DNA of 64,000 bases, taken from contig JANLHL010000038.1 in the NCBI GenBank assembly GCA_024654535.1, positions 169,581 through 233,580 of the forward strand, in the 5' to 3' direction. This DNA is from Candidatus Roizmanbacteria bacterium. GTDB lineage: Bacteria > Patescibacteriota > Microgenomatia > UBA1406. Below, piece by piece: positions 1 through 64,000 of the stretch. The translations under genes were made by a program, and so were the position numbers. The notes under the pieces were generated by a model, which worked only from the letters and a program-made list of their open reading frames with translations, was not told the origin of the DNA and made no database searches. Each line of letters begins with the position of its first letter. Position 1 is the first letter of the stretch.

Positions 1-753
1 AATCGCGGATATATTCATTCTATAGAAACGCTTGGGACACTCGATGGTCCCGGGTTACGCACGGTAGTTTTTTTTCAGGGCTGTCCATTGCGATGTAAAT
101 TTTGCCATAACGTAGATTGTGTGGCGCCTCGTGGCGGATCGGAGTATACGATAGATGAACTATGTAGGCGAGTGTTAAAAAACAAAGAATATTGGGGTGT
201 TTCAGGTAAAGATGGCGGCGTTACGGTGAGTGGAGGAGACCCTACATATCAGCCAGAATTTTTATTGGCTTTTATACGGCGCCTACACAATCAGAATGTT
301 CATATTGTTATCGATACTTCGCTCATGACTTCGACTAAGGTAATAGAATCCATTTTGCCATACGTCGATTTGTGGATGGTGTCGGTGAAACATATGGAGG
401 AGAAAAAACATGAGTATCTCACCGGCTTTTCTAATAAACACATACTGGCAAATATACGTCATCTTGATACTCTATTAGATAGAAAACCAAAATTGCGTAT
501 ACGCTATCTTGTTATTCCCGGCATAACCGATACTCTTTCTGCATTACAACTTTTCTCTGCATTTGTTTCAAAATTAAAATCAATTGAATCTGTTGAGCTA
601 TTACCGTATGGAACGTATGGCGTTCATAAATGGATAGAAATGTATGGCACATATCCGCTGTCCAAAGTGAATGCTGCAACACAGAATCATGTCAATGCTG
701 TTGCAAAGGCGCTTGCGAATGTACCCTTCCAGCTGCGTACGGGAAATACGTGA
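1..753 (+). CDS. pflA: Glycyl-radical enzyme (pyruvate formate-lyase type) activating enzyme, radical SAM; N-terminus cut by the window edge
   Basis: Frame 1 is open from base 1: NRGYIHSIETLGTLDGPGLRTVVFFQGCPLRCKFCHN (CX3CX2C cluster motif), then VSGGDPTYQPEF. ORF-track entry 88..753 is the same frame counted from an internal TTG. Confidence 0.8.
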   Translation, partial: NRGYIHSIETLGTLDGPGLRTVVFFQGCPLRCKFCHNVDCVAPRGGSEYTIDELCRRVLKNKEYWGVSGKDGGVTVSGGDPTYQPEFLLAFIRRLHNQNVHIVIDTSLMTSTKVIESILPYVDLWMVSVKHMEEKKHEYLTGFSNKHILANIRHLDTLLDRKPKLRIRYLVIPGITDTLSALQLFSAFVSKLKSIESVELLPYGTYGVHKWIEMYGTYPLSKVNAATQNHVNAVAKALANVPFQLRTGNT

Positions 754-764
754 GAATATATAAA

Positions 765-793
765 TTGACAAGTTCAAATAAACTCTGTAGTAT
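765..793 (+). promoter_or_regulatory. Sigma70-type promoter for the 807 gene
   Basis: TTGACA (765-770), 17-nt spacer, TAGTAT (788-793); ATG at 807 lies 13 nt downstream. Confidence 0.5.
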
Positions 794-806
794 AGAGATA
801 CTATAC

Positions 807-1259
807 ATGGCACCTCAAAACTTCTCAGACTATATGGATCGAATAGAAAAAACGATTGAGAGGTATGTAGAGAAGGCCCCATCGTTACCGAACTCCTGGA
901 AAGAATTTCTTGTCACCGTTATGCCCTGGTATATAGGGCTTGTCATCCTCTTGAATCTTCCCATATTTTTTTCTCTGTTTGGTTTAGCTTCTTTAGTATC
1001 ACCCTTTGCCTATATTTTTGGCTCAAAAGTAAGTGGTATTACAGCTGCCTTGATTTTATCAGCAGGAATCTTAGCACTACAAATAATGGCAGAACAAGGT
1101 TTATTTAGTAGAAAGAGAAAATCATGGAAGCTACTATTTTATAGTGCACTACTTGGTATAGTACATGGTATTTTTGTAGGAAGTATGTTTAGCGTACTCG
1201 TTATGAGTGTCATAACACTCTATATTCTATTTCAGATCAAATCGTACTATACTTCGTAA
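807..1259 (+). CDS. Small polytopic membrane protein, function unknown
   Basis: ORF-track 630..1259 overlaps pflA, so I start at internal ATG 807 (MAPQNFSDYMDRIEK...) behind the promoter. The sequence has about 4 hydrophobic helices (WYIGLVILLNLPIFFSLFGLASLV, ITAALILSAGILALQI, LLFYSALLGIVHGIFVGSMFSVLVMSVITLYILF). Confidence 0.5.
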   Translation: MAPQNFSDYMDRIEKTIERYVEKAPSLPNSWKEFLVTVMPWYIGLVILLNLPIFFSLFGLASLVSPFAYIFGSKVSGITAALILSAGILALQIMAEQGLFSRKRKSWKLLFYSALLGIVHGIFVGSMFSVLVMSVITLYILFQIKSYYTS

Positions 1260-1260
1260 G

Positions 1261-2199
1261 ATGAAAAATATACTCATCACCGGAGCCTTTGGATTGGTAG
1301 GGACAGATCTTACTATTGAACTTAAGCGTAGATTTCCAGATGCACACATAGTGAGTATGGCTCATGCGATCTCGACCGATAATGGTACTATTCAAGAAAA
1401 AGGTGACGTTACTGACAGGGCACATCTTAAAGAGATTCTCGAAAAACATGAGATTTCGGAGATGTATCATTTAGCTGGGCTTCTGTCAGTTGGTGGCGAG
1501 AAAGATCCTCCTCGCGCGTGGAACGTAAACGTAGAAGGCTTACGAAATGTGCTTGATCTCGCTGTTCAAAGGAATATGAAAGTATTTTGGCCAAGTTCGA
1601 TAGCTGCATTTGGTTCGACCACTCCAAAAAAAGATACTCCACAGCATACAATTCTTGAACCGACGACTATCTATGGGGTAACAAAAGTGACGGGGGAACT
1701 ACTCTGTCAGTATTATTTTTTACGCTACGGATTGGACGTTCGGAGTTTACGCTATCCCGGGCTTATAGCATATAAGGCACCACCTGGCGATGGTACGACG
1801 GAGTACTCTGTTCATATTTTTTATGGGGCGTTAAAAGAAAATAGATATACCTGTTTTCTCAAGGAAGATTCTCGACTTCCTATGATGTATATAGATGACG
1901 CAGTAAAGGGAACAATAGACCTTATGGAAGCTCAATCAAGCAATCTTACCGTACGGACGAGCTATAATTTTTCTGCAATTAATTTTACACCGAGCGAGCT
2001 AGTGATAGAAATTCAGAAACAAATACCTTCATTCACCTGTACGTATGAACCAGATCATAGACAAAAAATAGCAGATTCATGGCCACAGTCAATAGATGAC
2101 TCATGTGCACGAAATGAATGGGGATGGCAGCATGAATATGATTTGCAGCGGTTGGTTGTGGTCATGCTTGAGAATTTAAAGAAGAAATTGCAGTTATAA
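1261..2199 (+). CDS. tdh: L-threonine 3-dehydrogenase of the UDP-glucose-4-epimerase-like (extended SDR) type
   Basis: It has an N-terminal Rossmann motif (ILITGAFGLVG) and YGVTK (YxxxK). The C-terminal signature RQKIADSWPQSIDDSCARNEWGW is typical of SDR-type TDH. It sits directly upstream of kbl. Confidence 0.8.
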   Translation: MKNILITGAFGLVGTDLTIELKRRFPDAHIVSMAHAISTDNGTIQEKGDVTDRAHLKEILEKHEISEMYHLAGLLSVGGEKDPPRAWNVNVEGLRNVLDLAVQRNMKVFWPSSIAAFGSTTPKKDTPQHTILEPTTIYGVTKVTGELLCQYYFLRYGLDVRSLRYPGLIAYKAPPGDGTTEYSVHIFYGALKENRYTCFLKEDSRLPMMYIDDAVKGTIDLMEAQSSNLTVRTSYNFSAINFTPSELVIEIQKQIPSFTCTYEPDHRQKIADSWPQSIDDSCARNEWGWQHEYDLQRLVVVMLENLKKKLQL

Positions 2200-2213
2200 A
2201 TTTTTATTACTAC

Positions 2214-3467
2214 ATGAGAAAACAATTTTTAGATGTTTTACAAAAGGAAGTAGCCCGTATAGATACTGCAAAGACAGCTAAACGTACTGAAAAAATAATA
2301 GAAGGTTTTACGCGTGAGATTTCTCCAAAGGCACTTATCGATGGTAAGGAAGTGCGTATTTTTAACTCAAATGACTATTTGGGATTACGATTTTCTCCCG
2401 TCTTACATGAAGCTGAAGTGGCTGCGTCTGAAAAGTATGGTACAGGTCCTGGTGCAGTGCGATTTATATCTGGCACACTTAGAATACATCGCGATTTAGA
2501 ACAGTCTATTGCTCAATTTCATAAGCAAGACGAAGCGATGGTATTCTCTTCTGCATTTGCTGCAAATTTGGCAGTGCTGTTTTGTATGCTGAAGGGGCAG
2601 AGTAAGGATTCTTTAGTGAGCGACGATGTACTAGTTGTTTCTGATGCACTCAATCACCGCAGCATAATAGATGGTATTCGATTAGCGGGTTTACAGAGCG
2701 AACAAAAACAAATATTTAAGCATATGGATGCGCAAGACTTGGCAAGAGTACTTAAGGCACATGAAGGGAAATTCAAGCGTGTTGTCGTAGTAACAGATGG
2801 AGTTTTTAGTATGTTGGGAGAATATCAACAGCTGAAGCGTGTACGTGACGTGGTTGATGAATTCGACAAAAAATATCAAGAAGGTGTATCTCTCATTGTT
2901 GATGACTGTCATGGAGTTGCAGCGTGTGGGGAAACTGGCCGTGGTACGAGCGAATTGTTTGATATTGTTCCAGATATTACCGTGGGCACTCTTGGCAAAG
3001 GGTTTGGTGCAGACGGAGGATATGTTGTGGGCAATCACACAGTTATTAATTATTTGCGAGAATCGGCGGCGACGTATATTTATTCAAACTCAATTTCACC
3101 TGGAACAGCAGGGGCTGCTCGAGCAGCAGTTGAACTAGTTGATGGGCCCGAAGGCAAGCGTCTTTTATCAAACCTTTCTGAAAATATCCGATTGTTTAAA
3201 AAAGAAATGAAACAAGCGGGCTTTGTTTTTGCGGCAGACTCAAGCCATCCGATACAACCGATACTCATTGGTGACGCGGCAAAAACTAAGGCGCTCACCG
3301 AAGGATTGTTTGAAGAAGGGATATTAGTAACTAACATAAATTATCCAGTTGTTCCACCGGGACGCGACGAAATACGGGTACAAATAAGTGCAGCTCACCA
3401 AACGAGTGATATTGAGTATTTTGTCGGAAAAGCAACTACCGTTGCGAGAAAATTGGGAATTATTTAA
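2214..3467 (+). CDS. kbl: 2-amino-3-ketobutyrate CoA ligase (glycine C-acetyltransferase), PLP-dependent alpha-oxoamine synthase family
   Basis: Motifs seen: FNSNDYLGL, ALNHRSIIDGIRL, DDCHG and the PLP-lysine region TLGKGFG. The 417-aa length and pairing with tdh fit. Confidence 0.85.
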   Translation: MRKQFLDVLQKEVARIDTAKTAKRTEKIIEGFTREISPKALIDGKEVRIFNSNDYLGLRFSPVLHEAEVAASEKYGTGPGAVRFISGTLRIHRDLEQSIAQFHKQDEAMVFSSAFAANLAVLFCMLKGQSKDSLVSDDVLVVSDALNHRSIIDGIRLAGLQSEQKQIFKHMDAQDLARVLKAHEGKFKRVVVVTDGVFSMLGEYQQLKRVRDVVDEFDKKYQEGVSLIVDDCHGVAACGETGRGTSELFDIVPDITVGTLGKGFGADGGYVVGNHTVINYLRESAATYIYSNSISPGTAGAARAAVELVDGPEGKRLLSNLSENIRLFKKEMKQAGFVFAADSSHPIQPILIGDAAKTKALTEGLFEEGILVTNINYPVVPPGRDEIRVQISAAHQTSDIEYFVGKATTVARKLGII

Positions 3468-3481
3468 GGGCAAGTTGCTAC

Positions 3482-3509
3482 TTGACACTAATTTAAATTC
3501 CGTTACACT
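3482..3509 (+). promoter_or_regulatory. Sigma70-type promoter for the 3520 gene
   Basis: TTGACA (3482-3487), 16-nt spacer, TACACT (3504-3509); ATG at 3520 lies 10 nt downstream. Confidence 0.5.
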
Positions 3510-3519
3510 TAAGACTCTT

Positions 3520-3951
3520 ATGGACGACAATACACAAAATAATCAACCAGATACAGAAGCGCCAGTCGCTGCTCAACAGGCGCTCAAAATAGATGAGCTT
3601 GTACTTAAATATGTGCGAGAGGTAGAAGAAATAAAGGGAAAGCTGAGAGAAGAAACCAGTATGTTCAAAGACACCTTTGCAAATGACGAAGAATATAAAA
3701 AACTGCAAGACGAGATTCAAGTAATAACCAAAAAAAGAAAACTTGTCGAGGAAAAATTATCAAAAATTCCATCAGTTGCAGATACGAAAGCAAAAATCCA
3801 GTCACTAAAAGAAGATATGCGAAGTGCGCAAGATATGTTGAGTGCGTACCTTGAACAATATGTACAAACGTATAATCAACGTACTATAGAAGACGAAAAT
3901 GGCGCTGTACAGGAAATTATCCCAAGCTATAAACTCGTAAAGCAAAAATAA
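3520..3951 (+). CDS. Hypothetical coiled-coil protein (143 aa)
   Basis: ORF-track 3388..3951 overlaps the kbl 3' end, so I use internal ATG 3520 behind the promoter. The sequence is K/E/Q-rich with heptad-like stretches (EEIKGKLREETSMFKD, KLQDEIQVITKKRKLVEEKL). I recognised no family. Confidence 0.5.
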   Translation: MDDNTQNNQPDTEAPVAAQQALKIDELVLKYVREVEEIKGKLREETSMFKDTFANDEEYKKLQDEIQVITKKRKLVEEKLSKIPSVADTKAKIQSLKEDMRSAQDMLSAYLEQYVQTYNQRTIEDENGAVQEIIPSYKLVKQK

Positions 3952-3966
3952 TTTCAGAATTTTTTT

Positions 3967-5022
3967 CTATTCAGTAGTATACATCGTAAGATTCGCTCGC
4001 GGTATTCTTTCAACATTTTGTATTGCGTGTTTATCGTTTAGCATAATGCCTTTTTTGTATTTATACCACGCAACCACACCTATCATTGCTGCGTTATCAC
4101 CTGACAAATATGGATAGGCAACGGTGAGTGGTTTTCTGTGGTATGTGCGAACAAGTGATCGAAATTGTTGGCGCAGAGTCTTATTCGCAGAGACACCACC
4201 TCCGAGTATCACAAGTGGTATGTCTGCTCTTGTTTTTAGCGCTCGTTCAAGTTTTAAAAGAAGTGATTGAACAACTGCATTTTGAAAGCTTGCTGCGAGG
4301 TCGTGTATGTGTAGAACTCTTTCTTTTTCATTCATACTATAGACGACATGTTTGAATGCTGTTTTTAGTCCAGAATATGAGAAGTTAAGCCCGGGTAATT
4401 TTTTCATTGGGACGGGTAGTGCATATGCTTTTGGGTTACCATTTTCCGCAAGTCGTTCTATTGCTGGACCTGCTGGATAACCTAAACCCAACATCCTTCC
4501 TGCTTTATCGAGTGCTTCTCCTGCAGCATCATCGAGAGTACTTCCCAGTATTTGATACTGAATATGGCTTGTTACTATGACCAACTGTGTATGACCACCT
4601 GATACGACAAGTGCTAAAAAAGGGAAAAGAAACTCTCTTTTTGGATTGCCATTCTTGTTTTGTACGAAAGGGGAGTACATATGACCTTCTATATGGTCGA
4701 CTGGTATGAGTGGCTTTTTATACAGTAATGCGAGCAATTTTGCCGTTGAGACACCAACTTCAAGTGCAGGTGGAAGTCCGGGACCGATGGTAACAGCTAT
4801 AGCTTTAATGTCGGTAAAGCGCATCTGTGCTTTTTTCATAGCAAGCTCAATAGCAGGAGTTATTTTACTGTAATGTTCACGCTTTGCCAACGATGGGAAT
4901 ACTCCGCCATATGGTTTGTGTAAAGAAATCTGCGAAAATATAACGGTACTGAGAACTCGTTGTTTATTTGTTATAGCAACACTAGTTTCATCTGCACTCG
5001 TATCTATAGATAAAATATTCAT
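3967..5022 (-). CDS. tsaD: tRNA N6-adenosine threonylcarbamoyltransferase TsaD (Kae1/Qri7/Gcp family)
   Basis: Motifs seen: ILSIDTSADET, the HIEGH metal motif, LVVSGGHT, GYPAGPAIE and GGVSAN. Confidence 0.9.
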   Translation of the reverse strand: MNILSIDTSADETSVAITNKQRVLSTVIFSQISLHKPYGGVFPSLAKREHYSKITPAIELAMKKAQMRFTDIKAIAVTIGPGLPPALEVGVSTAKLLALLYKKPLIPVDHIEGHMYSPFVQNKNGNPKREFLFPFLALVVSGGHTQLVIVTSHIQYQILGSTLDDAAGEALDKAGRMLGLGYPAGPAIERLAENGNPKAYALPVPMKKLPGLNFSYSGLKTAFKHVVYSMNEKERVLHIHDLAASFQNAVVQSLLLKLERALKTRADIPLVILGGGVSANKTLRQQFRSLVRTYHRKPLTVAYPYLSGDNAAMIGVVAWYKYKKGIMLNDKHAIQNVERIPRANLTMYTTE

Positions 5023-5025
5023 TTT

Positions 5026-6102
5026 TTATTGTACTTCAAAGATATCTAATTGTCGTTCATCTTTGCCCATATCGGTAAACGCTATGAGTATTGTTTTTGT
5101 TGTTTTTTCAACCAAAGGTATAAGTGAACCCAATCGTTCTCCCCATTCAACAAGCGTTATACTATTTTGCGTTATAGTATTGGGGATACTGAGCGCCTGC
5201 AGTTCTTCTTCTGTTCTAATATTGTACAAATCGAAGTGATAAAACTTTTTATAGTAAGGGTTGGGAGTGTCATATTCGTGACATACTACATAGGTGGGCG
5301 AAGCTACAACTTCCGTAAGTCCAAGGAATGCTCCTACCCCTTTCGCAAAGATAGTTTTTCCCGTACCTAAGTCCCCTTTTAGAATAAAAAGTAGCGGTTT
5401 ATTCTCTGCATATTGTTGATATTTACTGACCAATGTATGCGCCATTTTCATAGTTTCTGAAACGCTTTTACTTTGGAATGTGCTGTGCTTTTTGAGTGCG
5501 AGCGTACCAGACCGGAGTATTTTAAGCGTATCTTTTGCCATATGTAATACAGTTGAAGGCTCGTTATGGGGTAATGTTCCTGCATCAATTATAAGTGACA
5601 GTTGATTTCGTTTTATATGTGATAGAGTGTTCAAAAATGCGTTTATAGAATAGTGTGGTCCTTTACCGCTCATATTTGCACTTGTTGCAGTGATTGGGAA
5701 TGGAAGTTTTGTCGTAATATCGTGCACAAGTTTATTGTCGGGAATACGAATACCTATCGTATTGTCTTCAGCTTCTAGCCGATTGTCAACCATGTGAAGT
5801 GATGAGAGTACAAGAGTAAAGGGCCCTGGGAGTAATGTTTCAATAAGTTGGCGTTGGTTATCGTCTATAGCGGCATAGGTACTGAGCTTTTCCAAAGAGG
5901 CTATCGCAATAGATATTGCCTTACCTTTTGGCCGGTCTTTAAATGCTAGAAGCTTATCAACAGCTTTTTTTGATACCGCGTTCACAGCGAGACCATATAC
6001 AGTATCTGAGGGAAAAACGACAAGTTCATCACGTGTCAGTGCATCATACATTTTTTGCAAAACTTCTTTTCGATTTTTTTCTGTGAGCTTCACTATTTCC
6101 AT
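5026..6102 (-). CDS. tsaC-tsaE: Fusion protein: N-terminal TsaC/Sua5 (YrdC domain, aa 1-~203) plus C-terminal TsaE (YjeE P-loop ATPase, aa ~212-358)
   Basis: The YrdC motifs are PSDTVYGLA, FKDRPKGKA, LPGPFTLVL, IGIRIP, TSANMSGKG and PSTVL. The TsaE motifs are LKGDLGTGKT (5353-5376), ASPTYVV, YHFDLYN and LVEWGERL. It is one uninterrupted ORF ending 3 nt before the tsaD start. Confidence 0.8.
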   Translation of the reverse strand: MEIVKLTEKNRKEVLQKMYDALTRDELVVFPSDTVYGLAVNAVSKKAVDKLLAFKDRPKGKAISIAIASLEKLSTYAAIDDNQRQLIETLLPGPFTLVLSSLHMVDNRLEAEDNTIGIRIPDNKLVHDITTKLPFPITATSANMSGKGPHYSINAFLNTLSHIKRNQLSLIIDAGTLPHNEPSTVLHMAKDTLKILRSGTLALKKHSTFQSKSVSETMKMAHTLVSKYQQYAENKPLLFILKGDLGTGKTIFAKGVGAFLGLTEVVASPTYVVCHEYDTPNPYYKKFYHFDLYNIRTEEELQALSIPNTITQNSITLVEWGERLGSLIPLVEKTTKTILIAFTDMGKDERQLDIFEVQ

Positions 6103-6145
6103 CTGTCTATTATACCGCTCAAATCTACCTATTTACTTGCTAATT

Positions 6146-7669
6146 TCAACGATACTGTAATGAACTAAACACACTTTCCACAGGTATCTTTCTTTCTAAC
6201 TCAGATAGCTTAAATAATTCAACTGCGTATCCACCCGGATACACCTTTCTTTGTATAGGCACGTGTTCTATATGCAATATATTTTTGGTCCACCAACGGT
6301 TGTCCATAAGTGTTCTGTCGGGATAAGGTCCAATAATAATATATGTATATTTTTTTTTGATAAACGCCGAAGAATTTTTATCAAGATGTAGTTGTTGTTC
6401 GTAGAGCATTGTATACATAGGGATATAATTACTGATTTGATCGTCAGTGTTGATAAAATATCCAAACTGTTTTGCCGAATCCTGATAAATAGACTCTGCA
6501 TATTTTTTTTGAACTGCCCAGCGAGACAACTGAATACCATTACTCTGTACATAGTTGATTCCAGATATGAGATTGAAAATTATTCCAATAAACACAATTG
6601 TATAAAGTACTGAGCTTCTGTTTGCTATCTGTGCGATAAGTATTGCGCTCACTCCTGAGAATGCCCAGTAATAGTACCAATGTATGGCATTTCCAGATAA
6701 TATGAGCGCCACCCAAAAGACACTATAGAGGAAAAGGAATGTGCTGATAATGTTCAATGTTTTCTTATTTTTTTCTTTACGTGCCAATATATATAATATA
6801 ATTATTACTATAAATGAAAATATGTTCATTATTTTAGAGATAATGAAGAACATATCCTGAGGCGTTGCAATAAATAACCTATTTCCTTGCAGCATGGTGT
6901 ATAGATTATTCAGAACTGAAGAGAAATTGTTTGCATTTTTTTGATTTTCACTCAATGTGTGTATTAATGTTTGTATTTGCAAACCATTGTGTCTGACATC
7001 AAACATAATGAAGGTTGATATGGCAAGTAATAATAAAGGAAAGGTGAAAAGGTGGTTTATTTTCTTCGTTTTGAAAATTACTCGACAAACCAGTAAAAGG
7101 CTTGCGAGCATAATCGGTACTCCGAATACCATTTCGCTCTGTATCAAAATCCCTCCTATCCCCATAATCCCAACTAAATATATAAGGCGGGTAGTCCATA
7201 TATATGCAAGTAGTAAATAAAAATAGATTGGAAATAAAATAACTGCAACAAATGGATTAGTCGGAGAGTTTATAAAAAAGAGTATATGGGATGTAAGTAT
7301 AAACATACTTAGCAAACCTGTTTTTTCGTCAAAAAGTTTTTTACCTACATACCATAGACTTCCCAAGAATATCAAAAAAAGTAAAAGCCAAAAAAATGTA
7401 CTATATGCTGGATTACCATGACTAAAAATAAATACTGGTAGATTCAAGTATAGCCAAAAAGGTCCATGATATACTCCGTTAATCGCTGTCCTTGCTCCAA
7501 TAAGTGTTAAGTGATGATTTTTGACGATATCATTCATAAGTAAAAAATCTCGTGCTACGTCAATGTCAAAAATTACACCCGTTTTTATGGAATAGGATAT
7601 GACGACGAATAATAGTATTAAAAAAAAGATTTTTAATAGTAAAGATGGTTTTGTTTGTTTCTCTTTCAT
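6146..7669 (-). CDS. Large polytopic membrane protein, probable GT-C-type (ArnT/PMT-like) glycosyltransferase
   Basis: The 507-aa protein has about 12 hydrophobic segments, an acidic first loop (FDIDVARDF) and a soluble C-terminal domain. The assignment rests on architecture only. Confidence 0.4.
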   Translation of the reverse strand: MKEKQTKPSLLLKIFFLILLFVVISYSIKTGVIFDIDVARDFLLMNDIVKNHHLTLIGARTAINGVYHGPFWLYLNLPVFIFSHGNPAYSTFFWLLLFLIFLGSLWYVGKKLFDEKTGLLSMFILTSHILFFINSPTNPFVAVILFPIYFYLLLAYIWTTRLIYLVGIMGIGGILIQSEMVFGVPIMLASLLLVCRVIFKTKKINHLFTFPLLLLAISTFIMFDVRHNGLQIQTLIHTLSENQKNANNFSSVLNNLYTMLQGNRLFIATPQDMFFIISKIMNIFSFIVIIILYILARKEKNKKTLNIISTFLFLYSVFWVALILSGNAIHWYYYWAFSGVSAILIAQIANRSSVLYTIVFIGIIFNLISGINYVQSNGIQLSRWAVQKKYAESIYQDSAKQFGYFINTDDQISNYIPMYTMLYEQQLHLDKNSSAFIKKKYTYIIIGPYPDRTLMDNRWWTKNILHIEHVPIQRKVYPGGYAVELFKLSELERKIPVESVFSSLQYR

Positions 7670-7767
7670 AGTTGTAGTATAGGTGATTTTTTAACAAATA
7701 ATTATATATAAGTAATTTGATTAAAATAGTAATTTAGAGCGGGAACGCTTATTGTATAATACACACT

Positions 7768-9999
7768 ATGGATAAACAGTATGTACCGAAAGAGCATGAA
7801 GAGCGTCTATATGCTTTTTGGGAAAAAAATGGATTTACGCAAGCACCAACAAAGGGAAAACCGTACACAATCCTTATGCCCCCACCGAACGCAAATGCGT
7901 CACTTCACGCAGGGCATGGTATGTATGTGATCGATGATATTTTAACTCGTTATAAGCGTTTGCAAGGATTTAGTTCTGTGTGGATACCTGGTATGGATCA
8001 TGCTGGATTTGAAACACAGTATGTGTACGAAAAACACTTGGCCAAACAAAAAAAATCGCGAATGGATTTTGATAGAAAAACCTTGTACGATAACATTCAC
8101 ACATTTGTACAGGAAAATTCAGGGTTGATATACCAACAATTTAAAAAGCTTGGATTTTTAGCAGATTGGGAAAGGAGTGTCTTTACTCTTGATGATCACG
8201 TACTCGCTCGTGTATTTGAAACGTTTACGCGTATGGAAAAAGAGAACTTAGTCTATCGCGATGATTATATTGTGAACTATTGTACACACTGCGGAACTTC
8301 GCTCGCTGAGTTAGAAGTAAAACACGTAGACCGTATAGATCCGTTATATTATGTGCGCTACCTGTATCCTGACAAGAAGGAATATATTGTGGTAGCCACG
8401 GTACGACCTGAAACTATCTTTGTCGATACCCATTTGGCGGTGAACCCAAAAGATAAAAAGAATAAACACCTTATCGGTAAAAAAGTGCTTAACCCACTTA
8501 CTAACAAACAAATGGTGATACTTGCAGATTCGTTTGTTGATCCGGAATTTGGCACCGGAATAGTTAAGCTTACCCCAGCACATGATGTCAACGATTTTAA
8601 TGCAGCTAAAACGCACGCATTACCAATCATAAAGGCATTTGATCTACGAGGAAAGGCAACAGAATGTTCCGGTAAGTATGCTGGTATGAAAGTAAGACCT
8701 GCTCGGGAGGCAATAGCAAAAGACTTAATGGCACAGGGGATTATAGAGAAGGTAAACGCAGAATATTCACACGCTGTTTCCGTGTGTTATAAATGTGCTC
8801 GCGATCTTGAGCCGACAGTTATTCCCAATTGGTTTATACGAGTGAAAGATCTTAAACAGAAAGCTGCCCAAGCAGTAAAAGAAAATAAAGTTGAATTTTT
8901 TCCGAAAAAATATAAAAAACAGATACTTGCATGGTATGCAAAAATGCACGATTGGCCAATAAGTCGGCAAATTGCATGGGGTATTCGTATTCCCGTGTGG
9001 TATAGAGTAGAGAAAGACGCGGATAATATATTTGTGACATGGCTTGACGATCAAAAGCGCTTTATGCAGGGCACTGTTGATTCATTTCTGAAAAAGGGAA
9101 TTACTATTGAAACTATAGAAAAAGGTTTGCAAACGGTGAATGCAGAAATTGGGGAAAGAGCACCAACGTATGTAGTCTCGAGTGATAAACCGCACGATGG
9201 ACACGAATATTTGCCGGAGACAGATACTCTTGATACGTGGTTTTCTTCGGGACAGTGGCCATTGGTAACGCTTGAAGAGAGTGAATATGCGACTCGTTTT
9301 CCAACTAATATGCTGGGAACATTGTCTGACATACTCCCCTTTTGGGTATCCCGAATGATAATGTTTAGCTTATATATACGTGGAACAGTCCCGTTTCATC
9401 ATGTCTATTTATGGTCAATGGTTGCAGACGCAAAAGGGATGAAGATGAGCAAAAGCAAAGGGAATGTAGTGAATCCTATAGAGCTTGTAGATAAGTATGG
9501 CGCAGATGCGTTTCGCGCGTCACTCTTATTTGGTGTTTCTCAGGGAGGAAAGGTAATTTTGGCTGAAGATAAGGTACGTGCTATGCGTAATTTTGCAAAT
9601 AAGATATGGAATATGGGGAGGTTTATATCTCTATCTAAAAGTGAAAAAGTAAAAATGAAAAGTGAAAAATTGAATAGTAAGGATCAGAAAATTGTTGGGA
9701 AACTTAGGAAAGAAATAGAAAATCTTCGCATAAAATATCATAAATATATGGACGAATATAAACTTTCCCGCGCATTTGACGAGTTGTATGAATTTGCGTG
9801 GCATAGGCTAGCCGATGTCTATATAGAAGCATTGAAAGAGAGCCTAAAAAATGGTACTATAGAGGCACAAACGGAACTTGAAGTGGCGTATAGGGATACC
9901 CTTAAGATGCTTCACCCGTTCATACCATTTGTGACAGAGGCTGTGTATCAAGAGTTTTATGGAAAAAATACATCAATTATTAGTTCAAAAAACATATGA
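7768..9999 (+). CDS. valS: Valyl-tRNA synthetase, short form lacking the C-terminal coiled-coil region
   Basis: Motifs seen: [14 protein letters not shown] (HIGH region), the CP1 editing motifs TVRPETIF and [19 protein letters not shown], and KMSKSKGN. The protein ends shortly after [10 protein letters not shown]. Confidence 0.9.
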
Positions 10000-10148
10000 C
10001 ATATCGAGGCAATAAGACATCAAAAATCAAACGTGCCCGTACCCATGGTTTTAGGCAAAGAAATAGTTCTGCAAAAGGAAGACTCGTTTTGAAAAGAAGA
10101 CGCATGAAAGGCCGAAAGAGCTTAACAGTGAGTGTGACACATTCGTGA
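9996..10148 (+). CDS. rpmH: 50S ribosomal protein L34
   Basis: It is absent from the ORF track because it is under 60 aa. The product is [50 protein letters not shown], which matches the L34 pattern (KR.R.HGFR.R..T..GR.VL.RRR.KGR..LTV). Its ATG overlaps the valS stop (ATGA) and its TGA overlaps the era GTG start (GTGA). Confidence 0.85.
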
Positions 10149-11008
10149 AGAAAGCTGGAATAGTTCTATTGATTGGTAGACCGAACGTTGGTAAATCGAC
10201 TCTCCTCAATACGTTGGTTGGCCAAAAGGTGAGCATTACTTCACCAAAACCACAAACGACTCGCTTTCCTATTCGCGCTGTTTTGGAAGATGAACGGGGT
10301 CAGCTCATATTCATAGATACACCAGGGATATTTAAAAAAGCAGAAGATGTTCTTTCTCGAGAAGTCAATCGGAAAACTCTGGCAACACTTGATGAAGAAT
10401 TTGACGTTGTTGTGTATATGGTAGATCCGACTCGTGCACGAAGCTTTGAAGAAGGACGCGTTTTGGGGATAGTTCGTAAAATCAACAAACCGGTGATCCT
10501 TGTATTTAACAAAATAGATCTTGAAACAAAACATATGGCAGAGTATGTCTTTATTCAAGATGAGGTTGCAGCAACCTATAAAATATCCGCCCTCAAAGAT
10601 AAACACATAAAACCATTCATAGAAGATGTATTCAGCAGAGTCGATAGAGAGTATCCACTTGTTGATATGACCGATAGCGTAACTCCTGCTTTAAATATGA
10701 ATAGTCGACTATTTTTACAGGAGATTATTCGTGAAAAAGTGTATCTTTTTACACGAGAAGAAGTGCCCTATAAAGTTGGAGTTGCAGTAGAAGAGATAAA
10801 AGAGCGCGACAATGGTAGTTTATATATAAAGGCGGTTGTTTATACAGTTGATAAACGATACAGAGGTATGTTAGTTGGGCGCCAAGGGAAAATGGTAAAA
10901 GAAATAGGTATGGCTGCTCGCAAAGAGCTTGAACGCTCGACAAACAAAAAAGTATTCTTAGATCTTCGCGTAGAGGCAAATCATCACTTGCAAGAAATGC
11001 TTGGTTAA
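10145..11008 (+). CDS. era: GTPase Era
   Basis: It has G1 [13 protein letters not shown]3 DTPG, G4 NKID and a C-terminal KH domain ([12 protein letters not shown]). The start codon is GTG. Confidence 0.9.
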
Positions 11009-11041
11009 TTGCAAATCATTCGCAATTAGTACCAAATCACT

Positions 11042-11069
11042 TTGAACAGTAGGTATTGTGTGGTATACT
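11042..11069 (+). promoter_or_regulatory. Strong sigma70-type promoter with extended -10
   Basis: TTGAAC (11042-47), 16-nt spacer, TGgTATACT (11061-69); an ATG follows 6 nt later at 11076. Confidence 0.55.
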
Positions 11070-11075
11070 GCAGTC

Positions 11076-11144
11076 ATGGTACATAACATTACTAACTCAT
11101 TAAGCATCTATTATGCCCTGAGGGTTGGTAATGATATGGTATAA
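11076..11144 (+). CDS. Candidate leaderless 22-codon small ORF (MVHNITNSLSIYYALRVGNDMV), or alternatively the 5' part of a ~116-nt small RNA
   Basis: The ATG lies 6 nt after an extended -10, the same geometry as 15 bona fide genes in this window. A TAA stop is at 11142-44 and an intrinsic terminator follows 22 nt later. I recognised no homology. Confidence 0.3.
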   Translation: MVHNITNSLSIYYALRVGNDMV

Positions 11145-11165
11145 AACCAAAAAATAGACATTACT

Positions 11166-11192
11166 AACCCCGACTAGCGTCGGGGTTTTTTA
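11166..11192 (+). terminator. Rho-independent terminator T1
   Basis: aaCCCCGAC-tagc-GTCGGGGtt followed by TTTTTT. Confidence 0.7.
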
Positions 11193-11249
11193 TTGCAAAA
11201 AATGTGTATAAAAAAACATAACAGAACAACCTATTATTACTATTTACTC

Positions 11250-11317
11250 TTTGGGGAGGAAGGCTATTATATGCCATAAATTTGAATTTAACTTTGACAA
11301 ATTTACACCTCCCCAAA
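11250..11317 (+). promoter_or_regulatory. Putative antiterminator helix / structured leader upstream of the GNAT-like/M20 operon
   Basis: tttGGGGAGG (11250-59) is the exact reverse complement of CCTCCCCaaa (11308-17), which overlaps the 5' arm of terminator T2. The enclosed segment has an AU hairpin, aaatttg (11278-84) with caaattt (11298-304). It also carries GGAGGAAGG followed by the mini-ORF ATG CCA TAA (11271-79). Confidence 0.35.
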
Positions 11318-11331
11318 CGGGGAGGTTTTTT
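11308..11331 (+). terminator. Rho-independent terminator T2, immediately upstream of the 11350 gene
   Basis: CCTCCCC-aaac-GGGGAGG followed by TTTTTT; it ends 19 nt before ATG 11350. Confidence 0.7.
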
Positions 11332-11349
11332 ATTAATTAATTATTAACT

Positions 11350-12384
11350 ATGAACATTGAAACAATTGAACAAAAAATTGGTGAACGAGAGCAGAGGATA
11401 CGTGATTTATCAATAACAGTCATTGAGCCTGAACAAAGTATAGGTCCAGAAATACAAGCTCAGTGGATGATTGATTTATTATCTAAAATATATGTCAATC
11501 ATGGAGTAACTCAAAATCCTCAAGGGGTAATTGATGCTATTGTGTCGGGCGACATGAGATGTTGGTTTGCGCTCGATGTAGATAACAGTCCAGTGAGTGT
11601 CGCAGCACTCATTGCTCAAAGGGACGGTGCGGTCGAGTTGGGTAGGGCTGTTGCGCTCCAGACGAACCAGGGAGTAGGAGGATTACTTATGTTAACAGCT
11701 GCACTCGATCATATTCAACATTCAGAACAACCGCTCGTGGCTGAAGTTCGAATGGCCGATGAATTTCATGGCGTGCACTCCTCGCATTCAACGCAAGTTA
11801 TAAGTTTCGGACACATCGGTCTTCATCCCCACGCGCTTGTGCCCGCTTTTCATCATGGTGAACCAAATAGGCAAGAACCTTTTGCATTCAGTTCTTCAAG
11901 GAAAATACTTGATCCTGAAAAAGCTTTTTTGGCTGATCCAACTGCACAGGTATGGCAAGCTACGCTTGGACTCATGCAGGAGTTTGCTCCGTCTATACAA
12001 GTTGAGATGTGTGAATCGGGTTCACTTGAGCATGGGTGGACAATTGTGCAAGAAAAGCCATTCGTCGTCGTTGTCCCTGAAAGAAGTACAACTACGAATC
12101 TAGATACAACGTTGCAAAGGGCAGATAATCTTGATGCGTTTACGCTGATACCCATAAGCCTTTCGTCAGAGATGGCAGGTGCTGTGAATGAATGTTTACG
12201 GCTAGGGCTTGTGCCTTGTGGTATAGATAGAAGCCTTGATGAGAATGGTCACCCACAGCTACTCATGGGAAGGTTAAGGCAAGGTACAATGCTCGCACCG
12301 ATGGTACAAGTTCCCAATGCACTGTCTCAAGCTCAATCTAGCGCTTTACGAGCAATTGATCAACAGTTTAGAAAGCAGATATGA
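11350..12384 (+). CDS. Hypothetical protein with two GNAT-like (acyl-CoA N-acyltransferase fold) halves; function unknown
   Basis: The N-half has AVELGRAVALQTNQGVGGLLMLTAAL, which resembles GNAT motif A, followed by ...FGHIGLHPHALVPAF. The C-half ends LRLGLVPCGIDRSLDENGHPQLLMGRL, the same (L)G(F/L)-x-P-x-G tail pattern. It is a real ORF of 344 aa, but the family call is tentative. Confidence 0.45.
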   Translation: MNIETIEQKIGEREQRIRDLSITVIEPEQSIGPEIQAQWMIDLLSKIYVNHGVTQNPQGVIDAIVSGDMRCWFALDVDNSPVSVAALIAQRDGAVELGRAVALQTNQGVGGLLMLTAALDHIQHSEQPLVAEVRMADEFHGVHSSHSTQVISFGHIGLHPHALVPAFHHGEPNRQEPFAFSSSRKILDPEKAFLADPTAQVWQATLGLMQEFAPSIQVEMCESGSLEHGWTIVQEKPFVVVVPERSTTTNLDTTLQRADNLDAFTLIPISLSSEMAGAVNECLRLGLVPCGIDRSLDENGHPQLLMGRLRQGTMLAPMVQVPNALSQAQSSALRAIDQQFRKQI

Positions 12385-13451
12385 TAAATCTTCTAAAAAA
12401 ACTAGTTCAATTCCAAAGCATATCAACAGATCAATCGGCGAATCGAGCTATTCTTACATATTGCCAAACATATCTTCGTGATGTAAATATAGCCAGCGCC
12501 ATAAAGATGTTCAATGGAAAACCTATATTGTGGTGGGGAACGCCGCCTCATAATGCAACATTTCTTTTTAATACACACTGCGACGTAGTGCCTGGAACTC
12601 AGAGTGTATTCATTCCACATCAAGTAAAAAACAGGCTCTATGGTCGTGGTACCGCCGATGCGAAATGTAACGTAGCACTACTATTATCAATTACTCAAGA
12701 GCTGGGATGGTTATTTAAAAAAAAGGGGATTATGTGTGCTATTTCGTGTGACGAAGAAATAGGTGGTGCATCCACAAAAAAATTATTATCTCGCATGTCT
12801 GCATTGAAATTTGGTATTTTTGGCGAGCCAACAAATATGCATATCGTTCATGAGGCAAAAGGAATTATGCAGGTATGTTTGACTCAAAAAGGAAAATCTG
12901 CACATGGCTCTCGCCCATGGGATGGAAAAAATGCCATAGAACAACTGACGGAAAAACTCTACGTATTTCGACAACACATTCCATCGCCTTTAAAAGAGAC
13001 AAAAAATACAACGTATAATTTTTCTCTTATTACCGGCGGCAGTGCTATTAATCAAATCCCTGACTCGTGCCAACTTAAGATAGATATACGTGTTAGTCCG
13101 CATGATACGCCTGAAGAAATAACGACACGTCTCAAAAAATATTTTTTAGATTGTGAAATATCAGTTTTAAAAAGTGAAAGTTGTGTTTCGACTGACAAGA
13201 ACAATGTTTGGGTTCGCCAATTTGCGTATTCTGTACAGAAATATAATAAAAATTCTCACTTTGCTTTTGAACATGGTAGCTCAGATGCACGTCACGCCAG
13301 TGCGCGCGCCATTCCTGCAGTAGTTTTTGGTCCCGTAGGGGGTAATTTACATCAAGAAAGAGAGTGGGTCGACGTACCAAGTATTTCTGTGTCCAGAAAT
13401 GTGCTCAAGAATTTCATTGTAAATATCGCTGAAGTAATATCGAGGCAATAA
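12381..13451 (+). CDS. M20 family metallopeptidase/deacylase (ArgE/DapE-like)
   Basis: Motifs seen: HCDVVPG, GRGTADAKCNVA, CDEEIGG and SDARH. The ATG overlaps the upstream stop (ATGA at 12381-84). Confidence 0.8.
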   Translation: MINLLKKLVQFQSISTDQSANRAILTYCQTYLRDVNIASAIKMFNGKPILWWGTPPHNATFLFNTHCDVVPGTQSVFIPHQVKNRLYGRGTADAKCNVALLLSITQELGWLFKKKGIMCAISCDEEIGGASTKKLLSRMSALKFGIFGEPTNMHIVHEAKGIMQVCLTQKGKSAHGSRPWDGKNAIEQLTEKLYVFRQHIPSPLKETKNTTYNFSLITGGSAINQIPDSCQLKIDIRVSPHDTPEEITTRLKKYFLDCEISVLKSESCVSTDKNNVWVRQFAYSVQKYNKNSHFAFEHGSSDARHASARAIPAVVFGPVGGNLHQEREWVDVPSISVSRNVLKNFIVNIAEVISRQ

Positions 13452-13462
13452 AGTTGTATTTG

Positions 13463-14245
13463 TTACTTTATTTCAAACACGACTGTTGCTGTAGCAGATT
13501 CAAGAGAACTTCCCTCTTGAGCGGGCATGGTTGTTTTTTCCATACCCATCATACTTGTTGCAGTATTGACGAGATCGTATCCCTGGTATGGAGTATATGA
13601 GAAACCTTCCGTAATGGAAAGTATCTTGCCTATGTGTATTTTTTGCGCTTTTGCAATTTTTTCTGCCTTTGCTTGTGCGTCGGCGACTGCAAGAGTTAAA
13701 AGATCATGATTTGCTGTTTTTGTATCATCTTGACGAAAGTTAGGCCCATTCACATTTTTTGCCTCGCTATTTACAAGGTAGGTTTGAATAGATTCAACTT
13801 TATTTGTATCTCTGATTGTTATTTCCAGTGAGCTTGATACTATCCAATCACCCGGCCGCGTTAAGTATACTCCCTTCGTGTCTTGATAGGGAATTTGTTC
13901 CTGTCGTTCAGAGACACGGCTCGTTTTTAAATCTTCTTCAGCAATTCCATTGGTCTTAAGCCAGCTAACAATAGTGGTCATACTTTGTGCAGCGTCATTT
14001 GCAGCTTTTGTCTTGTCCGCATCTTTACCTTCCACTTGTAATGAGAATGAAGCGAGGGTATTTTTATTATTCTGTTTCGCAGTGCCATACACAGTGATAG
14101 TTCTTTTTTGCTGTATGAGGCTTGTGCTGCTATTAGCTGTATTTCTGGTGAACAGCGAATAGAAAACTGCAGAAAGCAGTACAACAAATCCGAGTAGTGC
14201 GATGATGCTTGTTTTGTTTTGCATAGTTAAATAATGATGGCACAT
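13463..14245 (-). CDS. SIMPL/DUF541-family secreted protein with N-terminal membrane anchor
   Basis: It has an N-terminal TM (IIALLGFVVLLSAVFY) and the typical DUF541 layout (ITVYGTA..., ...DAAQSMTTIVSWLKTNGIAEEDLKTS..., ...DAQAKAEKIAKA...). The true start may be internal ATG 14224 (MQNKTS). Confidence 0.7.
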   Translation of the reverse strand: MCHHYLTMQNKTSIIALLGFVVLLSAVFYSLFTRNTANSSTSLIQQKRTITVYGTAKQNNKNTLASFSLQVEGKDADKTKAANDAAQSMTTIVSWLKTNGIAEEDLKTSRVSERQEQIPYQDTKGVYLTRPGDWIVSSSLEITIRDTNKVESIQTYLVNSEAKNVNGPNFRQDDTKTANHDLLTLAVADAQAKAEKIAKAQKIHIGKILSITEGFSYTPYQGYDLVNTATSMMGMEKTTMPAQEGSSLESATATVVFEIK

Positions 14246-14343
14246 TCTACAAAAATAAGCAATATTTGCGTATGAAAATTTTATCCTAGATCAAGCTCAT
14301 GAACGCGTTGGTACATAATTAATGACTTATAATATATATTATT

Positions 14344-14352
14344 TGTTATAAT
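14344..14352 (+). promoter_or_regulatory. Extended -10 element
   Basis: TGtTATAAT ends 5 nt before ATG 14358. Confidence 0.5.
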
Positions 14353-14357
14353 CATGT

Positions 14358-15113
14358 ATGGAGTCTGAATTACATTGGAGGCAAAAGGTAGCGGACCAAA
14401 TAAAAGATGCTTGGAGAAGAGAAAAACAAGGTTGGCAAGGGCCTGAAAGTGATTCTTATAATACGACTCGGAGAGGTCTAGACTATATTCATGCATTAGG
14501 AGGCATATCGGCAACGGCTAAGTATGTGGATACTTCATTTGCAGGTATGCCTATTTTAGATATAGGTGCTGGATCGACTATTGGGATTGCAGAATTGCAA
14601 GAGTGTTTTTTCCCGACACATACGGCATGGGGAACAGTATTATCGAGACCACAACAGCCATTAAATAATTTCTCCACTCTTCCGTCCGATCGTGTCGTTT
14701 TCACACCCGCAGAAACGCTCAGCGGTTTATATAGAGAATTTATTGGTTCACAGCCGAATTTTGCATTAGTTACCGGCGTCATGTCAATTGTTTATAGCAG
14801 AGCACCTGAGCAGTGTATACGTGCGATAAGTAAGATACTACCAGATGGTGGGATAGTTAAACTTTGTCTGTCAAACTCATATTGGGGTGATAATAACACT
14901 ATGCTTTGTGCTATGGACTTTTATGCTAAATTTATAGTTGCTGGTTATGGAACTTCATATTTACGAAATCTTCGCTGTGGTGATAGCATAGTTGACGTAG
15001 TACTTGCTGTAAAAGGGAGAGATAAAAGCTTCGCAATAAACATGATAAATAATGACCTGTGGAGTAGAAAGAATGATGCAATTAAAATGGAGAAATTCTA
15101 TACATCAAGTTAA
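14358..15113 (+). CDS. Hypothetical protein, possible class I SAM-dependent methyltransferase fold
   Basis: ILDIGAGSTIG resembles motif I, and later ALVTGVMSIVY and ILPDGGIVKL resemble motifs II and III. The rest is unrecognised. Confidence 0.4.
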   Translation: MESELHWRQKVADQIKDAWRREKQGWQGPESDSYNTTRRGLDYIHALGGISATAKYVDTSFAGMPILDIGAGSTIGIAELQECFFPTHTAWGTVLSRPQQPLNNFSTLPSDRVVFTPAETLSGLYREFIGSQPNFALVTGVMSIVYSRAPEQCIRAISKILPDGGIVKLCLSNSYWGDNNTMLCAMDFYAKFIVAGYGTSYLRNLRCGDSIVDVVLAVKGRDKSFAINMINNDLWSRKNDAIKMEKFYTSS

Positions 15114-16516
15114 CAAAAAGCCTTTATTCTTGTAGAACACACATCTTTTCCCAATAATTCCATAGATTCGTTTAAGGGTGGAGAGATTTTTTTACCGGTT
15201 ACTGCGACACGAAGCATCATAAAAAACGCACTATTTGATAAGCCATGTTTTTGAGCAATCTTTTCCATATGAGTGCCAATAGACGTTGCATTCCACGTGT
15301 TTACCTTGTCAATCTCGTTTGTAACATCTTTTAATACTTCTTTTTTATCGGTAAGATTTACTTCATAACTGTCTGGTTTTTGAAAAAAGAAAGAACAGAG
15401 TGTCCAATAATCTGAAAGTTTTTTTATTCGTTCACGAATAAGAGGGATAGTTTTTTCAACAAGAATTGGATCAACTTCTCTCTTGTTATATTTCTTTTCG
15501 TATTCAACGATTTTTATCGTTACCTTTTCGGTTTTCAATGTGCGAATATACATCCCATTCATCCATTCAAGCTTTGTGACATCAAAGACAGGGCCAACTG
15601 GTTGCAAATCCTTCAGTTCGAAAACCTGTATAAATTCTTCTAAAGAAAAGATTTCTTTCTGTTGTGGGTGGCTCCAACCCATAAGTGCAAAATAGTTTAG
15701 AACTGTTTCTGGCAAATAGCCCTGTGCTAAGTACCATGAGGCCCATACTGGATTTTTACGTTTAGAAAGCTTGCTCTTGTCTGGATTTCTCAAAATTGGT
15801 GAATGGGCAAATATGGGCAGTTCCCATCCAAACGCTTTATATAAAATCACATGTTTCGGTGTTGAGGAAAGCCATTCTTCACCACGAATTATATGCGTAA
15901 TTTTCATAAGATGGTCATCAATTACCACCGCTAAGTGATAGGTAGGATAACCATCGGATTTTAATAGTACTTGGTCATCAAGAATATTATTTTGTATGGT
16001 AATTGATCCTCGAATAACGTCCGTAATAGTTGTTTCACCTTCTGGTACACGTAAGCGCACTACATAGGGAATTTTGTTGTTTAATTTTTCGGCTATTTCT
16101 CTTTCCGTTAACGAAAGACAGTGTCTATCATATTTTGGTTGCTTTTTTTCTTTTTGCTGCTGTTCACGAAGTATGGATAATCTTTCTTGGGTGCAAAAAC
16201 AATAATAGGCATGTTTATTTGCGAGTAATTCCTTTGTATATTCATGATATATATTGAGTCGTTCGGACTGACGGTACGGTGCATATGGTCCACCATTGCG
16301 AGTCCCCTCGTCAGGAGTGAGGCCAAACGAATCGAGGCTGTTTAAGATATTTTTTTCCGAACCTTCAACTAATCGTGTTCTATCAGTATCTTCTATACGT
16401 ACAATAAATTGTCCGTTATTTTTGCGTGCCCATACCCAGTTGATTAAAGCAGTATATAAGTTCCCTATGTGTAAATCTGACCCAGTTGGAGATGGTGCAA
16501 TGCGTGTTCGAACCAT
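15110..16516 (-). CDS. gltX: Glutamyl-tRNA synthetase
   Basis: Motifs seen: RIAPSPTGSDLHIGN (HIGH region) and KLSKRK (KMSKS). I start at ATG 16516 (MVRTRIAPSP), which is 6 nt after TATACT (16528..16523). The ORF-track start at 16534 is an upstream TTG. Confidence 0.9.
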   Translation of the reverse strand: MVRTRIAPSPTGSDLHIGNLYTALINWVWARKNNGQFIVRIEDTDRTRLVEGSEKNILNSLDSFGLTPDEGTRNGGPYAPYRQSERLNIYHEYTKELLANKHAYYCFCTQERLSILREQQQKEKKQPKYDRHCLSLTEREIAEKLNNKIPYVVRLRVPEGETTITDVIRGSITIQNNILDDQVLLKSDGYPTYHLAVVIDDHLMKITHIIRGEEWLSSTPKHVILYKAFGWELPIFAHSPILRNPDKSKLSKRKNPVWASWYLAQGYLPETVLNYFALMGWSHPQQKEIFSLEEFIQVFELKDLQPVGPVFDVTKLEWMNGMYIRTLKTEKVTIKIVEYEKKYNKREVDPILVEKTIPLIRERIKKLSDYWTLCSFFFQKPDSYEVNLTDKKEVLKDVTNEIDKVNTWNATSIGTHMEKIAQKHGLSNSAFFMMLRVAVTGKKISPPLNESMELLGKDVCSTRIKAFC

Positions 16517-16546
16517 GTGCCAAGTATATACCAAAGTTAATGGAGT

Positions 16547-16555
16547 TGCTATACT
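16547..16555 (+). promoter_or_regulatory. Extended -10 element, divergent from the gltX -10 box
   Basis: TGcTATACT ends 6 nt before ATG 16562. Confidence 0.5.
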
Positions 16556-16561
16556 GTTACA

Positions 16562-17656
16562 ATGACACTGTCAGAGCTTTCATATAATGTTCGCACGTAT
16601 GGAAAAGTGGCTGGTATTTTTTTTGTTTTCGTCATTATTTTTTATGCAGTCATAGTATTGGTTCTTTCATCAACAGGTAAAAACTCAAATGTACCTGAGG
16701 CGAATGGTTTGAATCCAAAATTTGGCTCAATTCAGAAAGTAGTCTTTGAAGAACCCTTACAGACTGAAAAGCTTTCTTTTGTGCTAGATACCATTGATGG
16801 AGCGTACCCGAGTGCCACATCAAGTGCCTCTGTTTATTATGTGAAGTTACCGGATATTACTTTGGTTTATCTTAAACGCGTAGAACAAATCGCAAAAAAC
16901 TTTGGCTTTGATGTTGAAAAAACACCCTATACGCGCATAGATGATGCGTGGGTAAAATATGAGAGTGACATGGCAGTTCTCAACATAAATACCCGTACAT
17001 TCCATTATTTTTTTACTCTAAAACCAGCGAATAAGCTCCAAGAACTTTTATCTGCAAGTTCTTCTGCAGACATAGCTACTGCACAAGATACGCTCACCAA
17101 TAGGGCAACAAGCGCATTATCGAGTCAGGATTCTTATCCAGAAAATATAGCGACTGGTAAGAAAAATATGGTGTATTTACGATATGATTATGCGACACTT
17201 AGCTGGGTCCCTGCGCCGGATAGTGAAGTTCCTCAAGCTGTACGAATAGATTATTTCAGACAGGATGCTCAATTACCATTTGTTTCGCCCCGATTTTTTT
17301 CAAGTCAGAACTATGTCATTTTAGCTCCTGTAGGTCCAGAGGGTGAAACAGCTGAGATGTCGTATAAAAATTTTACTACTATAGACGATGGCGGATCTTT
17401 CTATCCACTGATTTCTCCAACTGATGCTTGGAAGAGATTAGAGGAGGGAAAGGTAACGACAGTTTTTTTAGCTCCAGAGCATACTCTTCCCATAAAAATA
17501 CGTGATTTTTATCTTGCATACTACGATCCAGAGAGCTATCAAGAGTATATTCAACCCATCTTTGTTTTTCTCGGTAGTGATAACTATGTTGGGTATACTC
17601 CTGCGGTTAAAGACGAATATTTGCTTGATAATACAACTCAAAGCCCAACTCCATAG
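16562..17656 (+). CDS. Hypothetical N-terminally anchored extracytoplasmic protein (364 aa)
   Basis: It has a single N-terminal TM (VAGIFFVFVIIFYAVIVLVLSS) and a soluble remainder. I recognised no family. Confidence 0.5.
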   Translation: MTLSELSYNVRTYGKVAGIFFVFVIIFYAVIVLVLSSTGKNSNVPEANGLNPKFGSIQKVVFEEPLQTEKLSFVLDTIDGAYPSATSSASVYYVKLPDITLVYLKRVEQIAKNFGFDVEKTPYTRIDDAWVKYESDMAVLNINTRTFHYFFTLKPANKLQELLSASSSADIATAQDTLTNRATSALSSQDSYPENIATGKKNMVYLRYDYATLSWVPAPDSEVPQAVRIDYFRQDAQLPFVSPRFFSSQNYVILAPVGPEGETAEMSYKNFTTIDDGGSFYPLISPTDAWKRLEEGKVTTVFLAPEHTLPIKIRDFYLAYYDPESYQEYIQPIFVFLGSDNYVGYTPAVKDEYLLDNTTQSPTP

Positions 17657-17688
17657 AATACCTCTTTGGATGAATATGTACTGTATTG

Positions 17689-18642
17689 CTATTCACTCTT
17701 GAGATGTGCGGTTATAGGTTGAAGTGAATAATATTTTAGCTGAGTGTCGAGATACGATATTAAAAGGCGCGTATCTTGAAATCTATCTTCACTTCCCATA
17801 ACGATAATAATAAATGGGTGTGTACCTTGTGCTCGGTAGTACGTAACGAGATTTTCTCCTGCACCTTCTGTATATCCTGTTTTAATACCACCTACTCCGG
17901 GAACGGTTGAGATGAGTTGATTAATACTTGTGATTGGATACCATCGTGTATAGGTCAGGTTACTTGGTGTAATGTCACGGGTAGATACAATATTCATGAG
18001 AAGTGGCACCGTGCTGAAATGTTGAGCTAATAGCGCTAAGTCATGTGCGGTTGTTTTTTCTCCGTTCGTATCAAAACCGATTGGGTTAGTAAAATATGTA
18101 TTTTTCATGTGAAGATCTTGTGCCAATACATTCATTTTTTTTACAAAAGCCGAAACACCGTTCGGATCATTTTCTGCTAGAGTGTACGCAGCATCATTTG
18201 CGGAAGATACTAATGTTCCATAGAGTAGGTTAAGTGTGCTGATTTTGTCGCCAGATTCTAAACCCATAAGTACTTCTTGATCAATTGTGGTACGTACGGT
18301 AAGGCTCGCGTCGAGTGGATACAGAGAGACTGCAGTTAGTGCGGTTGCCATTTTAACTGTGGAAGCCGGTAGGCGAAGCGTATTTTCATTTTTCCATAGT
18401 ACTGGCGTAAACGACAAGGCATCAATAACTAGATAAGAGCTTGCAGTTATATATGGTTGTTCTGTGTTCTGTATTAGGTGAGCAAGTGGAAGTGGTATAA
18501 ACTGTAATTGTTTTTTTTGTACAAATGCATTCGGGTCCTGCACGTACAGCGAAAGCAACGTATTCTTACCAGGATAAAACACGAAAGAGAATATACAGAG
18601 GGCATAAAAGAAAAATTTTAATTTTGTGACAATTTTATTCAT
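17689..18642 (-). CDS. D-alanyl-D-alanine carboxypeptidase (serine peptidase S11, PBP5-like)
   Basis: It has SxxK (ASTVKM), SxN (SSANDA), KTG (IKTGYT) and an N-terminal signal/anchor. Confidence 0.8.
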   Translation of the reverse strand: MNKIVTKLKFFFYALCIFSFVFYPGKNTLLSLYVQDPNAFVQKKQLQFIPLPLAHLIQNTEQPYITASSYLVIDALSFTPVLWKNENTLRLPASTVKMATALTAVSLYPLDASLTVRTTIDQEVLMGLESGDKISTLNLLYGTLVSSANDAAYTLAENDPNGVSAFVKKMNVLAQDLHMKNTYFTNPIGFDTNGEKTTAHDLALLAQHFSTVPLLMNIVSTRDITPSNLTYTRWYPITSINQLISTVPGVGGIKTGYTEGAGENLVTYYRAQGTHPFIIIVMGSEDRFQDTRLLISYLDTQLKYYSLQPITAHLKSE

Positions 18643-20038
18643 CTACTATGCGAATGCCTAATTCAGCTAACTGTTCTGCTGTGACTTCGCTTGGTGCATT
18701 CATAACGGCTGTTTTCCCACTCGCCGAAGTTGGGAATGGGACTACTTCACGTACCGATGGTTCACCTAAAAGTGCCATAAGAGCTCTATCTATTCCCGGT
18801 GCTATTCCACCATGTGGTGGGACTCCGTACGTAAATGCGTTTAACATGTGAGAAAATTCTTGTTTTTGTTTTTTAGAAAATCCGATGAGATCGAATATTT
18901 TTTGTTGTATATCTGGTTTATGTATACGAATACTTCCACCCCCTATTTCGAAACCGTTTAACACAAGGTCATGTTGGAGTCCACGAACCTTAAGTGGGTC
19001 AGTATCAAGAAGATCTATATCGTCTGGGTGTGGGGATGTAAACATATGATGTGATGGTGCAAACGTAGCACGACCTGAGCCATGAAAAAAATCTTCTTGT
19101 GATTGCTTTGTAAAAAGTGGAAAGTCAACCGTCCAACAAAAAGCTAGTTCGTTTGGATCTTTCTTATTTTTGCGCAAGTCTGGCTTATCAGTTCCATATT
19201 TTTTGAGTGCTTCTGCGTGGGGGATTCGTGGCCACGGTGATTGCATTATGTTTTTTTCTGGGAACAATTTTTTAACAATTGAGGTAAACATATCTTCGAC
19301 AAGTTCCAAGATATCGTTTTGCTCGACAAATGACATTTCCATATCTAGTTGGGTGAATTCACCGTATGCTCTATCCGATCTCTGCGCTTCATCGCGGAAA
19401 CATCGGGCTATTTGGAAATATCGTTCGAAACCGGCAACCATCAGAAGTTGTTTATACTGTTGTGGCGATTGTGGAAGTGCATAGAATTTACCTTTTTGTA
19501 AACGAGAAGGAATTATAAAATCTCGGGCTCCTTCCGGGGTACTCTTCGTGAGAATGGGGGTATCTATCTCTGTAAAGTTTTTTTGTACAAGATATGAACG
19601 GATTTCTTGTACAAAACTAGAGCGCAACAGTATGTTTCTCTGCATTCGTTGTCGACGCAAATCTAAGTAACGATACTCCAAACGTATATCTTCACCAATA
19701 TCGTAGCCACTTGTCTCTAGTGGAAATGGTGGTGTTTGTGAGTGTGAAATTATTTCAGATTTTTCGGCTTGTACCTCAACAGTACCGGTTTTTATTTTTT
19801 TATTAATAAGGTGTTCAGGTCGTGGAGCAACAGTGCCTACGATATGAACAACGTCTTCTGGAGAAAATGTAGGATGTGTACCATCGGGAGGTACAACAAC
19901 TTGTACGATGCCTGTGTGATCGCGCAAATCTAAAAATGTAATTTTTCCATGAGCTCGTATACTATATACCCACCCATATAAATCTATTTTCTTACCAACT
20001 TCTTTAGGAATATCTTGAAAAAATATTTTTTTGCTCAT
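18635..20038 (-). CDS. aspS: Aspartyl-tRNA synthetase, bacterial-type core without the GAD insertion domain
   Basis: It has an N-terminal OB fold, motif 2 FRDEAQRSDRAYGEFTQLDMEMSF and motif 3 GGIAPGIDR. DKPDLRKNKKDPNELAFCWTVDFPLF joins directly where E. coli AspRS carries about 130 extra residues. Confidence 0.9.
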   Translation of the reverse strand: MSKKIFFQDIPKEVGKKIDLYGWVYSIRAHGKITFLDLRDHTGIVQVVVPPDGTHPTFSPEDVVHIVGTVAPRPEHLINKKIKTGTVEVQAEKSEIISHSQTPPFPLETSGYDIGEDIRLEYRYLDLRRQRMQRNILLRSSFVQEIRSYLVQKNFTEIDTPILTKSTPEGARDFIIPSRLQKGKFYALPQSPQQYKQLLMVAGFERYFQIARCFRDEAQRSDRAYGEFTQLDMEMSFVEQNDILELVEDMFTSIVKKLFPEKNIMQSPWPRIPHAEALKKYGTDKPDLRKNKKDPNELAFCWTVDFPLFTKQSQEDFFHGSGRATFAPSHHMFTSPHPDDIDLLDTDPLKVRGLQHDLVLNGFEIGGGSIRIHKPDIQQKIFDLIGFSKKQKQEFSHMLNAFTYGVPPHGGIAPGIDRALMALLGEPSVREVVPFPTSASGKTAVMNAPSEVTAEQLAELGIRIVDE

Positions 20039-22170
20039 CTGTTTACTTTAAATAGATATGTCTCACCATTGTGATACGCTATACGTCCTATTGTATAAAA
20101 CTTTTTCACGTTTAGCGAGGGAAATTTTTCACGCTCAAACTGTGAAATGAGTATATAGCGCACAGTATACTTGTGCAGAATCTGTTTTGTTTTTTCGCTG
20201 GTAGGATTAGTATACACTTCCAATACCTCAGCAGCACGTGGTGCAACGATTGAACTGTAATCTCCACGCCACAGCCACTCATGTACACCCCATCCAACGA
20301 TAGTAGGAATACCTGTATTTGCAGAAACCATATTATAATCCGTGTATGAATCCCCGTTTGCTTCTAAAATACTATAGGGGAGTTTTTCTTTTGCATCGTT
20401 CTTTTTCAGAAAGTCGATAACACCCTTCATTTGAGGATAATCTTTTTGAATCCAGCTAGATCCATCTAACGTTGTAAAATGCTTGAGGTCACCGTAAAAA
20501 GAATGTATAGCAAAATATCCGTATACACTGACAAAAAGAGCGCAGATTATAAGTAGACTTGCATATAATAGTGTAAACGTGGAAATTTTTTCCTTTGTAT
20601 ACCGTATAAACCGTACCATAAGTGGAATGCCAAAAATAGTCATCATTATGTAAGCTTGATACCCGAGCTTGAACATAGTATTAGCTCTGAAATGAGCGGG
20701 ATAAATATCTTTAAAATATATAAACTCAGCTGTTAATGTGAGTAAGAGAGAGTAGGTAAATATAAAGAAAATAAAGTATGACGTGTCTTCAGATACCAGT
20801 ATTTTTTTCCGTGTAAATATGAGAGTCAAAAATCCTGCAAAAATAAACCAGAAAAATCCCCATAGAATAAACAACATCCAGAATGGACTCGATTGACATT
20901 TGTCTGCTTCACCAAGAAATATACCAAGCTTGCCCATATGTATAAGCCACTGTGGAGCACAGTTGATACCAATTGCGGATACAAAAGAATTAAATACTGA
21001 GGAAAAAGGATAGGTAAGAAGCACGGCGAAGCCAATAGTAGGAATAAAATGCATCAAAACCGTACCAATATTCTTATATCCTACAGCGTAGAGAAAGAAT
21101 AAGAAACCACCGTATACTAAAAGATCTGTGGCATTTGTCATGTAGGCTATTGAGAGTAAATAGGCAAAAAATATTTCGACAATAATTCGAAATCGTTTAT
21201 GTGGTGTATATATAAACGCAATAAATAGCCCAATGATCAGGAGCACGATCGGTATGTTTAAAACATGGCCATGTAGGTCTGCAACGACGTGTGAATATGT
21301 GGGGAATTCGTGAATCGTAAATGGAATATACCTGGTCGCATTGGGATACCAGTACGCTATTGGATTATAGTGCGAAAGAATTTTCCAAAATGGAATTGGT
21401 GTACCTGGCGGATAGCCTTTTGTGAAAAGATATATCGTATGTAGATTGCCACCAAAATTTAGAAAAAATGTAGTAAGTATGCCAGTATAGATAGCTATAT
21501 ACTTTTTTGTTTTCGTGAAAAAGAACGAATATACATGATAACCGAGTGAAAATGAACTCGTTATTGAAAGTGCAAAGACAGTCGCTAACATTAGATTAAA
21601 ACTAATATTAGGTACGATTCCGGTAAGTTTCGATACGAGTGCGGTTATATAGTGCCCAAAGTAATAGTAGTTTACAAAAAAAGCTCCGTGATTGGTCGTT
21701 TGTGCATACCACATGTCTTGGGGTGGTAAACTCGTACTGCGAAATGCACTATAGATGAAACCAAGATCCATAAATTTTTCTAAAGACCGCAGAGATGGTT
21801 CATTTCCTCGGACATAACTCCAAAATGCTAGTGCTATAAAAAAAACAATCTCATAGAGAATTATAGTTTTTAGTGACGGTAGTTTTATAGTACTTTTTTG
21901 ATACACAAATATACTCCAGTTTATGAGAGCTATGCTCGTAAGACATAAAGTAATAGTAGTTAGTGAGAAAGATAGGTGTGCATACCGAGCTAATAAAAAA
22001 ACTATGTATGAAAGAATACTAACACCGAGAGTTTTTGCAAACGGATATCCTTTATCATCAAATTTACGGAACAGATAGCTTGTTATTGGCAATACGCTCA
22101 GGCCAACGGCAGTATAAGCGCCATACCAAAGAGCAATTTGTGGTAACCAAGCAAAGAAATTTCCAATCAT
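20035..22170 (-). CDS. Large polytopic membrane protein of the DUF2298 / YYY-motif family (putative glycosyltransferase-like)
   Basis: It has about 20 hydrophobic segments and the hallmark FFVNYYYFGHY motif. I start at the second ATG (22170, MIGNFFAW), which lies 7 nt after TATAAT (22183..22178). Confidence 0.65.
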   Translation of the reverse strand: MIGNFFAWLPQIALWYGAYTAVGLSVLPITSYLFRKFDDKGYPFAKTLGVSILSYIVFLLARYAHLSFSLTTITLCLTSIALINWSIFVYQKSTIKLPSLKTIILYEIVFFIALAFWSYVRGNEPSLRSLEKFMDLGFIYSAFRSTSLPPQDMWYAQTTNHGAFFVNYYYFGHYITALVSKLTGIVPNISFNLMLATVFALSITSSFSLGYHVYSFFFTKTKKYIAIYTGILTTFFLNFGGNLHTIYLFTKGYPPGTPIPFWKILSHYNPIAYWYPNATRYIPFTIHEFPTYSHVVADLHGHVLNIPIVLLIIGLFIAFIYTPHKRFRIIVEIFFAYLLSIAYMTNATDLLVYGGFLFFLYAVGYKNIGTVLMHFIPTIGFAVLLTYPFSSVFNSFVSAIGINCAPQWLIHMGKLGIFLGEADKCQSSPFWMLFILWGFFWFIFAGFLTLIFTRKKILVSEDTSYFIFFIFTYSLLLTLTAEFIYFKDIYPAHFRANTMFKLGYQAYIMMTIFGIPLMVRFIRYTKEKISTFTLLYASLLIICALFVSVYGYFAIHSFYGDLKHFTTLDGSSWIQKDYPQMKGVIDFLKKNDAKEKLPYSILEANGDSYTDYNMVSANTGIPTIVGWGVHEWLWRGDYSSIVAPRAAEVLEVYTNPTSEKTKQILHKYTVRYILISQFEREKFPSLNVKKFYTIGRIAYHNGETYLFKVNR

Positions 22171-22238
22171 GTTTTCCATTATATACCAGGATCTTTAGTA
22201 AATTAGAACTTCTTTTTTTGTATACCTTTTTTGTGCTG

Positions 22239-22247
22239 TGTTATACT
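22239..22247 (+). promoter_or_regulatory. Extended -10 element
   Basis: TGtTATACT ends 6 nt before ATG 22254. Confidence 0.5.
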
Positions 22248-22253
22248 ACATTT

Positions 22254-22703
22254 ATGGATGCTATTCTTATAGAGCGGACGTGGCTTATGATTTTGGGCAT
22301 TGTTTTGATTTTTCTCGAACTACTTATGGGTGCTGCAAGTGGTTTTGATGTTGCACTGGTAGGTTTTTCTTTGGTAGTTGGTGGCCTTGTACATTTTTAT
22401 TCTCGTTCGTGGGAATACGGCGTAGTGAGCGCAATTATAATCATTGTGTTGTATTTCATTCTACTTCGCCCATCAGTTCGAAAAAAACTTCTTATCACGA
22501 CACAAAAAATCGGCATCGATTCGTTAATTGGAAAAACGGCCATTACTACTTCTGCTATTTCTGCAAAAAAAGCAGGAAACGTTGTAGTAGATGGTGAGAT
22601 TTGGAGAGCTGTTTCACTACACTCGGTTGCAGAAAATACCCCTGTTGAAGTGCTCTCTATAGAGGGGGTATCATTAACAGTTGCTCCATTGGAGCAAAAA
22701 TAA
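22254..22703 (+). CDS. NfeD-family membrane protein (partner of SPFH/stomatin proteins)
   Basis: It has three N-terminal TM helices and a C-terminal OB-like tail (GKTAITTSAISAKKAGNVVVDGEIWRAVS). It sits directly upstream of an SPFH gene. The ORF-track start 22035 overlaps the divergent gene. Confidence 0.75.
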   Translation: MDAILIERTWLMILGIVLIFLELLMGAASGFDVALVGFSLVVGGLVHFYSRSWEYGVVSAIIIIVLYFILLRPSVRKKLLITTQKIGIDSLIGKTAITTSAISAKKAGNVVVDGEIWRAVSLHSVAENTPVEVLSIEGVSLTVAPLEQK

Positions 22704-22707
22704 TATA

Positions 22708-23547
22708 ATGCCTATTATACTTGTGTTTCTTTTAATCATCGGTATCGTTGCTTTATTTAGAGGAGTTGTCATTATTCAGCCATATGAAAAGGGGATAGTA
22801 ACTCGATTGGGCCGATATAGTCATATGATTGATTCAGGAATCAGTATGGTAATGCCTTTCGTAGATTCTGTTATTACGGTGGATGTCCGAGAGCAAGTGA
22901 TTGAGGTGGAGCCTTTGCAAGTCATTACGCAAGATAACGTATCGGTGGTTGTTGACGCCGTGATATATTATCGAGTTATTGACCCAGTCAAAGCTGAATT
23001 TGAAGTTGCTGACTTTTCGTTTGCTGCAACCACACTTGCGCAAACAAACCTACGAAATCTTATTGGAGATAAGACTTTAGACCAAACACTTATTGCACGT
23101 GATAATGTAAACGCAGATTTACGAACAACCCTTGATGAGGCGACACATGGATGGGGAGTAAAAGTAACTCGAGTTGAAGTACAACGAATCGATCCTCCAG
23201 CAGATATTACAGATGCGATGAGTAAACAGATGAAGGCTGAACGCGAAAAGCGTGCATCAATTTTGCAGGCTGAAGGTGTACGTCAATCCTACATTTTGGA
23301 GGCAGAAGGTAAGGCGAAAGCACAAGTTTTGCAAGCTGAAGCTGAAGCAACTGCAATTACTAACATTGCTTACGCTGCTAATAAATTCTTTACTGAAAAA
23401 GCACAAATGTGGCGTAAAATGCAAGTTTCAGAAAACGTTCTCGCTCATAATACTAAGTTTGTTTTACCATCAAATTCAGAAATTGTAAACGTGCTTAATT
23501 TAGAACATGGCGAGATTGCAGGAGTAACGCCAATCAAGAAGAAATAG
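22708..23547 (+). CDS. SPFH/band-7 (stomatin/HflKC-like) protein
   Basis: It has an N-terminal TM, then VIIQPYEKGIVTRLGRY, VVVDAVIYYRV, the DPPADITDAM motif and an A/E-rich coiled coil. The start is taken at ATG 22708 (MPIILVF). Confidence 0.85.
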   Translation: MPIILVFLLIIGIVALFRGVVIIQPYEKGIVTRLGRYSHMIDSGISMVMPFVDSVITVDVREQVIEVEPLQVITQDNVSVVVDAVIYYRVIDPVKAEFEVADFSFAATTLAQTNLRNLIGDKTLDQTLIARDNVNADLRTTLDEATHGWGVKVTRVEVQRIDPPADITDAMSKQMKAEREKRASILQAEGVRQSYILEAEGKAKAQVLQAEAEATAITNIAYAANKFFTEKAQMWRKMQVSENVLAHNTKFVLPSNSEIVNVLNLEHGEIAGVTPIKKK

Positions 23548-23633
23548 GCTCGAAAAAGCTCACTATAGAAACGTGTGTTTTCATAAGTAGTTTTTTTTGC
23601 TGTGTAACGTAGTAGCAGTAAAATTGCTAATTG

Positions 23634-23642
23634 TGTTATTAT
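23634..23642 (+). promoter_or_regulatory. Extended -10 element
   Basis: TGtTATTAT ends 6 nt before ATG 23649. Confidence 0.45.
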
Positions 23643-23648
23643 TTTTGT

Positions 23649-25676
23649 ATGTTAGGTATTCCATTTTTTTCCAAAAAAAGTAAAAAAACAGAAGGATATG
23701 TGTTCATGCTTTTTTTGACGGACGCAAAAGTATTTGGCTTTGCATTCGAAGAAGCACACCCAGACCATCGGTCAATGCTATATATAGAACCGATCGATTC
23801 GTATTTAAAAGATCTAGCCGATAAAGTTGAGCTTGTTATTACGAATTGTGAAAAAGATCTTGGAAAAGATATCTATTTGCAGGATACGGTACTGATTGTA
23901 AGCTCGTTTTTTCTTTCAGAATCGAGCACTGTCAAAGAAGATACCCGCAAAGCAATCGCGACCGTATTTAAAGAACTTGATTTAGCAAATTTGGGCTATA
24001 TTACTAGTGCAGAATTTTTTTCTGCACAATATGGTGAGACACATGTACATTGGGTATTGTTAGAAGAAACCGCTTATGATATTAAACTATATTCATTTAC
24101 TAAGACACAGCAAAAAGGAGTAACGAGTATTGCACGTGTTCAAGATGAGGAAGAATTGAGAAATAGTATTATTGAGCAATCACATAAAAATCACATTGTC
24201 GCGTGGATACAGAATCAATTGACTCTCTCAGGTAATGTGACATATATCAACCCACAAGATATTCCAGACTACGGTGTTCGAATCTATACTCGCGCTAATG
24301 TGAACGATTCTGCGCCAACATCTGAGATTGAACTTTCAAAAGTAGAAACAAAACCTGAAAAAATAACTACGAAAGAAGTGTTAGATAGCCAAAGAGAACA
24401 AGATATACCATTAGTTGCATTACCGTCTGCTCCTGGTTTCGGTAATGAGAACAATAACGTAACTGAGGAAAATGAAATTCTTGAAAATCCAACAACTGAT
24501 TCTAAAAAAAGCGTTTTTTCTGCGCGTTTGTTATCTGGTTTTTTAGAATTCAAAGAACGTATTACTGGCGTAACTAATAGTATGACCATACTTCGAAGTT
24601 GGTGGCTTTATGTAGTTTTGGGAATCTTTCTTTGTAGCGCAGTGGCTGTTATATATTTTCTATTTTTTCATTCTGCAACTATTACTCTTGTTACGAATAA
24701 GGAAAATTTTTCAACGACCATCAGTTTTCCAGTAGGAAAAGGAAGTAGCGTTTCAAGTGTCTATACGGGTTCGTATACATCTGATGTGCAAACCACCGCA
24801 ACAGGAGAGGACGTTATTGGGGAAAAGGCAAATGGTACGATCACCTTATACAACAGAACATTTGAAACTAAAACAATTGCAGCAGGTACAGAGTTGGTCA
24901 GCGACAAAGGTACTGTTTTTCTCCTCGATGAAGACGTAGCGATAGCTTCTGCTTCTGGTGTACCTGTGCAAGATGGAAAAAGGCCGGCTGATGTTACAGC
25001 GCAGATCGTTGGGACAGATGGCAATATCGAAAAAAATAGCAAGTTAACTATTGACGGGGTATCGCAAACGGATGTATATGCAGTTTCAAGTGTAGATTTT
25101 TCTGGAGGATTTAAGAAAGTCGTGATTGTGTTTTCGGATGAAGATAAAAAGAAGCTTGATAGTCTTACAAAACAAGCATTTTTACGCGAAGTAAAAACAG
25201 CATTTCTAAAAGAACATACGAGCGATGATATTTTATTTGAGCAAACAGCAATGGCACAAAATGTGCATAAAGATTATTCAGCAAAAGTTGGTGAAGAGGT
25301 GAGAACTGTAAATGCGACAGATAAGGGTAGTTTTTCTGTTTACTATACATCAGATGTACGGTTACGGACTTATGTGCAGCAGCAAAAACTAAAAGATAAA
25401 GAATTTGTAAAGGATACATTTTCAATACAAAAAACAAAACTTGAAAAAGGGAAAGATCCGTCATGGTCTTATTCTGCAATAATTAGTGGGAAGATACAGA
25501 AATTTATTGACAGAGTAGGAATTGCTCAAAAATTGACAGGGAAGACAGTACCTAATGCACGAGTGGTATTGAACGGAGAGCATACAGTGACAAGCTTTTC
25601 TATAAAAACATATCCGATTCCTTTACCGATTATGCCCTATTCAAAGTCGCGTATTATATTTCAATTTTCAGACTAA
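23649..25676 (+). CDS. Hypothetical bitopic membrane protein (~675 aa): ~320-aa cytoplasmic part, one TM, ~330-aa external part
   Basis: The TM is WWLYVVLGIFLCSAVAVIYFLFF. An acidic low-complexity linker precedes it. The external part is beta-rich (ATGEDVIGEKANGTITLYNRTFETKTIAAGTELVSDKGTVF...VGTDGNIEKNSKLTIDG), faintly reminiscent of baseplate-J-like repeats. Its stop abuts the sortase ATG (TAAATG). Confidence 0.5.
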   Translation: MLGIPFFSKKSKKTEGYVFMLFLTDAKVFGFAFEEAHPDHRSMLYIEPIDSYLKDLADKVELVITNCEKDLGKDIYLQDTVLIVSSFFLSESSTVKEDTRKAIATVFKELDLANLGYITSAEFFSAQYGETHVHWVLLEETAYDIKLYSFTKTQQKGVTSIARVQDEEELRNSIIEQSHKNHIVAWIQNQLTLSGNVTYINPQDIPDYGVRIYTRANVNDSAPTSEIELSKVETKPEKITTKEVLDSQREQDIPLVALPSAPGFGNENNNVTEENEILENPTTDSKKSVFSARLLSGFLEFKERITGVTNSMTILRSWWLYVVLGIFLCSAVAVIYFLFFHSATITLVTNKENFSTTISFPVGKGSSVSSVYTGSYTSDVQTTATGEDVIGEKANGTITLYNRTFETKTIAAGTELVSDKGTVFLLDEDVAIASASGVPVQDGKRPADVTAQIVGTDGNIEKNSKLTIDGVSQTDVYAVSSVDFSGGFKKVVIVFSDEDKKKLDSLTKQAFLREVKTAFLKEHTSDDILFEQTAMAQNVHKDYSAKVGEEVRTVNATDKGSFSVYYTSDVRLRTYVQQQKLKDKEFVKDTFSIQKTKLEKGKDPSWSYSAIISGKIQKFIDRVGIAQKLTGKTVPNARVVLNGEHTVTSFSIKTYPIPLPIMPYSKSRIIFQFSD

Positions 25677-26411
25677 ATGCGCTACGGGTATCGAAAAAAC
25701 ACCAAGATGAAAAAAAAGGAAAGTGTCCTTTTTGTATCGTATATTTTTATATTCTTAGGGACTATCACATTGCTATGGACATTTGCTCCCATATTGCTTT
25801 TTCAGGCAAGCGAACTTTTGGCAACATATCAAAATGTAACACCAGTACCTAAGAGCGTGTTAGCTTCGTCCCTTAAAAAAGGAATGAATGTGTATGAAAA
25901 TAGTTTGTCTCCGTATTATTCAAGTTATTTGCGAGATTTTACACACGCAGGCCAATGGTTTCCGCAGCGACCACAGCACATTACCAATAGGAGAACTGTA
26001 GATGAATATACTGTTTCGATTCCAAAACTTAACCTCGTAGAAACGAAAGTAAAAGTTGCAAGTGATGCGTTGGATAAATCGCTAGTACAATACGGCGATG
26101 ATATCTACCCCGGAGAAGCGGGTAATGCTGTCGTATTGGGTCATTCTACACTCCCTCAGTTGTATAAAGATAACGATCCGAAATCCATATTTACCTACTT
26201 GCCATCGATTGATAGGGGGGATGAAATACAAGCACAAATAGGTGGTTTTACGTACACTTTTATTGTGTACGATATATTTATAGTTGATCCAAAAGATACA
26301 TGGGTACTTGATCCAAAAGCAGATGAGTCTATATTGACACTTATTACCTGCGTTCCTCCTGGAACGTACCAAAAGCGTTTGATAGTGAAATCTCGCCTAA
26401 AGCACTTATAA
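25677..26411 (+). CDS. Sortase family transpeptidase
   Basis: It has an N-terminal anchor, the catalytic His context VVLGHSTLPQ, the TLITCVPPG Cys motif and a downstream Arg (RLIVKSR). Confidence 0.8.
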   Translation: MRYGYRKNTKMKKKESVLFVSYIFIFLGTITLLWTFAPILLFQASELLATYQNVTPVPKSVLASSLKKGMNVYENSLSPYYSSYLRDFTHAGQWFPQRPQHITNRRTVDEYTVSIPKLNLVETKVKVASDALDKSLVQYGDDIYPGEAGNAVVLGHSTLPQLYKDNDPKSIFTYLPSIDRGDEIQAQIGGFTYTFIVYDIFIVDPKDTWVLDPKADESILTLITCVPPGTYQKRLIVKSRLKHL

Positions 26412-26449
26412 ATAAGTAAAAACTCTTCCTTTACATAGCCTATAAGAAA

Positions 26450-26458
26450 TGATACAAT
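26450..26458 (+). promoter_or_regulatory. Extended -10 element
   Basis: TGaTACAAT ends 8 nt before in-frame ATG 26467. Confidence 0.45.
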
Positions 26459-26466
26459 TCCTACCT

Positions 26467-28698
26467 ATGCTATGCGCCATAAGAGATTTTTGTATCAGTA
26501 TGCTTACGGTCTTAACGCGTGTCATTGTATTTCTTGGAGAAAGCATACTTTTTTTCTTCCGTAGTGTCATAAATTGGTGTCAAAACCTACTTACATCCAC
26601 AAAGCGATTCATTGTTAGTATTTACGCAAATGGAATTCAGTTGATCTCTCAGATGCTTTGGAATGTCGTGAAGAAAAAAAACACAAAAAAACGCCATGTG
26701 TCGGTTGTATTTTTTCTACTTATGTATAGAGTAAGGTATTTTCTTATAGGTTTCATATTTGCATTGCTGCTTATTTTTGTTAAATCGTCTATTGATTTCA
26801 TCAATAATCTTCCTAATTTGTCTCTGCTTGAAACATATCAATCTGGTCTTTCCACTCATATTTACGATAGGAACGGTAAACTCCTCTATGAGATATTTCG
26901 CGAACAAAACAGAACTCCAATCAAATTAGATACATTGCCAGAGTATGTTGCATGGGCAACTATTGCGACAGAGGATAAGAACTTTTATCACCATAATGGA
27001 GTTTCGTTAATCGGTGGCATGCTTCGTGCATTGAGAGAAAACATTGTGACAAAAAATAAACTACAAGGCGGTTCCACCATTACGCAACAGCTAGTAAAGT
27101 CGTCGCTATTAACGCCTGAGAGGACTGTGGAAAGGAAAATTAAGGAAATAGTATTAGCAATGATGGCCGAACGAAAATATGAAAAAAATCAAATTCTTGA
27201 AATGTACTTAAACCAGGTTCCTTATGGTGGTACTGCATGGGGTATTGAGGAAGCCTCAAAAATGTATTTTGGCAAACATGCGAAAGATGTATCTCTTGCA
27301 CAAGCAGCTTTTTTGGCCGGCTTACCACAGGCCCCGTCTTTGTATTCTCCATACATAAATCCCCACGCTGCAACCGTTCGACAGCATGAGGTTTTGTATA
27401 GCATGTATACTGATCGCTATATAACACGCGCTCAGTACGATGCGGCACTCAAAGTAAGATTAGAATTCAAAAAACCACAAGAAAAGATACTGGCTCCTCA
27501 CTTTGTATTTTACGTTAAACAATTTCTAGAAGAAGAGTATGGTCAAAGGAGAATACAGGAAGGTGGTTTAAATGTATATACAACTCTTGACTACCATATA
27601 CAGAAAGAGGCGGAAAATATTTTGAGTAAAGAATTAGACTCGCTTTCGGGTTTAAATGTTGGGAATGGAGCTATTCTTGTAACGCGTCCTTCTACGGGGG
27701 AAATTTTAGCAATGGTGGGGTCTCGTAATTTTTTTGGTACTCGTGACGGAGCATTCAACGTAACCACAGCGATGAGACAGCCTGGAAGTTCAATTAAACC
27801 AATTACTTATACTTTAGCTTTGAAGGATGGTATGACAGCATCAACTTTGATAAATGATAGTCCGATAAGTATAGAGAATCCTGGTTCATCGCCCTATAGG
27901 CCTGTGAACTATGATGGGAGATATCATGGACTAGTACCGCTGCGCTATGCACTTGCGAATTCATATAATGTGCCAGCTGTGTTGACACTCCGTCAAGTTG
28001 GTGTAGATAATTTGGTTCGTTTTGCAAACAAGCTTGGAATAACAAGTTGGGACAACTCGTCGGGGAGATATGGACTATCTTTAACATTAGGGGGTGCTGA
28101 AGTAAATATGATCGAATTTGCAACGGCGTATGGAACTCTACGCAACCTAGGGATACGTAAAGATGTTATGGCAATACAAAAGATAGAAAACAGCATTGGA
28201 GACGTGATATATGCAAACACCGATAGTGGATATCGTGTTATGGGTGAGGAAGAACCTTTTATTGTTTCAGACATACTATCTGATAATATTGCACGAAGTC
28301 TAGCCTTTGGACCAAATTCGCCGCTTAATTTTGGTGATGGACTAGTATCCGTGAAAACTGGAACAACTGATGAAAAGAGGGATAACTGGACAGTAGGTTA
28401 TACTCGACCAACTGCAGCAAATAATCACTCAGATGTACTTGTTATGGTTTGGGTAGGGAATAACGATAACACCCCAATGAACCCTGCACTAACGTCAGGG
28501 ATTACAGGAGCTGCTCCTATTTGGCGCAAACTTATAGAGCAAATTGTTTCAAAATCACTTTTCTCCGAGAAAGTGTATATGCCGGAAGGCATAGTGAAAA
28601 AGAAATGTTATTATGGTCGGGATGAATATTTTGTTCAGGGAACGCAAAGCTCATCCTCCTGTGCAGGATATGCGCCAAGTACTACACCAAAACCTTAA
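26467..28698 (+). CDS. Class A penicillin-binding protein (glycosyltransferase GT51 + transpeptidase)
   Basis: The GT51 motifs are ATEDKNFYHHNG, GGSTITQQL and RKIKE. The transpeptidase motifs are SxxK (GSSIKP), SxN (SYN) and KTGTT. The start is uncertain (26449 or 26467). Confidence 0.85.
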   Translation: MLCAIRDFCISMLTVLTRVIVFLGESILFFFRSVINWCQNLLTSTKRFIVSIYANGIQLISQMLWNVVKKKNTKKRHVSVVFFLLMYRVRYFLIGFIFALLLIFVKSSIDFINNLPNLSLLETYQSGLSTHIYDRNGKLLYEIFREQNRTPIKLDTLPEYVAWATIATEDKNFYHHNGVSLIGGMLRALRENIVTKNKLQGGSTITQQLVKSSLLTPERTVERKIKEIVLAMMAERKYEKNQILEMYLNQVPYGGTAWGIEEASKMYFGKHAKDVSLAQAAFLAGLPQAPSLYSPYINPHAATVRQHEVLYSMYTDRYITRAQYDAALKVRLEFKKPQEKILAPHFVFYVKQFLEEEYGQRRIQEGGLNVYTTLDYHIQKEAENILSKELDSLSGLNVGNGAILVTRPSTGEILAMVGSRNFFGTRDGAFNVTTAMRQPGSSIKPITYTLALKDGMTASTLINDSPISIENPGSSPYRPVNYDGRYHGLVPLRYALANSYNVPAVLTLRQVGVDNLVRFANKLGITSWDNSSGRYGLSLTLGGAEVNMIEFATAYGTLRNLGIRKDVMAIQKIENSIGDVIYANTDSGYRVMGEEEPFIVSDILSDNIARSLAFGPNSPLNFGDGLVSVKTGTTDEKRDNWTVGYTRPTAANNHSDVLVMVWVGNNDNTPMNPALTSGITGAAPIWRKLIEQIVSKSLFSEKVYMPEGIVKKKCYYGRDEYFVQGTQSSSSCAGYAPSTTPKP

Positions 28699-30534
28699 TT
28701 ATTTTTTCTTTGGTTTCATGATCTCTTCGAATGCTTCCTGATCTAAATTTTCTTTTTCGAGCAAAACACGAGCGACTTCATCGAGTTTCTTTTTGTTTTT
28801 TTGAAGAAGAATTTGAGTCTTTTTATATGCATCTAATATAATAGTACGTACCTCGTTGTCTATCTGTGAAAGTGTGTTTTGTGATAGTTGAGTTTCTTCC
28901 CGATACTGTCGCCAGTTTGTAACATCGTTTGCGTCTCCAAAGTTAATTGGACCAAGCGAACTCATTCCGTATTCGGTTACCATAGCGCGTGCAACACTTG
29001 TTGCCTGATTGAAGTCATTCGCTGCGCCAGTCGTAATTTCTTTGAATATGAGCTCCTCAGCAGCTCTACCACCGAGCATGCTCATTATTTGTTCAAGTAG
29101 TTTCGTACGTGTTTCATGAATAATATCTTTTCGTGGAGGTATCAGTGTATATCCCAGAGCCATACCTCTCGCTACTATAGAAATTCGGTGGACAGGATCC
29201 ATGTGCGGTAAAAAGTAAGTAACTATAGCATGGCCAGCTTCGTGGTATGCCGTAATTTTTTTATCATCATCTGTTTGTATACGTTTTTTTTCAGGTCCAA
29301 GTTTAACTTTTGCTGCAGCCTCTTCAATATCATCAGCATTTATTGTTGTATGGGCTTGACGAGCGGCAAGTATAGCAGCTTCGTTGAGCATATTTTCAAG
29401 ATCAGCTCCAGAAAATCCTACCGTACGTTTCGCAGTTTTTTCCCATCGAACCGTTGAATCAAAGGGCTTACCTTTTGAATGCAGTTTAAGAATGGCTTCG
29501 CGTTCTTCTAGATCAGGATAATTTACGACAATACGGCGGTCAAATCTTCCAGGACGGAGCAATGCCGAATCCAAAAGATCACCTCTATTTGTTGCCCCAA
29601 CAACTACAACTCGTGCCGTAGGTTCAAAACCATCCATTTCTACAAGTATCTGATTGAGTGTTTGTTCCCTCTCGTCGTGTCCACCTACCAAGCTCATAGA
29701 TCGTGTACGACCTATTGCATCTATTTCGTCTATAAAAATGATCGAAGGTGCACTCTGTTTGGCATTTTTAAATAAATCACGCACACGGGCAGCGCCAATA
29801 CCGACGAGCATTTCCATAAATTCTGAGCCAGCTATTGAGAAAAACGCGACATTCGCTTCTCCTGCGATAGCTTTTGCTAGTAAGGTTTTTCCACATCCAG
29901 CTGGACCTACCAAGAGTACTCCTTTTGGAGTTCTCGCGCCTATTTTTTTGTATTTTTCTGGGTGTTTTAAGAAATCGACTACTTCTTGTAATTCTTCTTT
30001 TGCTTCTTTAATGCCTGCAACATCATCAAATGTCGTTCTAGATTTTCCTTTTTGGAAGCGCTTTGCTTTTGATTGCCCAAAAGAGAAAATAGAATCTTGA
30101 GCACCTCGTGCTTGGCGAAACAGAAAAACAAAAAAAGCTACCATGAGAATAGTAGGAACAATATTGACTAAGACGTTCGCCCAAAATCCAAATTGCGACA
30201 TGTTTTTATTTTCAATTTCAACAGACAATGGGTCAATTCCTGCATTTTTGAGCATGGTAAAAATATCGGCATTTGCTTCTTTCTGTGTTTTAACAACGCT
30301 CTTATTTTTATAAGTAACCTGAATTTCACTATCGGTTATTTCTAACTTCTTAACCTTACCTTTTTTAACATCGGACAGTATAGTTGAGATAGACTTTTGT
30401 GGGTACTTAGTTTGTTCGTAGTCAGAATAGCTTGATACGGCGGATAGTATAAAAAAAATTGCCAAAATTGTAAAAAAGATAGTTTTTACATTAAACCCCA
30501 GTTTCGATTTGTTTTTTATTTTGCCCTGTGCCAT
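28699..30534 (-). CDS. ftsH: ATP-dependent zinc metalloprotease FtsH
   Basis: It has two N-terminal TMs, Walker A GPAGCGKT, Walker B IIFIDEID, the SRH, and the HEAGHA zinc site. Confidence 0.95.
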
Positions 30535-30617
30535 ATGCGAGTGAGGTATTATATCATTAATTTCCTCGTGTGGTGTAATAGTGTATGTATTTTATGCTGA
30601 TGGAACGCGTGCCTAAA

Positions 30618-30645
30618 TTGCAAAATCAGCCGATCATGGTATGAT
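30618..30645 (+). promoter_or_regulatory. Sigma70-type promoter with extended -10
   Basis: TTGCAA (30618-23), 16-nt spacer, TGgTATGAT (30637-45); ATG 30655 lies 9 nt downstream. Confidence 0.5.
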
Positions 30646-30654
30646 ACGTATACT

Positions 30655-31482
30655 ATGAGGCAACGGCTTACTATTACTCTCAAAGACTCAATTTTGAACA
30701 AAATAGATGATACGGTAGATGGTATACGGATTCGGAACAGATCTCATGCAATAGAATATCTATTAAATAAAGCATTTTATTCTTCACAAACGCAAGCCGT
30801 TATATTGGCGGGTGGAAAAGGGACGCGCATGCGTCCGTATACGTATGAGTTGCCTAAGGCAATGTTGCCTATTCAGAATAAGCCCATACTGGCACATATG
30901 GTTTTATCATTGCGAGACGCAGGCATTCGAGATATATTGCTTTGTGTTGGGGATCGTTCCGAGGTAATTCATGAGTATTTTGGTGATGGGGAACGATTTG
31001 GTGTTCGTATTACCTATGTACAGGAACAGGAGGAGCTTGGGACAGGTGGCGCGTTGTTGAACGCACGAAAACTTATACACTCCTCGCCATTTTTACTATT
31101 GTATGGAGATGTGTTTGTTGATATTGACTATAAAGACTTATTATCCTTCCATATACAACAAGCAGAAATGATAACTATGGTATTGAAGCCACTTCAGGAA
31201 GTCAAAACGTTTGGTCAAATTACAATGCGTGGAAGCAATGTGACAGGATTTTATCCTCACGCCAAAAAAGAATGCAAATCCAATTTAGTGAATGCGGGGA
31301 TTTATGTAAGTAGTCAAGACATTTTCGATACATTTTCACCGAAACGTACAGCTTTCCAGATAGAGGGCGTTGTATCGGAGTATATAACAAAGAAACAGGT
31401 AGCAGGGTACGTTCATGACGGTTTATGGTTTGATGTTGGTACACCCGAAGACTATGAACTGGCTATAAAAGCGGTGAGGTAA
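30655..31482 (+). CDS. Sugar-phosphate nucleotidyltransferase (GlmU/RmlA/ManC-like NTP_transferase) with an N-terminal ribbon-helix-helix-like domain
   Basis: Residues 1-45 (RLTITLKDSILNKIDDTVDGIRIRNRSHAIEYLLNKAF) look like a CopG/RHH module. They are followed by AVILAGGKGTRMRPYTYELPKAMLPI, GTGGAL and LLYGDVF. Confidence 0.7.
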   Translation: MRQRLTITLKDSILNKIDDTVDGIRIRNRSHAIEYLLNKAFYSSQTQAVILAGGKGTRMRPYTYELPKAMLPIQNKPILAHMVLSLRDAGIRDILLCVGDRSEVIHEYFGDGERFGVRITYVQEQEELGTGGALLNARKLIHSSPFLLLYGDVFVDIDYKDLLSFHIQQAEMITMVLKPLQEVKTFGQITMRGSNVTGFYPHAKKECKSNLVNAGIYVSSQDIFDTFSPKRTAFQIEGVVSEYITKKQVAGYVHDGLWFDVGTPEDYELAIKAVR

Positions 31483-31495
31483 GTTCTCTTTCTGT

Positions 31496-31822
31496 TTAGA
31501 AAAAAATTCTCACCACTATTTGTGCCATCCAATATGAAATTCCAAGTAGTATCAATCCAAGAACTGCGTTTGTTATTTTCGCCTGTGCCTTTTTCATACC
31601 TTCAGGATTTCCCATACTCTGTATTAAATCCCAGCCCGCCCACACAAAATAGACAAAAGCTATAAATAACGCAAGAGGGAACAAAAAATGTAACACTGCG
31701 TTTACTAAATCGGCAATAGTATTGAAGTTCGAACGTCCAGAAATAGATAAGCTCGGCGTGACATTTCCCGTTACATCTGGATCAATTATATTCAGTGTTT
31801 GTGCGAGAAATTTTGTGTGCAT
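31496..31822 (-). CDS. Small two-TM protein resembling TrbC/VirB2-type (T4SS-like) pilins common in CPR genomes
   Basis: The 108-aa protein has two hydrophobic helices flanking a short loop with [13 protein letters not shown] ([29 protein letters not shown]...[13 protein letters not shown]). This is pattern-level similarity only. Confidence 0.4.
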
Positions 31823-31853
31823 GCTTTCCTTATCATACAGCCCTTAAATATGT

Positions 31854-31882
31854 TTGACAAGTGTTTTAAATTAAACCATAAT
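31854..31882 (+). promoter_or_regulatory. Sigma70-type promoter of the Clp-like gene
   Basis: TTGACA (31854-59), 17-nt spacer, CATAAT (31877-82); ATG 31889 lies 6 nt downstream. Confidence 0.6.
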
Positions 31883-31888
31883 GATTCT

Positions 31889-34800
31889 ATGGGTGTGTTT
31901 AATTTTTTGAATAGTAAAAGCCAGAAAAAGCAAAGCGAAACCGATGCTCAAGGTCAAGTACCAGTAGCTACGGGTGAGCCGTACAATGGCATTGGGGCAA
32001 CTCCCGGTGGGTCAGCGCCTTATAACGGCATAGGGACACCCCCATCTCACGTGCAGCCTTCAGAGATACATAACCCCGTGCAACCGCAGACAGACGGGAA
32101 CGATGGTTCACCCGTACATTTACAACAGAAGAATCAGTCACCAGAAAATACTGTTGTTTCACCACAGCAAAAACAAACGGATGAGCCTGTTACTCAAGAC
32201 ATAAACAAACAGGCACAGATGGATATTACAACCAGGCTTACACAGCGTTCAAATAAGGTATTATCGGTGGCGGCAAATAAGGCGAAGTCTCTCGGTTCTC
32301 CCTATGTTGATAGTGAGCATATTTTATTTGGTTTGCTATCAGATCAGGAAATATTTAATTTATTATCTTCTCTAAAAGTAATTCCACAGGAAGTTGTAAA
32401 ACGTCTAGATTCGACGTTTACGAAGGGAAATGCGAAAACTCCTCCGCAAATGGCACCGCGAGCAAAAAAAATTCTCAGTGATGCGTTGGTAGTTGCACGA
32501 AAGCTTGGTTACGAATTTATATCTCCGGAACATATATTGTACTCGCTCTATAAAGAGGGTGAAGGCGCAGGCAGCCAGATACTTGCAAAAATGGGTTTTG
32601 ATGAAAGTGCTTTGAGTAAAAAAGTGCTTGGAAAAAAAGCTGATTTAGAGGCAAATGGCGAAAAGGAAGAACCCAAAAAAAAAGCGCTTGAGAAGTATGC
32701 TGTCGACCTTACTCAAAAAGCCGCAAATGGTGAGCTTGATCCAGTAGTTGAGAGAGCTCCTGTCATAGAGCGTGTCATACATATCTTGTCTCGACGAACT
32801 AAAAATAATCCAGTCCTTATTGGTGAAGCAGGAGTTGGAAAGACTGCTGTTGTGGAAGGGCTCGCGCAAAAAATAGTACAGAAGCAAGTACCGGAAACAA
32901 TGCTTAATAAGCGAGTTTTGCAACTGGATCTTATGGGTATGCTTGCTGGAGCATCACATAGAGGAGATTTTGAAGAACGGCTTAAATCTTTACTTGACGA
33001 AGTAAAAGCGAGTAATAATGGCGTTATTTTGTTCATAGATGAACTTCATAATATCGTTGGCGCAGGTGCCGGAGGTGAAGGAAGTGGAGATGCAGCCAAT
33101 ATAATAAAACCAGCCTTAGCACGAGGTGAAATTCAAACAATTGGTGCCACAACAACTGCAGAATATCGCAAATATATAGAAAAAGACCCAGCCTTGGAGC
33201 GTCGATTTCAGCCGATTACTGTTCCCGAACCAACAGATGTACAGGCTATCAAGATGCTTCGAGCAGTACGTGATAAGTATGAAGCATTTCACAAGGTAAA
33301 AATTCCAGATGATGCTATAGATGCTGCGGTACGACTTTCTCAACGCTATGTAGGCGGTAGGTTCTTACCGGATAAGGCAATAGATCTTATAGACGAATCA
33401 GCCTCTGCAGTACGTTTGCCTATTATTTCCCTTCCTGAGGAAATAAGCTCACTTGAAGAGCAGTTAAAAGCTCTCGAACAGGAGCGACAAGAAGCCATAA
33501 AAGCAAAAAATCAAATAAAAGCAAATGTCTATGAAAAAAGAATAATTGATATGCAAGATACGCTTAAAGAAAAACAAGAAGAGTTTACACAAAAGAAGGC
33601 AATGTCAGTGGGTATTGTGTCTACTCAAATGATTAAAGATGTCATTGCTCGTTGGACAGGTATACCCGTTAATAAAATTACCGAATCGGAAAAAGGGAAA
33701 ATTGCGAAGCTCGAGGATATTATGCACAAACGGTTAATTGGACAAGAAAATGCCGTTAATGTAGTAGCTCAGGCAGTACGTAGAGGACGAGCTGGTTTGA
33801 AAGCGGTTTCTCGACCCATCGGAGGGTTTATATTCTTAGGCCCAACGGGTGTCGGAAAAACTGAACTGGCAAAGACTTTAGCTGAGGTCTTGTTTGGCAC
33901 TGAGGAATCTATGATTCGTTTTGATATGACAGAATATATGGAAAAACACGAGGTGGCAAAACTTTTGGGTGCGCCACCTGGGTATGTTGGATATGAAGAG
34001 GGGGGGAAGCTTACAGAAGCGGTGAAGAGACAACCATACAGCGTGATACTTTTCGATGAAATAGAGAAAGCACATCCTGACATATTTAATATCTTGCTTC
34101 AAATTTTAGATGATGGACGTCTCACTGATAATAAAGGACATACCGTATCTTTAAAGAACACTGTCGTGATATGTACCTCTAATTTAGGAACACGGACAAT
34201 TCAAGACGAAATGCTTAAAAAAGGACCTGAAAGAATTGAAGAAATGCCAACGATTTCAACGTATGCAATTTCGCCAAAGGGAAGGGAAATAATGTCAATT
34301 GGTAGTAAGCTTTTTATAAAGGATGAAAATGGCAAATGGCAAGAACAAACGCTGCTCGAATATTTTTCTGGACAAAAAATAACTGAAAATACAGATAAAG
34401 GTCCCATCCAAGTTAATCCACCAATGCTTCGCATAGATACGCATGCAATATCTCCCACAGGGCTTGAAGTGATTACGGTTGGTGAGGATGTGTATATGCG
34501 CAAAGCAACAACGTCAAAAGAATGGGAAAAAATGAGTTTGATCGATTATACAAAAGGTCAGGTTGTGGTAAACGCACTCCCAGATACACCAGATGAGCAG
34601 CTGCCAACGGCACAATTCTCGACACACACATTCTCACCGCAAGAAGAGGAAATAATTACGTATAAAGACAGAATATGGGTTCGAAAACCAAACGGTAAAG
34701 ATTGGGAAACAAAGACTCTTTCCCAGTATATTGGTGAAGAAACAAAACAAGAAAAAGCAGTTCCCAATATGTATTGGGATACATACATATTCGACCAAAA

Positions 34801-35632
34801 AGGTGACGCTCTTATAATAGCTGGAGAAGAGGCCTATAAAAAAACGGCACAGGGGTGGGGTTTTATGAAATTGTCTGAAGTGTTTGGCAATTCGTTTCCA
34901 TTAGAGGAAGAAATGAAGAAAATGCAGAAAGTAGAAGAGGAGGTGAGTACAAAACAGTTCGCCAAGATTAAACCAAAGGTTATGAGTGAACTTCTCAAAT
35001 TCATGCGCCCAGAACTTGTGAATCGTTTTGATGAAGTCATCATTTTCGAACCTCTTAAGTTTGTACACATGCTGGAGATAGTAAAATTGCAGCTGAAGAG
35101 TCTATCTAAACTACTCGAGGAGCAGAGCTTAGGATTGCATGTAACTTCAATTGCGCAAAAAGAATTAGTGAAACAAGGATTTGATCCAATATATGGCGCC
35201 CGTCCACTGAGGCGAACAATTCAGAAAAAAGTTGAAAACGCTATTTCTGAGATGATAATAGCAGAGAAAGTACATGAAGGCGATGTTATCGTGGTAGATT
35301 TCGATGGAAAAAGTTTTACCTTTACAGTCGACGCATCAGGCATGTATCTTGAGAAAGAGGAAAAAAGATCATACACATGTACATGGTGTAAGAAAGCGTT
35401 TGAAACGATAGTCCTCCCCAATAGCACAGTTGTCTGTGCGTACTGTGGTAAGGGGCAGGATCAAAAAAGTGAGAAGTCACTCGACATGAACCAACCGAAT
35501 GAAAATAATGGACACGAAGAAGTAAGTAAGGCAACGATTCAAGATCAAGCATCGGAAAGTGAGCAAGGTCAACATTTGCCAAATATGAATGGAAAGACGA
35601 ATGCATCAAATCCCCACCTAGCAACACTATAA
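31889..35632 (+). CDS. ClpC/ClpB-family double-AAA+ unfoldase with N-terminal Q/P-rich extension, ~235-aa repeat insertion in NBD2 and C-terminal zinc ribbon
   Basis: It has a Clp_N repeat pair (from [15 protein letters not shown], 32219) and NBD1 Walker A GEAGVGKT and Walker [10 protein letters not shown] short (~60-aa) coiled-coil M region follows, then NBD2 GPTGVGKT and [10 protein letters not shown], and the sensor-2 region GARPLRR. The start at 31889 is supported by promoter geometry, and the frame is open from 31799. Confidence 0.85.
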
Positions 35633-35634
35633 TC

Positions 35635-35874
35635 CTACTTTAGCGGATCGAACCCTCCTTTTGACCACGGATTACAGCGGAGTATACGCAGTGTTCCCTT
35701 GTACATCCCTTTCAATGCTCCATATTTTTGTACGGCGTCAATTGAATATTGGGAACACGTCGGCTGGAATCTGCAGCTTTCAGAAGGAAGGCCAAGTACT
35801 TTTAACAAAGTCCTCATTGGCGTACTAGCCCACACGTAAATGTGTATGAGCCATATGATGACACGCTTTATCAT
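35635..35874 (-). CDS. yidD: Membrane protein insertion efficiency factor YidD
   Basis: [44 protein letters not shown] is the canonical YidD signature. Confidence 0.85.
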
Positions 35875-37190
35875 GTTGTAATCACGTTTTCGAGTACGCG
35901 TATGCCTTTCGCGTACAACTTTGTATCTATATGTTCGTTTGGACCGTGCAGATTGCTATCGGGAGAGCAAAAACCTGTGGTGATGACTGGTTTATTAAAG
36001 ATGCGTAATAATATTTCTGCTGCAGGTATAGAGCCACCTGACTTTGTATATCTTACAGAATTGGGAAAATATTTTTTATATATTTCCGTCAGCTCATTAA
36101 TGTATATATTCTTTATGTCAGTTACAAACGGACCAGCAACAGCTTTACTGGTAAGAGTATAGGATATGTTTTTGAAAAACTGTTTTGCATAGGTATTCAC
36201 AATGTTGTGTATTTCACTAGTTTTTTGATTGGGTACCAATCGAATAGAAAAAACAGCCCGTGCGTTATTGGGAATAATATTTTTTATCTTATCAGTATAG
36301 CCACTTGAGATTCCGTGAATATCTAAAGATGGTAATGTTTTAGATGCCTCGTACCATTGTCGGTTCTTTGGAACTACAGAGTGGGTCAAATGCATCTTAT
36401 TTTGAAGGTGAGTATACTCTGTTGTTTCTTTTTTTAGCAACGCATCATCGATTTTTGTATACTCAGCAACTCGATCGTACATGTGAGGCAGGGTTAGGTA
36501 GTTGTGTTGATTAAACATACTTGCGAAGAACTGTGAGAGTATAAGGGCGGCATTTGGAACGACATTTCCATATAGGCCAGAATGAAGTTCTTGCTTTGCG
36601 GTGCTGATGGTCAATTCGTATTCAACGATACCTCGTAAACCATACAATATTTCTGGTGTATCATTATCAAATACGCTTGAATCGAGTATATAAAACACCT
36701 GTACATCTTTCAGCTGCTTTTTCAGACGTAATACAGAGCGTTCAAAATTGAGACTGCCAAGTTCTTCTTCTCCTTCATAGAGAATAATGATATTAGAATT
36801 AATCGTTTTGTTTTTCTTTGCGTTTGCGAGCGCTGTGAAGAGCTGAGCAATGTGACCTTTGTCGTCTGCTGTGCCTCTACCATATAGCTTTCCATCGTGC
36901 TCTGTGAGAGTAAAAGGATCGCTTTCCCAGCCGTTTGATAGTAGAGCTGGTTGAACATCGTAATGGCTATAAAAACAACGCGTTATCGGCTTTCCACTGT
37001 CAAGTGTGGCCATAAAAAGAGGGTGTGTTGGCGTTTCTATGATAGTTGTTTGCATGCCACACATCTTTGCTATTTTTTCTAAATAGGCAACCGTCTCACG
37101 CATAGTATTCTTTTTTGATGGATCCATAGAGACAGATTGTAGCCCGGTTAATTCTGCAAGGAGTGTGTGTTCGTCAGGTAAATTTTTCAT
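35871..37190 (-). CDS. M20 family dipeptidase/metallohydrolase
   Basis: Motifs seen: [20 protein letters not shown] and EGEEELGS. The start is either 37226 or 37190; both overlap the upstream gene's 3' end. Confidence 0.75.
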
Positions 37191-37866
37191 GGAAAATATT
37201 ACTTTCTGGCACAGATTTTTGTGCAAGATACTGTTTTAAGCTTTCAACTATTGTGGGTCGGGCGCAAACATAGTATTCGAATGACTGTGGTGAATTATGC
37301 AAGAAAATATCATTGAGGGCGTCTTGTATATAGCCCTTGCTGCAATGGTCGCGTACATCTCCTTTTGAAAGGCAAAAGGTGTAGTCAAAACCCTTCATGC
37401 GACCAAGTTTTTTCCAGATATCTGTGTAGTACGCTTGTTCAAAAGTACGCGTTCCCCATAAAAGGATTCGCTTCTGTGGACTACGCATCTCGTGCATAAA
37501 CTCAAGCATTGATTTCATTGGCGCAATACCACTTCCTGTAGCTAAAAATAGTTTCGGAAGATTTGATTCGTGCAGCACAAAAACGCCAAGTGGTGCCCGA
37601 AAATGTATATGATCACCCAATGCAAGATTCATGAGATATTGAGAACCAATACCCATTGGAGTAGTATCTATGAGTAGTTCAAATTTTTTGTTAAATTGTG
37701 GACTAGATGCAATAGAATACTGGCGAAATCCATTTCCGACTTCAAGCAAAATGTATTGTCCTGACTTAAACTCAAGCGTATCGTCTACGAGATCAAACCA
37801 AAGCTGCAGCACATTAGGGGCGAGCACATTTTTTTCGGTAAGAGTAGCTGTATAGTGTTTGAGCAT
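37174..37866 (-). CDS. Ferredoxin-NADP(+) reductase-like FAD/NAD(P)-binding oxidoreductase
   Basis: It has RQYSIAS (the RxYS FAD motif), GDHIHFRAPLG and LATGSGIAPM (NAD(P) motif). No Fe-S cysteine cluster was seen. Confidence 0.7.
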   Translation of the reverse strand: MLKHYTATLTEKNVLAPNVLQLWFDLVDDTLEFKSGQYILLEVGNGFRQYSIASSPQFNKKFELLIDTTPMGIGSQYLMNLALGDHIHFRAPLGVFVLHESNLPKLFLATGSGIAPMKSMLEFMHEMRSPQKRILLWGTRTFEQAYYTDIWKKLGRMKGFDYTFCLSKGDVRDHCSKGYIQDALNDIFLHNSPQSFEYYVCARPTIVESLKQYLAQKSVPESNIFHEKFT

Positions 37867-37872
37867 GTGTAC

Positions 37873-37881
37873 AGTATAGCA
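37873..37881 (-). promoter_or_regulatory. Extended -10 element
   Basis: On the minus strand, TGcTATACT ends 6 nt before ATG 37866. Confidence 0.5.
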
Positions 37882-37972
37882 AACACCCCTTACGTGGGGT
37901 TGTATACGTGCTCATGGCTGAGAAGGTGAGGAACCGTCATACCATATCATACTTCTTTTCTTTTTTGCCACA

Positions 37973-37981
37973 TGATATACT
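37973..37981 (+). promoter_or_regulatory. Extended -10 element
   Basis: TGaTATACT ends 7 nt before ATG 37989. Confidence 0.5.
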
Positions 37982-37988
37982 TCAAAGT

Positions 37989-38774
37989 ATGAAGCCTCTG
38001 CTGTCCGTAGCTCTAGCAGTGCATAATGAAGAAAAAAACATCCATCGATGTCTTACGTCCCTTTATGGCTGGGTCGATGAGATTGTCATAGTAGATGGTA
38101 AATCTACAGACTTGACAGTAGCTCTTGCGCGAAGGTTTGGAAAAAAAGTACGTATATTTCACGAAGAGAATCCCCCAATGTTTCATAAGAATAAGGAAAA
38201 GGCACTGAAAAAAGCGATCGGTGAATGGATTCTGCAGCTTGATGCGGACGAAATCGTCTCACCAGCTTTAAAAAAAGAAATTCTCAGCAAAATAAAACAG
38301 AGAAAAGTCGGCGCATATTCCATACCTCGTTTAAACTATTTTTTGGGTACCGCACTCAAAAAAGGAGGACAATATCCAGACTATACTATACGTTTATATA
38401 GGAATGGTGCCGCACATTTTGCTTGTAAGAGCATTCACGAACAGGTAACACTTAGTAAAGATACACAAATAGGGTGTATATCCCAGCCCTTATTACACTA
38501 TCCATATGAATCTTTTTCTTCCTACTTGCATAAATGGGAGCATTATTGTACTTTGGAAGCATCGACTTTATACAAACAGAAGGTTGTCCCCACGTTCACA
38601 TTGGGATTAACGTATTTTATAGTTAAGCCGATTGGGTGGTTTTTTTCAACGTATCTGCGACACCTTGGGTTTTTAGATGGGTTTGCTGGTTTTGTGTTCA
38701 GTGCATTTTCTGCACTACGATTTTGGATAATTTATATACAGTTATATGAAAAATATGGCTCCAATACAGCTTAA
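37989..38774 (+). CDS. Family 2 glycosyltransferase
   Basis: Motifs seen: LSVALAVHNEEKNI, EIVIVDGKSTD and LQLDADE (DxD). A C-terminal hydrophobic segment is present. The start is taken at 37989 rather than the ORF-track 37908. Confidence 0.8.
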   Translation: MKPLLSVALAVHNEEKNIHRCLTSLYGWVDEIVIVDGKSTDLTVALARRFGKKVRIFHEENPPMFHKNKEKALKKAIGEWILQLDADEIVSPALKKEILSKIKQRKVGAYSIPRLNYFLGTALKKGGQYPDYTIRLYRNGAAHFACKSIHEQVTLSKDTQIGCISQPLLHYPYESFSSYLHKWEHYCTLEASTLYKQKVVPTFTLGLTYFIVKPIGWFFSTYLRHLGFLDGFAGFVFSAFSALRFWIIYIQLYEKYGSNTA

Positions 38775-39897
38775 AAAGCTACGAGTAGCATTGGTTCACG
38801 ACTTTTTACGAGAGTATGGAGGTGCTGAGCGGGTACTGGAGGAGCTTTATGCCATTTTTCCTCAGGCTGATATTTATACTTCGGTTGTGTATCCTGATCG
38901 ATTAAAGGTTCATTGGTATCGGATGCACTCGTGGAATATTCATCAGTCTTGGTTTGGGAAGATACCTCTTGTACGCGATTATCCATCAATGTTTCGTTTT
39001 CTAGCACCTTACATATGGGAAAGCATGGATTTTTCGTCATATGATCTTGTTTTATCTTCGTCTGGATGGTTCATGTGCAAGGGAATTATTACTCGTGCAG
39101 ATACTTTACATGTGTCCTATGTGCATCATCAAAATAAATTTCTTACGTATTATGAAACGCCAGATAGTTGGCAAAAAAATGCATTTAAAAGAATGTATGC
39201 CAATATTGTAGGCCCAGCTTTGCGTACGTGGGACTATATTGGTGGACAGCGACCAGATGTATTAGTAGCAAATTCGAAGGAAACAAAACGCAGAATCGAG
39301 AAGTACTATCGTCGAGATTCACTCGTGATATATCCACCGGTGACTGATCCAAATGTAAATTTGTCAGAAAAAATACGTTGTACATCTGATTACTATGTTA
39401 ACGTTAACCGTTTAGCAAAACCGAAACATGTTGATGTTTTGATTCAGGCAGCGAACAAACTTGGCATAACTCTTTACGTTGTTGGACAGGGCAAGGAATA
39501 TGGGTACTTAAAATCTATTGCGGGTAAAACGGTGCACATGGTTGGAGAGATATCGGATCTTGAGTTGGGCAATTTACTTTTTGGTGCAAAGGGATTTTTG
39601 TTTGCCTCAGTTGACGAAGATTTTGGAATAGCTCCAGTTGAAGCTCTTATGTATGGAGTGCCGGTCATCGCTTATGATAGTGGTGGACTAAGAGAAACAG
39701 TGAAAAATGGAGAGAATGGTTATCTTGTGGACGAATTATCGCCATCTGCCTTTGTTTCCGCTATACGTAAATTTGAAAAAACAGATTGGGAAACTCTTTC
39801 AAAACAATCGCATAAAGGAGCACGTATCTTTTCAGCTGGTGAATTTCGCTCAAACATAGTACACTTACTCGCCGAACAGCTACGTTCATATAAATAG
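38746..39897 (+). CDS. Family 4 (GT-B, GT1-type) glycosyltransferase
   Basis: It has EDFGIAPVEALMYGVPVIAYDSGGLRETV (the E-x7-E region) and an N-terminal LRVALVHDFL. The start may be 38746 or 38755. Confidence 0.8.
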   Translation: MKNMAPIQLKKLRVALVHDFLREYGGAERVLEELYAIFPQADIYTSVVYPDRLKVHWYRMHSWNIHQSWFGKIPLVRDYPSMFRFLAPYIWESMDFSSYDLVLSSSGWFMCKGIITRADTLHVSYVHHQNKFLTYYETPDSWQKNAFKRMYANIVGPALRTWDYIGGQRPDVLVANSKETKRRIEKYYRRDSLVIYPPVTDPNVNLSEKIRCTSDYYVNVNRLAKPKHVDVLIQAANKLGITLYVVGQGKEYGYLKSIAGKTVHMVGEISDLELGNLLFGAKGFLFASVDEDFGIAPVEALMYGVPVIAYDSGGLRETVKNGENGYLVDELSPSAFVSAIRKFEKTDWETLSKQSHKGARIFSAGEFRSNIVHLLAEQLRSYK

Positions 39898-39926
39898 GTG
39901 TCTATTTTTAGAATATCAAATGCCAG

Positions 39927-40676
39927 ATGTTGGAATTTAAATCAATAAGTTGCTTTTTTAACAACGAGAAGATCGTCGATACCGTATCTTTTTCAGTTGG
40001 CAAAGGAGAAATTGTTATTCTTATGGGCCCTAATGGATCGGGTAAATCGACATTTGCACATGCCATTATGGGAAACCCACTGTATAGACTAGGGAATGAT
40101 GCAGTTATTGCGGTTGATGGGCATGACATTACAAAAAAGACCACCGAAGAAAAAGCGAAAGAGGGACTTTTTTTAGCATTTCAAAATCCTATCGCTGTAC
40201 CAGGGGTGAGCGTTACAAAACTACTGCGTGAAATTCAAGGTGCACAAGCAAGTGGGACGCTCTTAAAAGACGTGCGATCATATGCGCAGTCATTTGATTT
40301 TTCCGACACTCTTTTATCGCGTGGTATTAATGATGGATTTTCTGGAGGAGAGAAAAAAAAGATCGAAATGATGCAGGCGTGTTTTTTAGCAAAAAAATAT
40401 GCACTTTTTGATGAAATAGATACTGGTTTAGACGCAGACGCACTTCGAGCTATAGCGACGAGCATAAATGCACTTAAGAAAAAAAATATAGGTTGTGTAG
40501 TCATTACTCACTATTTGCGCTTAGTGGACTATCTAGAAGCTGATAAAGTTCTCGTCATGCATAAAGGGCAAATTGTGAAACGTGGCACAAAAGCTCTCGC
40601 CTCACTGATAGAAAAGGAAGGGTACGAGAAAATAGTGAAAGTGAAAGGGAAGAACGAAAAAATACCAAAAAAATAG
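39927..40676 (+). CDS. sufC: Fe-S cluster assembly ATPase SufC
   Basis: It has GPNGSGKST, the ABC signature variant FSGGEKKK, Walker B ALFDEID and the H-loop ITHY. Confidence 0.9.
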
Positions 40677-40680
40677 CACA

Positions 40681-42069
40681 ATGAAGAAAGATACACATAC
40701 GAGTCAATGGGATTTTAAAGTCCCCAGTACGTCAAAATTTACAACAGGTTCAGGCATAAACGAAGGTGTTGTTCGTTCAATTTCACAGCACAAGAGAGAA
40801 CCGGTATGGATGCGTGATTTTCGCATACGTGCGTATCAAATATTTCAAAAAAAACATATGCCCCGTTGGGGAGCTGATTTATCAAAGTTAGACTTCGATG
40901 CGATCTCATATTATTTGCAGCCGGACGCAAAGAAAGCTCGTTCATGGGAAGATTTGCCCTCGGATATAAAAAAAACGTATGATTATTTAGGAATTCCGAA
41001 TGCAGAAAAGAATTTTTTAGCAGGTGTATCTGCGCAATATGAATCAGAAGTGCTTTACAAATCTATCCACTCGGAGCTTACGAAGCAAGGAGTTTTATTT
41101 GTAGACACCGATACGGGTCTGAGGGAATATCCACACATATTTAAAAGATATTTTGGTACGCTCGTTCCAAGCGGCGATAACATATTTGCGGCTCTCAATT
41201 CTGCTGCATGGTCGGGTGGAAGTTTTGTCTATATTCCGAAGGGTGTGAAAGTAGCAATGCCACTGCAGGCATATTTTCGTATCAATGCACAGAACATGGG
41301 CCAGTTTGAACGCACGCTTATTATAGCAGAAGAGGGAAGCTCAGTGCACTATATAGAGGGTTGTAGCGCTCCTATTTATTCTACATCTTCCCTTCATTCT
41401 GCCGTCGTAGAGATTTTCGTACACAAAGGTGCACATGTGAGATATACGACTGTCCAGAATTGGAGTCCAAATGTGTACAATCTTGTTACAAAGCGTGCGC
41501 GAGTTGAAGCGCAAGGAAGTATGCAGTGGATAGACGGTAATCTTGGTTCACAGGTAACTATGAAATATCCCAGTTGTTATCTCATGGGAGAGGAAGCTCG
41601 GGGCGAAGTACTTTCAATTGCCTATGCAGGGCGTGGACAGCATCAGGATGCTGGTGCAAAAATGCTTCATTTTGCTCCACATACGTCTTCTCGGATTGTA
41701 TCGAAGTCTATTGCAAAGAACGGCGGTCGGACATCATATAGAGGTTTGGTGTACGTGAAACGAGGCGCACATGATTCGAAAACAAAAGTTGTTTGTGATG
41801 CACTTATTTTAGATAAGAATTCGCGCTCAGATACGTATCCCACCATGAAAATAGATGAGCAAAAAGTGACCGTAGAACACGAAGCAACCGTATCCAAAAT
41901 AGGTGATGAGCAGCTATTTTATTTAATGACAAGAGGAGTCAAGAAAGAGCGTGCTGAGGCACTCGTCGTAAACGGGTTTCTAGAATCTGTCGTAGCAGAG
42001 TTACCACTTGAATATGCGGTTGAAATGAATCGTTTGATTACACTCGAGATGGAAGGAAGCGTAGGCTAA
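40681..42069 (+). CDS. sufB: Fe-S cluster assembly protein SufB
   Basis: It is 462 aa with the typical SufB beta-helix region ([23 protein letters not shown]..., ...[20 protein letters not shown]). Confidence 0.9.
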
Positions 42070-42103
42070 AGCAATGTAACATTAAGAATGGAGAGCTTAG
42101 AAT

Positions 42104-42748
42104 TTGAAAATAAAAATGAAAAGTGAAAAATTTAAAAAAAACGACATTGTGGTTTTTCACGACGCTCAGTCAAGAGAACTTACAGTTCCCGAAGGTCTCA
42201 CACGAACGTACATCGTTGATGTCCTTTTATCCAATGGTGAACATGTATTAAATCTGACAATCGAACCAAAAAAAGACTCACGCGCGTACGTAGTTGTTTT
42301 GGCTAAGCTCAAGGGAAATGCTACTCTTGCTCTGCATACTAACCAGTTTCACGATGCTCCCTCAGGATTTTCTGACTTTTTGTGTAAAGTAGTACTGTTT
42401 GATTCTACGCGTTTTAGCTATAGTGGCACTATAAATATTACAAAAAATGGCCAACACGCACATGCATATCAGCGAAACGAAAACTTGCTTATGAGCGAAT
42501 CGGCGTATGTATCCTCTGAGCCGAAGCTTGAAATTTCAGCGAATGAAGTTTTTTGTACCCATGGAGCGACAATAGGGTATATTTCTCCCGAAATACAATA
42601 TTACATGGCAAGTAGGGGTTTGTCTAAGAAAAAGAGTGTGCAATTGGTATCGACTGGTTTCCTGTCATCGGGCTTAGATAAAATAAAAGAAACTTTTATT
42701 GAGAGAGATTTAGGTAAAATGTCTGTATTGAAAGTTTTGGATTATTAA
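42104..42748 (+). CDS. sufD: Short SufD-like protein (SufB/SufD beta-helix family)
   Basis: It sits after sufB and has the C-terminal SufBD signature (ANEVFCTHGATIGYISPEIQYYMASRGLSKKKSVQL). At 214 aa it is far shorter than typical SufD. A TTG start at 42104 lies 8 nt after GGAGAG; an alternative ATG is at 42116. Confidence 0.6.
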   Translation: MKIKMKSEKFKKNDIVVFHDAQSRELTVPEGLTRTYIVDVLLSNGEHVLNLTIEPKKDSRAYVVVLAKLKGNATLALHTNQFHDAPSGFSDFLCKVVLFDSTRFSYSGTINITKNGQHAHAYQRNENLLMSESAYVSSEPKLEISANEVFCTHGATIGYISPEIQYYMASRGLSKKKSVQLVSTGFLSSGLDKIKETFIERDLGKMSVLKVLDY

Positions 42749-42760
42749 TTTTGAATTTTT

Positions 42761-43117
42761 ATGGATTTGTATAGGGAAGAAATACTCGATCACTATAAAC
42801 ACCCGAGACATGCGGGAAAGAGTGTCTGTTCAAATAGTGCTCACGCAGATAATCCGCTATGTGGAGATGATGCATATGTCTATATAACCGTTAAAAACGG
42901 AAAAGTGTTACATGCTACGCACGTTACACAAGGATGTGCGATTTCAGTAGCTTCTGCAAGCATGCTCCTTGAGAAAATACAGGGAATGGCGGTAGATGCG
43001 GTTTTGAAACTAAAGCCTCAAGATATAACAGATATGTTGGGGACAACGCTCACACCTTCGAGGTTGAAATGCGCTCTTTTACCGTTGGAAACGGTACAGA
43101 AGGCACTTGTTCGATAG
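42761..43117 (+). CDS. sufU: SufU/IscU-type (NifU N-terminal domain) Fe-S scaffold/sulfur acceptor
   Basis: Motifs seen: LYREEILDHYKHPRH, NPLCGDD, GCAISVASASML and RLKCALLPLETV. Confidence 0.8.
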   Translation: MDLYREEILDHYKHPRHAGKSVCSNSAHADNPLCGDDAYVYITVKNGKVLHATHVTQGCAISVASASMLLEKIQGMAVDAVLKLKPQDITDMLGTTLTPSRLKCALLPLETVQKALVR

Positions 43118-43140
43118 ATTGTAGTCTTAACTACATCAGG

Positions 43141-43169
43141 TTGCAAAATGTATTATCAATCGATATAAT
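43141..43169 (+). promoter_or_regulatory. Near-consensus sigma70 promoter of rpsO-pnp
   Basis: TTGCAA (43141-46), 17-nt spacer, TATAAT (43164-69); ATG 43176 lies 6 nt downstream. Confidence 0.6.
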
Positions 43170-43175
43170 GCGTAG

Positions 43176-43604
43176 ATGGCAACAAAGAAAGTAGCAGAAA
43201 AAAAACCGGTCGAAAAGAAAAAAGCCCCCGTACGAGAAAAATCAAAGGCTTTGATTATGAAGAAATCCACCGTTAAGAAGGCAGAAGAACCAAAAAAAGC
43301 CGATATTCAGAATACTGCTCCAACTGGAGAAGACAAGCAAAAGATTATTACTCTTTTTTCAACGAAGCAAGGCGATACAGGTTCACCAGAAGTACAAGTG
43401 GCTATTTTGACATGGAAGGTCTTAAAGCTTCAGGAACATTTGGGACAAAATCCAAAGGATAATCATTCGAGACGAGGTTTATTAAAAATAATATCCAAAA
43501 GACGCAGAATATTAAATTATATAAAGAGCCAAGAAGTAAAGAGATACGATGAAGTGTCTAAAAAAATAGCAGACTTCCAGGCAAGCTATAGCACGTCAGC
43601 ATGA
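43176..43604 (+). CDS. rpsO: 30S ribosomal protein S15 with ~52-aa lysine-rich N-terminal extension
   Basis: The core GDTGSPEVQVAILTWKVLKLQEHL...DNHSRRGLLKIISKRRRILNY is canonical S15. It is preceded by MATKKVAEKKPVEKKKAPVREKSKALIMKKSTVKKAEEPKK. Confidence 0.85.
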   Translation: MATKKVAEKKPVEKKKAPVREKSKALIMKKSTVKKAEEPKKADIQNTAPTGEDKQKIITLFSTKQGDTGSPEVQVAILTWKVLKLQEHLGQNPKDNHSRRGLLKIISKRRRILNYIKSQEVKRYDEVSKKIADFQASYSTSA

Positions 43605-45709
43605 AAGAAAAAATAATAAACTTTGATTTGGCAGGACGCCCCATATCGTTTCGCATTGGTGCAGTTGCACAACAGGCAACAGCTTCAGTTATTACTCAGT
43701 ACGGTGAAACAACGATTTTAACAACGGTTGTCGTTGGTAAAGAAAACTCAAAGCTTGATTATTTCCCCTTAAGTCTTGAATATGCAGAAAGGCTCTATGC
43801 AGGAGGAAAAATAAAAGGGTCTCGTTGGGTTAAACGTGAAGGAAGACCAACTGATGAAGCGGTTTTAACTGGCCGCATGATTGATCGTTCTGTCCGACCA
43901 CTTTTTGCAAACGATTTTCGTAGAGACGTACAGATCATAAATACTCTATTGTCCATAGACGGTAAGAACTCACCAGATATTGTTGCAGCGCTTTCAACAG
44001 CCTGTGCACTTTCTGTGTGTGATATACCATGGAATGGTCCAATAGCGACGACGAGAATCGGATATGTAGCCCCGAACGGTGACGTTAAAGGGCATTATAT
44101 GGTAAATCCAACATCAGAAGAAGAGGCCTTATCTCTATTTGATCTTGTTGTGTCGAGTAATAAAAATGAAGTAGTTATGATTGAATGCAAAGCAGAGCAG
44201 GTAAATAATGAAGCTGTAGTGACTGGTATTTCCGAGGCAGTGTCACAGAATGCAAAGATTGTAACTGTATTTGAGAAGCTGCGTTCAGAATTGGGCATAT
44301 CGTTCAAACCTCAAAAATCTGACGAAGAACTTGTTGAGAAAATAGTGCATAAATACGAAAAAGAGCTCAAAAAAATGTTGTCTGAAATGGCAGATAAAGA
44401 GAATGTTGGTGGGAGCGGTATGAGTGAATTGGAAGAAAAGATAACAAAGGAATTTGAGCTCGAAGAGGGTGTCTTTAGTACCCTTATGCCAGCACTATTT
44501 AAGAAGACGATGAAAAAGCTCGTATTTAAAGATCAAAAAAGAGCAGATGGAAGAGCATTTGATGAAGTGCGCCCATTATCAGCACAGGTTGGTGTGGTAC
44601 CACGTGTGCATGGATCGGCATTGTTCTCACGTGGAGCAACACAAGTTTTGTCTATTGCAACACTCGGACCTCTCTCTATGCAACAGTGGATAGAAGACCC
44701 AGAAGGTCAGGTCATGAAACGATACATTCACCACTACTCTATGCCTCCATATTCGGTTGGAGAAACGGGGAGAATAGGTTCGCCTTCGCGTCGAGAAATT
44801 GGACACGGTGCTTTAGCAGAAAAAGGAGTAGAAGTTTTGCTACCAGATGAGGAAAAATTCCCATACACTGTTCGAGTAGTATCTGAAGTTTTGTCATCGA
44901 ATGGTTCAACCTCAATGGCTTCCACGTGTGGATCGAGCTTAGCTCTTATGGATGCTGGTGTGCCAATGGGTGCGCATGTCGGTGGTATAGCTATAGGTAT
45001 AGTACGAGAATCACAGGATAAATATCAACTTTTAACAGACATCATAGGCATCGAAGACTTTTTCGGTGAAATGGATTTCAAAGTTGCGGGTACGAGGAAA
45101 GGTATCACCGCAATACAGCTTGATGTAAAAAATATGGGTCTTACACATACGCAGATTGTTGAAACGGTAAAGCTTGCAACAGACGCTCGCATGAAGGTGC
45201 TGGATGTTATGGATAAAGCTCTATCTGAACCTAGAACATCACTTTCGCAGTATGCACCGCGTGTCGTTGTGCTTACCCCACCAGAAGATAAGATTGGTGA
45301 GATAATAGGCCCAGGGGGCAAAAATATCAAAAAAATAATCGCCGATACCGGGTGTGAAATAGACATAGACGACAGTGGGAAGGTATCTATTTCTGGCATA
45401 AATAAAGAAAAAGTGGAAATGGCGATTGAAATGATTAAGAGCGTCTACAAAGAATATGCCATTGGTACAGAATTCGATGCACACGTGTTAAAGATGTTTC
45501 CATTCGGCGCGCTTGTTGAAGTAGCCCCCGGAAAAGAAGGACTTCTGCACGTGTCAAGAATGGGTATGGGTTTTGTTAAAGACGCAAGCAATTTATTCAA
45601 AGAGGGCGACCCACTTCGTGTGAAACTTGAAGAAAAAGACGAACGTGGAAAACTACGATTTGCACTTGTGAAAGACGAAGATAAAAAAGAAGAAGTCTCA
45701 CAGAGCTAA
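43601..45709 (+). CDS. pnp: Polyribonucleotide nucleotidyltransferase (PNPase)
   Basis: It has two RNase PH domains, a KH domain (IGPGGKNIKKI) and an S1 domain (FGALVEVAPGKEGLLHVS). ATGA overlap with rpsO. Confidence 0.95.
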   Translation: MKEKIINFDLAGRPISFRIGAVAQQATASVITQYGETTILTTVVVGKENSKLDYFPLSLEYAERLYAGGKIKGSRWVKREGRPTDEAVLTGRMIDRSVRPLFANDFRRDVQIINTLLSIDGKNSPDIVAALSTACALSVCDIPWNGPIATTRIGYVAPNGDVKGHYMVNPTSEEEALSLFDLVVSSNKNEVVMIECKAEQVNNEAVVTGISEAVSQNAKIVTVFEKLRSELGISFKPQKSDEELVEKIVHKYEKELKKMLSEMADKENVGGSGMSELEEKITKEFELEEGVFSTLMPALFKKTMKKLVFKDQKRADGRAFDEVRPLSAQVGVVPRVHGSALFSRGATQVLSIATLGPLSMQQWIEDPEGQVMKRYIHHYSMPPYSVGETGRIGSPSRREIGHGALAEKGVEVLLPDEEKFPYTVRVVSEVLSSNGSTSMASTCGSSLALMDAGVPMGAHVGGIAIGIVRESQDKYQLLTDIIGIEDFFGEMDFKVAGTRKGITAIQLDVKNMGLTHTQIVETVKLATDARMKVLDVMDKALSEPRTSLSQYAPRVVVLTPPEDKIGEIIGPGGKNIKKIIADTGCEIDIDDSGKVSISGINKEKVEMAIEMIKSVYKEYAIGTEFDAHVLKMFPFGALVEVAPGKEGLLHVSRMGMGFVKDASNLFKEGDPLRVKLEEKDERGKLRFALVKDEDKKEEVSQS

Positions 45710-46963
45710 CGATAAAAAAGGGATTTCGCACTCAACTCTCGTTCCTCCACCATGGTGTCCAAGAAACTTCATTTCAAACGTGTCCTTTTTGTACCACCAT
45801 ACTGCAAATCCATCGTAGGGCAAAATAACCACATTACCAACGCGGTCTAGAAATCGCTGAGAAGGCGTCTCTTCACTAAAGAAACCATGTTTTATCAAAG
45901 CATTTGTTTCGTACACTTCTGCTTTTCCCTTTAGGTCTTTCTGAAGCATAGAAACAACCTGCTTTACATATTCGCTTTTTATATATAAAAACATATCACG
46001 AGCAGATCCAGCTGGTACTAAAGGCATATTATCGATACCACGTTTTAGATACTGTTCAAAATCTGGATATTTTTTATTGATATAGAGTGTTTCGTTTGGA
46101 CTCACGTTTGCCATACCGTGATCTGCGGATAGTAAAATCATAGTATCGGTGAGACTCTCAATGTGTTTAAAAAGCAAATCCTCAAGCATCGTAAAGGTAT
46201 TATGAATTTCAGCCATGCGTTCTGGTGAATCGGGACCATTTATGTGGCCAGCCGTGTCGACAGGGTCATGATAGAGGAAAAAATAGGATGGGTCATGCGC
46301 CTCGTTCATAGCTGAAGAAAGGAGTGTGAGTGCATGGGGGAAACTACGATATTGGTGGAGTGTTGCACCAGTGAATGTGACATCTGTGTACGGCGATGGA
46401 GCATACTCTTTGTACTGAAACACGTGCGATGCAACACCTTTTTTTGTCAGACGTTCATAGATTGATTCAAATGGAAAAGCGTCATGTGGTTTAATTACCC
46501 CATTCAGTGTTTCGCGTCCTTTGTCTCCTGCATAGGAATATAGCAGTGGTGCAATGATGCGACCTACTAAAGGTTCATAGTAAAACCATTCGTGTATTCC
46601 ACTTTGTCCGGGTTCGAGCCCGGTGTGAATAGTCGTTACATGAGCTGCTGTCGTAGAAGGGAACTGGCTTGTTAGTTTCGATACGACCCCTTTTTCTAAG
46701 AAACGTTTTAAGAATGGATACTTATTTTTGTACTTGTCCCACCATTTCCAACCAAAACTGTCGATAAAGAGGAATAGTACTTTTTTTACTGCACCATGTT
46801 TTGGCAAAACGTCGAGTGGTAAATGCTTATTCTCTTGCTGTGTAAGTAAGTATTCTATGGTAGCTGGAATGCGAGAAAAACAGTAATTACTGTAGAGAGG
46901 CTTCATAAAATGCGTACTAAATGTTGAATCTGCGACGGTTTGTATAGAACGCTTATTTATCAT
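45698..46963 (-). CDS. Alkaline-phosphatase-superfamily enzyme (type I phosphodiesterase/nucleotide pyrophosphatase-like)
   Basis: Motifs seen: LFLFIDSFGW (metal Asp), SQFPSTTAAHVTTIHTG (nucleophile Thr region), HDPVDTAGH and LLSADHGM. I start at ATG 46963 (MINKRS), 7 nt after TATACT; the ORF-track start is 47008. Confidence 0.7.
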   Translation of the reverse strand: MINKRSIQTVADSTFSTHFMKPLYSNYCFSRIPATIEYLLTQQENKHLPLDVLPKHGAVKKVLFLFIDSFGWKWWDKYKNKYPFLKRFLEKGVVSKLTSQFPSTTAAHVTTIHTGLEPGQSGIHEWFYYEPLVGRIIAPLLYSYAGDKGRETLNGVIKPHDAFPFESIYERLTKKGVASHVFQYKEYAPSPYTDVTFTGATLHQYRSFPHALTLLSSAMNEAHDPSYFFLYHDPVDTAGHINGPDSPERMAEIHNTFTMLEDLLFKHIESLTDTMILLSADHGMANVSPNETLYINKKYPDFEQYLKRGIDNMPLVPAGSARDMFLYIKSEYVKQVVSMLQKDLKGKAEVYETNALIKHGFFSEETPSQRFLDRVGNVVILPYDGFAVWWYKKDTFEMKFLGHHGGGTRVECEIPFLSLAL

Positions 46964-47098
46964 GTGTACAAGTATACAAATTATAAGTAGTTTATGTAGA
47001 TAATACATATTATTTATGTTTGTTTTTACAAAGTATCAATGGTACAATACATTATTAAAAAATATCCTATAGTTAGATAAATTATATATCAATCATTT

Positions 47099-48139
47099 AT
47101 GAAAGTTGACCAAGCTCCCACAAATTGGAATGAGATTATTGTATCCTCTCGTCATTATCGAAATATTCAAAGAGCGCAACATGCTAAAGCGGAAGGTAAT
47201 GTAAATGAAGGTAGATTTAACAGAATGGTTGCGTTTAGGAGTAGTGTAATGAATCCGGTATCTCATTTGTTTGAAGATGAAAATTCTCCTTTGTATGACC
47301 CTCGTGCAAGTGTATTGGTAAGTGGTTCTTCTGCTGCATGGGATGGAAAAAAACAATTTAGAGCGGGTAGTGATATTGATTTTCTAGTTATGAGTGAGGT
47401 TCTAAATGATCCGGATAGATATGCAAATTTCCTAATGCAAGTTCAGTTATATGATCAAAGTTTTATAGACGGTGCAGGAGTTGCACCTGTATATTTTACT
47501 AATGCAAGTAGTGAAAGTGATGTTTTATATGTAGTTAGAGAACATTGGGAACGTTATGGAGGGATCAAGTATGTAAGAGGCGAGGATCATGCAAATCGTT
47601 ACTTACCAGTACACTTTCTATATTATCCAGGGTATAGGTCATTCTTTAGAAGAGAACCAGATAGATTAGCAAATAGATTGTTAGATTCATCTACGGTGAT
47701 ATCTGGTCATAAGGAATATTTTCCTTCCGACCCAGCAGGAGATACATTTACCTCAATGATGGACATGGCAAAATGGGAACTTGAACGTCACCTTGCTAAT
47801 TTAATACTTAATTATAATATTCTGCCACACGCTTTCGTTTTTCAGGGATATGCAGATAAAGTACTGCGTGTCGCAAGAGGTCCTTTAGTGCTAGATAAGT
47901 TATACCCCCCTGAATTCGAAGTAAATGTTGATAGAACAGTAGAACTATTGGATAGAGACTATTCAAGTGCTATTGGAGTTGGGATTAGGGATGCTTTAGT
48001 ACCGCTATTAAACATTCACAAAAATGGTTGGCCTAAGAGTGGTTTAGAAGCTACTGGTAGTACATTTGATGATTTTGTTGCAGGAGCTACAACGTTAATG
48101 CATTTAACTAACTATCTCATTACAAACCAAATTTCGTAA
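47099..48139 (+). CDS. Hypothetical protein with Pol-beta-type nucleotidyltransferase motif
   Basis: VLVSGSSAAWDGKKQFRAGSDIDFLVM fits G[SG]-x(9-13)-D-x-D. The remaining ~230 aa are helical-looking and unrecognised. Confidence 0.45.
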   Translation: MKVDQAPTNWNEIIVSSRHYRNIQRAQHAKAEGNVNEGRFNRMVAFRSSVMNPVSHLFEDENSPLYDPRASVLVSGSSAAWDGKKQFRAGSDIDFLVMSEVLNDPDRYANFLMQVQLYDQSFIDGAGVAPVYFTNASSESDVLYVVREHWERYGGIKYVRGEDHANRYLPVHFLYYPGYRSFFRREPDRLANRLLDSSTVISGHKEYFPSDPAGDTFTSMMDMAKWELERHLANLILNYNILPHAFVFQGYADKVLRVARGPLVLDKLYPPEFEVNVDRTVELLDRDYSSAIGVGIRDALVPLLNIHKNGWPKSGLEATGSTFDDFVAGATTLMHLTNYLITNQIS

Positions 48140-48159
48140 TCCAAGCTAAGAAAAGAAAC

Positions 48160-48333
48160 TTGTCCAATGGAGCTGAACTAGAATCAAATTACACTGATTT
48201 TCTTGCTGAATTTGCATCAAAGTATAAAATTACTATTCTGCGTTGGGAGGAAACTCCCGATTATTGTTATCGTAGATTGGTTGCTCAGGTCTGTAGAACT
48301 GTTAACATAACACTCAACGCTCATCTCAAATAA
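48160..48333 (+). pseudogene. Possible remnant of a DUF488-family gene (C-terminal third only)
   Basis: An ATG-less reading frame gives ...LSNGAELESNYTDFLAEFASKYKITILRWEETPDYCYRRLVAQVCRTV...*. ITILRWEETPDYCYRRLVAQ parallels the DUF488 signature (v)tLlC.E.dp..CHRrlvA, with the key C and H replaced. Confidence 0.3.
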
Positions 48334-48382
48334 ACATATTTCAAATGTATTTGATTTTTGTATATAATGAACCCATATATCT

Positions 48383-50497
48383 ATGGGTCGGAAGAAAGCT
48401 ATAAAAATACCGTTTACAAAAACGAAAATAAAATCGAACACTGTTTTTAGTGTATTTTCGTTACTCTTGTTTTTGACATTCGTGCTTCTTATGTTCTCAT
48501 TTAATCATCGAGCACAAGCGTTAAACTCAGTACAACGGTGGATGCTCGATTCATACGGTCGTGGCGCGTTTTTATTCCCCTTTATATTTTTATTATTGGC
48601 AGGTCTCTTTATTCAGACAAAAAAACTCAAAATTGTGAAGCCCAACTGGTTTATCGGGTACGTGTTATTGTTTGTTTCCTATTTGGCAATATTTCAGGCG
48701 GGAAGCATAGGGGAGAATATTTTTGTACAAACGTCATTTCTGATCTCTGCACCCGGCGCACTTGCTACTTATTTTGTCGTATTTCTCATAGGGCTGCTTA
48801 TTATGTTTGAGCTTTCTATCCACGAATTCCTCCAGCTTGTTGTAACCATTGGTAAACAAGTCGGAAAGATTATTTCACTTGTATTTACGAGCAAACCAAG
48901 CAAGAAAGCAGCGTCTAATAAAGACGATTTTGTGGGCGATTCACAGGCAATGCCGGTTCTACCTTTCAAGCTTCCACACGACCAAAAGCAGGTATCAGCT
49001 CAGCAGGAATTACCCGTTGATACAAAGTTTAAATCGGGTATAGCTGGCATATCAAAGAATTGGAAATTTCCATCGACAGCACTGTTAGATGACCCGAAGA
49101 ACATAGAGGCAGATCGAGGTGACGTAAAGAAAAATTCAGACGGCATAGAAGAGGCGCTTGAAAGTTTTGGTATCCGTGCGCGTGTACTCGATATCAACTA
49201 TGGGCCTGCGGTTACGCAATATGCTCTTCAAATTGCAAAGGGTGTTAAGCTAAATAAAATTACCTCGCTATCAAATAATTTAGCGCTTGCTTTAGCAGCA
49301 CCAAACGGGCAAATACGCATAGAAGCGCCTATACCGGGTAAAGCACTTGTCGGTGTCGAAGTTCCAAATATAAAAGCGCAGACAGTGACTCTAAAACAGA
49401 TGCTTACGTCGCCACTTTTTGCAGACAGAAGCAAGCTGTTGCAAGTGCCGATGGGGCTTGATGTTACCGGTCAGCCTGTTTCTATAGAAATAGATAGTAT
49501 GCCTCATATTTTAGTAGCAGGAACAACCGGCTCAGGAAAATCGGTGTGTTTGTCTTCTTGGATTTGTACGTTTCTTTATAGAACGACGCCAGATGAGGTG
49601 AAATTGCTACTCATAGATCCCAAGAGAGTAACATTTTCTATGTTCGATGGTATTCCGCATTTACTGACCAATATTGTGACAAATCCAAAGGATACGATAT
49701 CTGCTCTCCAGTGGGCAGTAAACCAAATGGATGAGCGACTTAAAATATTGGCCGAAGCAAAGTGTCGTGATATACAATCATATAACGAATCTGCAGAAAA
49801 AGAAGAAATACGCATGCCCCGCATTATTATCATAATAGATGAATTAGCAGACCTTATGATGTATGCATCAAAAGAAGTAGAAGATACGATAACTCGTATT
49901 GCCCAAATGGCCCGTGCTGTTGGAATACACTTGGTTTTAGCAACACAACGGCCCTCGGTTGATGTTATTACCGGCCTTATGAAAGCAAACATTCCAGCGC
50001 GAGTATCGTTTAATGTCTCAAGCATGATCGATTCCCGCGTAATCATAGATACGCCTGGAGCAGAAAAATTGCTTGGCAAAGGAGACATGTTGTTTGTTTC
50101 GCCATCTCAGCAAAAACCAGTCCGTATTCAGTCGCCTTTTGTCTCTGAACCAGAAATAAAACGGATAGTTGAACATTTTAAAAAAGTAGAAGCACCAGTG
50201 CACTATACAGAAGAGGTAACACAAGGAACAACAAAATCGATTATGGACTCAAGTGGCAAAATTACCTTTAAATCTGCAAATGGCGATCCACTTTTTGCAG
50301 ATGCAGTCCGTTTAGTCTGTCAGCATCGCAAAGCGTCGGCATCTTTTTTTCAACGATTTTTATCTGTTGGATACTCACGGGCAGCACGGCTTCTCGATGA
50401 TCTTGAGCGTGAAGGTGTTGTCGGTCCGTCGAATGGGTCTAAACCGAGAGAAGTTCTTGTGCGTGCCCCAGAGGAAGTTTTGGGTACGCCACAATGA
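48383..50497 (+). CDS. ftsK: DNA translocase FtsK/SpoIIIE
   Basis: It has N-terminal TMs, Walker A AGTTGSGKS, Walker B IIIIDELADLM and a C-terminal gamma winged helix (GYSRAARLLDDLEREGVVGP). Confidence 0.9.
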   Translation: MGRKKAIKIPFTKTKIKSNTVFSVFSLLLFLTFVLLMFSFNHRAQALNSVQRWMLDSYGRGAFLFPFIFLLLAGLFIQTKKLKIVKPNWFIGYVLLFVSYLAIFQAGSIGENIFVQTSFLISAPGALATYFVVFLIGLLIMFELSIHEFLQLVVTIGKQVGKIISLVFTSKPSKKAASNKDDFVGDSQAMPVLPFKLPHDQKQVSAQQELPVDTKFKSGIAGISKNWKFPSTALLDDPKNIEADRGDVKKNSDGIEEALESFGIRARVLDINYGPAVTQYALQIAKGVKLNKITSLSNNLALALAAPNGQIRIEAPIPGKALVGVEVPNIKAQTVTLKQMLTSPLFADRSKLLQVPMGLDVTGQPVSIEIDSMPHILVAGTTGSGKSVCLSSWICTFLYRTTPDEVKLLLIDPKRVTFSMFDGIPHLLTNIVTNPKDTISALQWAVNQMDERLKILAEAKCRDIQSYNESAEKEEIRMPRIIIIIDELADLMMYASKEVEDTITRIAQMARAVGIHLVLATQRPSVDVITGLMKANIPARVSFNVSSMIDSRVIIDTPGAEKLLGKGDMLFVSPSQQKPVRIQSPFVSEPEIKRIVEHFKKVEAPVHYTEEVTQGTTKSIMDSSGKITFKSANGDPLFADAVRLVCQHRKASASFFQRFLSVGYSRAARLLDDLEREGVVGPSNGSKPREVLVRAPEEVLGTPQ

Positions 50498-51102
50498 AGT
50501 TGCTGCATGAAATTTTGCGCGATATGCGTACCGAGCAAAATATAACGCTTGACCAACTTCGTACAACAACAAAAATATCCCGTTCTCAATTGACAGCTGT
50601 CGAAAATGGCGATTGGAATGTATTTCAATCACAAGGTTATGTAAGTGGCGTTGTGTCACGCTACGCTCAGGCTGTGGGAATGAATCAAGAAAAAGCGCTT
50701 TCTTTACTTCGCCGTGATATGGAAAAAAAGACCAGTGCATTTATTCGAGTTTCTGCGTATCGTGAGAGAAGTATGTGGTCGGTGTCGCTCGCTATCCTGT
50801 TTGCCATTGGTCTTGTTGCTGCTTTTTTTATTTTTCAATTTTCATCGATTATGAAAAGGCCAACTATCACGATTAACGCTACTTCATCGCATATTCGTAC
50901 GTCTGAACCATATATTATTTCTGGAAATACGGAACAAGGCGTGCTTCTTTATTTGAATGGAGAGAGAGTATACCAAAACAAAAACGGTGATTTTAATCAA
51001 GAATTATTTTTAAAAAAGGGAACACAGATGTTAGAGCTAAAAGCGATTGGCACGAATGGACGAGAAACCATGAAGACGCTCACGGTAGAAGTAAAGGAAT
51101 GA
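50494..51102 (+). CDS. RodZ-like HTH membrane protein
   Basis: It has an N-terminal HTH (LRDMRTEQNITLDQLRTTTKISRSQLTAVENGDW), a central TM and a C-terminal beta-rich domain. ATGA overlap with ftsK. Confidence 0.6.
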   Translation: MKLLHEILRDMRTEQNITLDQLRTTTKISRSQLTAVENGDWNVFQSQGYVSGVVSRYAQAVGMNQEKALSLLRRDMEKKTSAFIRVSAYRERSMWSVSLAILFAIGLVAAFFIFQFSSIMKRPTITINATSSHIRTSEPYIISGNTEQGVLLYLNGERVYQNKNGDFNQELFLKKGTQMLELKAIGTNGRETMKTLTVEVKE

Positions 51103-51115
51103 CTATCTTTTTTAT

Positions 51116-51144
51116 TTGACATTAGAGCCCAAAAATTGCAATAT
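51116..51144 (+). promoter_or_regulatory. Sigma70-type promoter
   Basis: TTGACA (51116-21), 17-nt spacer, CAATAT (51139-44); ATG 51153 lies 8 nt downstream. Confidence 0.5.
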
Positions 51145-51152
51145 ATAAGAGT

Positions 51153-51410
51153 ATGAATCTTGAATCAATACAAATAATTCTTATTACGGCGTTAGTTATC
51201 GGTACAGTACTTATGACTGTTATAGGCATTCAGCTTATTTTGATTTTGCGTGAAACGCGTCAAATGGTCACCCGTGCTAATAATGTTGCTGCTGGAGCAC
51301 AAAAAATTAGTTTATTTTTAGAGCGTTCTACCAACAGCGTTCAAGGGTTTTTAGAGGGTATGGGAGTGGTCGGTAAACTAGTACAAACGTTTACGAAAAA
51401 GAAGACATGA
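51153..51410 (+). CDS. Small N-terminally anchored protein (DUF948-like)
   Basis: The 85-aa protein has one TM (IILITALVIGTVLMTVIGIQLILIL) and then a helical tail. Confidence 0.45.
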   Translation: MNLESIQIILITALVIGTVLMTVIGIQLILILRETRQMVTRANNVAAGAQKISLFLERSTNSVQGFLEGMGVVGKLVQTFTKKKT

Positions 51411-51652
51411 ATGTGAGCAGCAGTGAACACCAAGGTTTTGTCACCGGTTTTGGTGTCGGGGCGGTCGTTGGCGCATGCGCTGCATATCTTTTAGTGACGT
51501 CCTCAGGCAGAAAAATACTTAGAAACGTGATGGATGTTGCCCAAGATATAGCAGATAAAGGTGACGAATATTTGCATTTAGACGATAATAAACCACACAA
51601 AACAGAGAATATAACTGGAATTATAGATAAGCTTAAAAAGAGCGTAAAGTAG
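51407..51652 (+). CDS. YtxH-like small membrane-associated protein
   Basis: It has a G/A-rich hydrophobic helix (GFVTGFGVGAVVGACAAYLL) followed by SGRKILRNVMDVAQDIADKG. ATGA overlap with the upstream gene. Confidence 0.5.
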   Translation: MNVSSSEHQGFVTGFGVGAVVGACAAYLLVTSSGRKILRNVMDVAQDIADKGDEYLHLDDNKPHKTENITGIIDKLKKSVK

Positions 51653-51670
51653 CAGTACGAAAAACTGCAC

Positions 51671-51699
51671 TTGACATGGGTATTATCCTTGTGTAGAAT
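51671..51699 (+). promoter_or_regulatory. Near-consensus sigma70 promoter upstream of rpoB
   Basis: TTGACA (51671-76), 17-nt spacer, TAGAAT (51694-99). Confidence 0.6.
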
Positions 51700-51718
51700 T
51701 AGTAGCCAACTGCAAAAG

Positions 51719-51748
51719 AAGCGTACTTCTGTACGCTTATTTTATTTC
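51719..51748 (+). promoter_or_regulatory. Terminator-like hairpin in the rpoB leader (possible attenuator)
   Basis: aaGCGTAC-ttct-GTACGCtt (8 bp) followed by attttatttc. It lies between the promoter and ATG 51771. Confidence 0.4.
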
Positions 51749-51770
51749 ATAATATTGGCAAGATTCATAG

Positions 51771-54700
51771 ATGGCGAACAAAAATATAAAAAACAAACAC
51801 TCTGAAAAAGCTTCTTTACGAGAAATAATAAGCTCATCTCAGTCAAAAGATCTTAAAGAATTGGATCTTTTGGAATTTCAAAAAGAATCATATAGCGCTT
51901 TTATAGAACAAGAATTTGACACTATTCTTACAGAATTTTTCCCCATAGAAGACTACACAAAGAAAAACTGGATCCTTCACCTTAACAAAGTGGAGTATCA
52001 AAATACTAAGATAAGCGTTGATGAAGCGTTTGAAAAACAACTCACCTACGAATTTCCAGTGTATCTACATCTTGAACTTGAAAACAAACAAACGGGAAAA
52101 ATGAGATCGCAAAAACTCTATTTTTGTGACCTTCCGAGAATGACAGATCGCGGGACATTCATCATAAACGGCATTGAACGATGCGTCATAGGTCAGTTGG
52201 TTCGTTCCCCAGGAGTTTACTTTACAGCAGAAATGGACAGAACTTCAGGGACAACTATTTATAATGCTGAAGTTCGCCCATATATTGGTGCATGGTTGGA
52301 TTTCTTTATTGGAAAAGGGAAACAAATAGAAGCAAAAATTAATAAGAGAAGGAAATTCCCAGTGACACTACTTCTGAAAGTTTTCGGTATGACAAATCAA
52401 GACATACGAAATGAATTTTCAGATTTGGACGAACAACTCTATAAGGACTACATAGAAGGAACGCTCAATAGAGACAAAACAAATGATACCGATGAGGCAG
52501 TTTTAGAATTGTACAAGAAGATAAAACCAGGTGAAGCATTAGTATTGGACAATGCGAAGGAAGCGTTTGAAAATCTTTTCTTTAATCCTCGTCGATACTC
52601 TCTCGCAGCGGTTGGTCGTTACAAAATGAACAAGAAACTGAGTCTTAATGTTCCAGAAAACGAAGAAGGTATGTTACTGACAAAAGAAGATCTTATAGCA
52701 ATAATTAAATATCTCGTAAATTTGGTTAAGACAAAAAACGGGTTTGATAATATTGATCATCTTGGAAACCGTCGTGTGAGGCGTGTTGGTGAGCTCTTAG
52801 GTATGTACGGCGTTCGCGTTGGTATGATGAGAGTTGAGCGTGATACGAGAGGACGTATGAGTCTTATTTCTACAGATAACGATGCGGCTCCATCACAAAT
52901 GATTAACCCACGCCCATTGATTGCTACGATAAACTCTTTCCTTAAAACAAGTCAGTTGTCCACCATAATTGATCAGACAAATATTTTGTCAGAACTAGAT
53001 AATTTACGACGCTTGACCGTGGCAGGACCAGGTGGTATCACAAAAAATAGAGCTTCATTCTCTATTCGTGATATTTCACCGTCCCAATATGGACGTATAT
53101 GTCCTATTAGAAGCCCAGAAGGCCCAAATATAGGGGTAGTAACCTACCTCGCTTTGTATGCAAAAGTAAATTCTTATGGTTTTATTGAAACACCGTATTA
53201 TAAAGTTGAGCATGAGAAGAAGAATGGCGAATTAATAGCACGACAAACAAGCGAAATTGTGTATATGAAACCAGATGACGAAGAGAATTATTACATAACG
53301 CTTTCTGCAGTCAAAAGAGACGACAAAGGAGTTTTCCTTGAAAAGAGAGTCCCGGTACGATATAAGGGTGAATTTATTGAAATAGCGAGTGAAAAAGTAC
53401 AGTATATCGATATTTCACCTCGTCAAGTTGTCGGGCTTTCAGCATCAATTATTCCTTTCTTACAGAATAACGACGCTTCACGTGCACTTATGGGTACTCA
53501 CATGCAATGTCAAGCAGTGCCATTGGTAAAAATAGAATCACCTTTCGTTGGGACTGGTATGGAAAGAGAAATAGCCCTAGGAAGCAAACGTACTATCGTT
53601 GCTCCTGAAGATGGCGTCATACGTTATGCCGATTCGAGCAGGGTAGTATTAAAAGGAAAAAGCGGGAAAGAATACGAATATCCGATTCAAAAATTCATCC
53701 GTACCAATAAAGACGTTGCGTTCAGTCAGCGACCTGCCATAGACAATGGACAGAGTGTTAAGAAATCAGATGTTATTATCGATGGGCCAAATAGCGATAA
53801 GGGTGAAATAGCTATCGGACAAAATCTTATGGTAGCATACATGGCATATGAAGGTTTGGGTTATGAAGACGCAATAGTTGTATCTGAGCGTTTAGTAAAG
53901 GATGACCTTTTGACCTCTATAACTATGGAAGAGTTTAAAGCAGATGTCGTAAGTACGAAACTTGGACCGGAAGAAATCACAAAAGATATTCCAAATATCC
54001 GCGAAGAGCGTTTAGCCCATTTGGACAAAGAGGGTATCGTAATCATAGGCTCCAAAGTTAAGGGGGGCGATGTTCTCGTTGGGAAAGTTGCTCCAAAGGG
54101 TGAAAAAGAACTTACTGCAGAAGAACGATTGTTAAAAGCAATTTTTGGTGAAAAAGCAAAAGAAGTACAGGATACTTCTCTCACCGTGCCATACGGTAAA
54201 GGTGGTACTGTTGTGAATATCCGCGTACTTGAAGAGAAAAAAGGCGCATCACTTGAACCAGGAGTTCTCAAAAGAGTGGTTGTACAAACTGCAGAACTTC
54301 GCAAAATAATGGTCGGTGACAAACTAGCGGGTCGACATGGAAATAAAGGTGTCGTATCGCGCGTGGTTCCAGTAGAGGATATGCCGTATATGGAAGACGG
54401 TACGCCGATCGATGTTATTATATCTCCACTTTCCGTTATTTCTCGTATGAATTTAGGCCAACTTTTTGAAACTCTTATGGGAATGGCAGCGAAGAAAAAT
54501 GGAACAAAATTTGCTCTTCCTGTTTTTGATGAAATACCAGAAGCAGAATTACAAGCCCAATTAAAACGTGCAGGGTTACCTGCTGACGGTAAATTTACCC
54601 TTTATAACGGTAAGACTGGTGAGGCATATAAGAATAAGATAATGGTTGGATATGAGTACATACTGAAGCTTGCACACATGGTGAAAGATAAGATTCATGC

Positions 54701-54992
54701 ACGATCTACTGGGCCTTATTCACTGGTTAGTCAACAACCATTAGGTGGAAAAGCCCAAATGGGAGGTCAACGTTTTGGAGAGATGGAAGTATGGGCTCTT
54801 GAATCGCATAGAGCATCACACGCTCTTCAAGAAATGCTCACCATAAAGAGCGATGACATTAAAGGTCGGAATATGGCATTTGAGGCAATTATTAAGGGAC
54901 TTGATATACCAGAGCCAAGTACCCCCGAATCATTCAAAGTATTATTGAAAGAATTGAATGCACTAGGATTACAAGTTGAACGATTACGATAA
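51771..54992 (+). CDS. rpoB: DNA-directed RNA polymerase subunit beta
   Basis: Motifs seen: RMTDRGTFIINGIERCVIGQL, GRICPIRSPEGPNIG, GRHGNKGVVS and QRFGEMEVWALE. Confidence 0.97.
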   Translation: MANKNIKNKHSEKASLREIISSSQSKDLKELDLLEFQKESYSAFIEQEFDTILTEFFPIEDYTKKNWILHLNKVEYQNTKISVDEAFEKQLTYEFPVYLHLELENKQTGKMRSQKLYFCDLPRMTDRGTFIINGIERCVIGQLVRSPGVYFTAEMDRTSGTTIYNAEVRPYIGAWLDFFIGKGKQIEAKINKRRKFPVTLLLKVFGMTNQDIRNEFSDLDEQLYKDYIEGTLNRDKTNDTDEAVLELYKKIKPGEALVLDNAKEAFENLFFNPRRYSLAAVGRYKMNKKLSLNVPENEEGMLLTKEDLIAIIKYLVNLVKTKNGFDNIDHLGNRRVRRVGELLGMYGVRVGMMRVERDTRGRMSLISTDNDAAPSQMINPRPLIATINSFLKTSQLSTIIDQTNILSELDNLRRLTVAGPGGITKNRASFSIRDISPSQYGRICPIRSPEGPNIGVVTYLALYAKVNSYGFIETPYYKVEHEKKNGELIARQTSEIVYMKPDDEENYYITLSAVKRDDKGVFLEKRVPVRYKGEFIEIASEKVQYIDISPRQVVGLSASIIPFLQNNDASRALMGTHMQCQAVPLVKIESPFVGTGMEREIALGSKRTIVAPEDGVIRYADSSRVVLKGKSGKEYEYPIQKFIRTNKDVAFSQRPAIDNGQSVKKSDVIIDGPNSDKGEIAIGQNLMVAYMAYEGLGYEDAIVVSERLVKDDLLTSITMEEFKADVVSTKLGPEEITKDIPNIREERLAHLDKEGIVIIGSKVKGGDVLVGKVAPKGEKELTAEERLLKAIFGEKAKEVQDTSLTVPYGKGGTVVNIRVLEEKKGASLEPGVLKRVVVQTAELRKIMVGDKLAGRHGNKGVVSRVVPVEDMPYMEDGTPIDVIISPLSVISRMNLGQLFETLMGMAAKKNGTKFALPVFDEIPEAELQAQLKRAGLPADGKFTLYNGKTGEAYKNKIMVGYEYILKLAHMVKDKIHARSTGPYSLVSQQPLGGKAQMGGQRFGEMEVWALESHRASHALQEMLTIKSDDIKGRNMAFEAIIKGLDIPEPSTPESFKVLLKELNALGLQVERLR

Positions 54993-54994
54993 CA

Positions 54995-57900
54995 ATGGAC
55001 GAACCCACTACTCAAAAAGAAGTATTAAAGGATGAGGTCGCTGTACAAGAAGAACAGCCTAAAGAACCTGTGCAGGAAGCAGTTGCCGTAGAAGAGCAAG
55101 TGTCTGTTGAAGGGGATGCTGTCGTTGAAGAAAAGGTCGTTATAGAAGGGCAAACGCAGGAAAAACCATACGATGCCGATTTTTTTAAGGCTCTTCGACT
55201 TATTTTAGCTTCGCCTCAGGATATCATCGATCGTTCACATGGTGAAGTAACAAAAGCAGAAACTATCAATTATCGTACATTTAAAGCAGAAAAAGATGGA
55301 TTATTTGATGAAAGAATATTTGGACCGACAAAAGATTATGAGTGCTACTGTGGAAAGTACCGACGTATTCGATATAAAGGCATTGTCTGTGACCGCTGTG
55401 GTGTTGAGGTAACCTCTTCCAGCGTTAGGCGTGAGCGCATGGGTCATATCGTACTTGCAGCTCCGGTTTCACACATTTGGTTTTTTAAATCGACAAGCTC
55501 TCCGATGGCACAGGTTCTTGGTATATCCTCTGCTGCGCTTGAACGGATAATCTACTTTGCTCTTTACTTAGTTAAGGATGTTAAAGTCGATGATAGAAAA
55601 ACGTCTGAAGATGTAATTCTTAAGAAACAAAAAGAAACACTTGATGTATTACAGAGATGGTATGTAGAAAGACAAGAAACACTAAAAGTAACAGAAAAAA
55701 AAGAAGCTGATGCATTGAAAAAAAGAATTACTAATAAAGATCAACAGAACATAGCGCTCCGTGAAATTGAGCATAAAAACAAACAACAGAGGATTTCATT
55801 ATCCAACGATTACGCAGAGAAGAAAGCAATTCAAGTTGGGTATTATGACCGTCTTATCAAATTGGTTCGATCAGTGAAACCGATGAGCGTTTTAGAAGAA
55901 GACGACTATTTGGCGCTCTTAGATTTGGGAATTGAAAAGCTCGTTACTGTGGGAATGGGCGCAGAGGTGATACTTGAGGTGTTGAATGACCTAGATCACG
56001 AACAGCTCATGACTTCACTCAACAAGAAACTTGAAAAGGCAAAGGGTGATAGACGCACGAAACTTCTCAAGCGTATTCGTATTATGGAGTCGCTCATGAA
56101 AGTTAAGGTGGATCCAAAATGGATGGTTTTGACTGTATTGCCAATATTGCCTCCAGATTTACGACCAATGGTTCAACTTACGGGAGGTAAATTTGCGACA
56201 AGTGATTTGAACGATTTTTATCGTAGAGTCATCAATCGAAATAACAGGTTAAAACATCTTATTGAATTGGGTGCTCCGAATATTATTCTACGCAATGAAA
56301 AAAGAATGTTACAGGAATCTGTAGACTCTTTAATTGACCTTACTAAGAGTACTGGTCGTGGAAACACACGACTGACTGGTGTCAAAAAGAAGAAGTCTCT
56401 TTCAGATATTTTGAAGGGAAAACAGGGTAGATTCAGACAGAACTTACTTGGTAAACGTGTCGATTATTCAGGACGATCGGTAATTGTTGTCGGGCCTGAA
56501 CTCCGTCTAAATCAATGTGGTTTACCAAAAGAAATGGCACTCGAGTTATTCAAGCCATTTATTTTGAAAGAAATCATTGCACAAGGGTATGCGACAAACA
56601 TAAAGAGTGCTAAGAATTTTTTTGAAGAGAAAAACAAGGTTGTGTATGAAATATTGGAGCACGTAACTAAGGATTATCCTATTTTCCTCAATCGTGCACC
56701 AACGCTGCATAAGTTAGGTATTTTGGCATTTTATCCGGTTTTAACTGACGACATTTCTATACGGCTTCATCCTTGTGTGTGTGCAGGATTTAATGCAGAT
56801 TTTGATGGAGATGCAATGGGAGTTTTTGTTCCACTTTCCACCTCGGCAAAGGAGGAGGCAATTAAATATATGCTGCCAAGTAAAAACCTCATCAAACCTG
56901 CTGATGGTACATTAATTGCTGTGCCTAACAAGGAAATGGTACTCGGTTTGTATTATCTCACCAGTATTGATGCATCACGTTTCGGTGATGAGAAAAAAAC
57001 AGATAAATACTATTCCAACACTCAAGAGGCTTTGTATGCTTATGAGAATGGTTTAGCAGATTTGCGCGAACCAGTGGTAACAAAGTTTAATAACGCATTG
57101 TTAACAACGACTATTGGTCGGATAATTTTAAACCAGCACCTACCTGAGAATATGCGTTTTGTGAACAAAGAGCTAAAAGCGAAAGATGTAAAAGATTTGG
57201 TTATGACCGCATATGAACAATTTGAAGACGATGTTGTTGCTGAATTAATTGACGAATTGAAAGATCTGGGTTTCTGGAGTGCGAGTTTACATGGAGGCGC
57301 ATCTTTCTCTGTCATGGATACTATTATCCATGAAGATAAGGCGAAGATTGTAAATGAAGCAGAACAACAGGTAACTGAAATTGAACAAAATTTTGGTCAA
57401 GGACTGTTGACTCGAGAAGAAAAGCAAGAATTATCTATCAATGTATGGATAGAGACGACGGAGCGATTGGCAGATATGACATGGGATAAATACGAAGAAG
57501 AAAACCCTGTAAAAATAATTATCAAATCAGGTGGTGCCCGTGCTTCTCGTGAACAGTTGAAGCAGATATCGGGTATTAAAGGTTTGGTATATGACCCAAT
57601 GGGTAAGATTGTTGAAATGCCGACAAAATCTAATTATCGAGAAGGTCTTACTATATTTGAATACTTTACTTCTACCCGAGGTGCACGTAAAGGGTTAGCA
57701 GACTCTGCATTAAAAACTGCAGATGCAGGTTATCTAACAAGACGTTTAGTCGACGTTGCACACGAGATGATTATTAAAGAAGAAGACTGTGGTTCTACAG
57801 AAGGCATAGAAATATCTCGTATAGGTTTGCGTGGTGGAAAGTTTTCAGAACGAATACTTGGTCGATACTTAGCCGCAGATGTAAGAAAAAAGACAGGAAT

Positions 57901-58879
57901 AGTTGCAAAAGCAGGAGATTTTATAGATGAACGGTTAGTCGAAAAATTTGAAAAAGAGAATGTTGAAACCGTTATGGTTCGCTCAGCGCTAACCTGTCAG
58001 ACTTCTCGTGGTATTTGCGTGAAGTGTTATGGGAGAGATATGGGTTCAAATAAGAGTATTGCAACTGGAACACCAGTCGGGGTTATTGCTGCACAATCTG
58101 TTGGTGAACCGGGAACACAATTAACTATGCGTGTCCGTCATTTTGGAGGTATCGTTATATCAGACGTTACTCAGGGTTTACCACGTGTAGAAGAACTTTT
58201 TGAAACGCGTACGCCTAAAATCATTTCACCAATTGCAGAAATCGACGGAAAAGTGAGCGTACAAGAAGATCAAGAGAATGATATGTATAACGTACGAATT
58301 AATTCGGTAAAGGGTGATGATTCTCGTGAATATATTATTCCATTGTCCCAGAAATTACACGTTAAGAATGGTCAACTTATTGCTAAAGGATATCAACTCA
58401 GCGAAGGATATCTCAAGCTTAAAGAGGTACTTGAAATTAAAGGTATGCGTGCAGCTCAGCTCTATTTACTTCACGAAGTACAAAATGTATATGAATCTCA
58501 AGGAATAGGCATTCACGATAAGCATTTTGAGGTCATAATAAAGAAAATGAGTGACAAGACCATCGTAGAAGATGAAGGTGATACTGGACTTTTGGTTGGG
58601 GAAGTGGTGAATAAGGATGGTCTTATTGCAGAAAATAAGAAAGTAGTTGCTAAAGGTGGAAAGCCTGCCAGTGGTAAAGCAACTATTATGGGTGTGACGC
58701 GAGCCGCAGTCCAAACAGATTCATGGCTATCTGCTGCATCGTTCCAAAACACGACCACAGTGTTGACTAGTGCGGCAATTCGTGGTCAAGTAGACTATTT
58801 GTATGGTCTTAAAGAAAATGTTATAATCGGAAGATTGATACCAGTCACGAAGGAACTCATAGACACGTATTATGGGTAA
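54995..58879 (+). CDS. rpoC: DNA-directed RNA polymerase subunit beta' (with ~58-aa acidic N-terminal extension)
   Basis: It has the zinc motif YECYCGKYRRIRYKGIVCDRCGVEV, the catalytic NADFDGD, and the trigger loop/bridge helix regions. Confidence 0.97.
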   Translation: MDEPTTQKEVLKDEVAVQEEQPKEPVQEAVAVEEQVSVEGDAVVEEKVVIEGQTQEKPYDADFFKALRLILASPQDIIDRSHGEVTKAETINYRTFKAEKDGLFDERIFGPTKDYECYCGKYRRIRYKGIVCDRCGVEVTSSSVRRERMGHIVLAAPVSHIWFFKSTSSPMAQVLGISSAALERIIYFALYLVKDVKVDDRKTSEDVILKKQKETLDVLQRWYVERQETLKVTEKKEADALKKRITNKDQQNIALREIEHKNKQQRISLSNDYAEKKAIQVGYYDRLIKLVRSVKPMSVLEEDDYLALLDLGIEKLVTVGMGAEVILEVLNDLDHEQLMTSLNKKLEKAKGDRRTKLLKRIRIMESLMKVKVDPKWMVLTVLPILPPDLRPMVQLTGGKFATSDLNDFYRRVINRNNRLKHLIELGAPNIILRNEKRMLQESVDSLIDLTKSTGRGNTRLTGVKKKKSLSDILKGKQGRFRQNLLGKRVDYSGRSVIVVGPELRLNQCGLPKEMALELFKPFILKEIIAQGYATNIKSAKNFFEEKNKVVYEILEHVTKDYPIFLNRAPTLHKLGILAFYPVLTDDISIRLHPCVCAGFNADFDGDAMGVFVPLSTSAKEEAIKYMLPSKNLIKPADGTLIAVPNKEMVLGLYYLTSIDASRFGDEKKTDKYYSNTQEALYAYENGLADLREPVVTKFNNALLTTTIGRIILNQHLPENMRFVNKELKAKDVKDLVMTAYEQFEDDVVAELIDELKDLGFWSASLHGGASFSVMDTIIHEDKAKIVNEAEQQVTEIEQNFGQGLLTREEKQELSINVWIETTERLADMTWDKYEEENPVKIIIKSGGARASREQLKQISGIKGLVYDPMGKIVEMPTKSNYREGLTIFEYFTSTRGARKGLADSALKTADAGYLTRRLVDVAHEMIIKEEDCGSTEGIEISRIGLRGGKFSERILGRYLAADVRKKTGIVAKAGDFIDERLVEKFEKENVETVMVRSALTCQTSRGICVKCYGRDMGSNKSIATGTPVGVIAAQSVGEPGTQLTMRVRHFGGIVISDVTQGLPRVEELFETRTPKIISPIAEIDGKVSVQEDQENDMYNVRINSVKGDDSREYIIPLSQKLHVKNGQLIAKGYQLSEGYLKLKEVLEIKGMRAAQLYLLHEVQNVYESQGIGIHDKHFEVIIKKMSDKTIVEDEGDTGLLVGEVVNKDGLIAENKKVVAKGGKPASGKATIMGVTRAAVQTDSWLSAASFQNTTTVLTSAAIRGQVDYLYGLKENVIIGRLIPVTKELIDTYYG

Positions 58880-58914
58880 GGTGTTTTGTATTTATATTAA
58901 ATTTTGATTAAACA

Positions 58915-59334
58915 GTGCCAACAATAAACCAACTGATTAGAAAAGGTAGAAAAGAAAAAACAATGAAAACAAAGACGCTTGCTTTGAAGCGATCTTTTAA
59001 TCATAACACCGGTAGATATACTGCAAATCCAGCTCCCCTAAAGAAGGGTGTTTGTGTTATTGTTCGTACTATGACACCAAAAAAGCCAAACTCGGCACTA
59101 CGAAAAGTAGCTCGTGTTCGCTTGACTAATAAGATGGAGGTGACAGCATATATTCCAGGTATAGGACATAATTTAGCAGAGCACTCCATTGTACTAGTAC
59201 GCGGCGGCCGTGTTAAAGATTTGCCTGGTGTAAAGTACCATATAGTCCGCGGTGTGTTTGATACAGCAGGCGTAGAATCACGAAAGACGTCCCGTTCGAA
59301 GTACGGTATGAAAAAACCATCAAGTTCAGCATAA
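58915..59334 (+). CDS. rpsL: 30S ribosomal protein S12
   Basis: It starts with GTG, and the sequence [11 protein letters not shown]...[16 protein letters not shown]...[13 protein letters not shown] matches S12. Confidence 0.95.
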
Positions 59335-59337
59335 ACC

Positions 59338-59814
59338 ATGCCACGAAGAAGTTATAAAAAAAGAACCATAGCTAAAGATCCAATATATGACAGTTTTGTT
59401 ATTGCAAAGCTGATAAATCTGATTATGGAAGGAGGCAAAAAGACTATCGCAAGTGCAATAGTATATGGTGTTTTAGATGAGATTAAAAAAGAGAAAAAAA
59501 TTGAGCCCATAATTCTCATTGACACTGCAGTAGAAAATGTTGCCCCAATACACATAGTAAGACCTCGAAGAGTTGGTGGTGCATCATACATGGTTCCGAG
59601 AGAAGTTACCCCACATCATAGAGTATTTTTGGCGCTTCGTTGGTTAGTTGATGCTGCAAGAACACGCAATAATAAAGAATATTCAACGTTTCATAAAAAA
59701 TTGAAAGCCGAGCTTTTAGATGCCTTTGATAAAAAGGGAAACGCTTTTGATAAAAAAACTCAATCTGAAAAGTTAGCAGAAGCAAACAAGGTATTTGCTC
59801 ACTTTAACTGGTAA
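59338..59814 (+). CDS. rpsG: 30S ribosomal protein S7
   Basis: [19 protein letters not shown]...[11 protein letters not shown]...[12 protein letters not shown] matches S7. Confidence 0.95.
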
Positions 59815-61928
59815 TGGCAACCCCGGTCAGTGTGATAACCACAGATAGAAATGTACCATTGGATAAGATTAGAAATATCGGCATTATTGCGCATATAGAC
59901 GCTGGTAAAACTACTACCACTGAACGTATTCTTTTTTATACAAACCGCTCCTATAAGATAGGTGATATAGATGATGGAACGACCGTAATGGATTGGATGG
60001 AGCAGGAGAGAGAACGTGGTATTACTATCGTGTCTGCAGCAACGACAACCTTTTGGCGAGACGTACGTATTAATATCATTGACACTCCTGGACACGTTGA
60101 TTTTACTGCCGAAGTAGAGCGATCACTACGTGTTTTAGATGGGGCTGTTGTAGTATTTGATGCAGAAGAAGGTGTACAATCGCAATCTGAGACAGTATGG
60201 CGACAGGCAGATAAATATAAAGTACCTCGTGTCTGTTTCATAAACAAAATGGATAAGCTTGGTGCTAATTTTACTGGAACAGTAGAGCAGATTCGCACGA
60301 TGCTTGGTGTTACCGCCGTTCCTGTGACGATCCCAATTGGAAAAGAATCCGATTTTGTCGGTGTAATTCATTTGTTAAAGATGAAGGCTATTTACTGGGA
60401 TCAGGACAAAGAGGGTACAAAGTTCACTGAAAAAGAAATACCGCAAGAATATGTAGAAGTAGCACAAAAAGCAAAAGCAGAATTGATTGAAAAGGTAAGC
60501 GAACACGACGATATACTACTCGAAAAGTTCCTCAACGAAGAGGATATTAGCATGGATGAGCTTATGGCAGGCCTTAGACGCGCTACAATAAGCTATAAGG
60601 TAGTTCCTGTATATTGTGGCACTAGTTTGCGCAATAAAGGAGTACAGCCTCTACTAGACGGTGTTGTTGACTTCTTGCCTTCACCTGTGGACTTAAAAGA
60701 AATAGAAGGTGTGAATCCAAAAACATCCGCTATAGAAAAGCGTCAGCTAGTAGCAGAAGAAAAGCTTTGTATGCTTGCGTTCAAATTACAACTTGATACT
60801 CACGTTGGGAAAATCACCTATGCACGAATATATTCAGGCACTATAAACGCAGGTTCATATATATATAACACTCGCCAAAATATACGCGAAAGAATAGGGC
60901 GTTTACTTATAATGCACGCCAATCAACGTGAAGAAGTAGATAAGGCATATGCGGGTGAGATTGTCGCACTTGTCGGGCCAAAAAAAACAAAGACTGGCGA
61001 CACTCTTGTTGATGAAGCTGCTCCAATATCGCTCGAATCTATAAAATTTCCAGAGCCGGTTATTTCATTGGCAGTTGAACCAAAAACAAAATCTGATCAG
61101 GAAAAAATGGGCACTGTCATTCAAAAATTTTTAGATGAAGATCCAACACTACAGGTAAAGTTTAATCACGATACTGGGCAAACTATTATTTCAGGTATGG
61201 GAGAGCTGCATCTAGACATATTTGTTGATCGTATGCGAAGAGAATATAAGATGAATGTGAATGTTGGACAGCCACAGGTTGCATATAGAGAAACCATACA
61301 GTCAGAGGTAGCTGCAGAAGGTAAGTATATTCATCAATCGGGTGGACGTGGTCAATATGGACACTGCTTAATTCGCTTAAAACCACTAGCACGAGGTGAA
61401 GGCTTTAAATTTGTGAATGCTGTAAAGGGTGGTTCAATTCCAAATGAGTTTATTGGTTCTGTAGAAAAAGGAATTAAAGAAGCTATGGATAAAGGTGTAC
61501 TAGCAGGATATCCTATCGTTGACCTTGAAGCGCAGTTGTACGATGGTACGTATCACGATGTAGACTCTTCAGATATAGCGTTTAAAATAGCAGGTTCCAT
61601 GGCACTGAAAAGTGGTACACAAAAAGCTGGGCTTTCATTGATTGAGCCAATTATGAAAATAGAGGTGACGGTACCAGAAGATAATATGGGGACAGTCATC
61701 GGCGACTTATCAAGTAAGCGTGCAAAAATAGTAGCTACAAAAAAAAGAGGAGATTCAACTATTATTGATGCGTACGCACCCTTAGCTGAGCTATCTGGCT
61801 ATGCAACACGAGTACGTTCATTGACCCAAGGTAGAGGAATATTCTACATGGAACCGTCATACTATGAAGAAGTACCAAAAGCCATTCAGGACAAGATTGT
61901 GTCAGAAAGAATGGGAAACAGGAACTAA
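59814..61928 (+). CDS. fusA: Elongation factor G
   Basis: Motifs seen: [21 protein letters not shown] and NKMD, within a 704-aa five-domain layout. TAATG overlap with rpsG. Confidence 0.95.
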
Positions 61929-61944
61929 TATTCTGCAAGAAATA

Positions 61945-62005
61945 TCCAATATCCAATTTCAAATGAATGTCAAAGTTCCAATGTCCAATGTAAAAATTTG
62001 ACATT
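61945..62005. repeat. Four TCCAAT copies in two tandem pairs, plus a 9-bp inverted repeat, in the fusA/DUF192 convergent gap
   Basis: TCCAAT occurs at 61945, 61952, 61977 and 61984. The inverted repeat is aatgtcaaa (61966-74) with tttgacatt (61997-62005). Confidence 0.5.
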
Positions 62006-62010
62006 AGGAT

Positions 62011-62457
62011 TTACTTTTCAAGTGCAACTTTCTGCCCTTTTTGAATATTCCACCTTTTTATAAAGCCAGATCGTACTTCTACAACCCCATCAAAAGCGAC
62101 TGGCGAGTTCACTATGGCAATTTCGCCGTTATTATGAGCGGGTGAAGGTATGTCTGTTATGTTGTTAACAACTGTATTATCTTTTATATATATAAAGTCC
62201 AGATCGTACTGCATATCTTTCATCCAAAATGTATAACTATCGGGTGTCGAAAAGATAAAATACATTCCCTCATCGTTGCCGAGTGTCGTATTGTTCGATA
62301 AACCCTGCTCTCTCTTTTTATCGGTATCTGCTATAGTTACAGCGAATGTGTGTGAGCCAATAGTGAGTGTTTGTATGTTGTTTTTATTTCCTTTTGTGGC
62401 AAAGACTGCTACAATAGCTAGAACGGTGCCTAGTAATAGTACGATACGCCGTTTCAT
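62011..62457 (-). CDS. DUF192-domain protein with N-terminal anchor
   Basis: ADTDKKREQGLSNNTTLGNDEGMYFIF...FWMKDMQYDLDFIYI is the DUF192 signature. I start at ATG 62457 (MKRRIVLL) to avoid overlap with the divergent FemX-like gene. Confidence 0.7.
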   Translation of the reverse strand: MKRRIVLLLGTVLAIVAVFATKGNKNNIQTLTIGSHTFAVTIADTDKKREQGLSNNTTLGNDEGMYFIFSTPDSYTFWMKDMQYDLDFIYIKDNTVVNNITDIPSPAHNNGEIAIVNSPVAFDGVVEVRSGFIKRWNIQKGQKVALEK

Positions 62458-62476
62458 ATATATAGTGTATACCATA

Positions 62477-63505
62477 ATGACAACTTTAATCGCCAAAGAC
62501 ACAGATAAAAAAATATGGTGCAGTGATCATCCTTTGCAATCGTGGGAATGGGGAGAGGTTCGAAAAAAAGTTGGAATACATGTCGTTCGTTTTATTACAA
62601 AAGACGAAGATAAAAGACGTTTTTTTACGGTCACAATTCATCCAATCGGTTTTGGGAAAACGATAGCCTATTTAGCAAGAAGCGAATGGCCAACCAATAC
62701 GGAGTTGAAATATATGGTCTCTGTATTGCAATCACAGAACGCAATAGCATTAAAACTCGAACCAGACCTGTACATTGAGCAATCTGGTGAGTATCATATT
62801 CCACTTTTGTATAAACATTGGAATAGTAATGGACTGGAGTTTGTCCGTTCGAGCGCTTCTATTTTTGGCAAGCATACTTTTCTTGTAGATCTGACTCCTT
62901 CTGAAGTGGAAATGTTAAAACGTATGAAACAAAAAACACGCTACAATATTCGGGTTGCTCAAAAACATGGCGTTTCTATAAAAGATGTTAGCAATTCAAA
63001 AGAAGGATTTGATATTTTTTTCTCGCTTTATCAGGATACGCAACACAGGCAAAAATATTTAGGTCATGGGGAAAACTATCATAGGGCTGTATGGGATGGG
63101 ATGAAAGAAAAATATAGTAAGCTATTTGTGGCGTTTTATAATGATCAACCACTTGCGGCGTATCATATGATGTACAGTGATACGCGCGCTTTTTATGTAT
63201 ATGGAGGCACAAGCTCAAAACAGAAGCAAGTAATGGCGTCAAATCTACTTATGTGGGAAGTAATACGTGACGCGAAAAAACAAGGTAAACGATACTTTGA
63301 CATGTGGGGAGCTTTGCCAGAAAATTTTGATCCAAAAGATCCGTGGGCGGGGTTTCATCGCTTTAAAGAAGGGTATGGTGGTAGACACATGACCTATATG
63401 CCAACAATAGATGTAGTTATCGAAAAGCCATGGTATATGTTATTTTCACTTGCTTGGCCAATTCGCAATAAATTGTTAGAATTAAAGTCTACACTAAAAC
63501 ATTAA
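62477..63505 (+). CDS. FemAB-family peptidoglycan interpeptide-bridge aminoacyltransferase (FemX-like)
   Basis: Motifs seen: LQSWEWGEVRKKVG, KQKTRYNIRVAQKHG, AYHMMYSDTRAFYVYGGTS, and NLLMWEVIRDAKKQGKRYFDMWGA. The start is taken at ATG 62477 rather than the ORF-track 62276. Confidence 0.75.
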   Translation: MTTLIAKDTDKKIWCSDHPLQSWEWGEVRKKVGIHVVRFITKDEDKRRFFTVTIHPIGFGKTIAYLARSEWPTNTELKYMVSVLQSQNAIALKLEPDLYIEQSGEYHIPLLYKHWNSNGLEFVRSSASIFGKHTFLVDLTPSEVEMLKRMKQKTRYNIRVAQKHGVSIKDVSNSKEGFDIFFSLYQDTQHRQKYLGHGENYHRAVWDGMKEKYSKLFVAFYNDQPLAAYHMMYSDTRAFYVYGGTSSKQKQVMASNLLMWEVIRDAKKQGKRYFDMWGALPENFDPKDPWAGFHRFKEGYGGRHMTYMPTIDVVIEKPWYMLFSLAWPIRNKLLELKSTLKH

Positions 63506-63523
63506 AAGTGAAGGAAAACACAT

Positions 63524-63868
63524 ATGATAACTACCCAATGTCCTGATTGTAAGGGTTTACTTGAAGAGGGTGCGATTTTGGATTTTACATACGGTAGCGT
63601 GATGGTTGAGAGATATGCAAAGACACAAATACCAACGAACAAAAAGGGAATACAAGGAATGAAGTGGGTCCATGAGGGTCAATTCAATGACCTAAGGAGA
63701 GTAATTTCAAAAAGATGTATGTCGTGCAATCGTATTTTTCACTATGCACAAGACGAAATATTGATACAGAATCTAAATGCAAACACCAATAAAACCATGC
63801 TTATTATTACGACAATACTGTTTGTTGTTATGATAGTTGGATTTATAATCTCAATGGCAAGTTGGTAA
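63524..63868 (+). CDS. Hypothetical zinc-ribbon protein with C-terminal TM anchor
   Basis: It has CPDC...CMSC (two CxxC pairs) and a C-terminal helix (MLIITTILFVVMIVGFIISM). It is one of the few genes with an SD-like GAAGGA upstream. Confidence 0.45.
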   Translation: MITTQCPDCKGLLEEGAILDFTYGSVMVERYAKTQIPTNKKGIQGMKWVHEGQFNDLRRVISKRCMSCNRIFHYAQDEILIQNLNANTNKTMLIITTILFVVMIVGFIISMASW

Positions 63869-63885
63869 ACCACTTTTTGACTTTG

Positions 63886-64000
63886 TTATAACAGATTATC
63901 TGGATATAATCGATCCTCTTTAGCCTTTTTTACAAGTTGTAATGCTTCCTTTTCTTGTATTCCATTTTGAATTGTAATTTCTTTTGGGTGTCTATTAGCA
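63886..64000 (-). CDS. 3' end of an unidentified minus-strand ORF running off the window
   Basis: The reverse strand reads ...ANRHPKEITIQNGIQEKEALQLVKKAKEDRLYPDNLL*. It is open to the window edge and too short to classify. Confidence 0.3.
   Translation of the reverse strand, partial: ANRHPKEITIQNGIQEKEALQLVKKAKEDRLYPDNLL

Follow-up and report, generated by a model that had tools for sequence, protein, structure and literature searches.

In the stretch of DNA analyzed here (the window, 64,000 nt), a -10 box lies at a short and nearly fixed distance before the ATG at most transcription unit heads. This geometry is statistically enriched and conserved in relatives, and no Shine-Dalgarno (SD) signal is present at the starts. 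The reading that we consider likely from the sequence is that the promoters abut the start codon, SD sites are unused, and the mRNAs of most units are leaderless. By sequence, the source is assigned to the chromosome of an ultra-small Microgenomates bacterium near Roizmanbacteria (CPR/Patescibacteria). Its GC content here is low (39%). For one marker protein, GltX, the best matches were named Roizmanbacteria MAGs (56–62% identity), the identity to Microgenomatus was 50%, and matches outside the CPR reached at most 47%. A lack of ribosomal proteins uL30 and bL9 is given as a trait of the Microgenomates group (PMC9297842); the ribosomal protein operons concerned lie outside the window. The comparison sets were 12 Roizmanbacteria-like loci (L001–L012) and 77 independent metagenomic relatives, and loci of Ignavibacteria, Clostridia, and Rhizobia with similar GC served as controls. 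Two close relatives with ~80% nucleotide identity to the window, L081 and L082, were used for conservation.

The first-pass annotation had listed 16 sites with a (TGn)TAnnnT hexamer just before the ATG of an operon head. All 16 were read again from the sequence, and box, spacing, and ATG agreed with the entry in each case, as did three -35 boxes with 17-bp spacers (31889, 43176, and 51153). The hexamer is found at 14 of the sites; CATAAT (31889) and CAATAT (51153) deviate from TAnnnT, and what speaks for these two is chiefly the perfect TTGACA with a 17-bp spacer, their -10 boxes being poor. TGn was present at 8 of the 16 sites compared with ~5% expected (P = 6e-7). On the plus strand, TATAAT (7755–7760) stands 7 nt before the ATG of valS at 7768 (7755–7770; score 9.0), TGtTATAAT 5 nt before that of a methyltransferase-like gene at 14358 (14344–14360; score 6.9), TGcTATACT 6 nt before that of a hypothetical gene at 16562 (16547–16564; the divergent gltX starts only 45 bp away), and TGtTATACT 6 nt before that of nfeD at 22254 (22239–22256). 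In the case of a hypothetical protein of 675 aa, TGtTATTAT precedes the candidate ATG at 23649 by 6 nt (23634–23651), and the block is conserved in L082, where the box reads TATCAT. The class A PBP gene at 26467 carries TTTACA-17-TGaTACAAT at 8 nt (26430–26469), with the best score in the window (9.5). TTGACA-17-CATAAT lies 6 nt before the ATG of a ClpC-like ATPase gene at 31889 (31854–31891), TGaTATACT 7 nt before that of the GT2 gene at 37989 (37973–37991), and TTGCAA-17-TATAAT 6 nt before that of rpsO at 43176 (43141–43178), which encodes a Lys-rich N-terminal extension. TTGACA-17-CAATAT is located 8 nt before the ATG at 51153 of an 85-codon ORF with no family match (51116–51155; weak -10, score 0.9).

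On the minus strand, TATACT was found at 7676–7681, 6 nt before the ATG at 7669 of a PMT_2-like membrane protein gene (7667–7681), with a mediocre score of 3.7 (top 0.9%), and again 6 nt before the gltX ATG at 16516 (16514–16528). TATAAT precedes the ATG at 22170 of a DUF2298 gene by 7 nt (22168–22183), and the ORF-track ATG at 22179 overlaps this box. The remaining sites on this strand are TGcTATACT, 6 nt before the ATG at 37866 of an FNR-like reductase gene that is the first of an operon with M20 and yidD (37864–37881), and TATACT, 7 nt before the candidate ATG at 46963 of a phosphodiesterase/AP family gene (46961–46976; score 7.5). At 11076 on the plus strand, TTGAAC-16-TGgTATACT and an ATG 6 nt further on (11042–11078) were confirmed; the ORF, listed earlier as an sORF, has only 22 codons and ends at a terminator (11166–11193), and it may represent a small RNA or leader instead.

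The list of 16 stands but is incomplete, as four sites were overlooked. These are CGGTATAAT on the minus strand, 6 nt before the ATG at 6102 of a Sua5-TsaE fusion gene (6100–6114; score 7.4); TATACT on the plus strand, 7 nt before the ATG at 1261 of an epimerase gene (1248–1263), with the box within the 3′ end of the preceding ORF; TACAAT on the minus strand, 5 nt before the tsaD ATG at 5022 (5020–5033), which lies 3 nt past the upstream stop; and TACACT on the minus strand, 6 nt before the ATG at 62457 of a DUF192 gene (62455–62469), whose product begins MKRR. Among the genes set aside as exceptions with short or long leaders, most (30655, 3520, sufC, ftsH, ftsK, and rpoB) have -10 boxes 9–15 nt before the start, from which short leaders of 2–9 nt are predicted. 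A nucleotidyl transferase gene at 30655 on the plus strand has TTGCAA-16-TGgTATGAT at 9 nt (30618–30657) and a predicted leader of 0–3 nt, and its box is conserved in L081 with a variable spacer. TGaTATAAT is placed 13 nt before the ftsH ATG at 30534 on the minus strand (30532–30556; score 9.4), with a predicted leader of ~6 nt and no SD site. TATGAT precedes the ATG at 31822 of a pilin-like small protein gene by 9 nt on the same strand (31820–31837). Counting all ~30 unit heads of the window, ~19–21 carry a box at 5–9 nt, compared with 49% in relatives, where gene calls rest on a crude first-ATG rule. No nearby box was found in the window at era, the gene at 11350, and rpsL, which has a GTG start.

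The enrichment of the box was determined with a start-blind test, in which the first ATG of each ORF of at least 100 codons was taken (N = 59 in the window). TAnnnT at a spacing of 6 nt was observed 10 times in the window compared with 2.0 expected (P = 5e-5), 47 times compared with 7.2 in the 12 Roizmanbacteria-like loci (P = 5e-23), and 116 times compared with 25 in the 77 metagenomic relatives (P = 2e-39). The spacing peak at 6–7 nt is common to all three sets, and the spacing-6 peak was absent in this test from the Ignavibacteria, Clostridia, and Rhizobia loci. Lack of -10 enrichment near starts had been named in advance as grounds for discarding the leaderless reading; the enrichment was found in the window and in both sets of relatives. 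When a -10 matrix built from related sequences alone was used to score the 128,000 window positions, 12 of the 16 sites ranked within the top 0.15% (P~5e-22, allowing six spacings per site). The observation is confirmed as real and well above chance.

The claim that these genes are SD-free was borne out. Of 48 window genes, 3 have an SD 4-mer at a spacing of 4–14 nt, a background level, compared with 54% of genes in the Clostridia loci. The mean anti-SD pairing, in a test that presumes the canonical anti-SD sequence of the 16S tail, was -0.82 kcal/mol at starts, -1.44 in control stretches, and -6.4 in Clostridia. Both measures were at background in every gene class. The operon-internal genes singled out earlier (kbl, rpoC, rpsG, fusA, pnp, and sufB) indeed have no GGAGG-like tract. 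A search for an alternative purine-rich motif upstream of starts found none, and only AT-rich words were enriched.

The commonest hexamers, TATAAT, TATACT, and TACAAT, correspond to the sigma-70 -10 consensus. TGn occurs in 18 of 99 sites compared with a background of 5.4% (~3-fold). Among 205 independent sites, TGn was found in 28% compared with 9% (P = 6e-11), and at least five of six matches to TATAAT in 62% compared with 29%. The -35 element is clear at individual sites (31889, 51153, 43176, 26467, and 30655) and weak in bulk: TTG lies at the right distance in 13% compared with 9%, and 4/6 matches were not enriched. E. coli RNA polymerase favours a start 7–8 bp past the -10 and a Y-R-Y start element (PMC12641261). 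A spacing of 6–7 nt puts the A of the ATG at this preferred position. The A also sits in a Y-A-T triplet, which fits Y-R-Y, with a pyrimidine at -1 in 14 of the 16 sites; since this pyrimidine is common at box-less genes too, it is not discriminating. ATG starts showed the spacing peak (41 compared with 5.8), whereas GTG and TTG starts were flat. The peak was present at gaps of at least 15 nt and weak at shorter gaps or overlaps. The median divergent spacer is 82 bp in the window and 70 bp in relatives, compared with 229 and 271 bp in control lineages, which would leave too little room for leaders.

These data bear on a different reading of TAnnnT, in which it is no promoter; leadered mRNAs would instead carry it as an AT-rich translation signal independent of SD, of the kind found in Bacteroidota (GeneMarkS-2 group B). 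Such a signal would agree with the missing SD and the AT-rich sequence upstream of all genes, and also with the presence of the hexamer at genes whose same-strand gap is below 40 nt (37%); with about a third of short-gap genes carrying it, promoters would often have to lie within upstream coding sequence. We nevertheless regard this explanation as improbable, given the -10 consensus, the enriched TGn, and the perfect TTGACA at 17 bp at some sites. Tightly coupled genes, moreover, seldom have the hexamer, and it keeps a fixed spacing to ATG starts. The peak is missing from Ignavibacteria/Bacteroidota-like loci with equal GC, and divergent spacers of 45–135 bp could not hold further promoters together with leaders.

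In L081 and L082, conservation of the 42 bp upstream of the ATGs comes close to that of codon positions 1 and 2. The -42 to -1 blocks were 85–89% identical to both relatives, compared with 57–59% for third codon positions and 18–56% for other intergenic DNA, and indels fall outside the block. In the case of the PBP gene, the segment from -35 to ATG is 90–95% identical in both relatives, neither the -10 box nor its 8-nt spacer differs among the three sequences, and codons 2–5 diverge. The -42 to -1 block of the ClpC-like gene is 98% identical to L081, and the GT2 block is 100% conserved. At more distant gltX heads (L001–L012, ~60% identity), the box and ATG are kept at 6–9 nt, mostly 6–8, while the spacer sequence drifts.

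A mixed situation, in which the box-adjacent promoters are secondary and expression proceeds mainly by read-through or from upstream promoters on leadered, SD-independent mRNAs, is about equally improbable. It draws on boxes inside upstream genes (1261, 5022, and 37190), on the many strong -10 matches within coding sequence, and on the box-less starts of era, the 11350 gene, and rpsL. However, purifying selection on the -42 to -1 blocks and the exact spacing indicate that the promoters matter, and divergent pairs offer no other promoter location. Extra upstream promoters yielding leadered transcripts may exist beside the box-adjacent ones.

The first-pass annotation had also proposed start codons that differ from the ORF track. 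Those for gltX, PBP, GT2, and the ClpC-like gene are supported by domain starts, orthologue alignment, and conservation; upstream candidate starts of GT2 fall in a block bearing a 5-nt indel. The nfeD start is preferred on overlap grounds, as the longer ORF from TTG 22035 would overlap the divergent gene. At the YYY protein the proposed ATG was already the ORF-track start, so nothing changes. If the true starts lay further downstream, the promoters would be real, the leaders ordinary, and the apparent N-termini untranslated. This view could explain the N-terminal stretches without family match in rpsO (~50 aa) and the ClpC-like protein (~125 aa) ahead of the first domain, and the ATG choice at 23649 and 46963 is settled by no comparison. 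We consider it very improbable, because family matches begin at residue 1 in gltX (Pfam), 14 in valS (Pfam tRNA-synt_1; no further in-frame ATG before codon 37), 6 in GT2, 4 in the epimerase, and 21 in Sua5, and the next in-frame starts would truncate those domains. The N-termini of gltX orthologues align from the ATG, and in the PBP and ClpC-like genes divergence of the coding type sets in directly past this codon. Chance or composition, inflated by choosing fitting start codons, could appeal to the eight starts shifted to fit, to the frequency of TAnnnT in AT-rich spacers, and to a P of only 0.008 in a crude motif-first test of the window alone, but it is rejected as a negligible possibility by the start-blind tests, the outside-trained matrix, two independent sets, GC-matched controls, and conservation.

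The leaderless, SD-free reading is thus supported by seven lines of evidence: consensus, spacing, ATG specificity, coupling, gltX heads, conservation, and divergent spacers. In the model that we propose, about two thirds of units would have a sigma-70-type promoter with a TATAAT-like -10, often an extended TGn, and a usually weak -35, with the A of the ATG as the seventh or eighth base past the -10. RNA polymerase would start at, or at most 1–2 nt from, the start codon and produce mRNA with no 5′ leader, and the ribosome with initiator tRNA would bind the 5′-terminal AUG directly. Most remaining unit heads, with the -10 at 9–15 nt, would have leaders that leave no room for SD pairing. Operon-internal genes start ahead of, or almost directly behind, the preceding stop codon, and only AT-rich sequence lies before them; ribosomes would presumably re-initiate there once they have terminated, or enter independently of SD. 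The sequences show the geometry with its statistics and conservation and the missing SD signal, from which point on transcription start at the A, initiation of the 70S type, and the mechanism of coupling are inferred. To judge from the sequences compared, the trait is common to Roizmanbacteria-like genomes and many unlabelled metagenomic relatives.

In group C of GeneMarkS-2 (Actinobacteria, Deinococcus-Thermus, and some Mycoplasma), TANNNT is described 6–8 nt before operon-first starts (PMC6028130; bioRxiv 10.1101/2022.07.25.500264). The likeness extends to the Pribnow box 6–8 nt before operon-first genes and to the large share of affected units, 25–50% there and ~60% here; the main text of these sources does not name CPR or Microgenomates. 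By their account, internal and leadered genes of group C use SD-type sites, whereas no class here shows SD pairing, and its standard-code genomes are nearly all high-GC, in contrast to the 39% GC here (bioRxiv 10.1101/2022.07.25.500264). From sequence, the mechanism is assigned to this known bacterial leaderless class, minus the SD sites at internal genes. As in Bacteroidota, SD is not enriched, the sequence before starts is AT-rich, and the anti-SD tail is probably retained, but there a motif precedes all genes on leadered mRNAs, whereas here a promoter box is ATG-specific and rare at coupled genes. Haloarchaea such as Haloferax volcanii have mostly leaderless transcripts, and their leadered mRNAs do not use SD. 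A leaderless majority with SD-independent initiation on the remainder would be shared with them, but their TATA/BRE lies ~26 nt upstream, unlike the bacterial sigma-70-type -10 found here 6–8 nt upstream. Within the CPR, a subgroup of Parcubacteria is without the 16S anti-SD motif, a loss not reported for Microgenomates (Tsurumaki et al. 2022, PMC9297842). That subgroup is likewise a CPR lineage where SD-led initiation is thought to be inoperative; the report deals with the missing rRNA motif and is silent on leaderless mRNAs, whereas the evidence here is from the mRNA side and from Microgenomates. Our literature search found no description of a leaderless layout for CPR. The sole CPR start-site set that it found is an indirect inference from RNA-seq in Nanosynbacter lyticus.

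A broader suggestion, which we advance tentatively and rate at slightly less than an even chance, is that an entire bacterial branch, the Microgenomates and perhaps a large part of the CPR with them, abandoned SD-anti-SD pairing completely, with most units leaderless or near-leaderless and internal genes expressed only via coupling. If true, this would be a bacterial counterpart of the haloarchaeal situation. A link to the reduced CPR ribosome would then be plausible, and the start codons in CPR genome annotations would contain systematic errors.

The 16 pairs of a -10-like hexamer and an ATG 5-8 nt downstream, which the first-pass annotation had taken as signs of leaderless expression, were read back from the sequence and found exactly as it gave them. 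An extended TGn element was present at eight of these sites, with about 5% expected (P=6e-7). When the window was scored with a -10 matrix trained on relatives only, the window being excluded, 12 of the 16 fell within the top 0.15% of 128,000 window positions (P ~ 5e-22, with six spacings allowed per site). The weak boxes are those at 31889 (CATAAT), 51153 (CAATAT) and 7669; a perfect TTGACA at 17 bp backs the first two. The list was incomplete, and sites at 6102(-), 1261, 5022(-) and 62457(-) were added. Most of the genes it had set apart as exceptions also have a good -10 box, placed 9-15 nt before the start. The distance is 9 nt for the gene at 30655, 10 nt for that at 3520, 12 nt for sufC, 13 nt for ftsH, 14 nt for ftsK and ~15-17 nt for rpoB. 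The predicted leaders of the genes with a box at 9-15 nt would be only 2-9 nt long, and a shoulder at spacings 8-14 in the spacing profiles agrees with these short-leader genes. Long leaders are rare, as exemplified by the gene at 47099 (~44 nt), and a nearby -10 box is absent in the case of era and the gene at 11350.

The enrichment was assessed with a start-blind test, since several start codons had been shifted in the first-pass annotation. The first ATG of each ORF of at least 100 codons was used, so that no start was chosen. In the window, TAnnnT at spacing 6 occurred at 10 of 59 ATGs, compared with 2.0 per position farther upstream (P=5e-5); a cruder, motif-first count on the window alone gave P=0.008. 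On 12 Roizmanbacteria-like loci (L001-L012; 213 kb), the same test found the motif 47 times at spacing 6, where 7.2 would be expected (P=5e-23), and spacings 7 and 8 were also raised. A search with the class A PBP (41-52% identity) supplied 77 further metagenomic loci (1.05 Mb) as an independent set, in which 116, 89 and 56 occurrences were counted at spacings 6, 7 and 8, respectively; about 25 were expected, and P is 2e-39 at spacing 6. A clustering of -10-like hexamers near starts was seen in all three data sets. The spacing peak was not found in loci of Ignavibacteria/Bacteroidota (35% GC), Clostridia, Rhizobia or Chloroflexi.

The hexamer has the properties of a bacterial promoter box. Among 99 sites, TATAAT (24), TATACT (16), TACAAT (11) and TAAAAT (10) were the commonest; TGn preceded 18% of them, compared with a background of 5.4%, and a faint TTGA was seen exactly 17 bp 5' of the hexamer. 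In the independent set, TGn was present in 28% of cases, compared with 9% of control hexamers farther upstream (P=6e-11), and at least 5/6 identity to TATAAT in 62% compared with 29% (P=1.5e-17); the -35 signal was weak. The excess at spacing 6 is confined to ATG (41 against 5.8), with none at GTG or TTG. These figures come from an untrained rule, as ATG-specificity obtained with the trained matrix is partly circular. The peak was present at divergent genes and at same-strand genes with gaps of at least 15 nt, and it was weak at overlapping genes or gaps of up to 14 nt. The sigma-70 RNA polymerase starts transcription 7-8 bp past the -10 box and favours a pyrimidine-purine-pyrimidine triplet (PMC12641261). 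At a spacing of 6-7 nt the A of ATG is the 7th or 8th base after the box, and Y-A-T fits the favoured triplet. Position -1 holds a pyrimidine at 14 of the 16 sites; this feature was dropped as a discriminator and given little weight because it is also common at genes without a box.

The divergent gene pairs provide an argument that does not depend on any motif. In the window the median spacer of such pairs is 82 bp, none exceeds 140 bp, and the smallest (gltX/16562) is 45 bp. The median is 70 bp in the relatives, compared with 229 bp in Ignavibacteria and 271 bp in Clostridia. Spacers this short can hold two back-to-back core promoters only if transcription starts at or beside the ATGs.

At spacing 4-14, Shine-Dalgarno (SD) 4-mers preceded 3 of the 48 genes in the window and 10 of the 187 in the relatives, which equals the background farther upstream; Clostridia reached 54% and Rhizobia 31%. 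Pairing energies were computed with the canonical anti-SD. The mean at starts was -0.82 in the window and -0.71 in the relatives, compared with -1.4 to -1.8 in control stretches; the metagenome set gave -2.05 against -1.87, and Clostridia -6.4 against -1.8. The claimed lack of SD sites is therefore borne out by both the 4-mer counts and the pairing with the canonical anti-SD. Tsurumaki et al. (PMC9297842) describe loss of the anti-SD motif in a Parcubacteria subgroup only, and not in Microgenomates. Conserved 16S motifs were sought in 159 loci and none was found. At the gathering threshold, Rfam detected zero RNA families in the window, and one 5S rRNA and two tRNAs in seven relatives. The 5S rRNA gene of one relative (L001, 18901-19018, minus strand) has a tRNA nearby and no detected 23S rRNA in the adjoining 2.4 kb, and the rRNA genes of this relative appear unlinked.

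Genes without a box showed only AT-rich words upstream, and an alternative purine-rich motif was not found there. Internal genes mostly begin -8 to +4 nt relative to the upstream stop, and this spacing fits re-initiation after termination. The rpsL gene, with a GTG start at 58915 (+), lies 35 nt past the rpoC stop and has neither an SD site nor a box at 5-8 nt upstream; it is a putative example of SD-independent internal initiation.

The box and the ATG are conserved together. The gltX orthologues of the 12 Roizmanbacteria-like loci share only ~60% protein identity. In all of them a TATAAT-like box stands 6-9 nt (in most cases 6-8) ahead of the ATG, and the spacer sequence differs. This ATG opens the conserved N-terminus MVRTRIAPSP. 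Synteny of these loci with the window is limited to gltX, era and three other genes; the starts of other unit heads were checked in two metagenomic relatives, L081 (26425-38760) and L082 (23211-29118), which are collinear with the window at ~80% nucleotide identity. Identity was 85-89% in the 42 bp before the ATGs and 91-92% at codon positions 1 and 2, compared with 57-59% at third codon positions and 18-56% in other intergenic DNA. Indels of 5-26 nt occur just beyond the conserved blocks, and the stretch from box to ATG is free of them.

Several start codons differ from those of the longest ORF. In the case of the PBP, all three genomes keep TTTACA-17-TGaTACAAT-8-ATG, and divergence sets in at codons 2-5; therefore, its start is placed at 26467, and the ATG at 26449 falls within the promoter. 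The GT2 candidate starts 37908 and 37914 are located in a block where a 5-nt indel breaks the frame; in the protein encoded from 37989, the GT2 domain starts at residue 6. The clp-like gene has TTGACA-17-CATAAT-6-ATG that is 98% conserved, and the gltX start is fixed by a Pfam match beginning at residue 1. The start changes proposed earlier held at these four genes. Of the eight listed, seven are actual departures from the longest-ORF track; with 22170 and rpsL, nine genes differ between this track and the box-adjacent ATG. The era gene (10145, plus strand) has a GTG start and no nearby -10 box. In six relatives (L001, L002, L004, L005, L006 and L012) a box lies 6-7 nt before an ATG in four and at 10 nt in one; therefore, individual genes gain and lose leaderless expression from one relative to another.

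Taken together, box geometry, statistics, conservation, spacers and SD absence support the leaderless interpretation, and most transcription units of the window are probably expressed in this way. The window (39% G+C) is regarded as chromosomal because of its housekeeping genes, i.e., valS, gltX, era, asnS/aspS, ftsH, ftsK, clpC-like, suf genes, rpsO-pnp and rpoB-rpoC-rpsL-rpsG-fusA. For GltX, identity is 56-62% with the proteins of Candidatus Roizmanbacteria MAGs, 50% with that of Candidatus Microgenomatus and at most 47% with matches outside CPR; Roizmanbacteria are members of the Microgenomates group of Patescibacteria/CPR. Public assemblies contained no exact match to the RpsG of the window. 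Group C of GeneMarkS-2 comprises leaderless genomes with a TANNNT box 6-8 nt ahead of first operon genes and is frequent in Actinobacteria and Deinococcus-Thermus (PMC6028130); this architecture also occurs in some Mycoplasma. The window belongs to the same leaderless class but differs in that its internal and leadered genes lack SD sites and its genome is low-GC with the standard code. Haloarchaea have leaderless mRNAs, and their leadered mRNAs do not use SD. They are the closest functional likeness, although the promoter here is bacterial. The mechanism itself is known, and what is new here is the lineage, along with the lack of SD sites. A full-text search, with most subscription journals outside its scope, found no description of leaderless expression in CPR, Patescibacteria, Saccharibacteria or Microgenomates, and an earlier one is possible. 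The sole CPR start-site set found, that of Nanosynbacter lyticus, was derived indirectly from RNA-seq.

Other CPR loci (L026, L039, L048, L079 and others, from Shapirobacteria, Falkowbacteria and unclassified Patescibacteria) also lack an SD signal and have strong -10 boxes at 5-8 nt before 18-40% of genes. The trait may extend beyond Roizmanbacteria into other CPR groups. CPR genomes are annotated almost wholly by automatic gene callers; where these pick starts by ORF length or expected SD, many start codons and N-termini would be wrong. The results offer a concrete hypothesis for initiation by the reduced CPR ribosome, in which uL30 and bL9 are missing and bS1 is short (PMC9297842). They also give a simple expression design rule for the few cultivable Patescibacteria (TGnTATAAT, six bases, ATG). 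It is debated whether leaderless initiation is the ancestral state, and a low-GC lineage that branches deeply among Bacteria now enters this debate.

The promoter at 11042-11069 (+) precedes a 22-codon ORF (ATG 11076) with an intrinsic terminator (11166-11187 and T-run) at its end. A second terminator (11307-11326 and T-run) lies 18 nt before the ATG at 11350, and GGGGAGG at 11254, upstream of it, repeats its 3' arm and could be an antiterminator. Because the ORF runs into a terminator, 11042-11350 may be an attenuator or regulatory leader, or a small RNA; Rfam leader matches there were sub-threshold only.

Further observations concern individual genes. A single ORF (5026-6102, minus strand) encodes a fusion of Sua5/TsaC and TsaE domains and lies immediately upstream of tsaD (3967-5022, minus strand); the two make a compact t6A-synthesis gene pair. 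S15 (43176-43604, plus strand) has a ~50-aa Lys/Ala/Glu-rich N-terminal extension, with the S15 domain at aa 54-130. The ClpC-like ATPase (31889-35632, plus strand; 1247 aa) has ~125 aa ahead of the first Clp_N repeat and a ~240-aa insert splitting the second AAA domain; neither stretch matched a Pfam family, and an intein domain was not detected. The ORF after fusA was considered as tuf and rejected: it is of the FemAB family, with a DUF192 gene opposite. In this region (61928-63505) the DUF192 gene (minus strand, probable start 62457 or 62475) faces the FemAB-family gene (plus strand, probable start 62477), so that the two start codons either overlap or have no more than 20 bp between them. 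An ATGA overlap couples yidD (35635-35874, minus strand) to the M20 peptidase gene upstream of it, and the latter overlaps the FNR-like gene by 17 nt. It is a three-gene operon with a single leaderless head at 37866.

Follow-up and report, generated by a model that had tools for sequence, protein, structure and literature searches.

A gene pair behind tyrosine-codon leaders in a Candidatus Roizmanbacteria genome probably serves when tyrosine is scarce

The window analysed here is a stretch of 64,000 nucleotides from a Candidatus Roizmanbacteria bacterium. Its plus strand carries an unannotated gene that overlaps a metallo-amidohydrolase gene, and two short ORFs, each with a terminator, were recognised in the 341-nt spacer upstream (11009-11349), in agreement with the dedicated leader that a sequence-only reading of the stretch had placed before the pair. 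The features are:

11042-11069, plus strand: promoter-like site TTGAAC, 16 nt, TG-TATACT, a candidate by consensus only (9/12 consensus matches, TG extension)
11076-11144, plus strand: leader ORF A, MVHNITNSLSIYYALRVGNDMV; codons 12-13 are Tyr-Tyr (short-ORF scan)
11119-11173, plus strand: predicted antiterminator A, GGGUUGGUAAUG with CAUUACUAACCC (-20.5 kcal/mol, z = -3.7 vs shuffles)
11166-11193, plus strand: predicted intrinsic terminator A, stem of 9 bp (AACCCCGAC/GTCGGGGTT) and then a T run (-15.8 kcal/mol, z = -5.7)
11202-11279, plus strand: leader ORF B, MCIKKHNRTTYYYYLLFGEEGYYMP, with four Tyr codons in a row (11232-11243) and two more (11265-11270)
11250-11317, plus strand: predicted antiterminator B, UUUGGGGAGG with CCUCCCCAAA (-23.6 kcal/mol, z = -5.4)
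11307-11332, plus strand: predicted intrinsic terminator B, ACCTCCCC-AAAC-GGGGAGGT followed by T6 (-15.9 kcal/mol, z = -4.7)
11350-12384, plus strand: 344-aa ORF, unannotated acyltransferase-like protein
11350-11904, plus strand: predicted N-terminal GNAT domain, residues 1-185 (AlphaFold2 pLDDT 91.2, Foldseek)
11905-12384, plus strand: predicted C-terminal degenerate GNAT-like alpha/beta domain, residues 186-344 (model pLDDT 84.9, marginal Foldseek matches)
12381-13451, plus strand: 356-aa ORF, ArgE/DapE-type M20 metallo-amidohydrolase (PF01546 and PF07687 above cut-off)

The ORF boundaries given earlier for the pair were reproduced when re-derived from the sequence, as was the ATGA at 12381-12384, in which the stop of the 344-aa ORF overlaps the M20 start. 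The three peptide strings quoted earlier from the 344-aa protein lie at residues 96-115 (ELGRAVALQTNQGVGGLLML), 153-167 (FGHIGLHPHALVPAF) and 285-309 (LGLVPCGIDRSLDENGHPQLLMGRL).

Leader ORF A starts with an ATG 6 nt downstream of the -10 box, and a spacing of 6-8 nt can be read from the sequence in four related loci (L001, L051, L052 and L053). Because they begin so close to the -10 box, the leader ORFs may be leaderless. The strand CAUUACUAACCC of antiterminator A takes in the 5' arm of terminator A; the L001 counterpart of ORF A is MITKTSLNSNSYYFTSFSPRGE. In the second unit, UUUGGGGAGG lies inside ORF B, 7-9 nt past the run of four Tyr codons, and CCUCCCCAAA is the 5' arm of terminator B, which ends 17 nt upstream of the 344-aa start codon. 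The two further Tyr codons of ORF B come after the antiterminator strand. As judged by its sequence, the leader is a tandem of two attenuators of the ribosome-mediated type, each consisting of a Tyr-run ORF, an antiterminator strand within the ORF, and a terminator. A short ORF containing YYY arose in 9 of 1000 dinucleotide shuffles of the spacer, and in 0.2-0.9% of shuffles across five loci.

The layout resembles the trp, pheA, his and leu attenuators in its short ORF bearing repeated codons for the regulatory amino acid, its mutually exclusive antiterminator and terminator hairpins, and its tandem arrangement. It differs from them in that the regulatory amino acid is tyrosine, the genes controlled do not belong to a known biosynthetic pathway, the ORFs are possibly leaderless and the host is a CPR bacterium. 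It also differs in matching no Rfam leader family at threshold: the search returned sub-threshold Leu, Phe and Trp leader matches and no T-box. The weak Leu_leader and Trp_leader matches are due to terminator A, and an identity with the Rfam Leu, Phe or Trp leaders was rejected, since the matches fall below threshold and are driven by the terminators.

The 344-aa protein itself contains one Tyr where about 14 would be expected, the lowest share among the 44 ORFs of the window (mean 4.09%, sd 1.57), and exactly one Tyr is found in 20 of 27 family members. The probable tyrosine sensing by the leader and the near absence of Tyr from the protein had escaped the sequence-only reading; together they provide a physiological context for the locus.

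Related loci exhibit the same tyrosine signals in different forms. Leaders with Tyr runs occur in eight groups, with differing peptide sequences; ORFs like B were seen in L001, L003, L005, L014, L017, L030 and L040, and four loci (L001, L003, L014 and L040) retain the attenuator layout of the window although their stems differ in sequence. In thirteen related groups the attenuators are replaced by a T-box (Rfam RF00230, 41-114 bits), seven of these loci scoring above the gathering score of 93 bits (94-114) and the others at 41-83. The specifier reads GAA-N-UAC-N in ten loci (L007, L008, L011, L013, L021, L027, L036, L047, L048 and L049), and the bulge sequence GGUGGNACC is present in the relatives' leaders; with their UAC specifier these T-boxes resemble the Tyr-specific leaders of tyrS. 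In two Collierbacteria groups the specifier loop carries one extra nucleotide (GAAUUAACC), and the codon reading is therefore ambiguous there. No leader was found in L015. By sequence, then, the leaders of the window and its relatives are of the kinds that would open when tRNA-Tyr is poorly charged. Of 29 groups, 13 encode TyrRS (TIGR00234, 323-325 bits) no more than 6 kb away, and a tRNA-Tyr(GTA) gene lies directly downstream of M20 in L003 and L012. It is very probable that the operon is controlled by the charging of tRNA-Tyr.

A distant paralogue of the family appears in a corresponding phenylalanine setting. The 408-aa protein of L001 aligns with the 344-aa family over 271 columns (hhalign probability 88%), and its cassette adjoins the Tyr cassette on one contig. 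The paralogue family is paired with M20 behind leaders with Phe runs (FFSFFF and FRFFFNF in L001; FFGFF, FFFFF and FFFF in L050-L052), and in one contig PheRS follows the paralogue's M20. The depletion is reciprocal: the paralogues behind Phe leaders have normal Tyr (3.5%) and low Phe (1.9% vs 4.6%). We infer that the paralogous cassette serves phenylalanine as the Tyr cassette serves tyrosine.

No family at E ≤ 1 was found for the 344-aa protein in Pfam and NCBIfam, a PDB sequence profile search returned a single acetyltransferase, at E 1.9, and ten distant family members gave zero matches in Pfam. The earlier remark that the protein could not be placed in a named family thus agrees with the profile searches. 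Its assignment as GNAT-like comes from the predicted structure. With the full model, the top Foldseek match in the PDB is 1GHE, the tabtoxin-resistance acetyltransferase (E 1.5e-6, probability 1.00); 226 matches fall below E 1e-3, and the best 50 of the 226 are all GNAT N-acetyltransferases. In the AlphaFold2 model the N-terminal domain has the order of elements of the mixed alpha/beta GNAT fold, b1-a1-a2-b2-b3-b4-a3-b5-a4-b6-b7. The motif-A-like loop noticed earlier in ELGRAVALQTNQGVGGLLML agrees with the motif in its G-x-G part: G108-V109-G110 is placed as in motif A (Q/R-x-x-G-x-G/A, the pyrophosphate-binding loop between b4 and a3), with G110 invariant in the family alignment and position 108 mostly G but S, P or N in some members. 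The leading Q/R, however, is not conserved. Other conserved stretches of this domain are AEVR (131-134) and HHGEPNRQE (168-176).

The C-terminal half fares differently, and the term 'tandem GNAT' is only weakly supported. Modelled alone (pLDDT 85), the second half also shows a GNAT-like order of elements, and 48 of the 50 Foldseek matches listed are GNAT-type acetyltransferases, but these matches are marginal (best E 7e-3, TM 0.3-0.4, nothing below E 1e-3). No motif A was seen in this half in the family alignment; its invariants are W230, P237-F238 and C290-G291. As modelled, the protein is an N-terminal GNAT acyltransferase domain followed by a degenerate GNAT-like domain, in an unannotated family.

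Two-domain GNAT proteins are represented by MshD, Eis, FemX, N-myristoyltransferase and AstA, which the present protein, as modelled, resembles in having two GNAT-like halves, a length of about 340 residues and a cofactor loop in just one half. None of them is among the 50 Foldseek matches listed, where query TM is at most 0.36, and no sequence similarity to two-domain GNATs was found in Pfam, NCBIfam or the PDB profile search. The closest structures among the matches listed are the amino-acid N-acetyltransferases TTR, PAT/ArsN and YncA. Single-domain GNATs of this kind (1GHE, phosphinothricin/ArsN, YncA, SpeG) have the same fold as the N-terminal domain (E 1.5e-6 to 1e-4, target TM 0.55-0.70) and a G-x-G loop, which the family keeps for the most part. 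They differ in sequence (9-18% identity, with no Pfam GNAT model matching the present protein), in lacking the extra degenerate domain of 160 residues, and in their charged residues, the invariant set of the 344-aa family being D92, E96, R99, E132, R134, H169, R174 and E176.

The M20 protein consists of a catalytic Peptidase_M20 domain (PF01546, 80.2 bits, cut-off 24.6) with an inserted M20_dimer dimerisation domain (PF07687, 68.9 bits, cut-off 21). Its residues H66, D68, D93, E125, E126, E149 and H324 align with the metal and catalytic residues of DapE (1VGY) and ArgE (7RSF), and the set of metal ligands and general base (H, D, E-E, E, H) is complete. Together with the ATGA overlap, this upholds the proposed translational coupling to an ArgE/DapE-type enzyme. 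The protein shares its two-domain architecture and full residue set with ArgE, DapE and LysK, and the M20 logic is that of the ArgA/ArgE pathway, i.e., final deprotection of N-acyl-protected intermediates. It lies, however, far below the cut-off of all 25 NCBIfam equivalog models listed (ArgE, DapE, LysK and others; top scores among these matches 154 bits vs 381, and 150.5 vs 217.6 for TIGR01910), and it is very probably tyrosine-regulated, outside an arginine, lysine or diaminopimelate context. Another M20 gene of the window, on the minus strand at 35871-37226, has neither a comparable partner gene nor a comparable leader.

The base composition of the locus had been taken as a sign of accessory DNA. 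The hand count of 52-55% G+C for 11581-11700 is matched by the computed 53.3%, and at 44.7% the 344-aa gene is indeed the most G+C-rich of the 44 ORFs (mean 39.1%, sd 2.0, z = 2.8), with 38.6% in the M20 gene and 39.1% in era. The excess is confined to codon positions 1 (0.603 vs 0.497) and 2 (0.403 vs 0.361), whereas GC3 is ordinary (0.336 vs 0.316, z = 0.7). It therefore reflects the amino-acid composition of a protein with much Ala and little Lys or Tyr, and not foreign DNA; horizontal transfer as its source was rejected on the normal GC3. A horizontally acquired accessory pair of N-acyltransferase and N-deacylase, with an unspecified substrate, would agree with the G+C rank of the gene and with the rarity of the family (16 clusters at 90% identity; 75 representatives at 50% among 1.84 billion proteins). 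Against it, the cassette recurs beside housekeeping genes in Roizman-, Collier- and Shapirobacteria, with leaders specific to each lineage; where credibly named, the sources of the family are Microgenomates (CPR) only. Moreover, amino-acid-specific leaders and depletion of the cognate residue indicate long adaptation to the host translation system. The accessory reading is consequently very improbable.

The linkage between the two genes is conserved: of 26 informative groups, 20 have M20 directly downstream of the GNAT-like gene and 25 have it no more than 6 kb away. Recurrent partners were sought by all-against-all clustering of the neighbour proteins of 29 groups, and this brought out four only: M20, TyrRS, a PLP decarboxylase and a small kinase. 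The proteins of 288-315 aa that flank M20 in several loci are not related to one another, and no similarity to the family was detectable in a 361-aa GNAT of L008, in proteins of 484-528 aa, or in 567-aa and 633-aa proteins behind Phe leaders. The last two occupy, in L053 and L054, the place between Phe leader and M20 where the GNAT-like paralogue would be expected, the 567-aa protein being unknown and the 633-aa one containing an aminotransferase domain.

In those two loci the M20 has a partner that is not GNAT-like, and M20 and partner may therefore act in parallel rather than in sequence. The M20 alone would then free tyrosine, as an aminoacylase or dipeptidase on imported N-acyl-Tyr or X-Tyr, and the GNAT-like protein would be co-induced for a separate task, e.g., a second supply reaction, delivery of substrate to M20 in a complex, or a non-transferase role. 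Behind Phe leaders M20 is indeed the constant member and the upstream gene varies; in Collierbacteria the GNAT-like gene stands behind a T-box without an adjoining M20; and the M20 enzymes found as partners, 24-50% identical to that of the window, belong to two or more subfamilies. Yet what the Tyr leaders would control directly, and with the greatest constancy, is the GNAT-like gene rather than M20, and its product is by far the more depleted of Tyr (0.3% vs 1.2-2.6%). The ATGA coupling and the frequency of the directly downstream M20 suggest stoichiometric co-function, and the largely kept pyrophosphate loop would suit an active transferase. Such parallel salvage is, on this evidence, unlikely.

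The operons that place the GNAT-like gene and TyrRS behind one T-box (L008, L011, L021-25, L036) raise the possibility of inducible protection against a tyrosine antimetabolite or TyrRS inhibitor, on the model of the tabtoxin-resistance protein, PAT/ArsN and MccE. The GNAT would N-acetylate the toxin and M20 would cleave the toxin or its carrier; induction would follow because an inhibitor leaves tRNA-Tyr uncharged. The closest structures among the matches listed (1GHE, ArsN/PAT, YncA, nourseothricin acetyltransferase) point the same way, as do the kinase, acetyltransferase and hydrolase of some clusters, which are classic drug-modifying classes. A Phe cassette beside a Tyr cassette (L001), with reciprocal depletion, fits nutrition better than two resistances, however. 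No recurrent transporter or biosynthetic cluster was found in the neighbourhoods of the 29 groups, and none of the present data implicates a natural Tyr-directed inhibitor of this kind. Protection appears improbable.

The decarboxylase leads to another alternative. Enzymes of group II follow the GNAT-like gene or lie in its cluster in eight groups (top models PanP and MfnA tyrosine decarboxylase, neither reaching its cut-off). Lactic acid bacteria have a tyrS-tdc arrangement, and with TyrRS often adjoining, the module might likewise consume tyrosine as in enterococci: the decarboxylase would yield tyramine, the GNAT-like protein would N-acylate tyramine or tyrosine, and TyrRS would keep translation supplied. 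But the decarboxylase is missing from the window and from 21 of the 29 groups, a Tyr/tyramine antiporter is not recurrent in the 29 neighbourhoods, and induction by uncharged tRNA-Tyr, together with a Tyr-purged protein, is the opposite of what a consuming pathway needs. This makes tyrosine consumption quite improbable.

Neighbouring aminoacyl-tRNA synthetases and a weak KTI12 match of one kinase had also prompted consideration of a tRNA-dependent role (FemX-like or PSTK/SepSecS-like). It was rejected, as no Fem match is among the Foldseek matches listed and the recurrent kinase, seen in three groups, is of the GntK/shikimate-kinase type.

There remains a sequential route of acylation and deacylation that supplies L-Tyr under tyrosine limitation, to which we would give nearly an even chance. 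To our knowledge, CPR bacteria lack aromatic amino-acid biosynthesis, and the host is presumed, by assumption for this genome, to be equally unable to make these amino acids. On tyrosine limitation the cassette would be expressed; the GNAT domain would N-acylate, with acyl-CoA as donor, a form of tyrosine unsuited to direct charging, and M20 would hydrolyse N-acyl-L-tyrosine to free L-tyrosine, so that more of it would reach TyrRS. The PLP decarboxylase and the kinase are not accounted for by such a supply route and count against it.

Acylation followed by deacylation would be futile unless a further step lay between them. Neither the window nor the clustering of the 29 Tyr-family neighbourhoods yielded a racemase or another recurrent converting enzyme. 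As outlined in a preprint, a Geobacillus pathway converts D- to L-amino acids with a GNAT succinyltransferase, an N-succinylamino-acid racemase and an M20 L-desuccinylase (bioRxiv 10.1101/2022.03.03.481873). The present cassette resembles it in its GNAT acyltransferase, its M20 deacylase and, as proposed here, a net provision of L-amino acid. It resembles it also in an NSAR/OSBS-type enolase that adjoins the Phe cassette of L052 (TIGR01928, 258 bits, cut-off 200.65). The Tyr cassette is unlike that pathway in that no racemase, NSAR/OSBS included, was found in the window or in the Tyr-family neighbourhoods, its acyltransferase has two domains and belongs to a family without a Pfam or NCBIfam model, its expression is very probably under amino-acid-specific tRNA-charging control, and its protein is depleted of the cognate residue. 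NSAR/OSBS-type genes, rare in these lineages, occur beside Phe-type operons only (L052, L053, L054), and the L052 copy stands behind a different, branched-chain-like leader. A homologue search for NSAR in the same MAG was dominated by Chloroflexi OSBS-like sequences.

By analogy, D-tyrosine would be the input and racemisation would take place elsewhere in the genome or through an unrecognised activity. D-Tyr is the leading candidate substrate, although decidedly unlikely when taken singly. A broader and rather doubtful view is that Microgenomates possess a series of paralogous cassettes, one per amino acid. In each, a leader peptide or T-box would sense the charging of the matching tRNA, the encoded proteins would be purged of that residue, and a novel two-domain GNAT-like enzyme and an M20 hydrolase would stand at the centre of a route to L-amino acids. 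Besides the Tyr and Phe sets, these might include branched-chain amino acids and arginine. Unusable forms, e.g., D-enantiomers from neighbouring cells, would be made into chargeable L-amino acids, and the converting step, racemisation or other, may sit in the C-terminal domain.

CPR bacteria are thought to rely on other cells for amino acids, and how these are obtained and balanced is little understood. In the present case, two unrelated kinds of predicted RNA sensor for tRNA-Tyr charging, the adjacency of TyrRS and tRNA-Tyr, and a Tyr-purged protein all converge on one unannotated enzyme pair, which looks like a dedicated tyrosine-shortage response with a sister pair for phenylalanine. Putative leader-peptide attenuators with tyrosine and phenylalanine codons are thereby documented in CPR bacteria, and about 75 protein clusters without a Pfam or NCBIfam model receive a functional hint at the family level. 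A former 'hypothetical protein' becomes a testable candidate for a new salvage reaction of aromatic amino acids, and the cassette suggests that these bacteria, poor in biosynthesis, have a source of tyrosine not described before.

The two open reading frames of the cassette (11350-12384 and 12381-13451, both on the forward strand) are real, and the overlap of the first stop with the second start (ATGA) is confirmed. The sequence strings cited in the sequence-only reading were all found in the 344-aa product, which matches NCBI 'hypothetical protein NUV65_04605' with 100% identity and is without match to any Pfam or NCBIfam model. The downstream product is, as had been claimed, an M20 hydrolase, and it has the standard two domains (PF01546 and PF07687, both scoring above cut-off). 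It lies within the ArgE/DapE group, yet under every specific NCBIfam cut-off, and its metal and catalytic set is complete (H66, D68, D93, E125, E126, E149, H324).

The 344-aa protein was modelled with AlphaFold2 on a 16-sequence alignment (mean pLDDT 91). Of its PDB matches, 226 fall below E 1e-3. Each of the 50 listed is a GNAT N-acetyltransferase, with the tabtoxin-resistance protein 1GHE first (E 1.5e-6) and spermidine, phosphinothricin/ArsN and YncA-type amino-acid acetyltransferases next. With a span of about 170-190 columns, every match is limited to a single domain. Of motif A, the G-x-G portion is retained, G110 being invariant in the alignment. The C-terminal 159 residues, modelled separately (pLDDT 85), have a GNAT-like element order and only marginal PDB matches (best E 7e-3; GNAT-type acetyltransferases make up 48 of the 50 listed). 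The proposed tandem GNAT is therefore well supported for the N-terminal domain and weakly for the other half, and the protein is, as modelled, one good GNAT domain followed by a degenerate GNAT-like domain.

The family is rare: 5.8 billion proteins contain 16 of its clusters at 90% identity, and a profile search of 1.84 billion gives 75 representatives; a Pfam search of ten distant members gave no match. All credibly named sources are Microgenomates (Roizman-, Collier- or Shapirobacteria), and a few source MAGs are labelled with ENA placeholders, for example 'uncultured Pseudomonadales'. The neighbourhoods of 49 loci, clustered at 90% identity into 29 groups, were compared. The linkage to M20 is conserved: of the 26 groups with sufficient sequence, 20 have the M20 gene immediately downstream and another five have it at some other place within 6 kb. 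These partners fall, by group, into at least two subfamilies with ~45-50% versus 24-35% identity to the M20 of the window (12381-13451, compared with related loci L001 7061-8155, L007 2038-3177 and L008 1673-2767), and the deacylase partner may have been exchanged during evolution.

Around the cassette in the window, the 3' side carries, immediately adjacent, a SIMPL/DUF541 gene (13463-14245, reverse strand; PF04402, 110 bits; N-terminal membrane anchor) and then the gene of a 251-aa protein that weakly matches a methyltransferase (14358-15113, forward strand); by sequence similarity, neither recurs beside the cassette in other groups. The window also encodes a further, larger protein of the M20 family (35871-37226, reverse strand, 451 aa, dipeptidase-like), which is preceded by a 230-aa oxidoreductase-like ORF (37174-37866) and has no GNAT-like partner gene.

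The dedicated leader that had been proposed is present. The 341-nt spacer 3' of era carries two tandem units:

Leader features of the window
11042-11069, promoter-like site of unit A
11076-11144, leader ORF of unit A, MVHNITNSLSIYYALRVGNDMV
11166-11193, terminator of unit A
11202-11279, leader ORF of unit B, MCIKKHNRTTYYYYLLFGEEGYYMP
11307-11326, terminator hairpin of unit B, its 5' arm pairing with GGGGAGG (11253-11259) inside the ORF of unit B

The predicted antiterminator of unit B (-23.6 kcal/mol, z = -5.4) stands beside a terminator of -15.9 kcal/mol. Leaders with Tyr runs occur in eight groups, with differing peptides and stems (...NFYYYYFIQRRGWL, ...QSYYYLSMQGGIYMSYKS, ...ARYYYPNIFQGGGYALLM), and when each spacer is dinucleotide-shuffled, a YYY-containing short ORF turns up in only 0.2-0.9% of the shuffles. 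In 13 other groups the leader position is occupied by a T-box (up to 114 bits; gathering score 93) with the specifier GAA-N-UAC-N, i.e. Tyr; in the L015 group no leader was seen. The Tyr-run attenuators and the UAC T-boxes are unrelated sensors of poor tRNA-Tyr charging that converge on the family gene, whose control by tRNA-Tyr-sensing leaders is shown by sequence and comparison.

In two Collierbacteria groups (L009 5777-5793; L010 3113-3129; L031-L033) the specifier loop carries an insertion of 1 nt (GAAUUAACC) that makes the codon reading ambiguous: the loop is GAAUUAACCCUCC instead of GAAUUACCCUCC, in which either AAC or a bulged UAC could be read. UGGU persists in the T-box bulge there, which fits discriminator A as in tRNA-Tyr.

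Several leader ORFs begin 6-8 nt past a -10 box resembling TATAAT; in the window this stretch reads TATACT-gcagtc-ATG. The ORFs with such a close box in the window, L001, L051, L052 and L053 lack a Shine-Dalgarno sequence. Leaderless transcripts may serve for translation of the regulatory peptides.

From -10 box to leader start
Window, 11064-11078
L001, 5685-5699 and 2168-2183
L051, 1951-1968
L052, 3849-3864
L053, 7521-7536

Besides M20, three families recur as neighbours among the 29 groups. TyrRS is found in 13 groups (TIGR00234, 323-325 bits), and tRNA-Tyr(GTA) lies immediately 3' of M20 in L003 and L012. An inducible function that detoxifies a Tyr antimetabolite, or an inhibitor of this synthetase, is quite improbable. 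A PLP-dependent decarboxylase of group II (486-493 aa) accompanies the cassette and TyrRS in 8 groups, an arrangement that recalls the tyrS-tdc order of lactic acid bacteria; its nearest models, PanP and the archaeal tyrosine decarboxylase MfnA, are each below cut-off, and a tyramine-type module that consumes tyrosine is very improbable. The third neighbour, in three groups, is a small P-loop kinase (179-183 aa) with weak similarity to gluconokinase or shikimate kinase (TIGR01313, below cut-off at 35-53 bits); its gene separates the GNAT-like gene from the Tyr T-box or from the decarboxylase.

Recurrent neighbours
PLP decarboxylase, L007 4272-5732; L009 7153-8634; L013 3139-4620; L015 4001-5452; L036; L047
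P-loop kinase, L021 5460-5999; L027 5125-5670; L015 5449-6000

The single Tyr of the 344-aa protein, Y48, is invariant, and its Tyr content is the lowest among the 44 ORFs of the window (mean 4.09%, S.D. 1.57). Exactly one Tyr is found in 20 of 27 family members, with normal Phe, and the M20 partners are also somewhat low in Tyr (1.2-2.6%). Depletion of the cognate amino acid is expected in proteins that must be produced during its scarcity, an expectation based on established findings for enzymes of amino-acid biosynthesis.

The same composition bears on the view of the cassette as a foreign accessory locus. The spot count behind that view is correct (53.3% G+C over 11581-11700), and the 344-aa gene is the G+C-richest of the 44 ORFs (44.7% versus 39.1 ± 2.0%). 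The excess, however, is confined to codon positions 1 and 2, while GC3 is ordinary (0.336 versus 0.316, z = 0.7). With the protein rich in Ala and very low in Lys (1.7%) and Tyr (0.3%), the anomaly is read as amino-acid composition rather than as a sign of foreign DNA, and a foreign origin is hardly credible.

A parallel arrangement exists for phenylalanine. In L001, a 408-aa protein related to the family (hhalign, 271 columns, probability 88%) is encoded 2.2 kb upstream of the Tyr cassette and precedes another M20, behind two tandem Phe-rich leader ORFs (MTSKTSLYSGSSFFSFFFRSKQEVS, MIVRPINHHFRFFFNFLCGRSL), each with a terminator. Its homologues again lie 5' of M20, behind FFGFF, FFFFF or FFFF leaders, and in one contig PheRS alpha follows immediately after the M20. 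In these GNAT-like proteins Tyr is normal and Phe is low (1.9% versus 4.6%). The Phe runs across L001 and L050-L054 are FFSFFF, FRFFFNF, FFGFF, FFFFF, FFFF, FFYF and FFFFF. M20 closes these operons. They usually open with a distant paralogue of the window protein; L053 and L054 have in its place a gene for an unrelated 567-aa protein or for a 633-aa protein that contains an aminotransferase domain.

Phe-run leaders with terminators
L001, 2181-2480
L050, 3863-3975
L051, 1966-2070
L052, 3862-3975
L053, 7534-7650
L054, 4548-4665

Further pairs and leaders were seen among the loci. A third leader type, with ORFs rich in branched-chain residues (MKGLGFSLIITQLVLVTEAGA; MTDKSLSMIFVLLINPFRAEA) and a terminator, precedes a gene for an unannotated 484-528-aa protein, followed in L052 and L053 by genes for an N-succinylamino-acid racemase/o-succinylbenzoate synthase (NSAR/OSBS)-type enolase and a 124-125-aa protein. 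A conserved 76-aa ORF recurs (L051 1711-1941; L052 5193-5423). In L003, a T-box whose stem I is very short (loop of the hairpin GUCGCGA; specifier possibly CGC or GCG) lies upstream of a 177-aa single-domain GNAT and a 371-aa M20, divergent from the Tyr cassette and under putative tRNA control; only L003 and L018 showed this T-box, and in L040 (reverse strand) the syntenic gene pair alone was seen. In L008, a 361-aa protein with an N-terminal GNAT, without detectable similarity to the window family, and a 364-aa M20 lie immediately upstream of the Tyr T-box operon, behind leader ORF MLQINQSKFSFYSFTASNG and a terminator-like hairpin.

Other leaders and pairs
Branched-chain-type leader and operon, L052 201-310, 680-3823; L053 3979-4095, 4374-7496; L051 28-145, 253-1941
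Short-stem-I T-box, L003 4897-5057 and L018 348-534, both reverse strand
Leader and 361-aa/364-aa M20 pair, L008 403-570 and 579-2767

In the simplest mechanism, the GNAT domain would N-acylate a tyrosine species, and M20 would then free L-Tyr from N-acyl-L-Tyr. Acylation and deacylation without an intermediate step would make a futile cycle. That the two act in parallel as salvage enzymes is unlikely, though not strongly so. The only described pathway with GNAT and M20 is the D-to-L conversion of Geobacillus (bioRxiv 10.1101/2022.03.03.481873), which adds an N-succinylamino-acid racemase to the pair. An NSAR/OSBS-type enolase does adjoin the Phe cassette of L052 (TIGR01928, 258 bits; cut-off 200.65) and the Phe-leader operons of L053 and L054. 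Against a D-to-L model, no such gene is found in any Tyr-family neighbourhood or in the window, it is rare in the cassette-bearing lineages, and the gene 5' of M20 in L053 and L054 is not a GNAT-like paralogue. On this balance the sequential N-acyl route supplying L-Tyr is a tentative reading with slightly less than an even chance, and its D-Tyr version is distinctly unlikely.

The component kinds, GNAT, M20, leader-peptide attenuator and T-box, are already known. The 344-aa family, its pairing with M20 under Tyr- and Phe-specific control, the reciprocal depletion of the cognate amino acid and the CPR setting all appear to be undescribed in the model libraries and literature searched. It may be inferred that the cassette increases the supply of L-Tyr.
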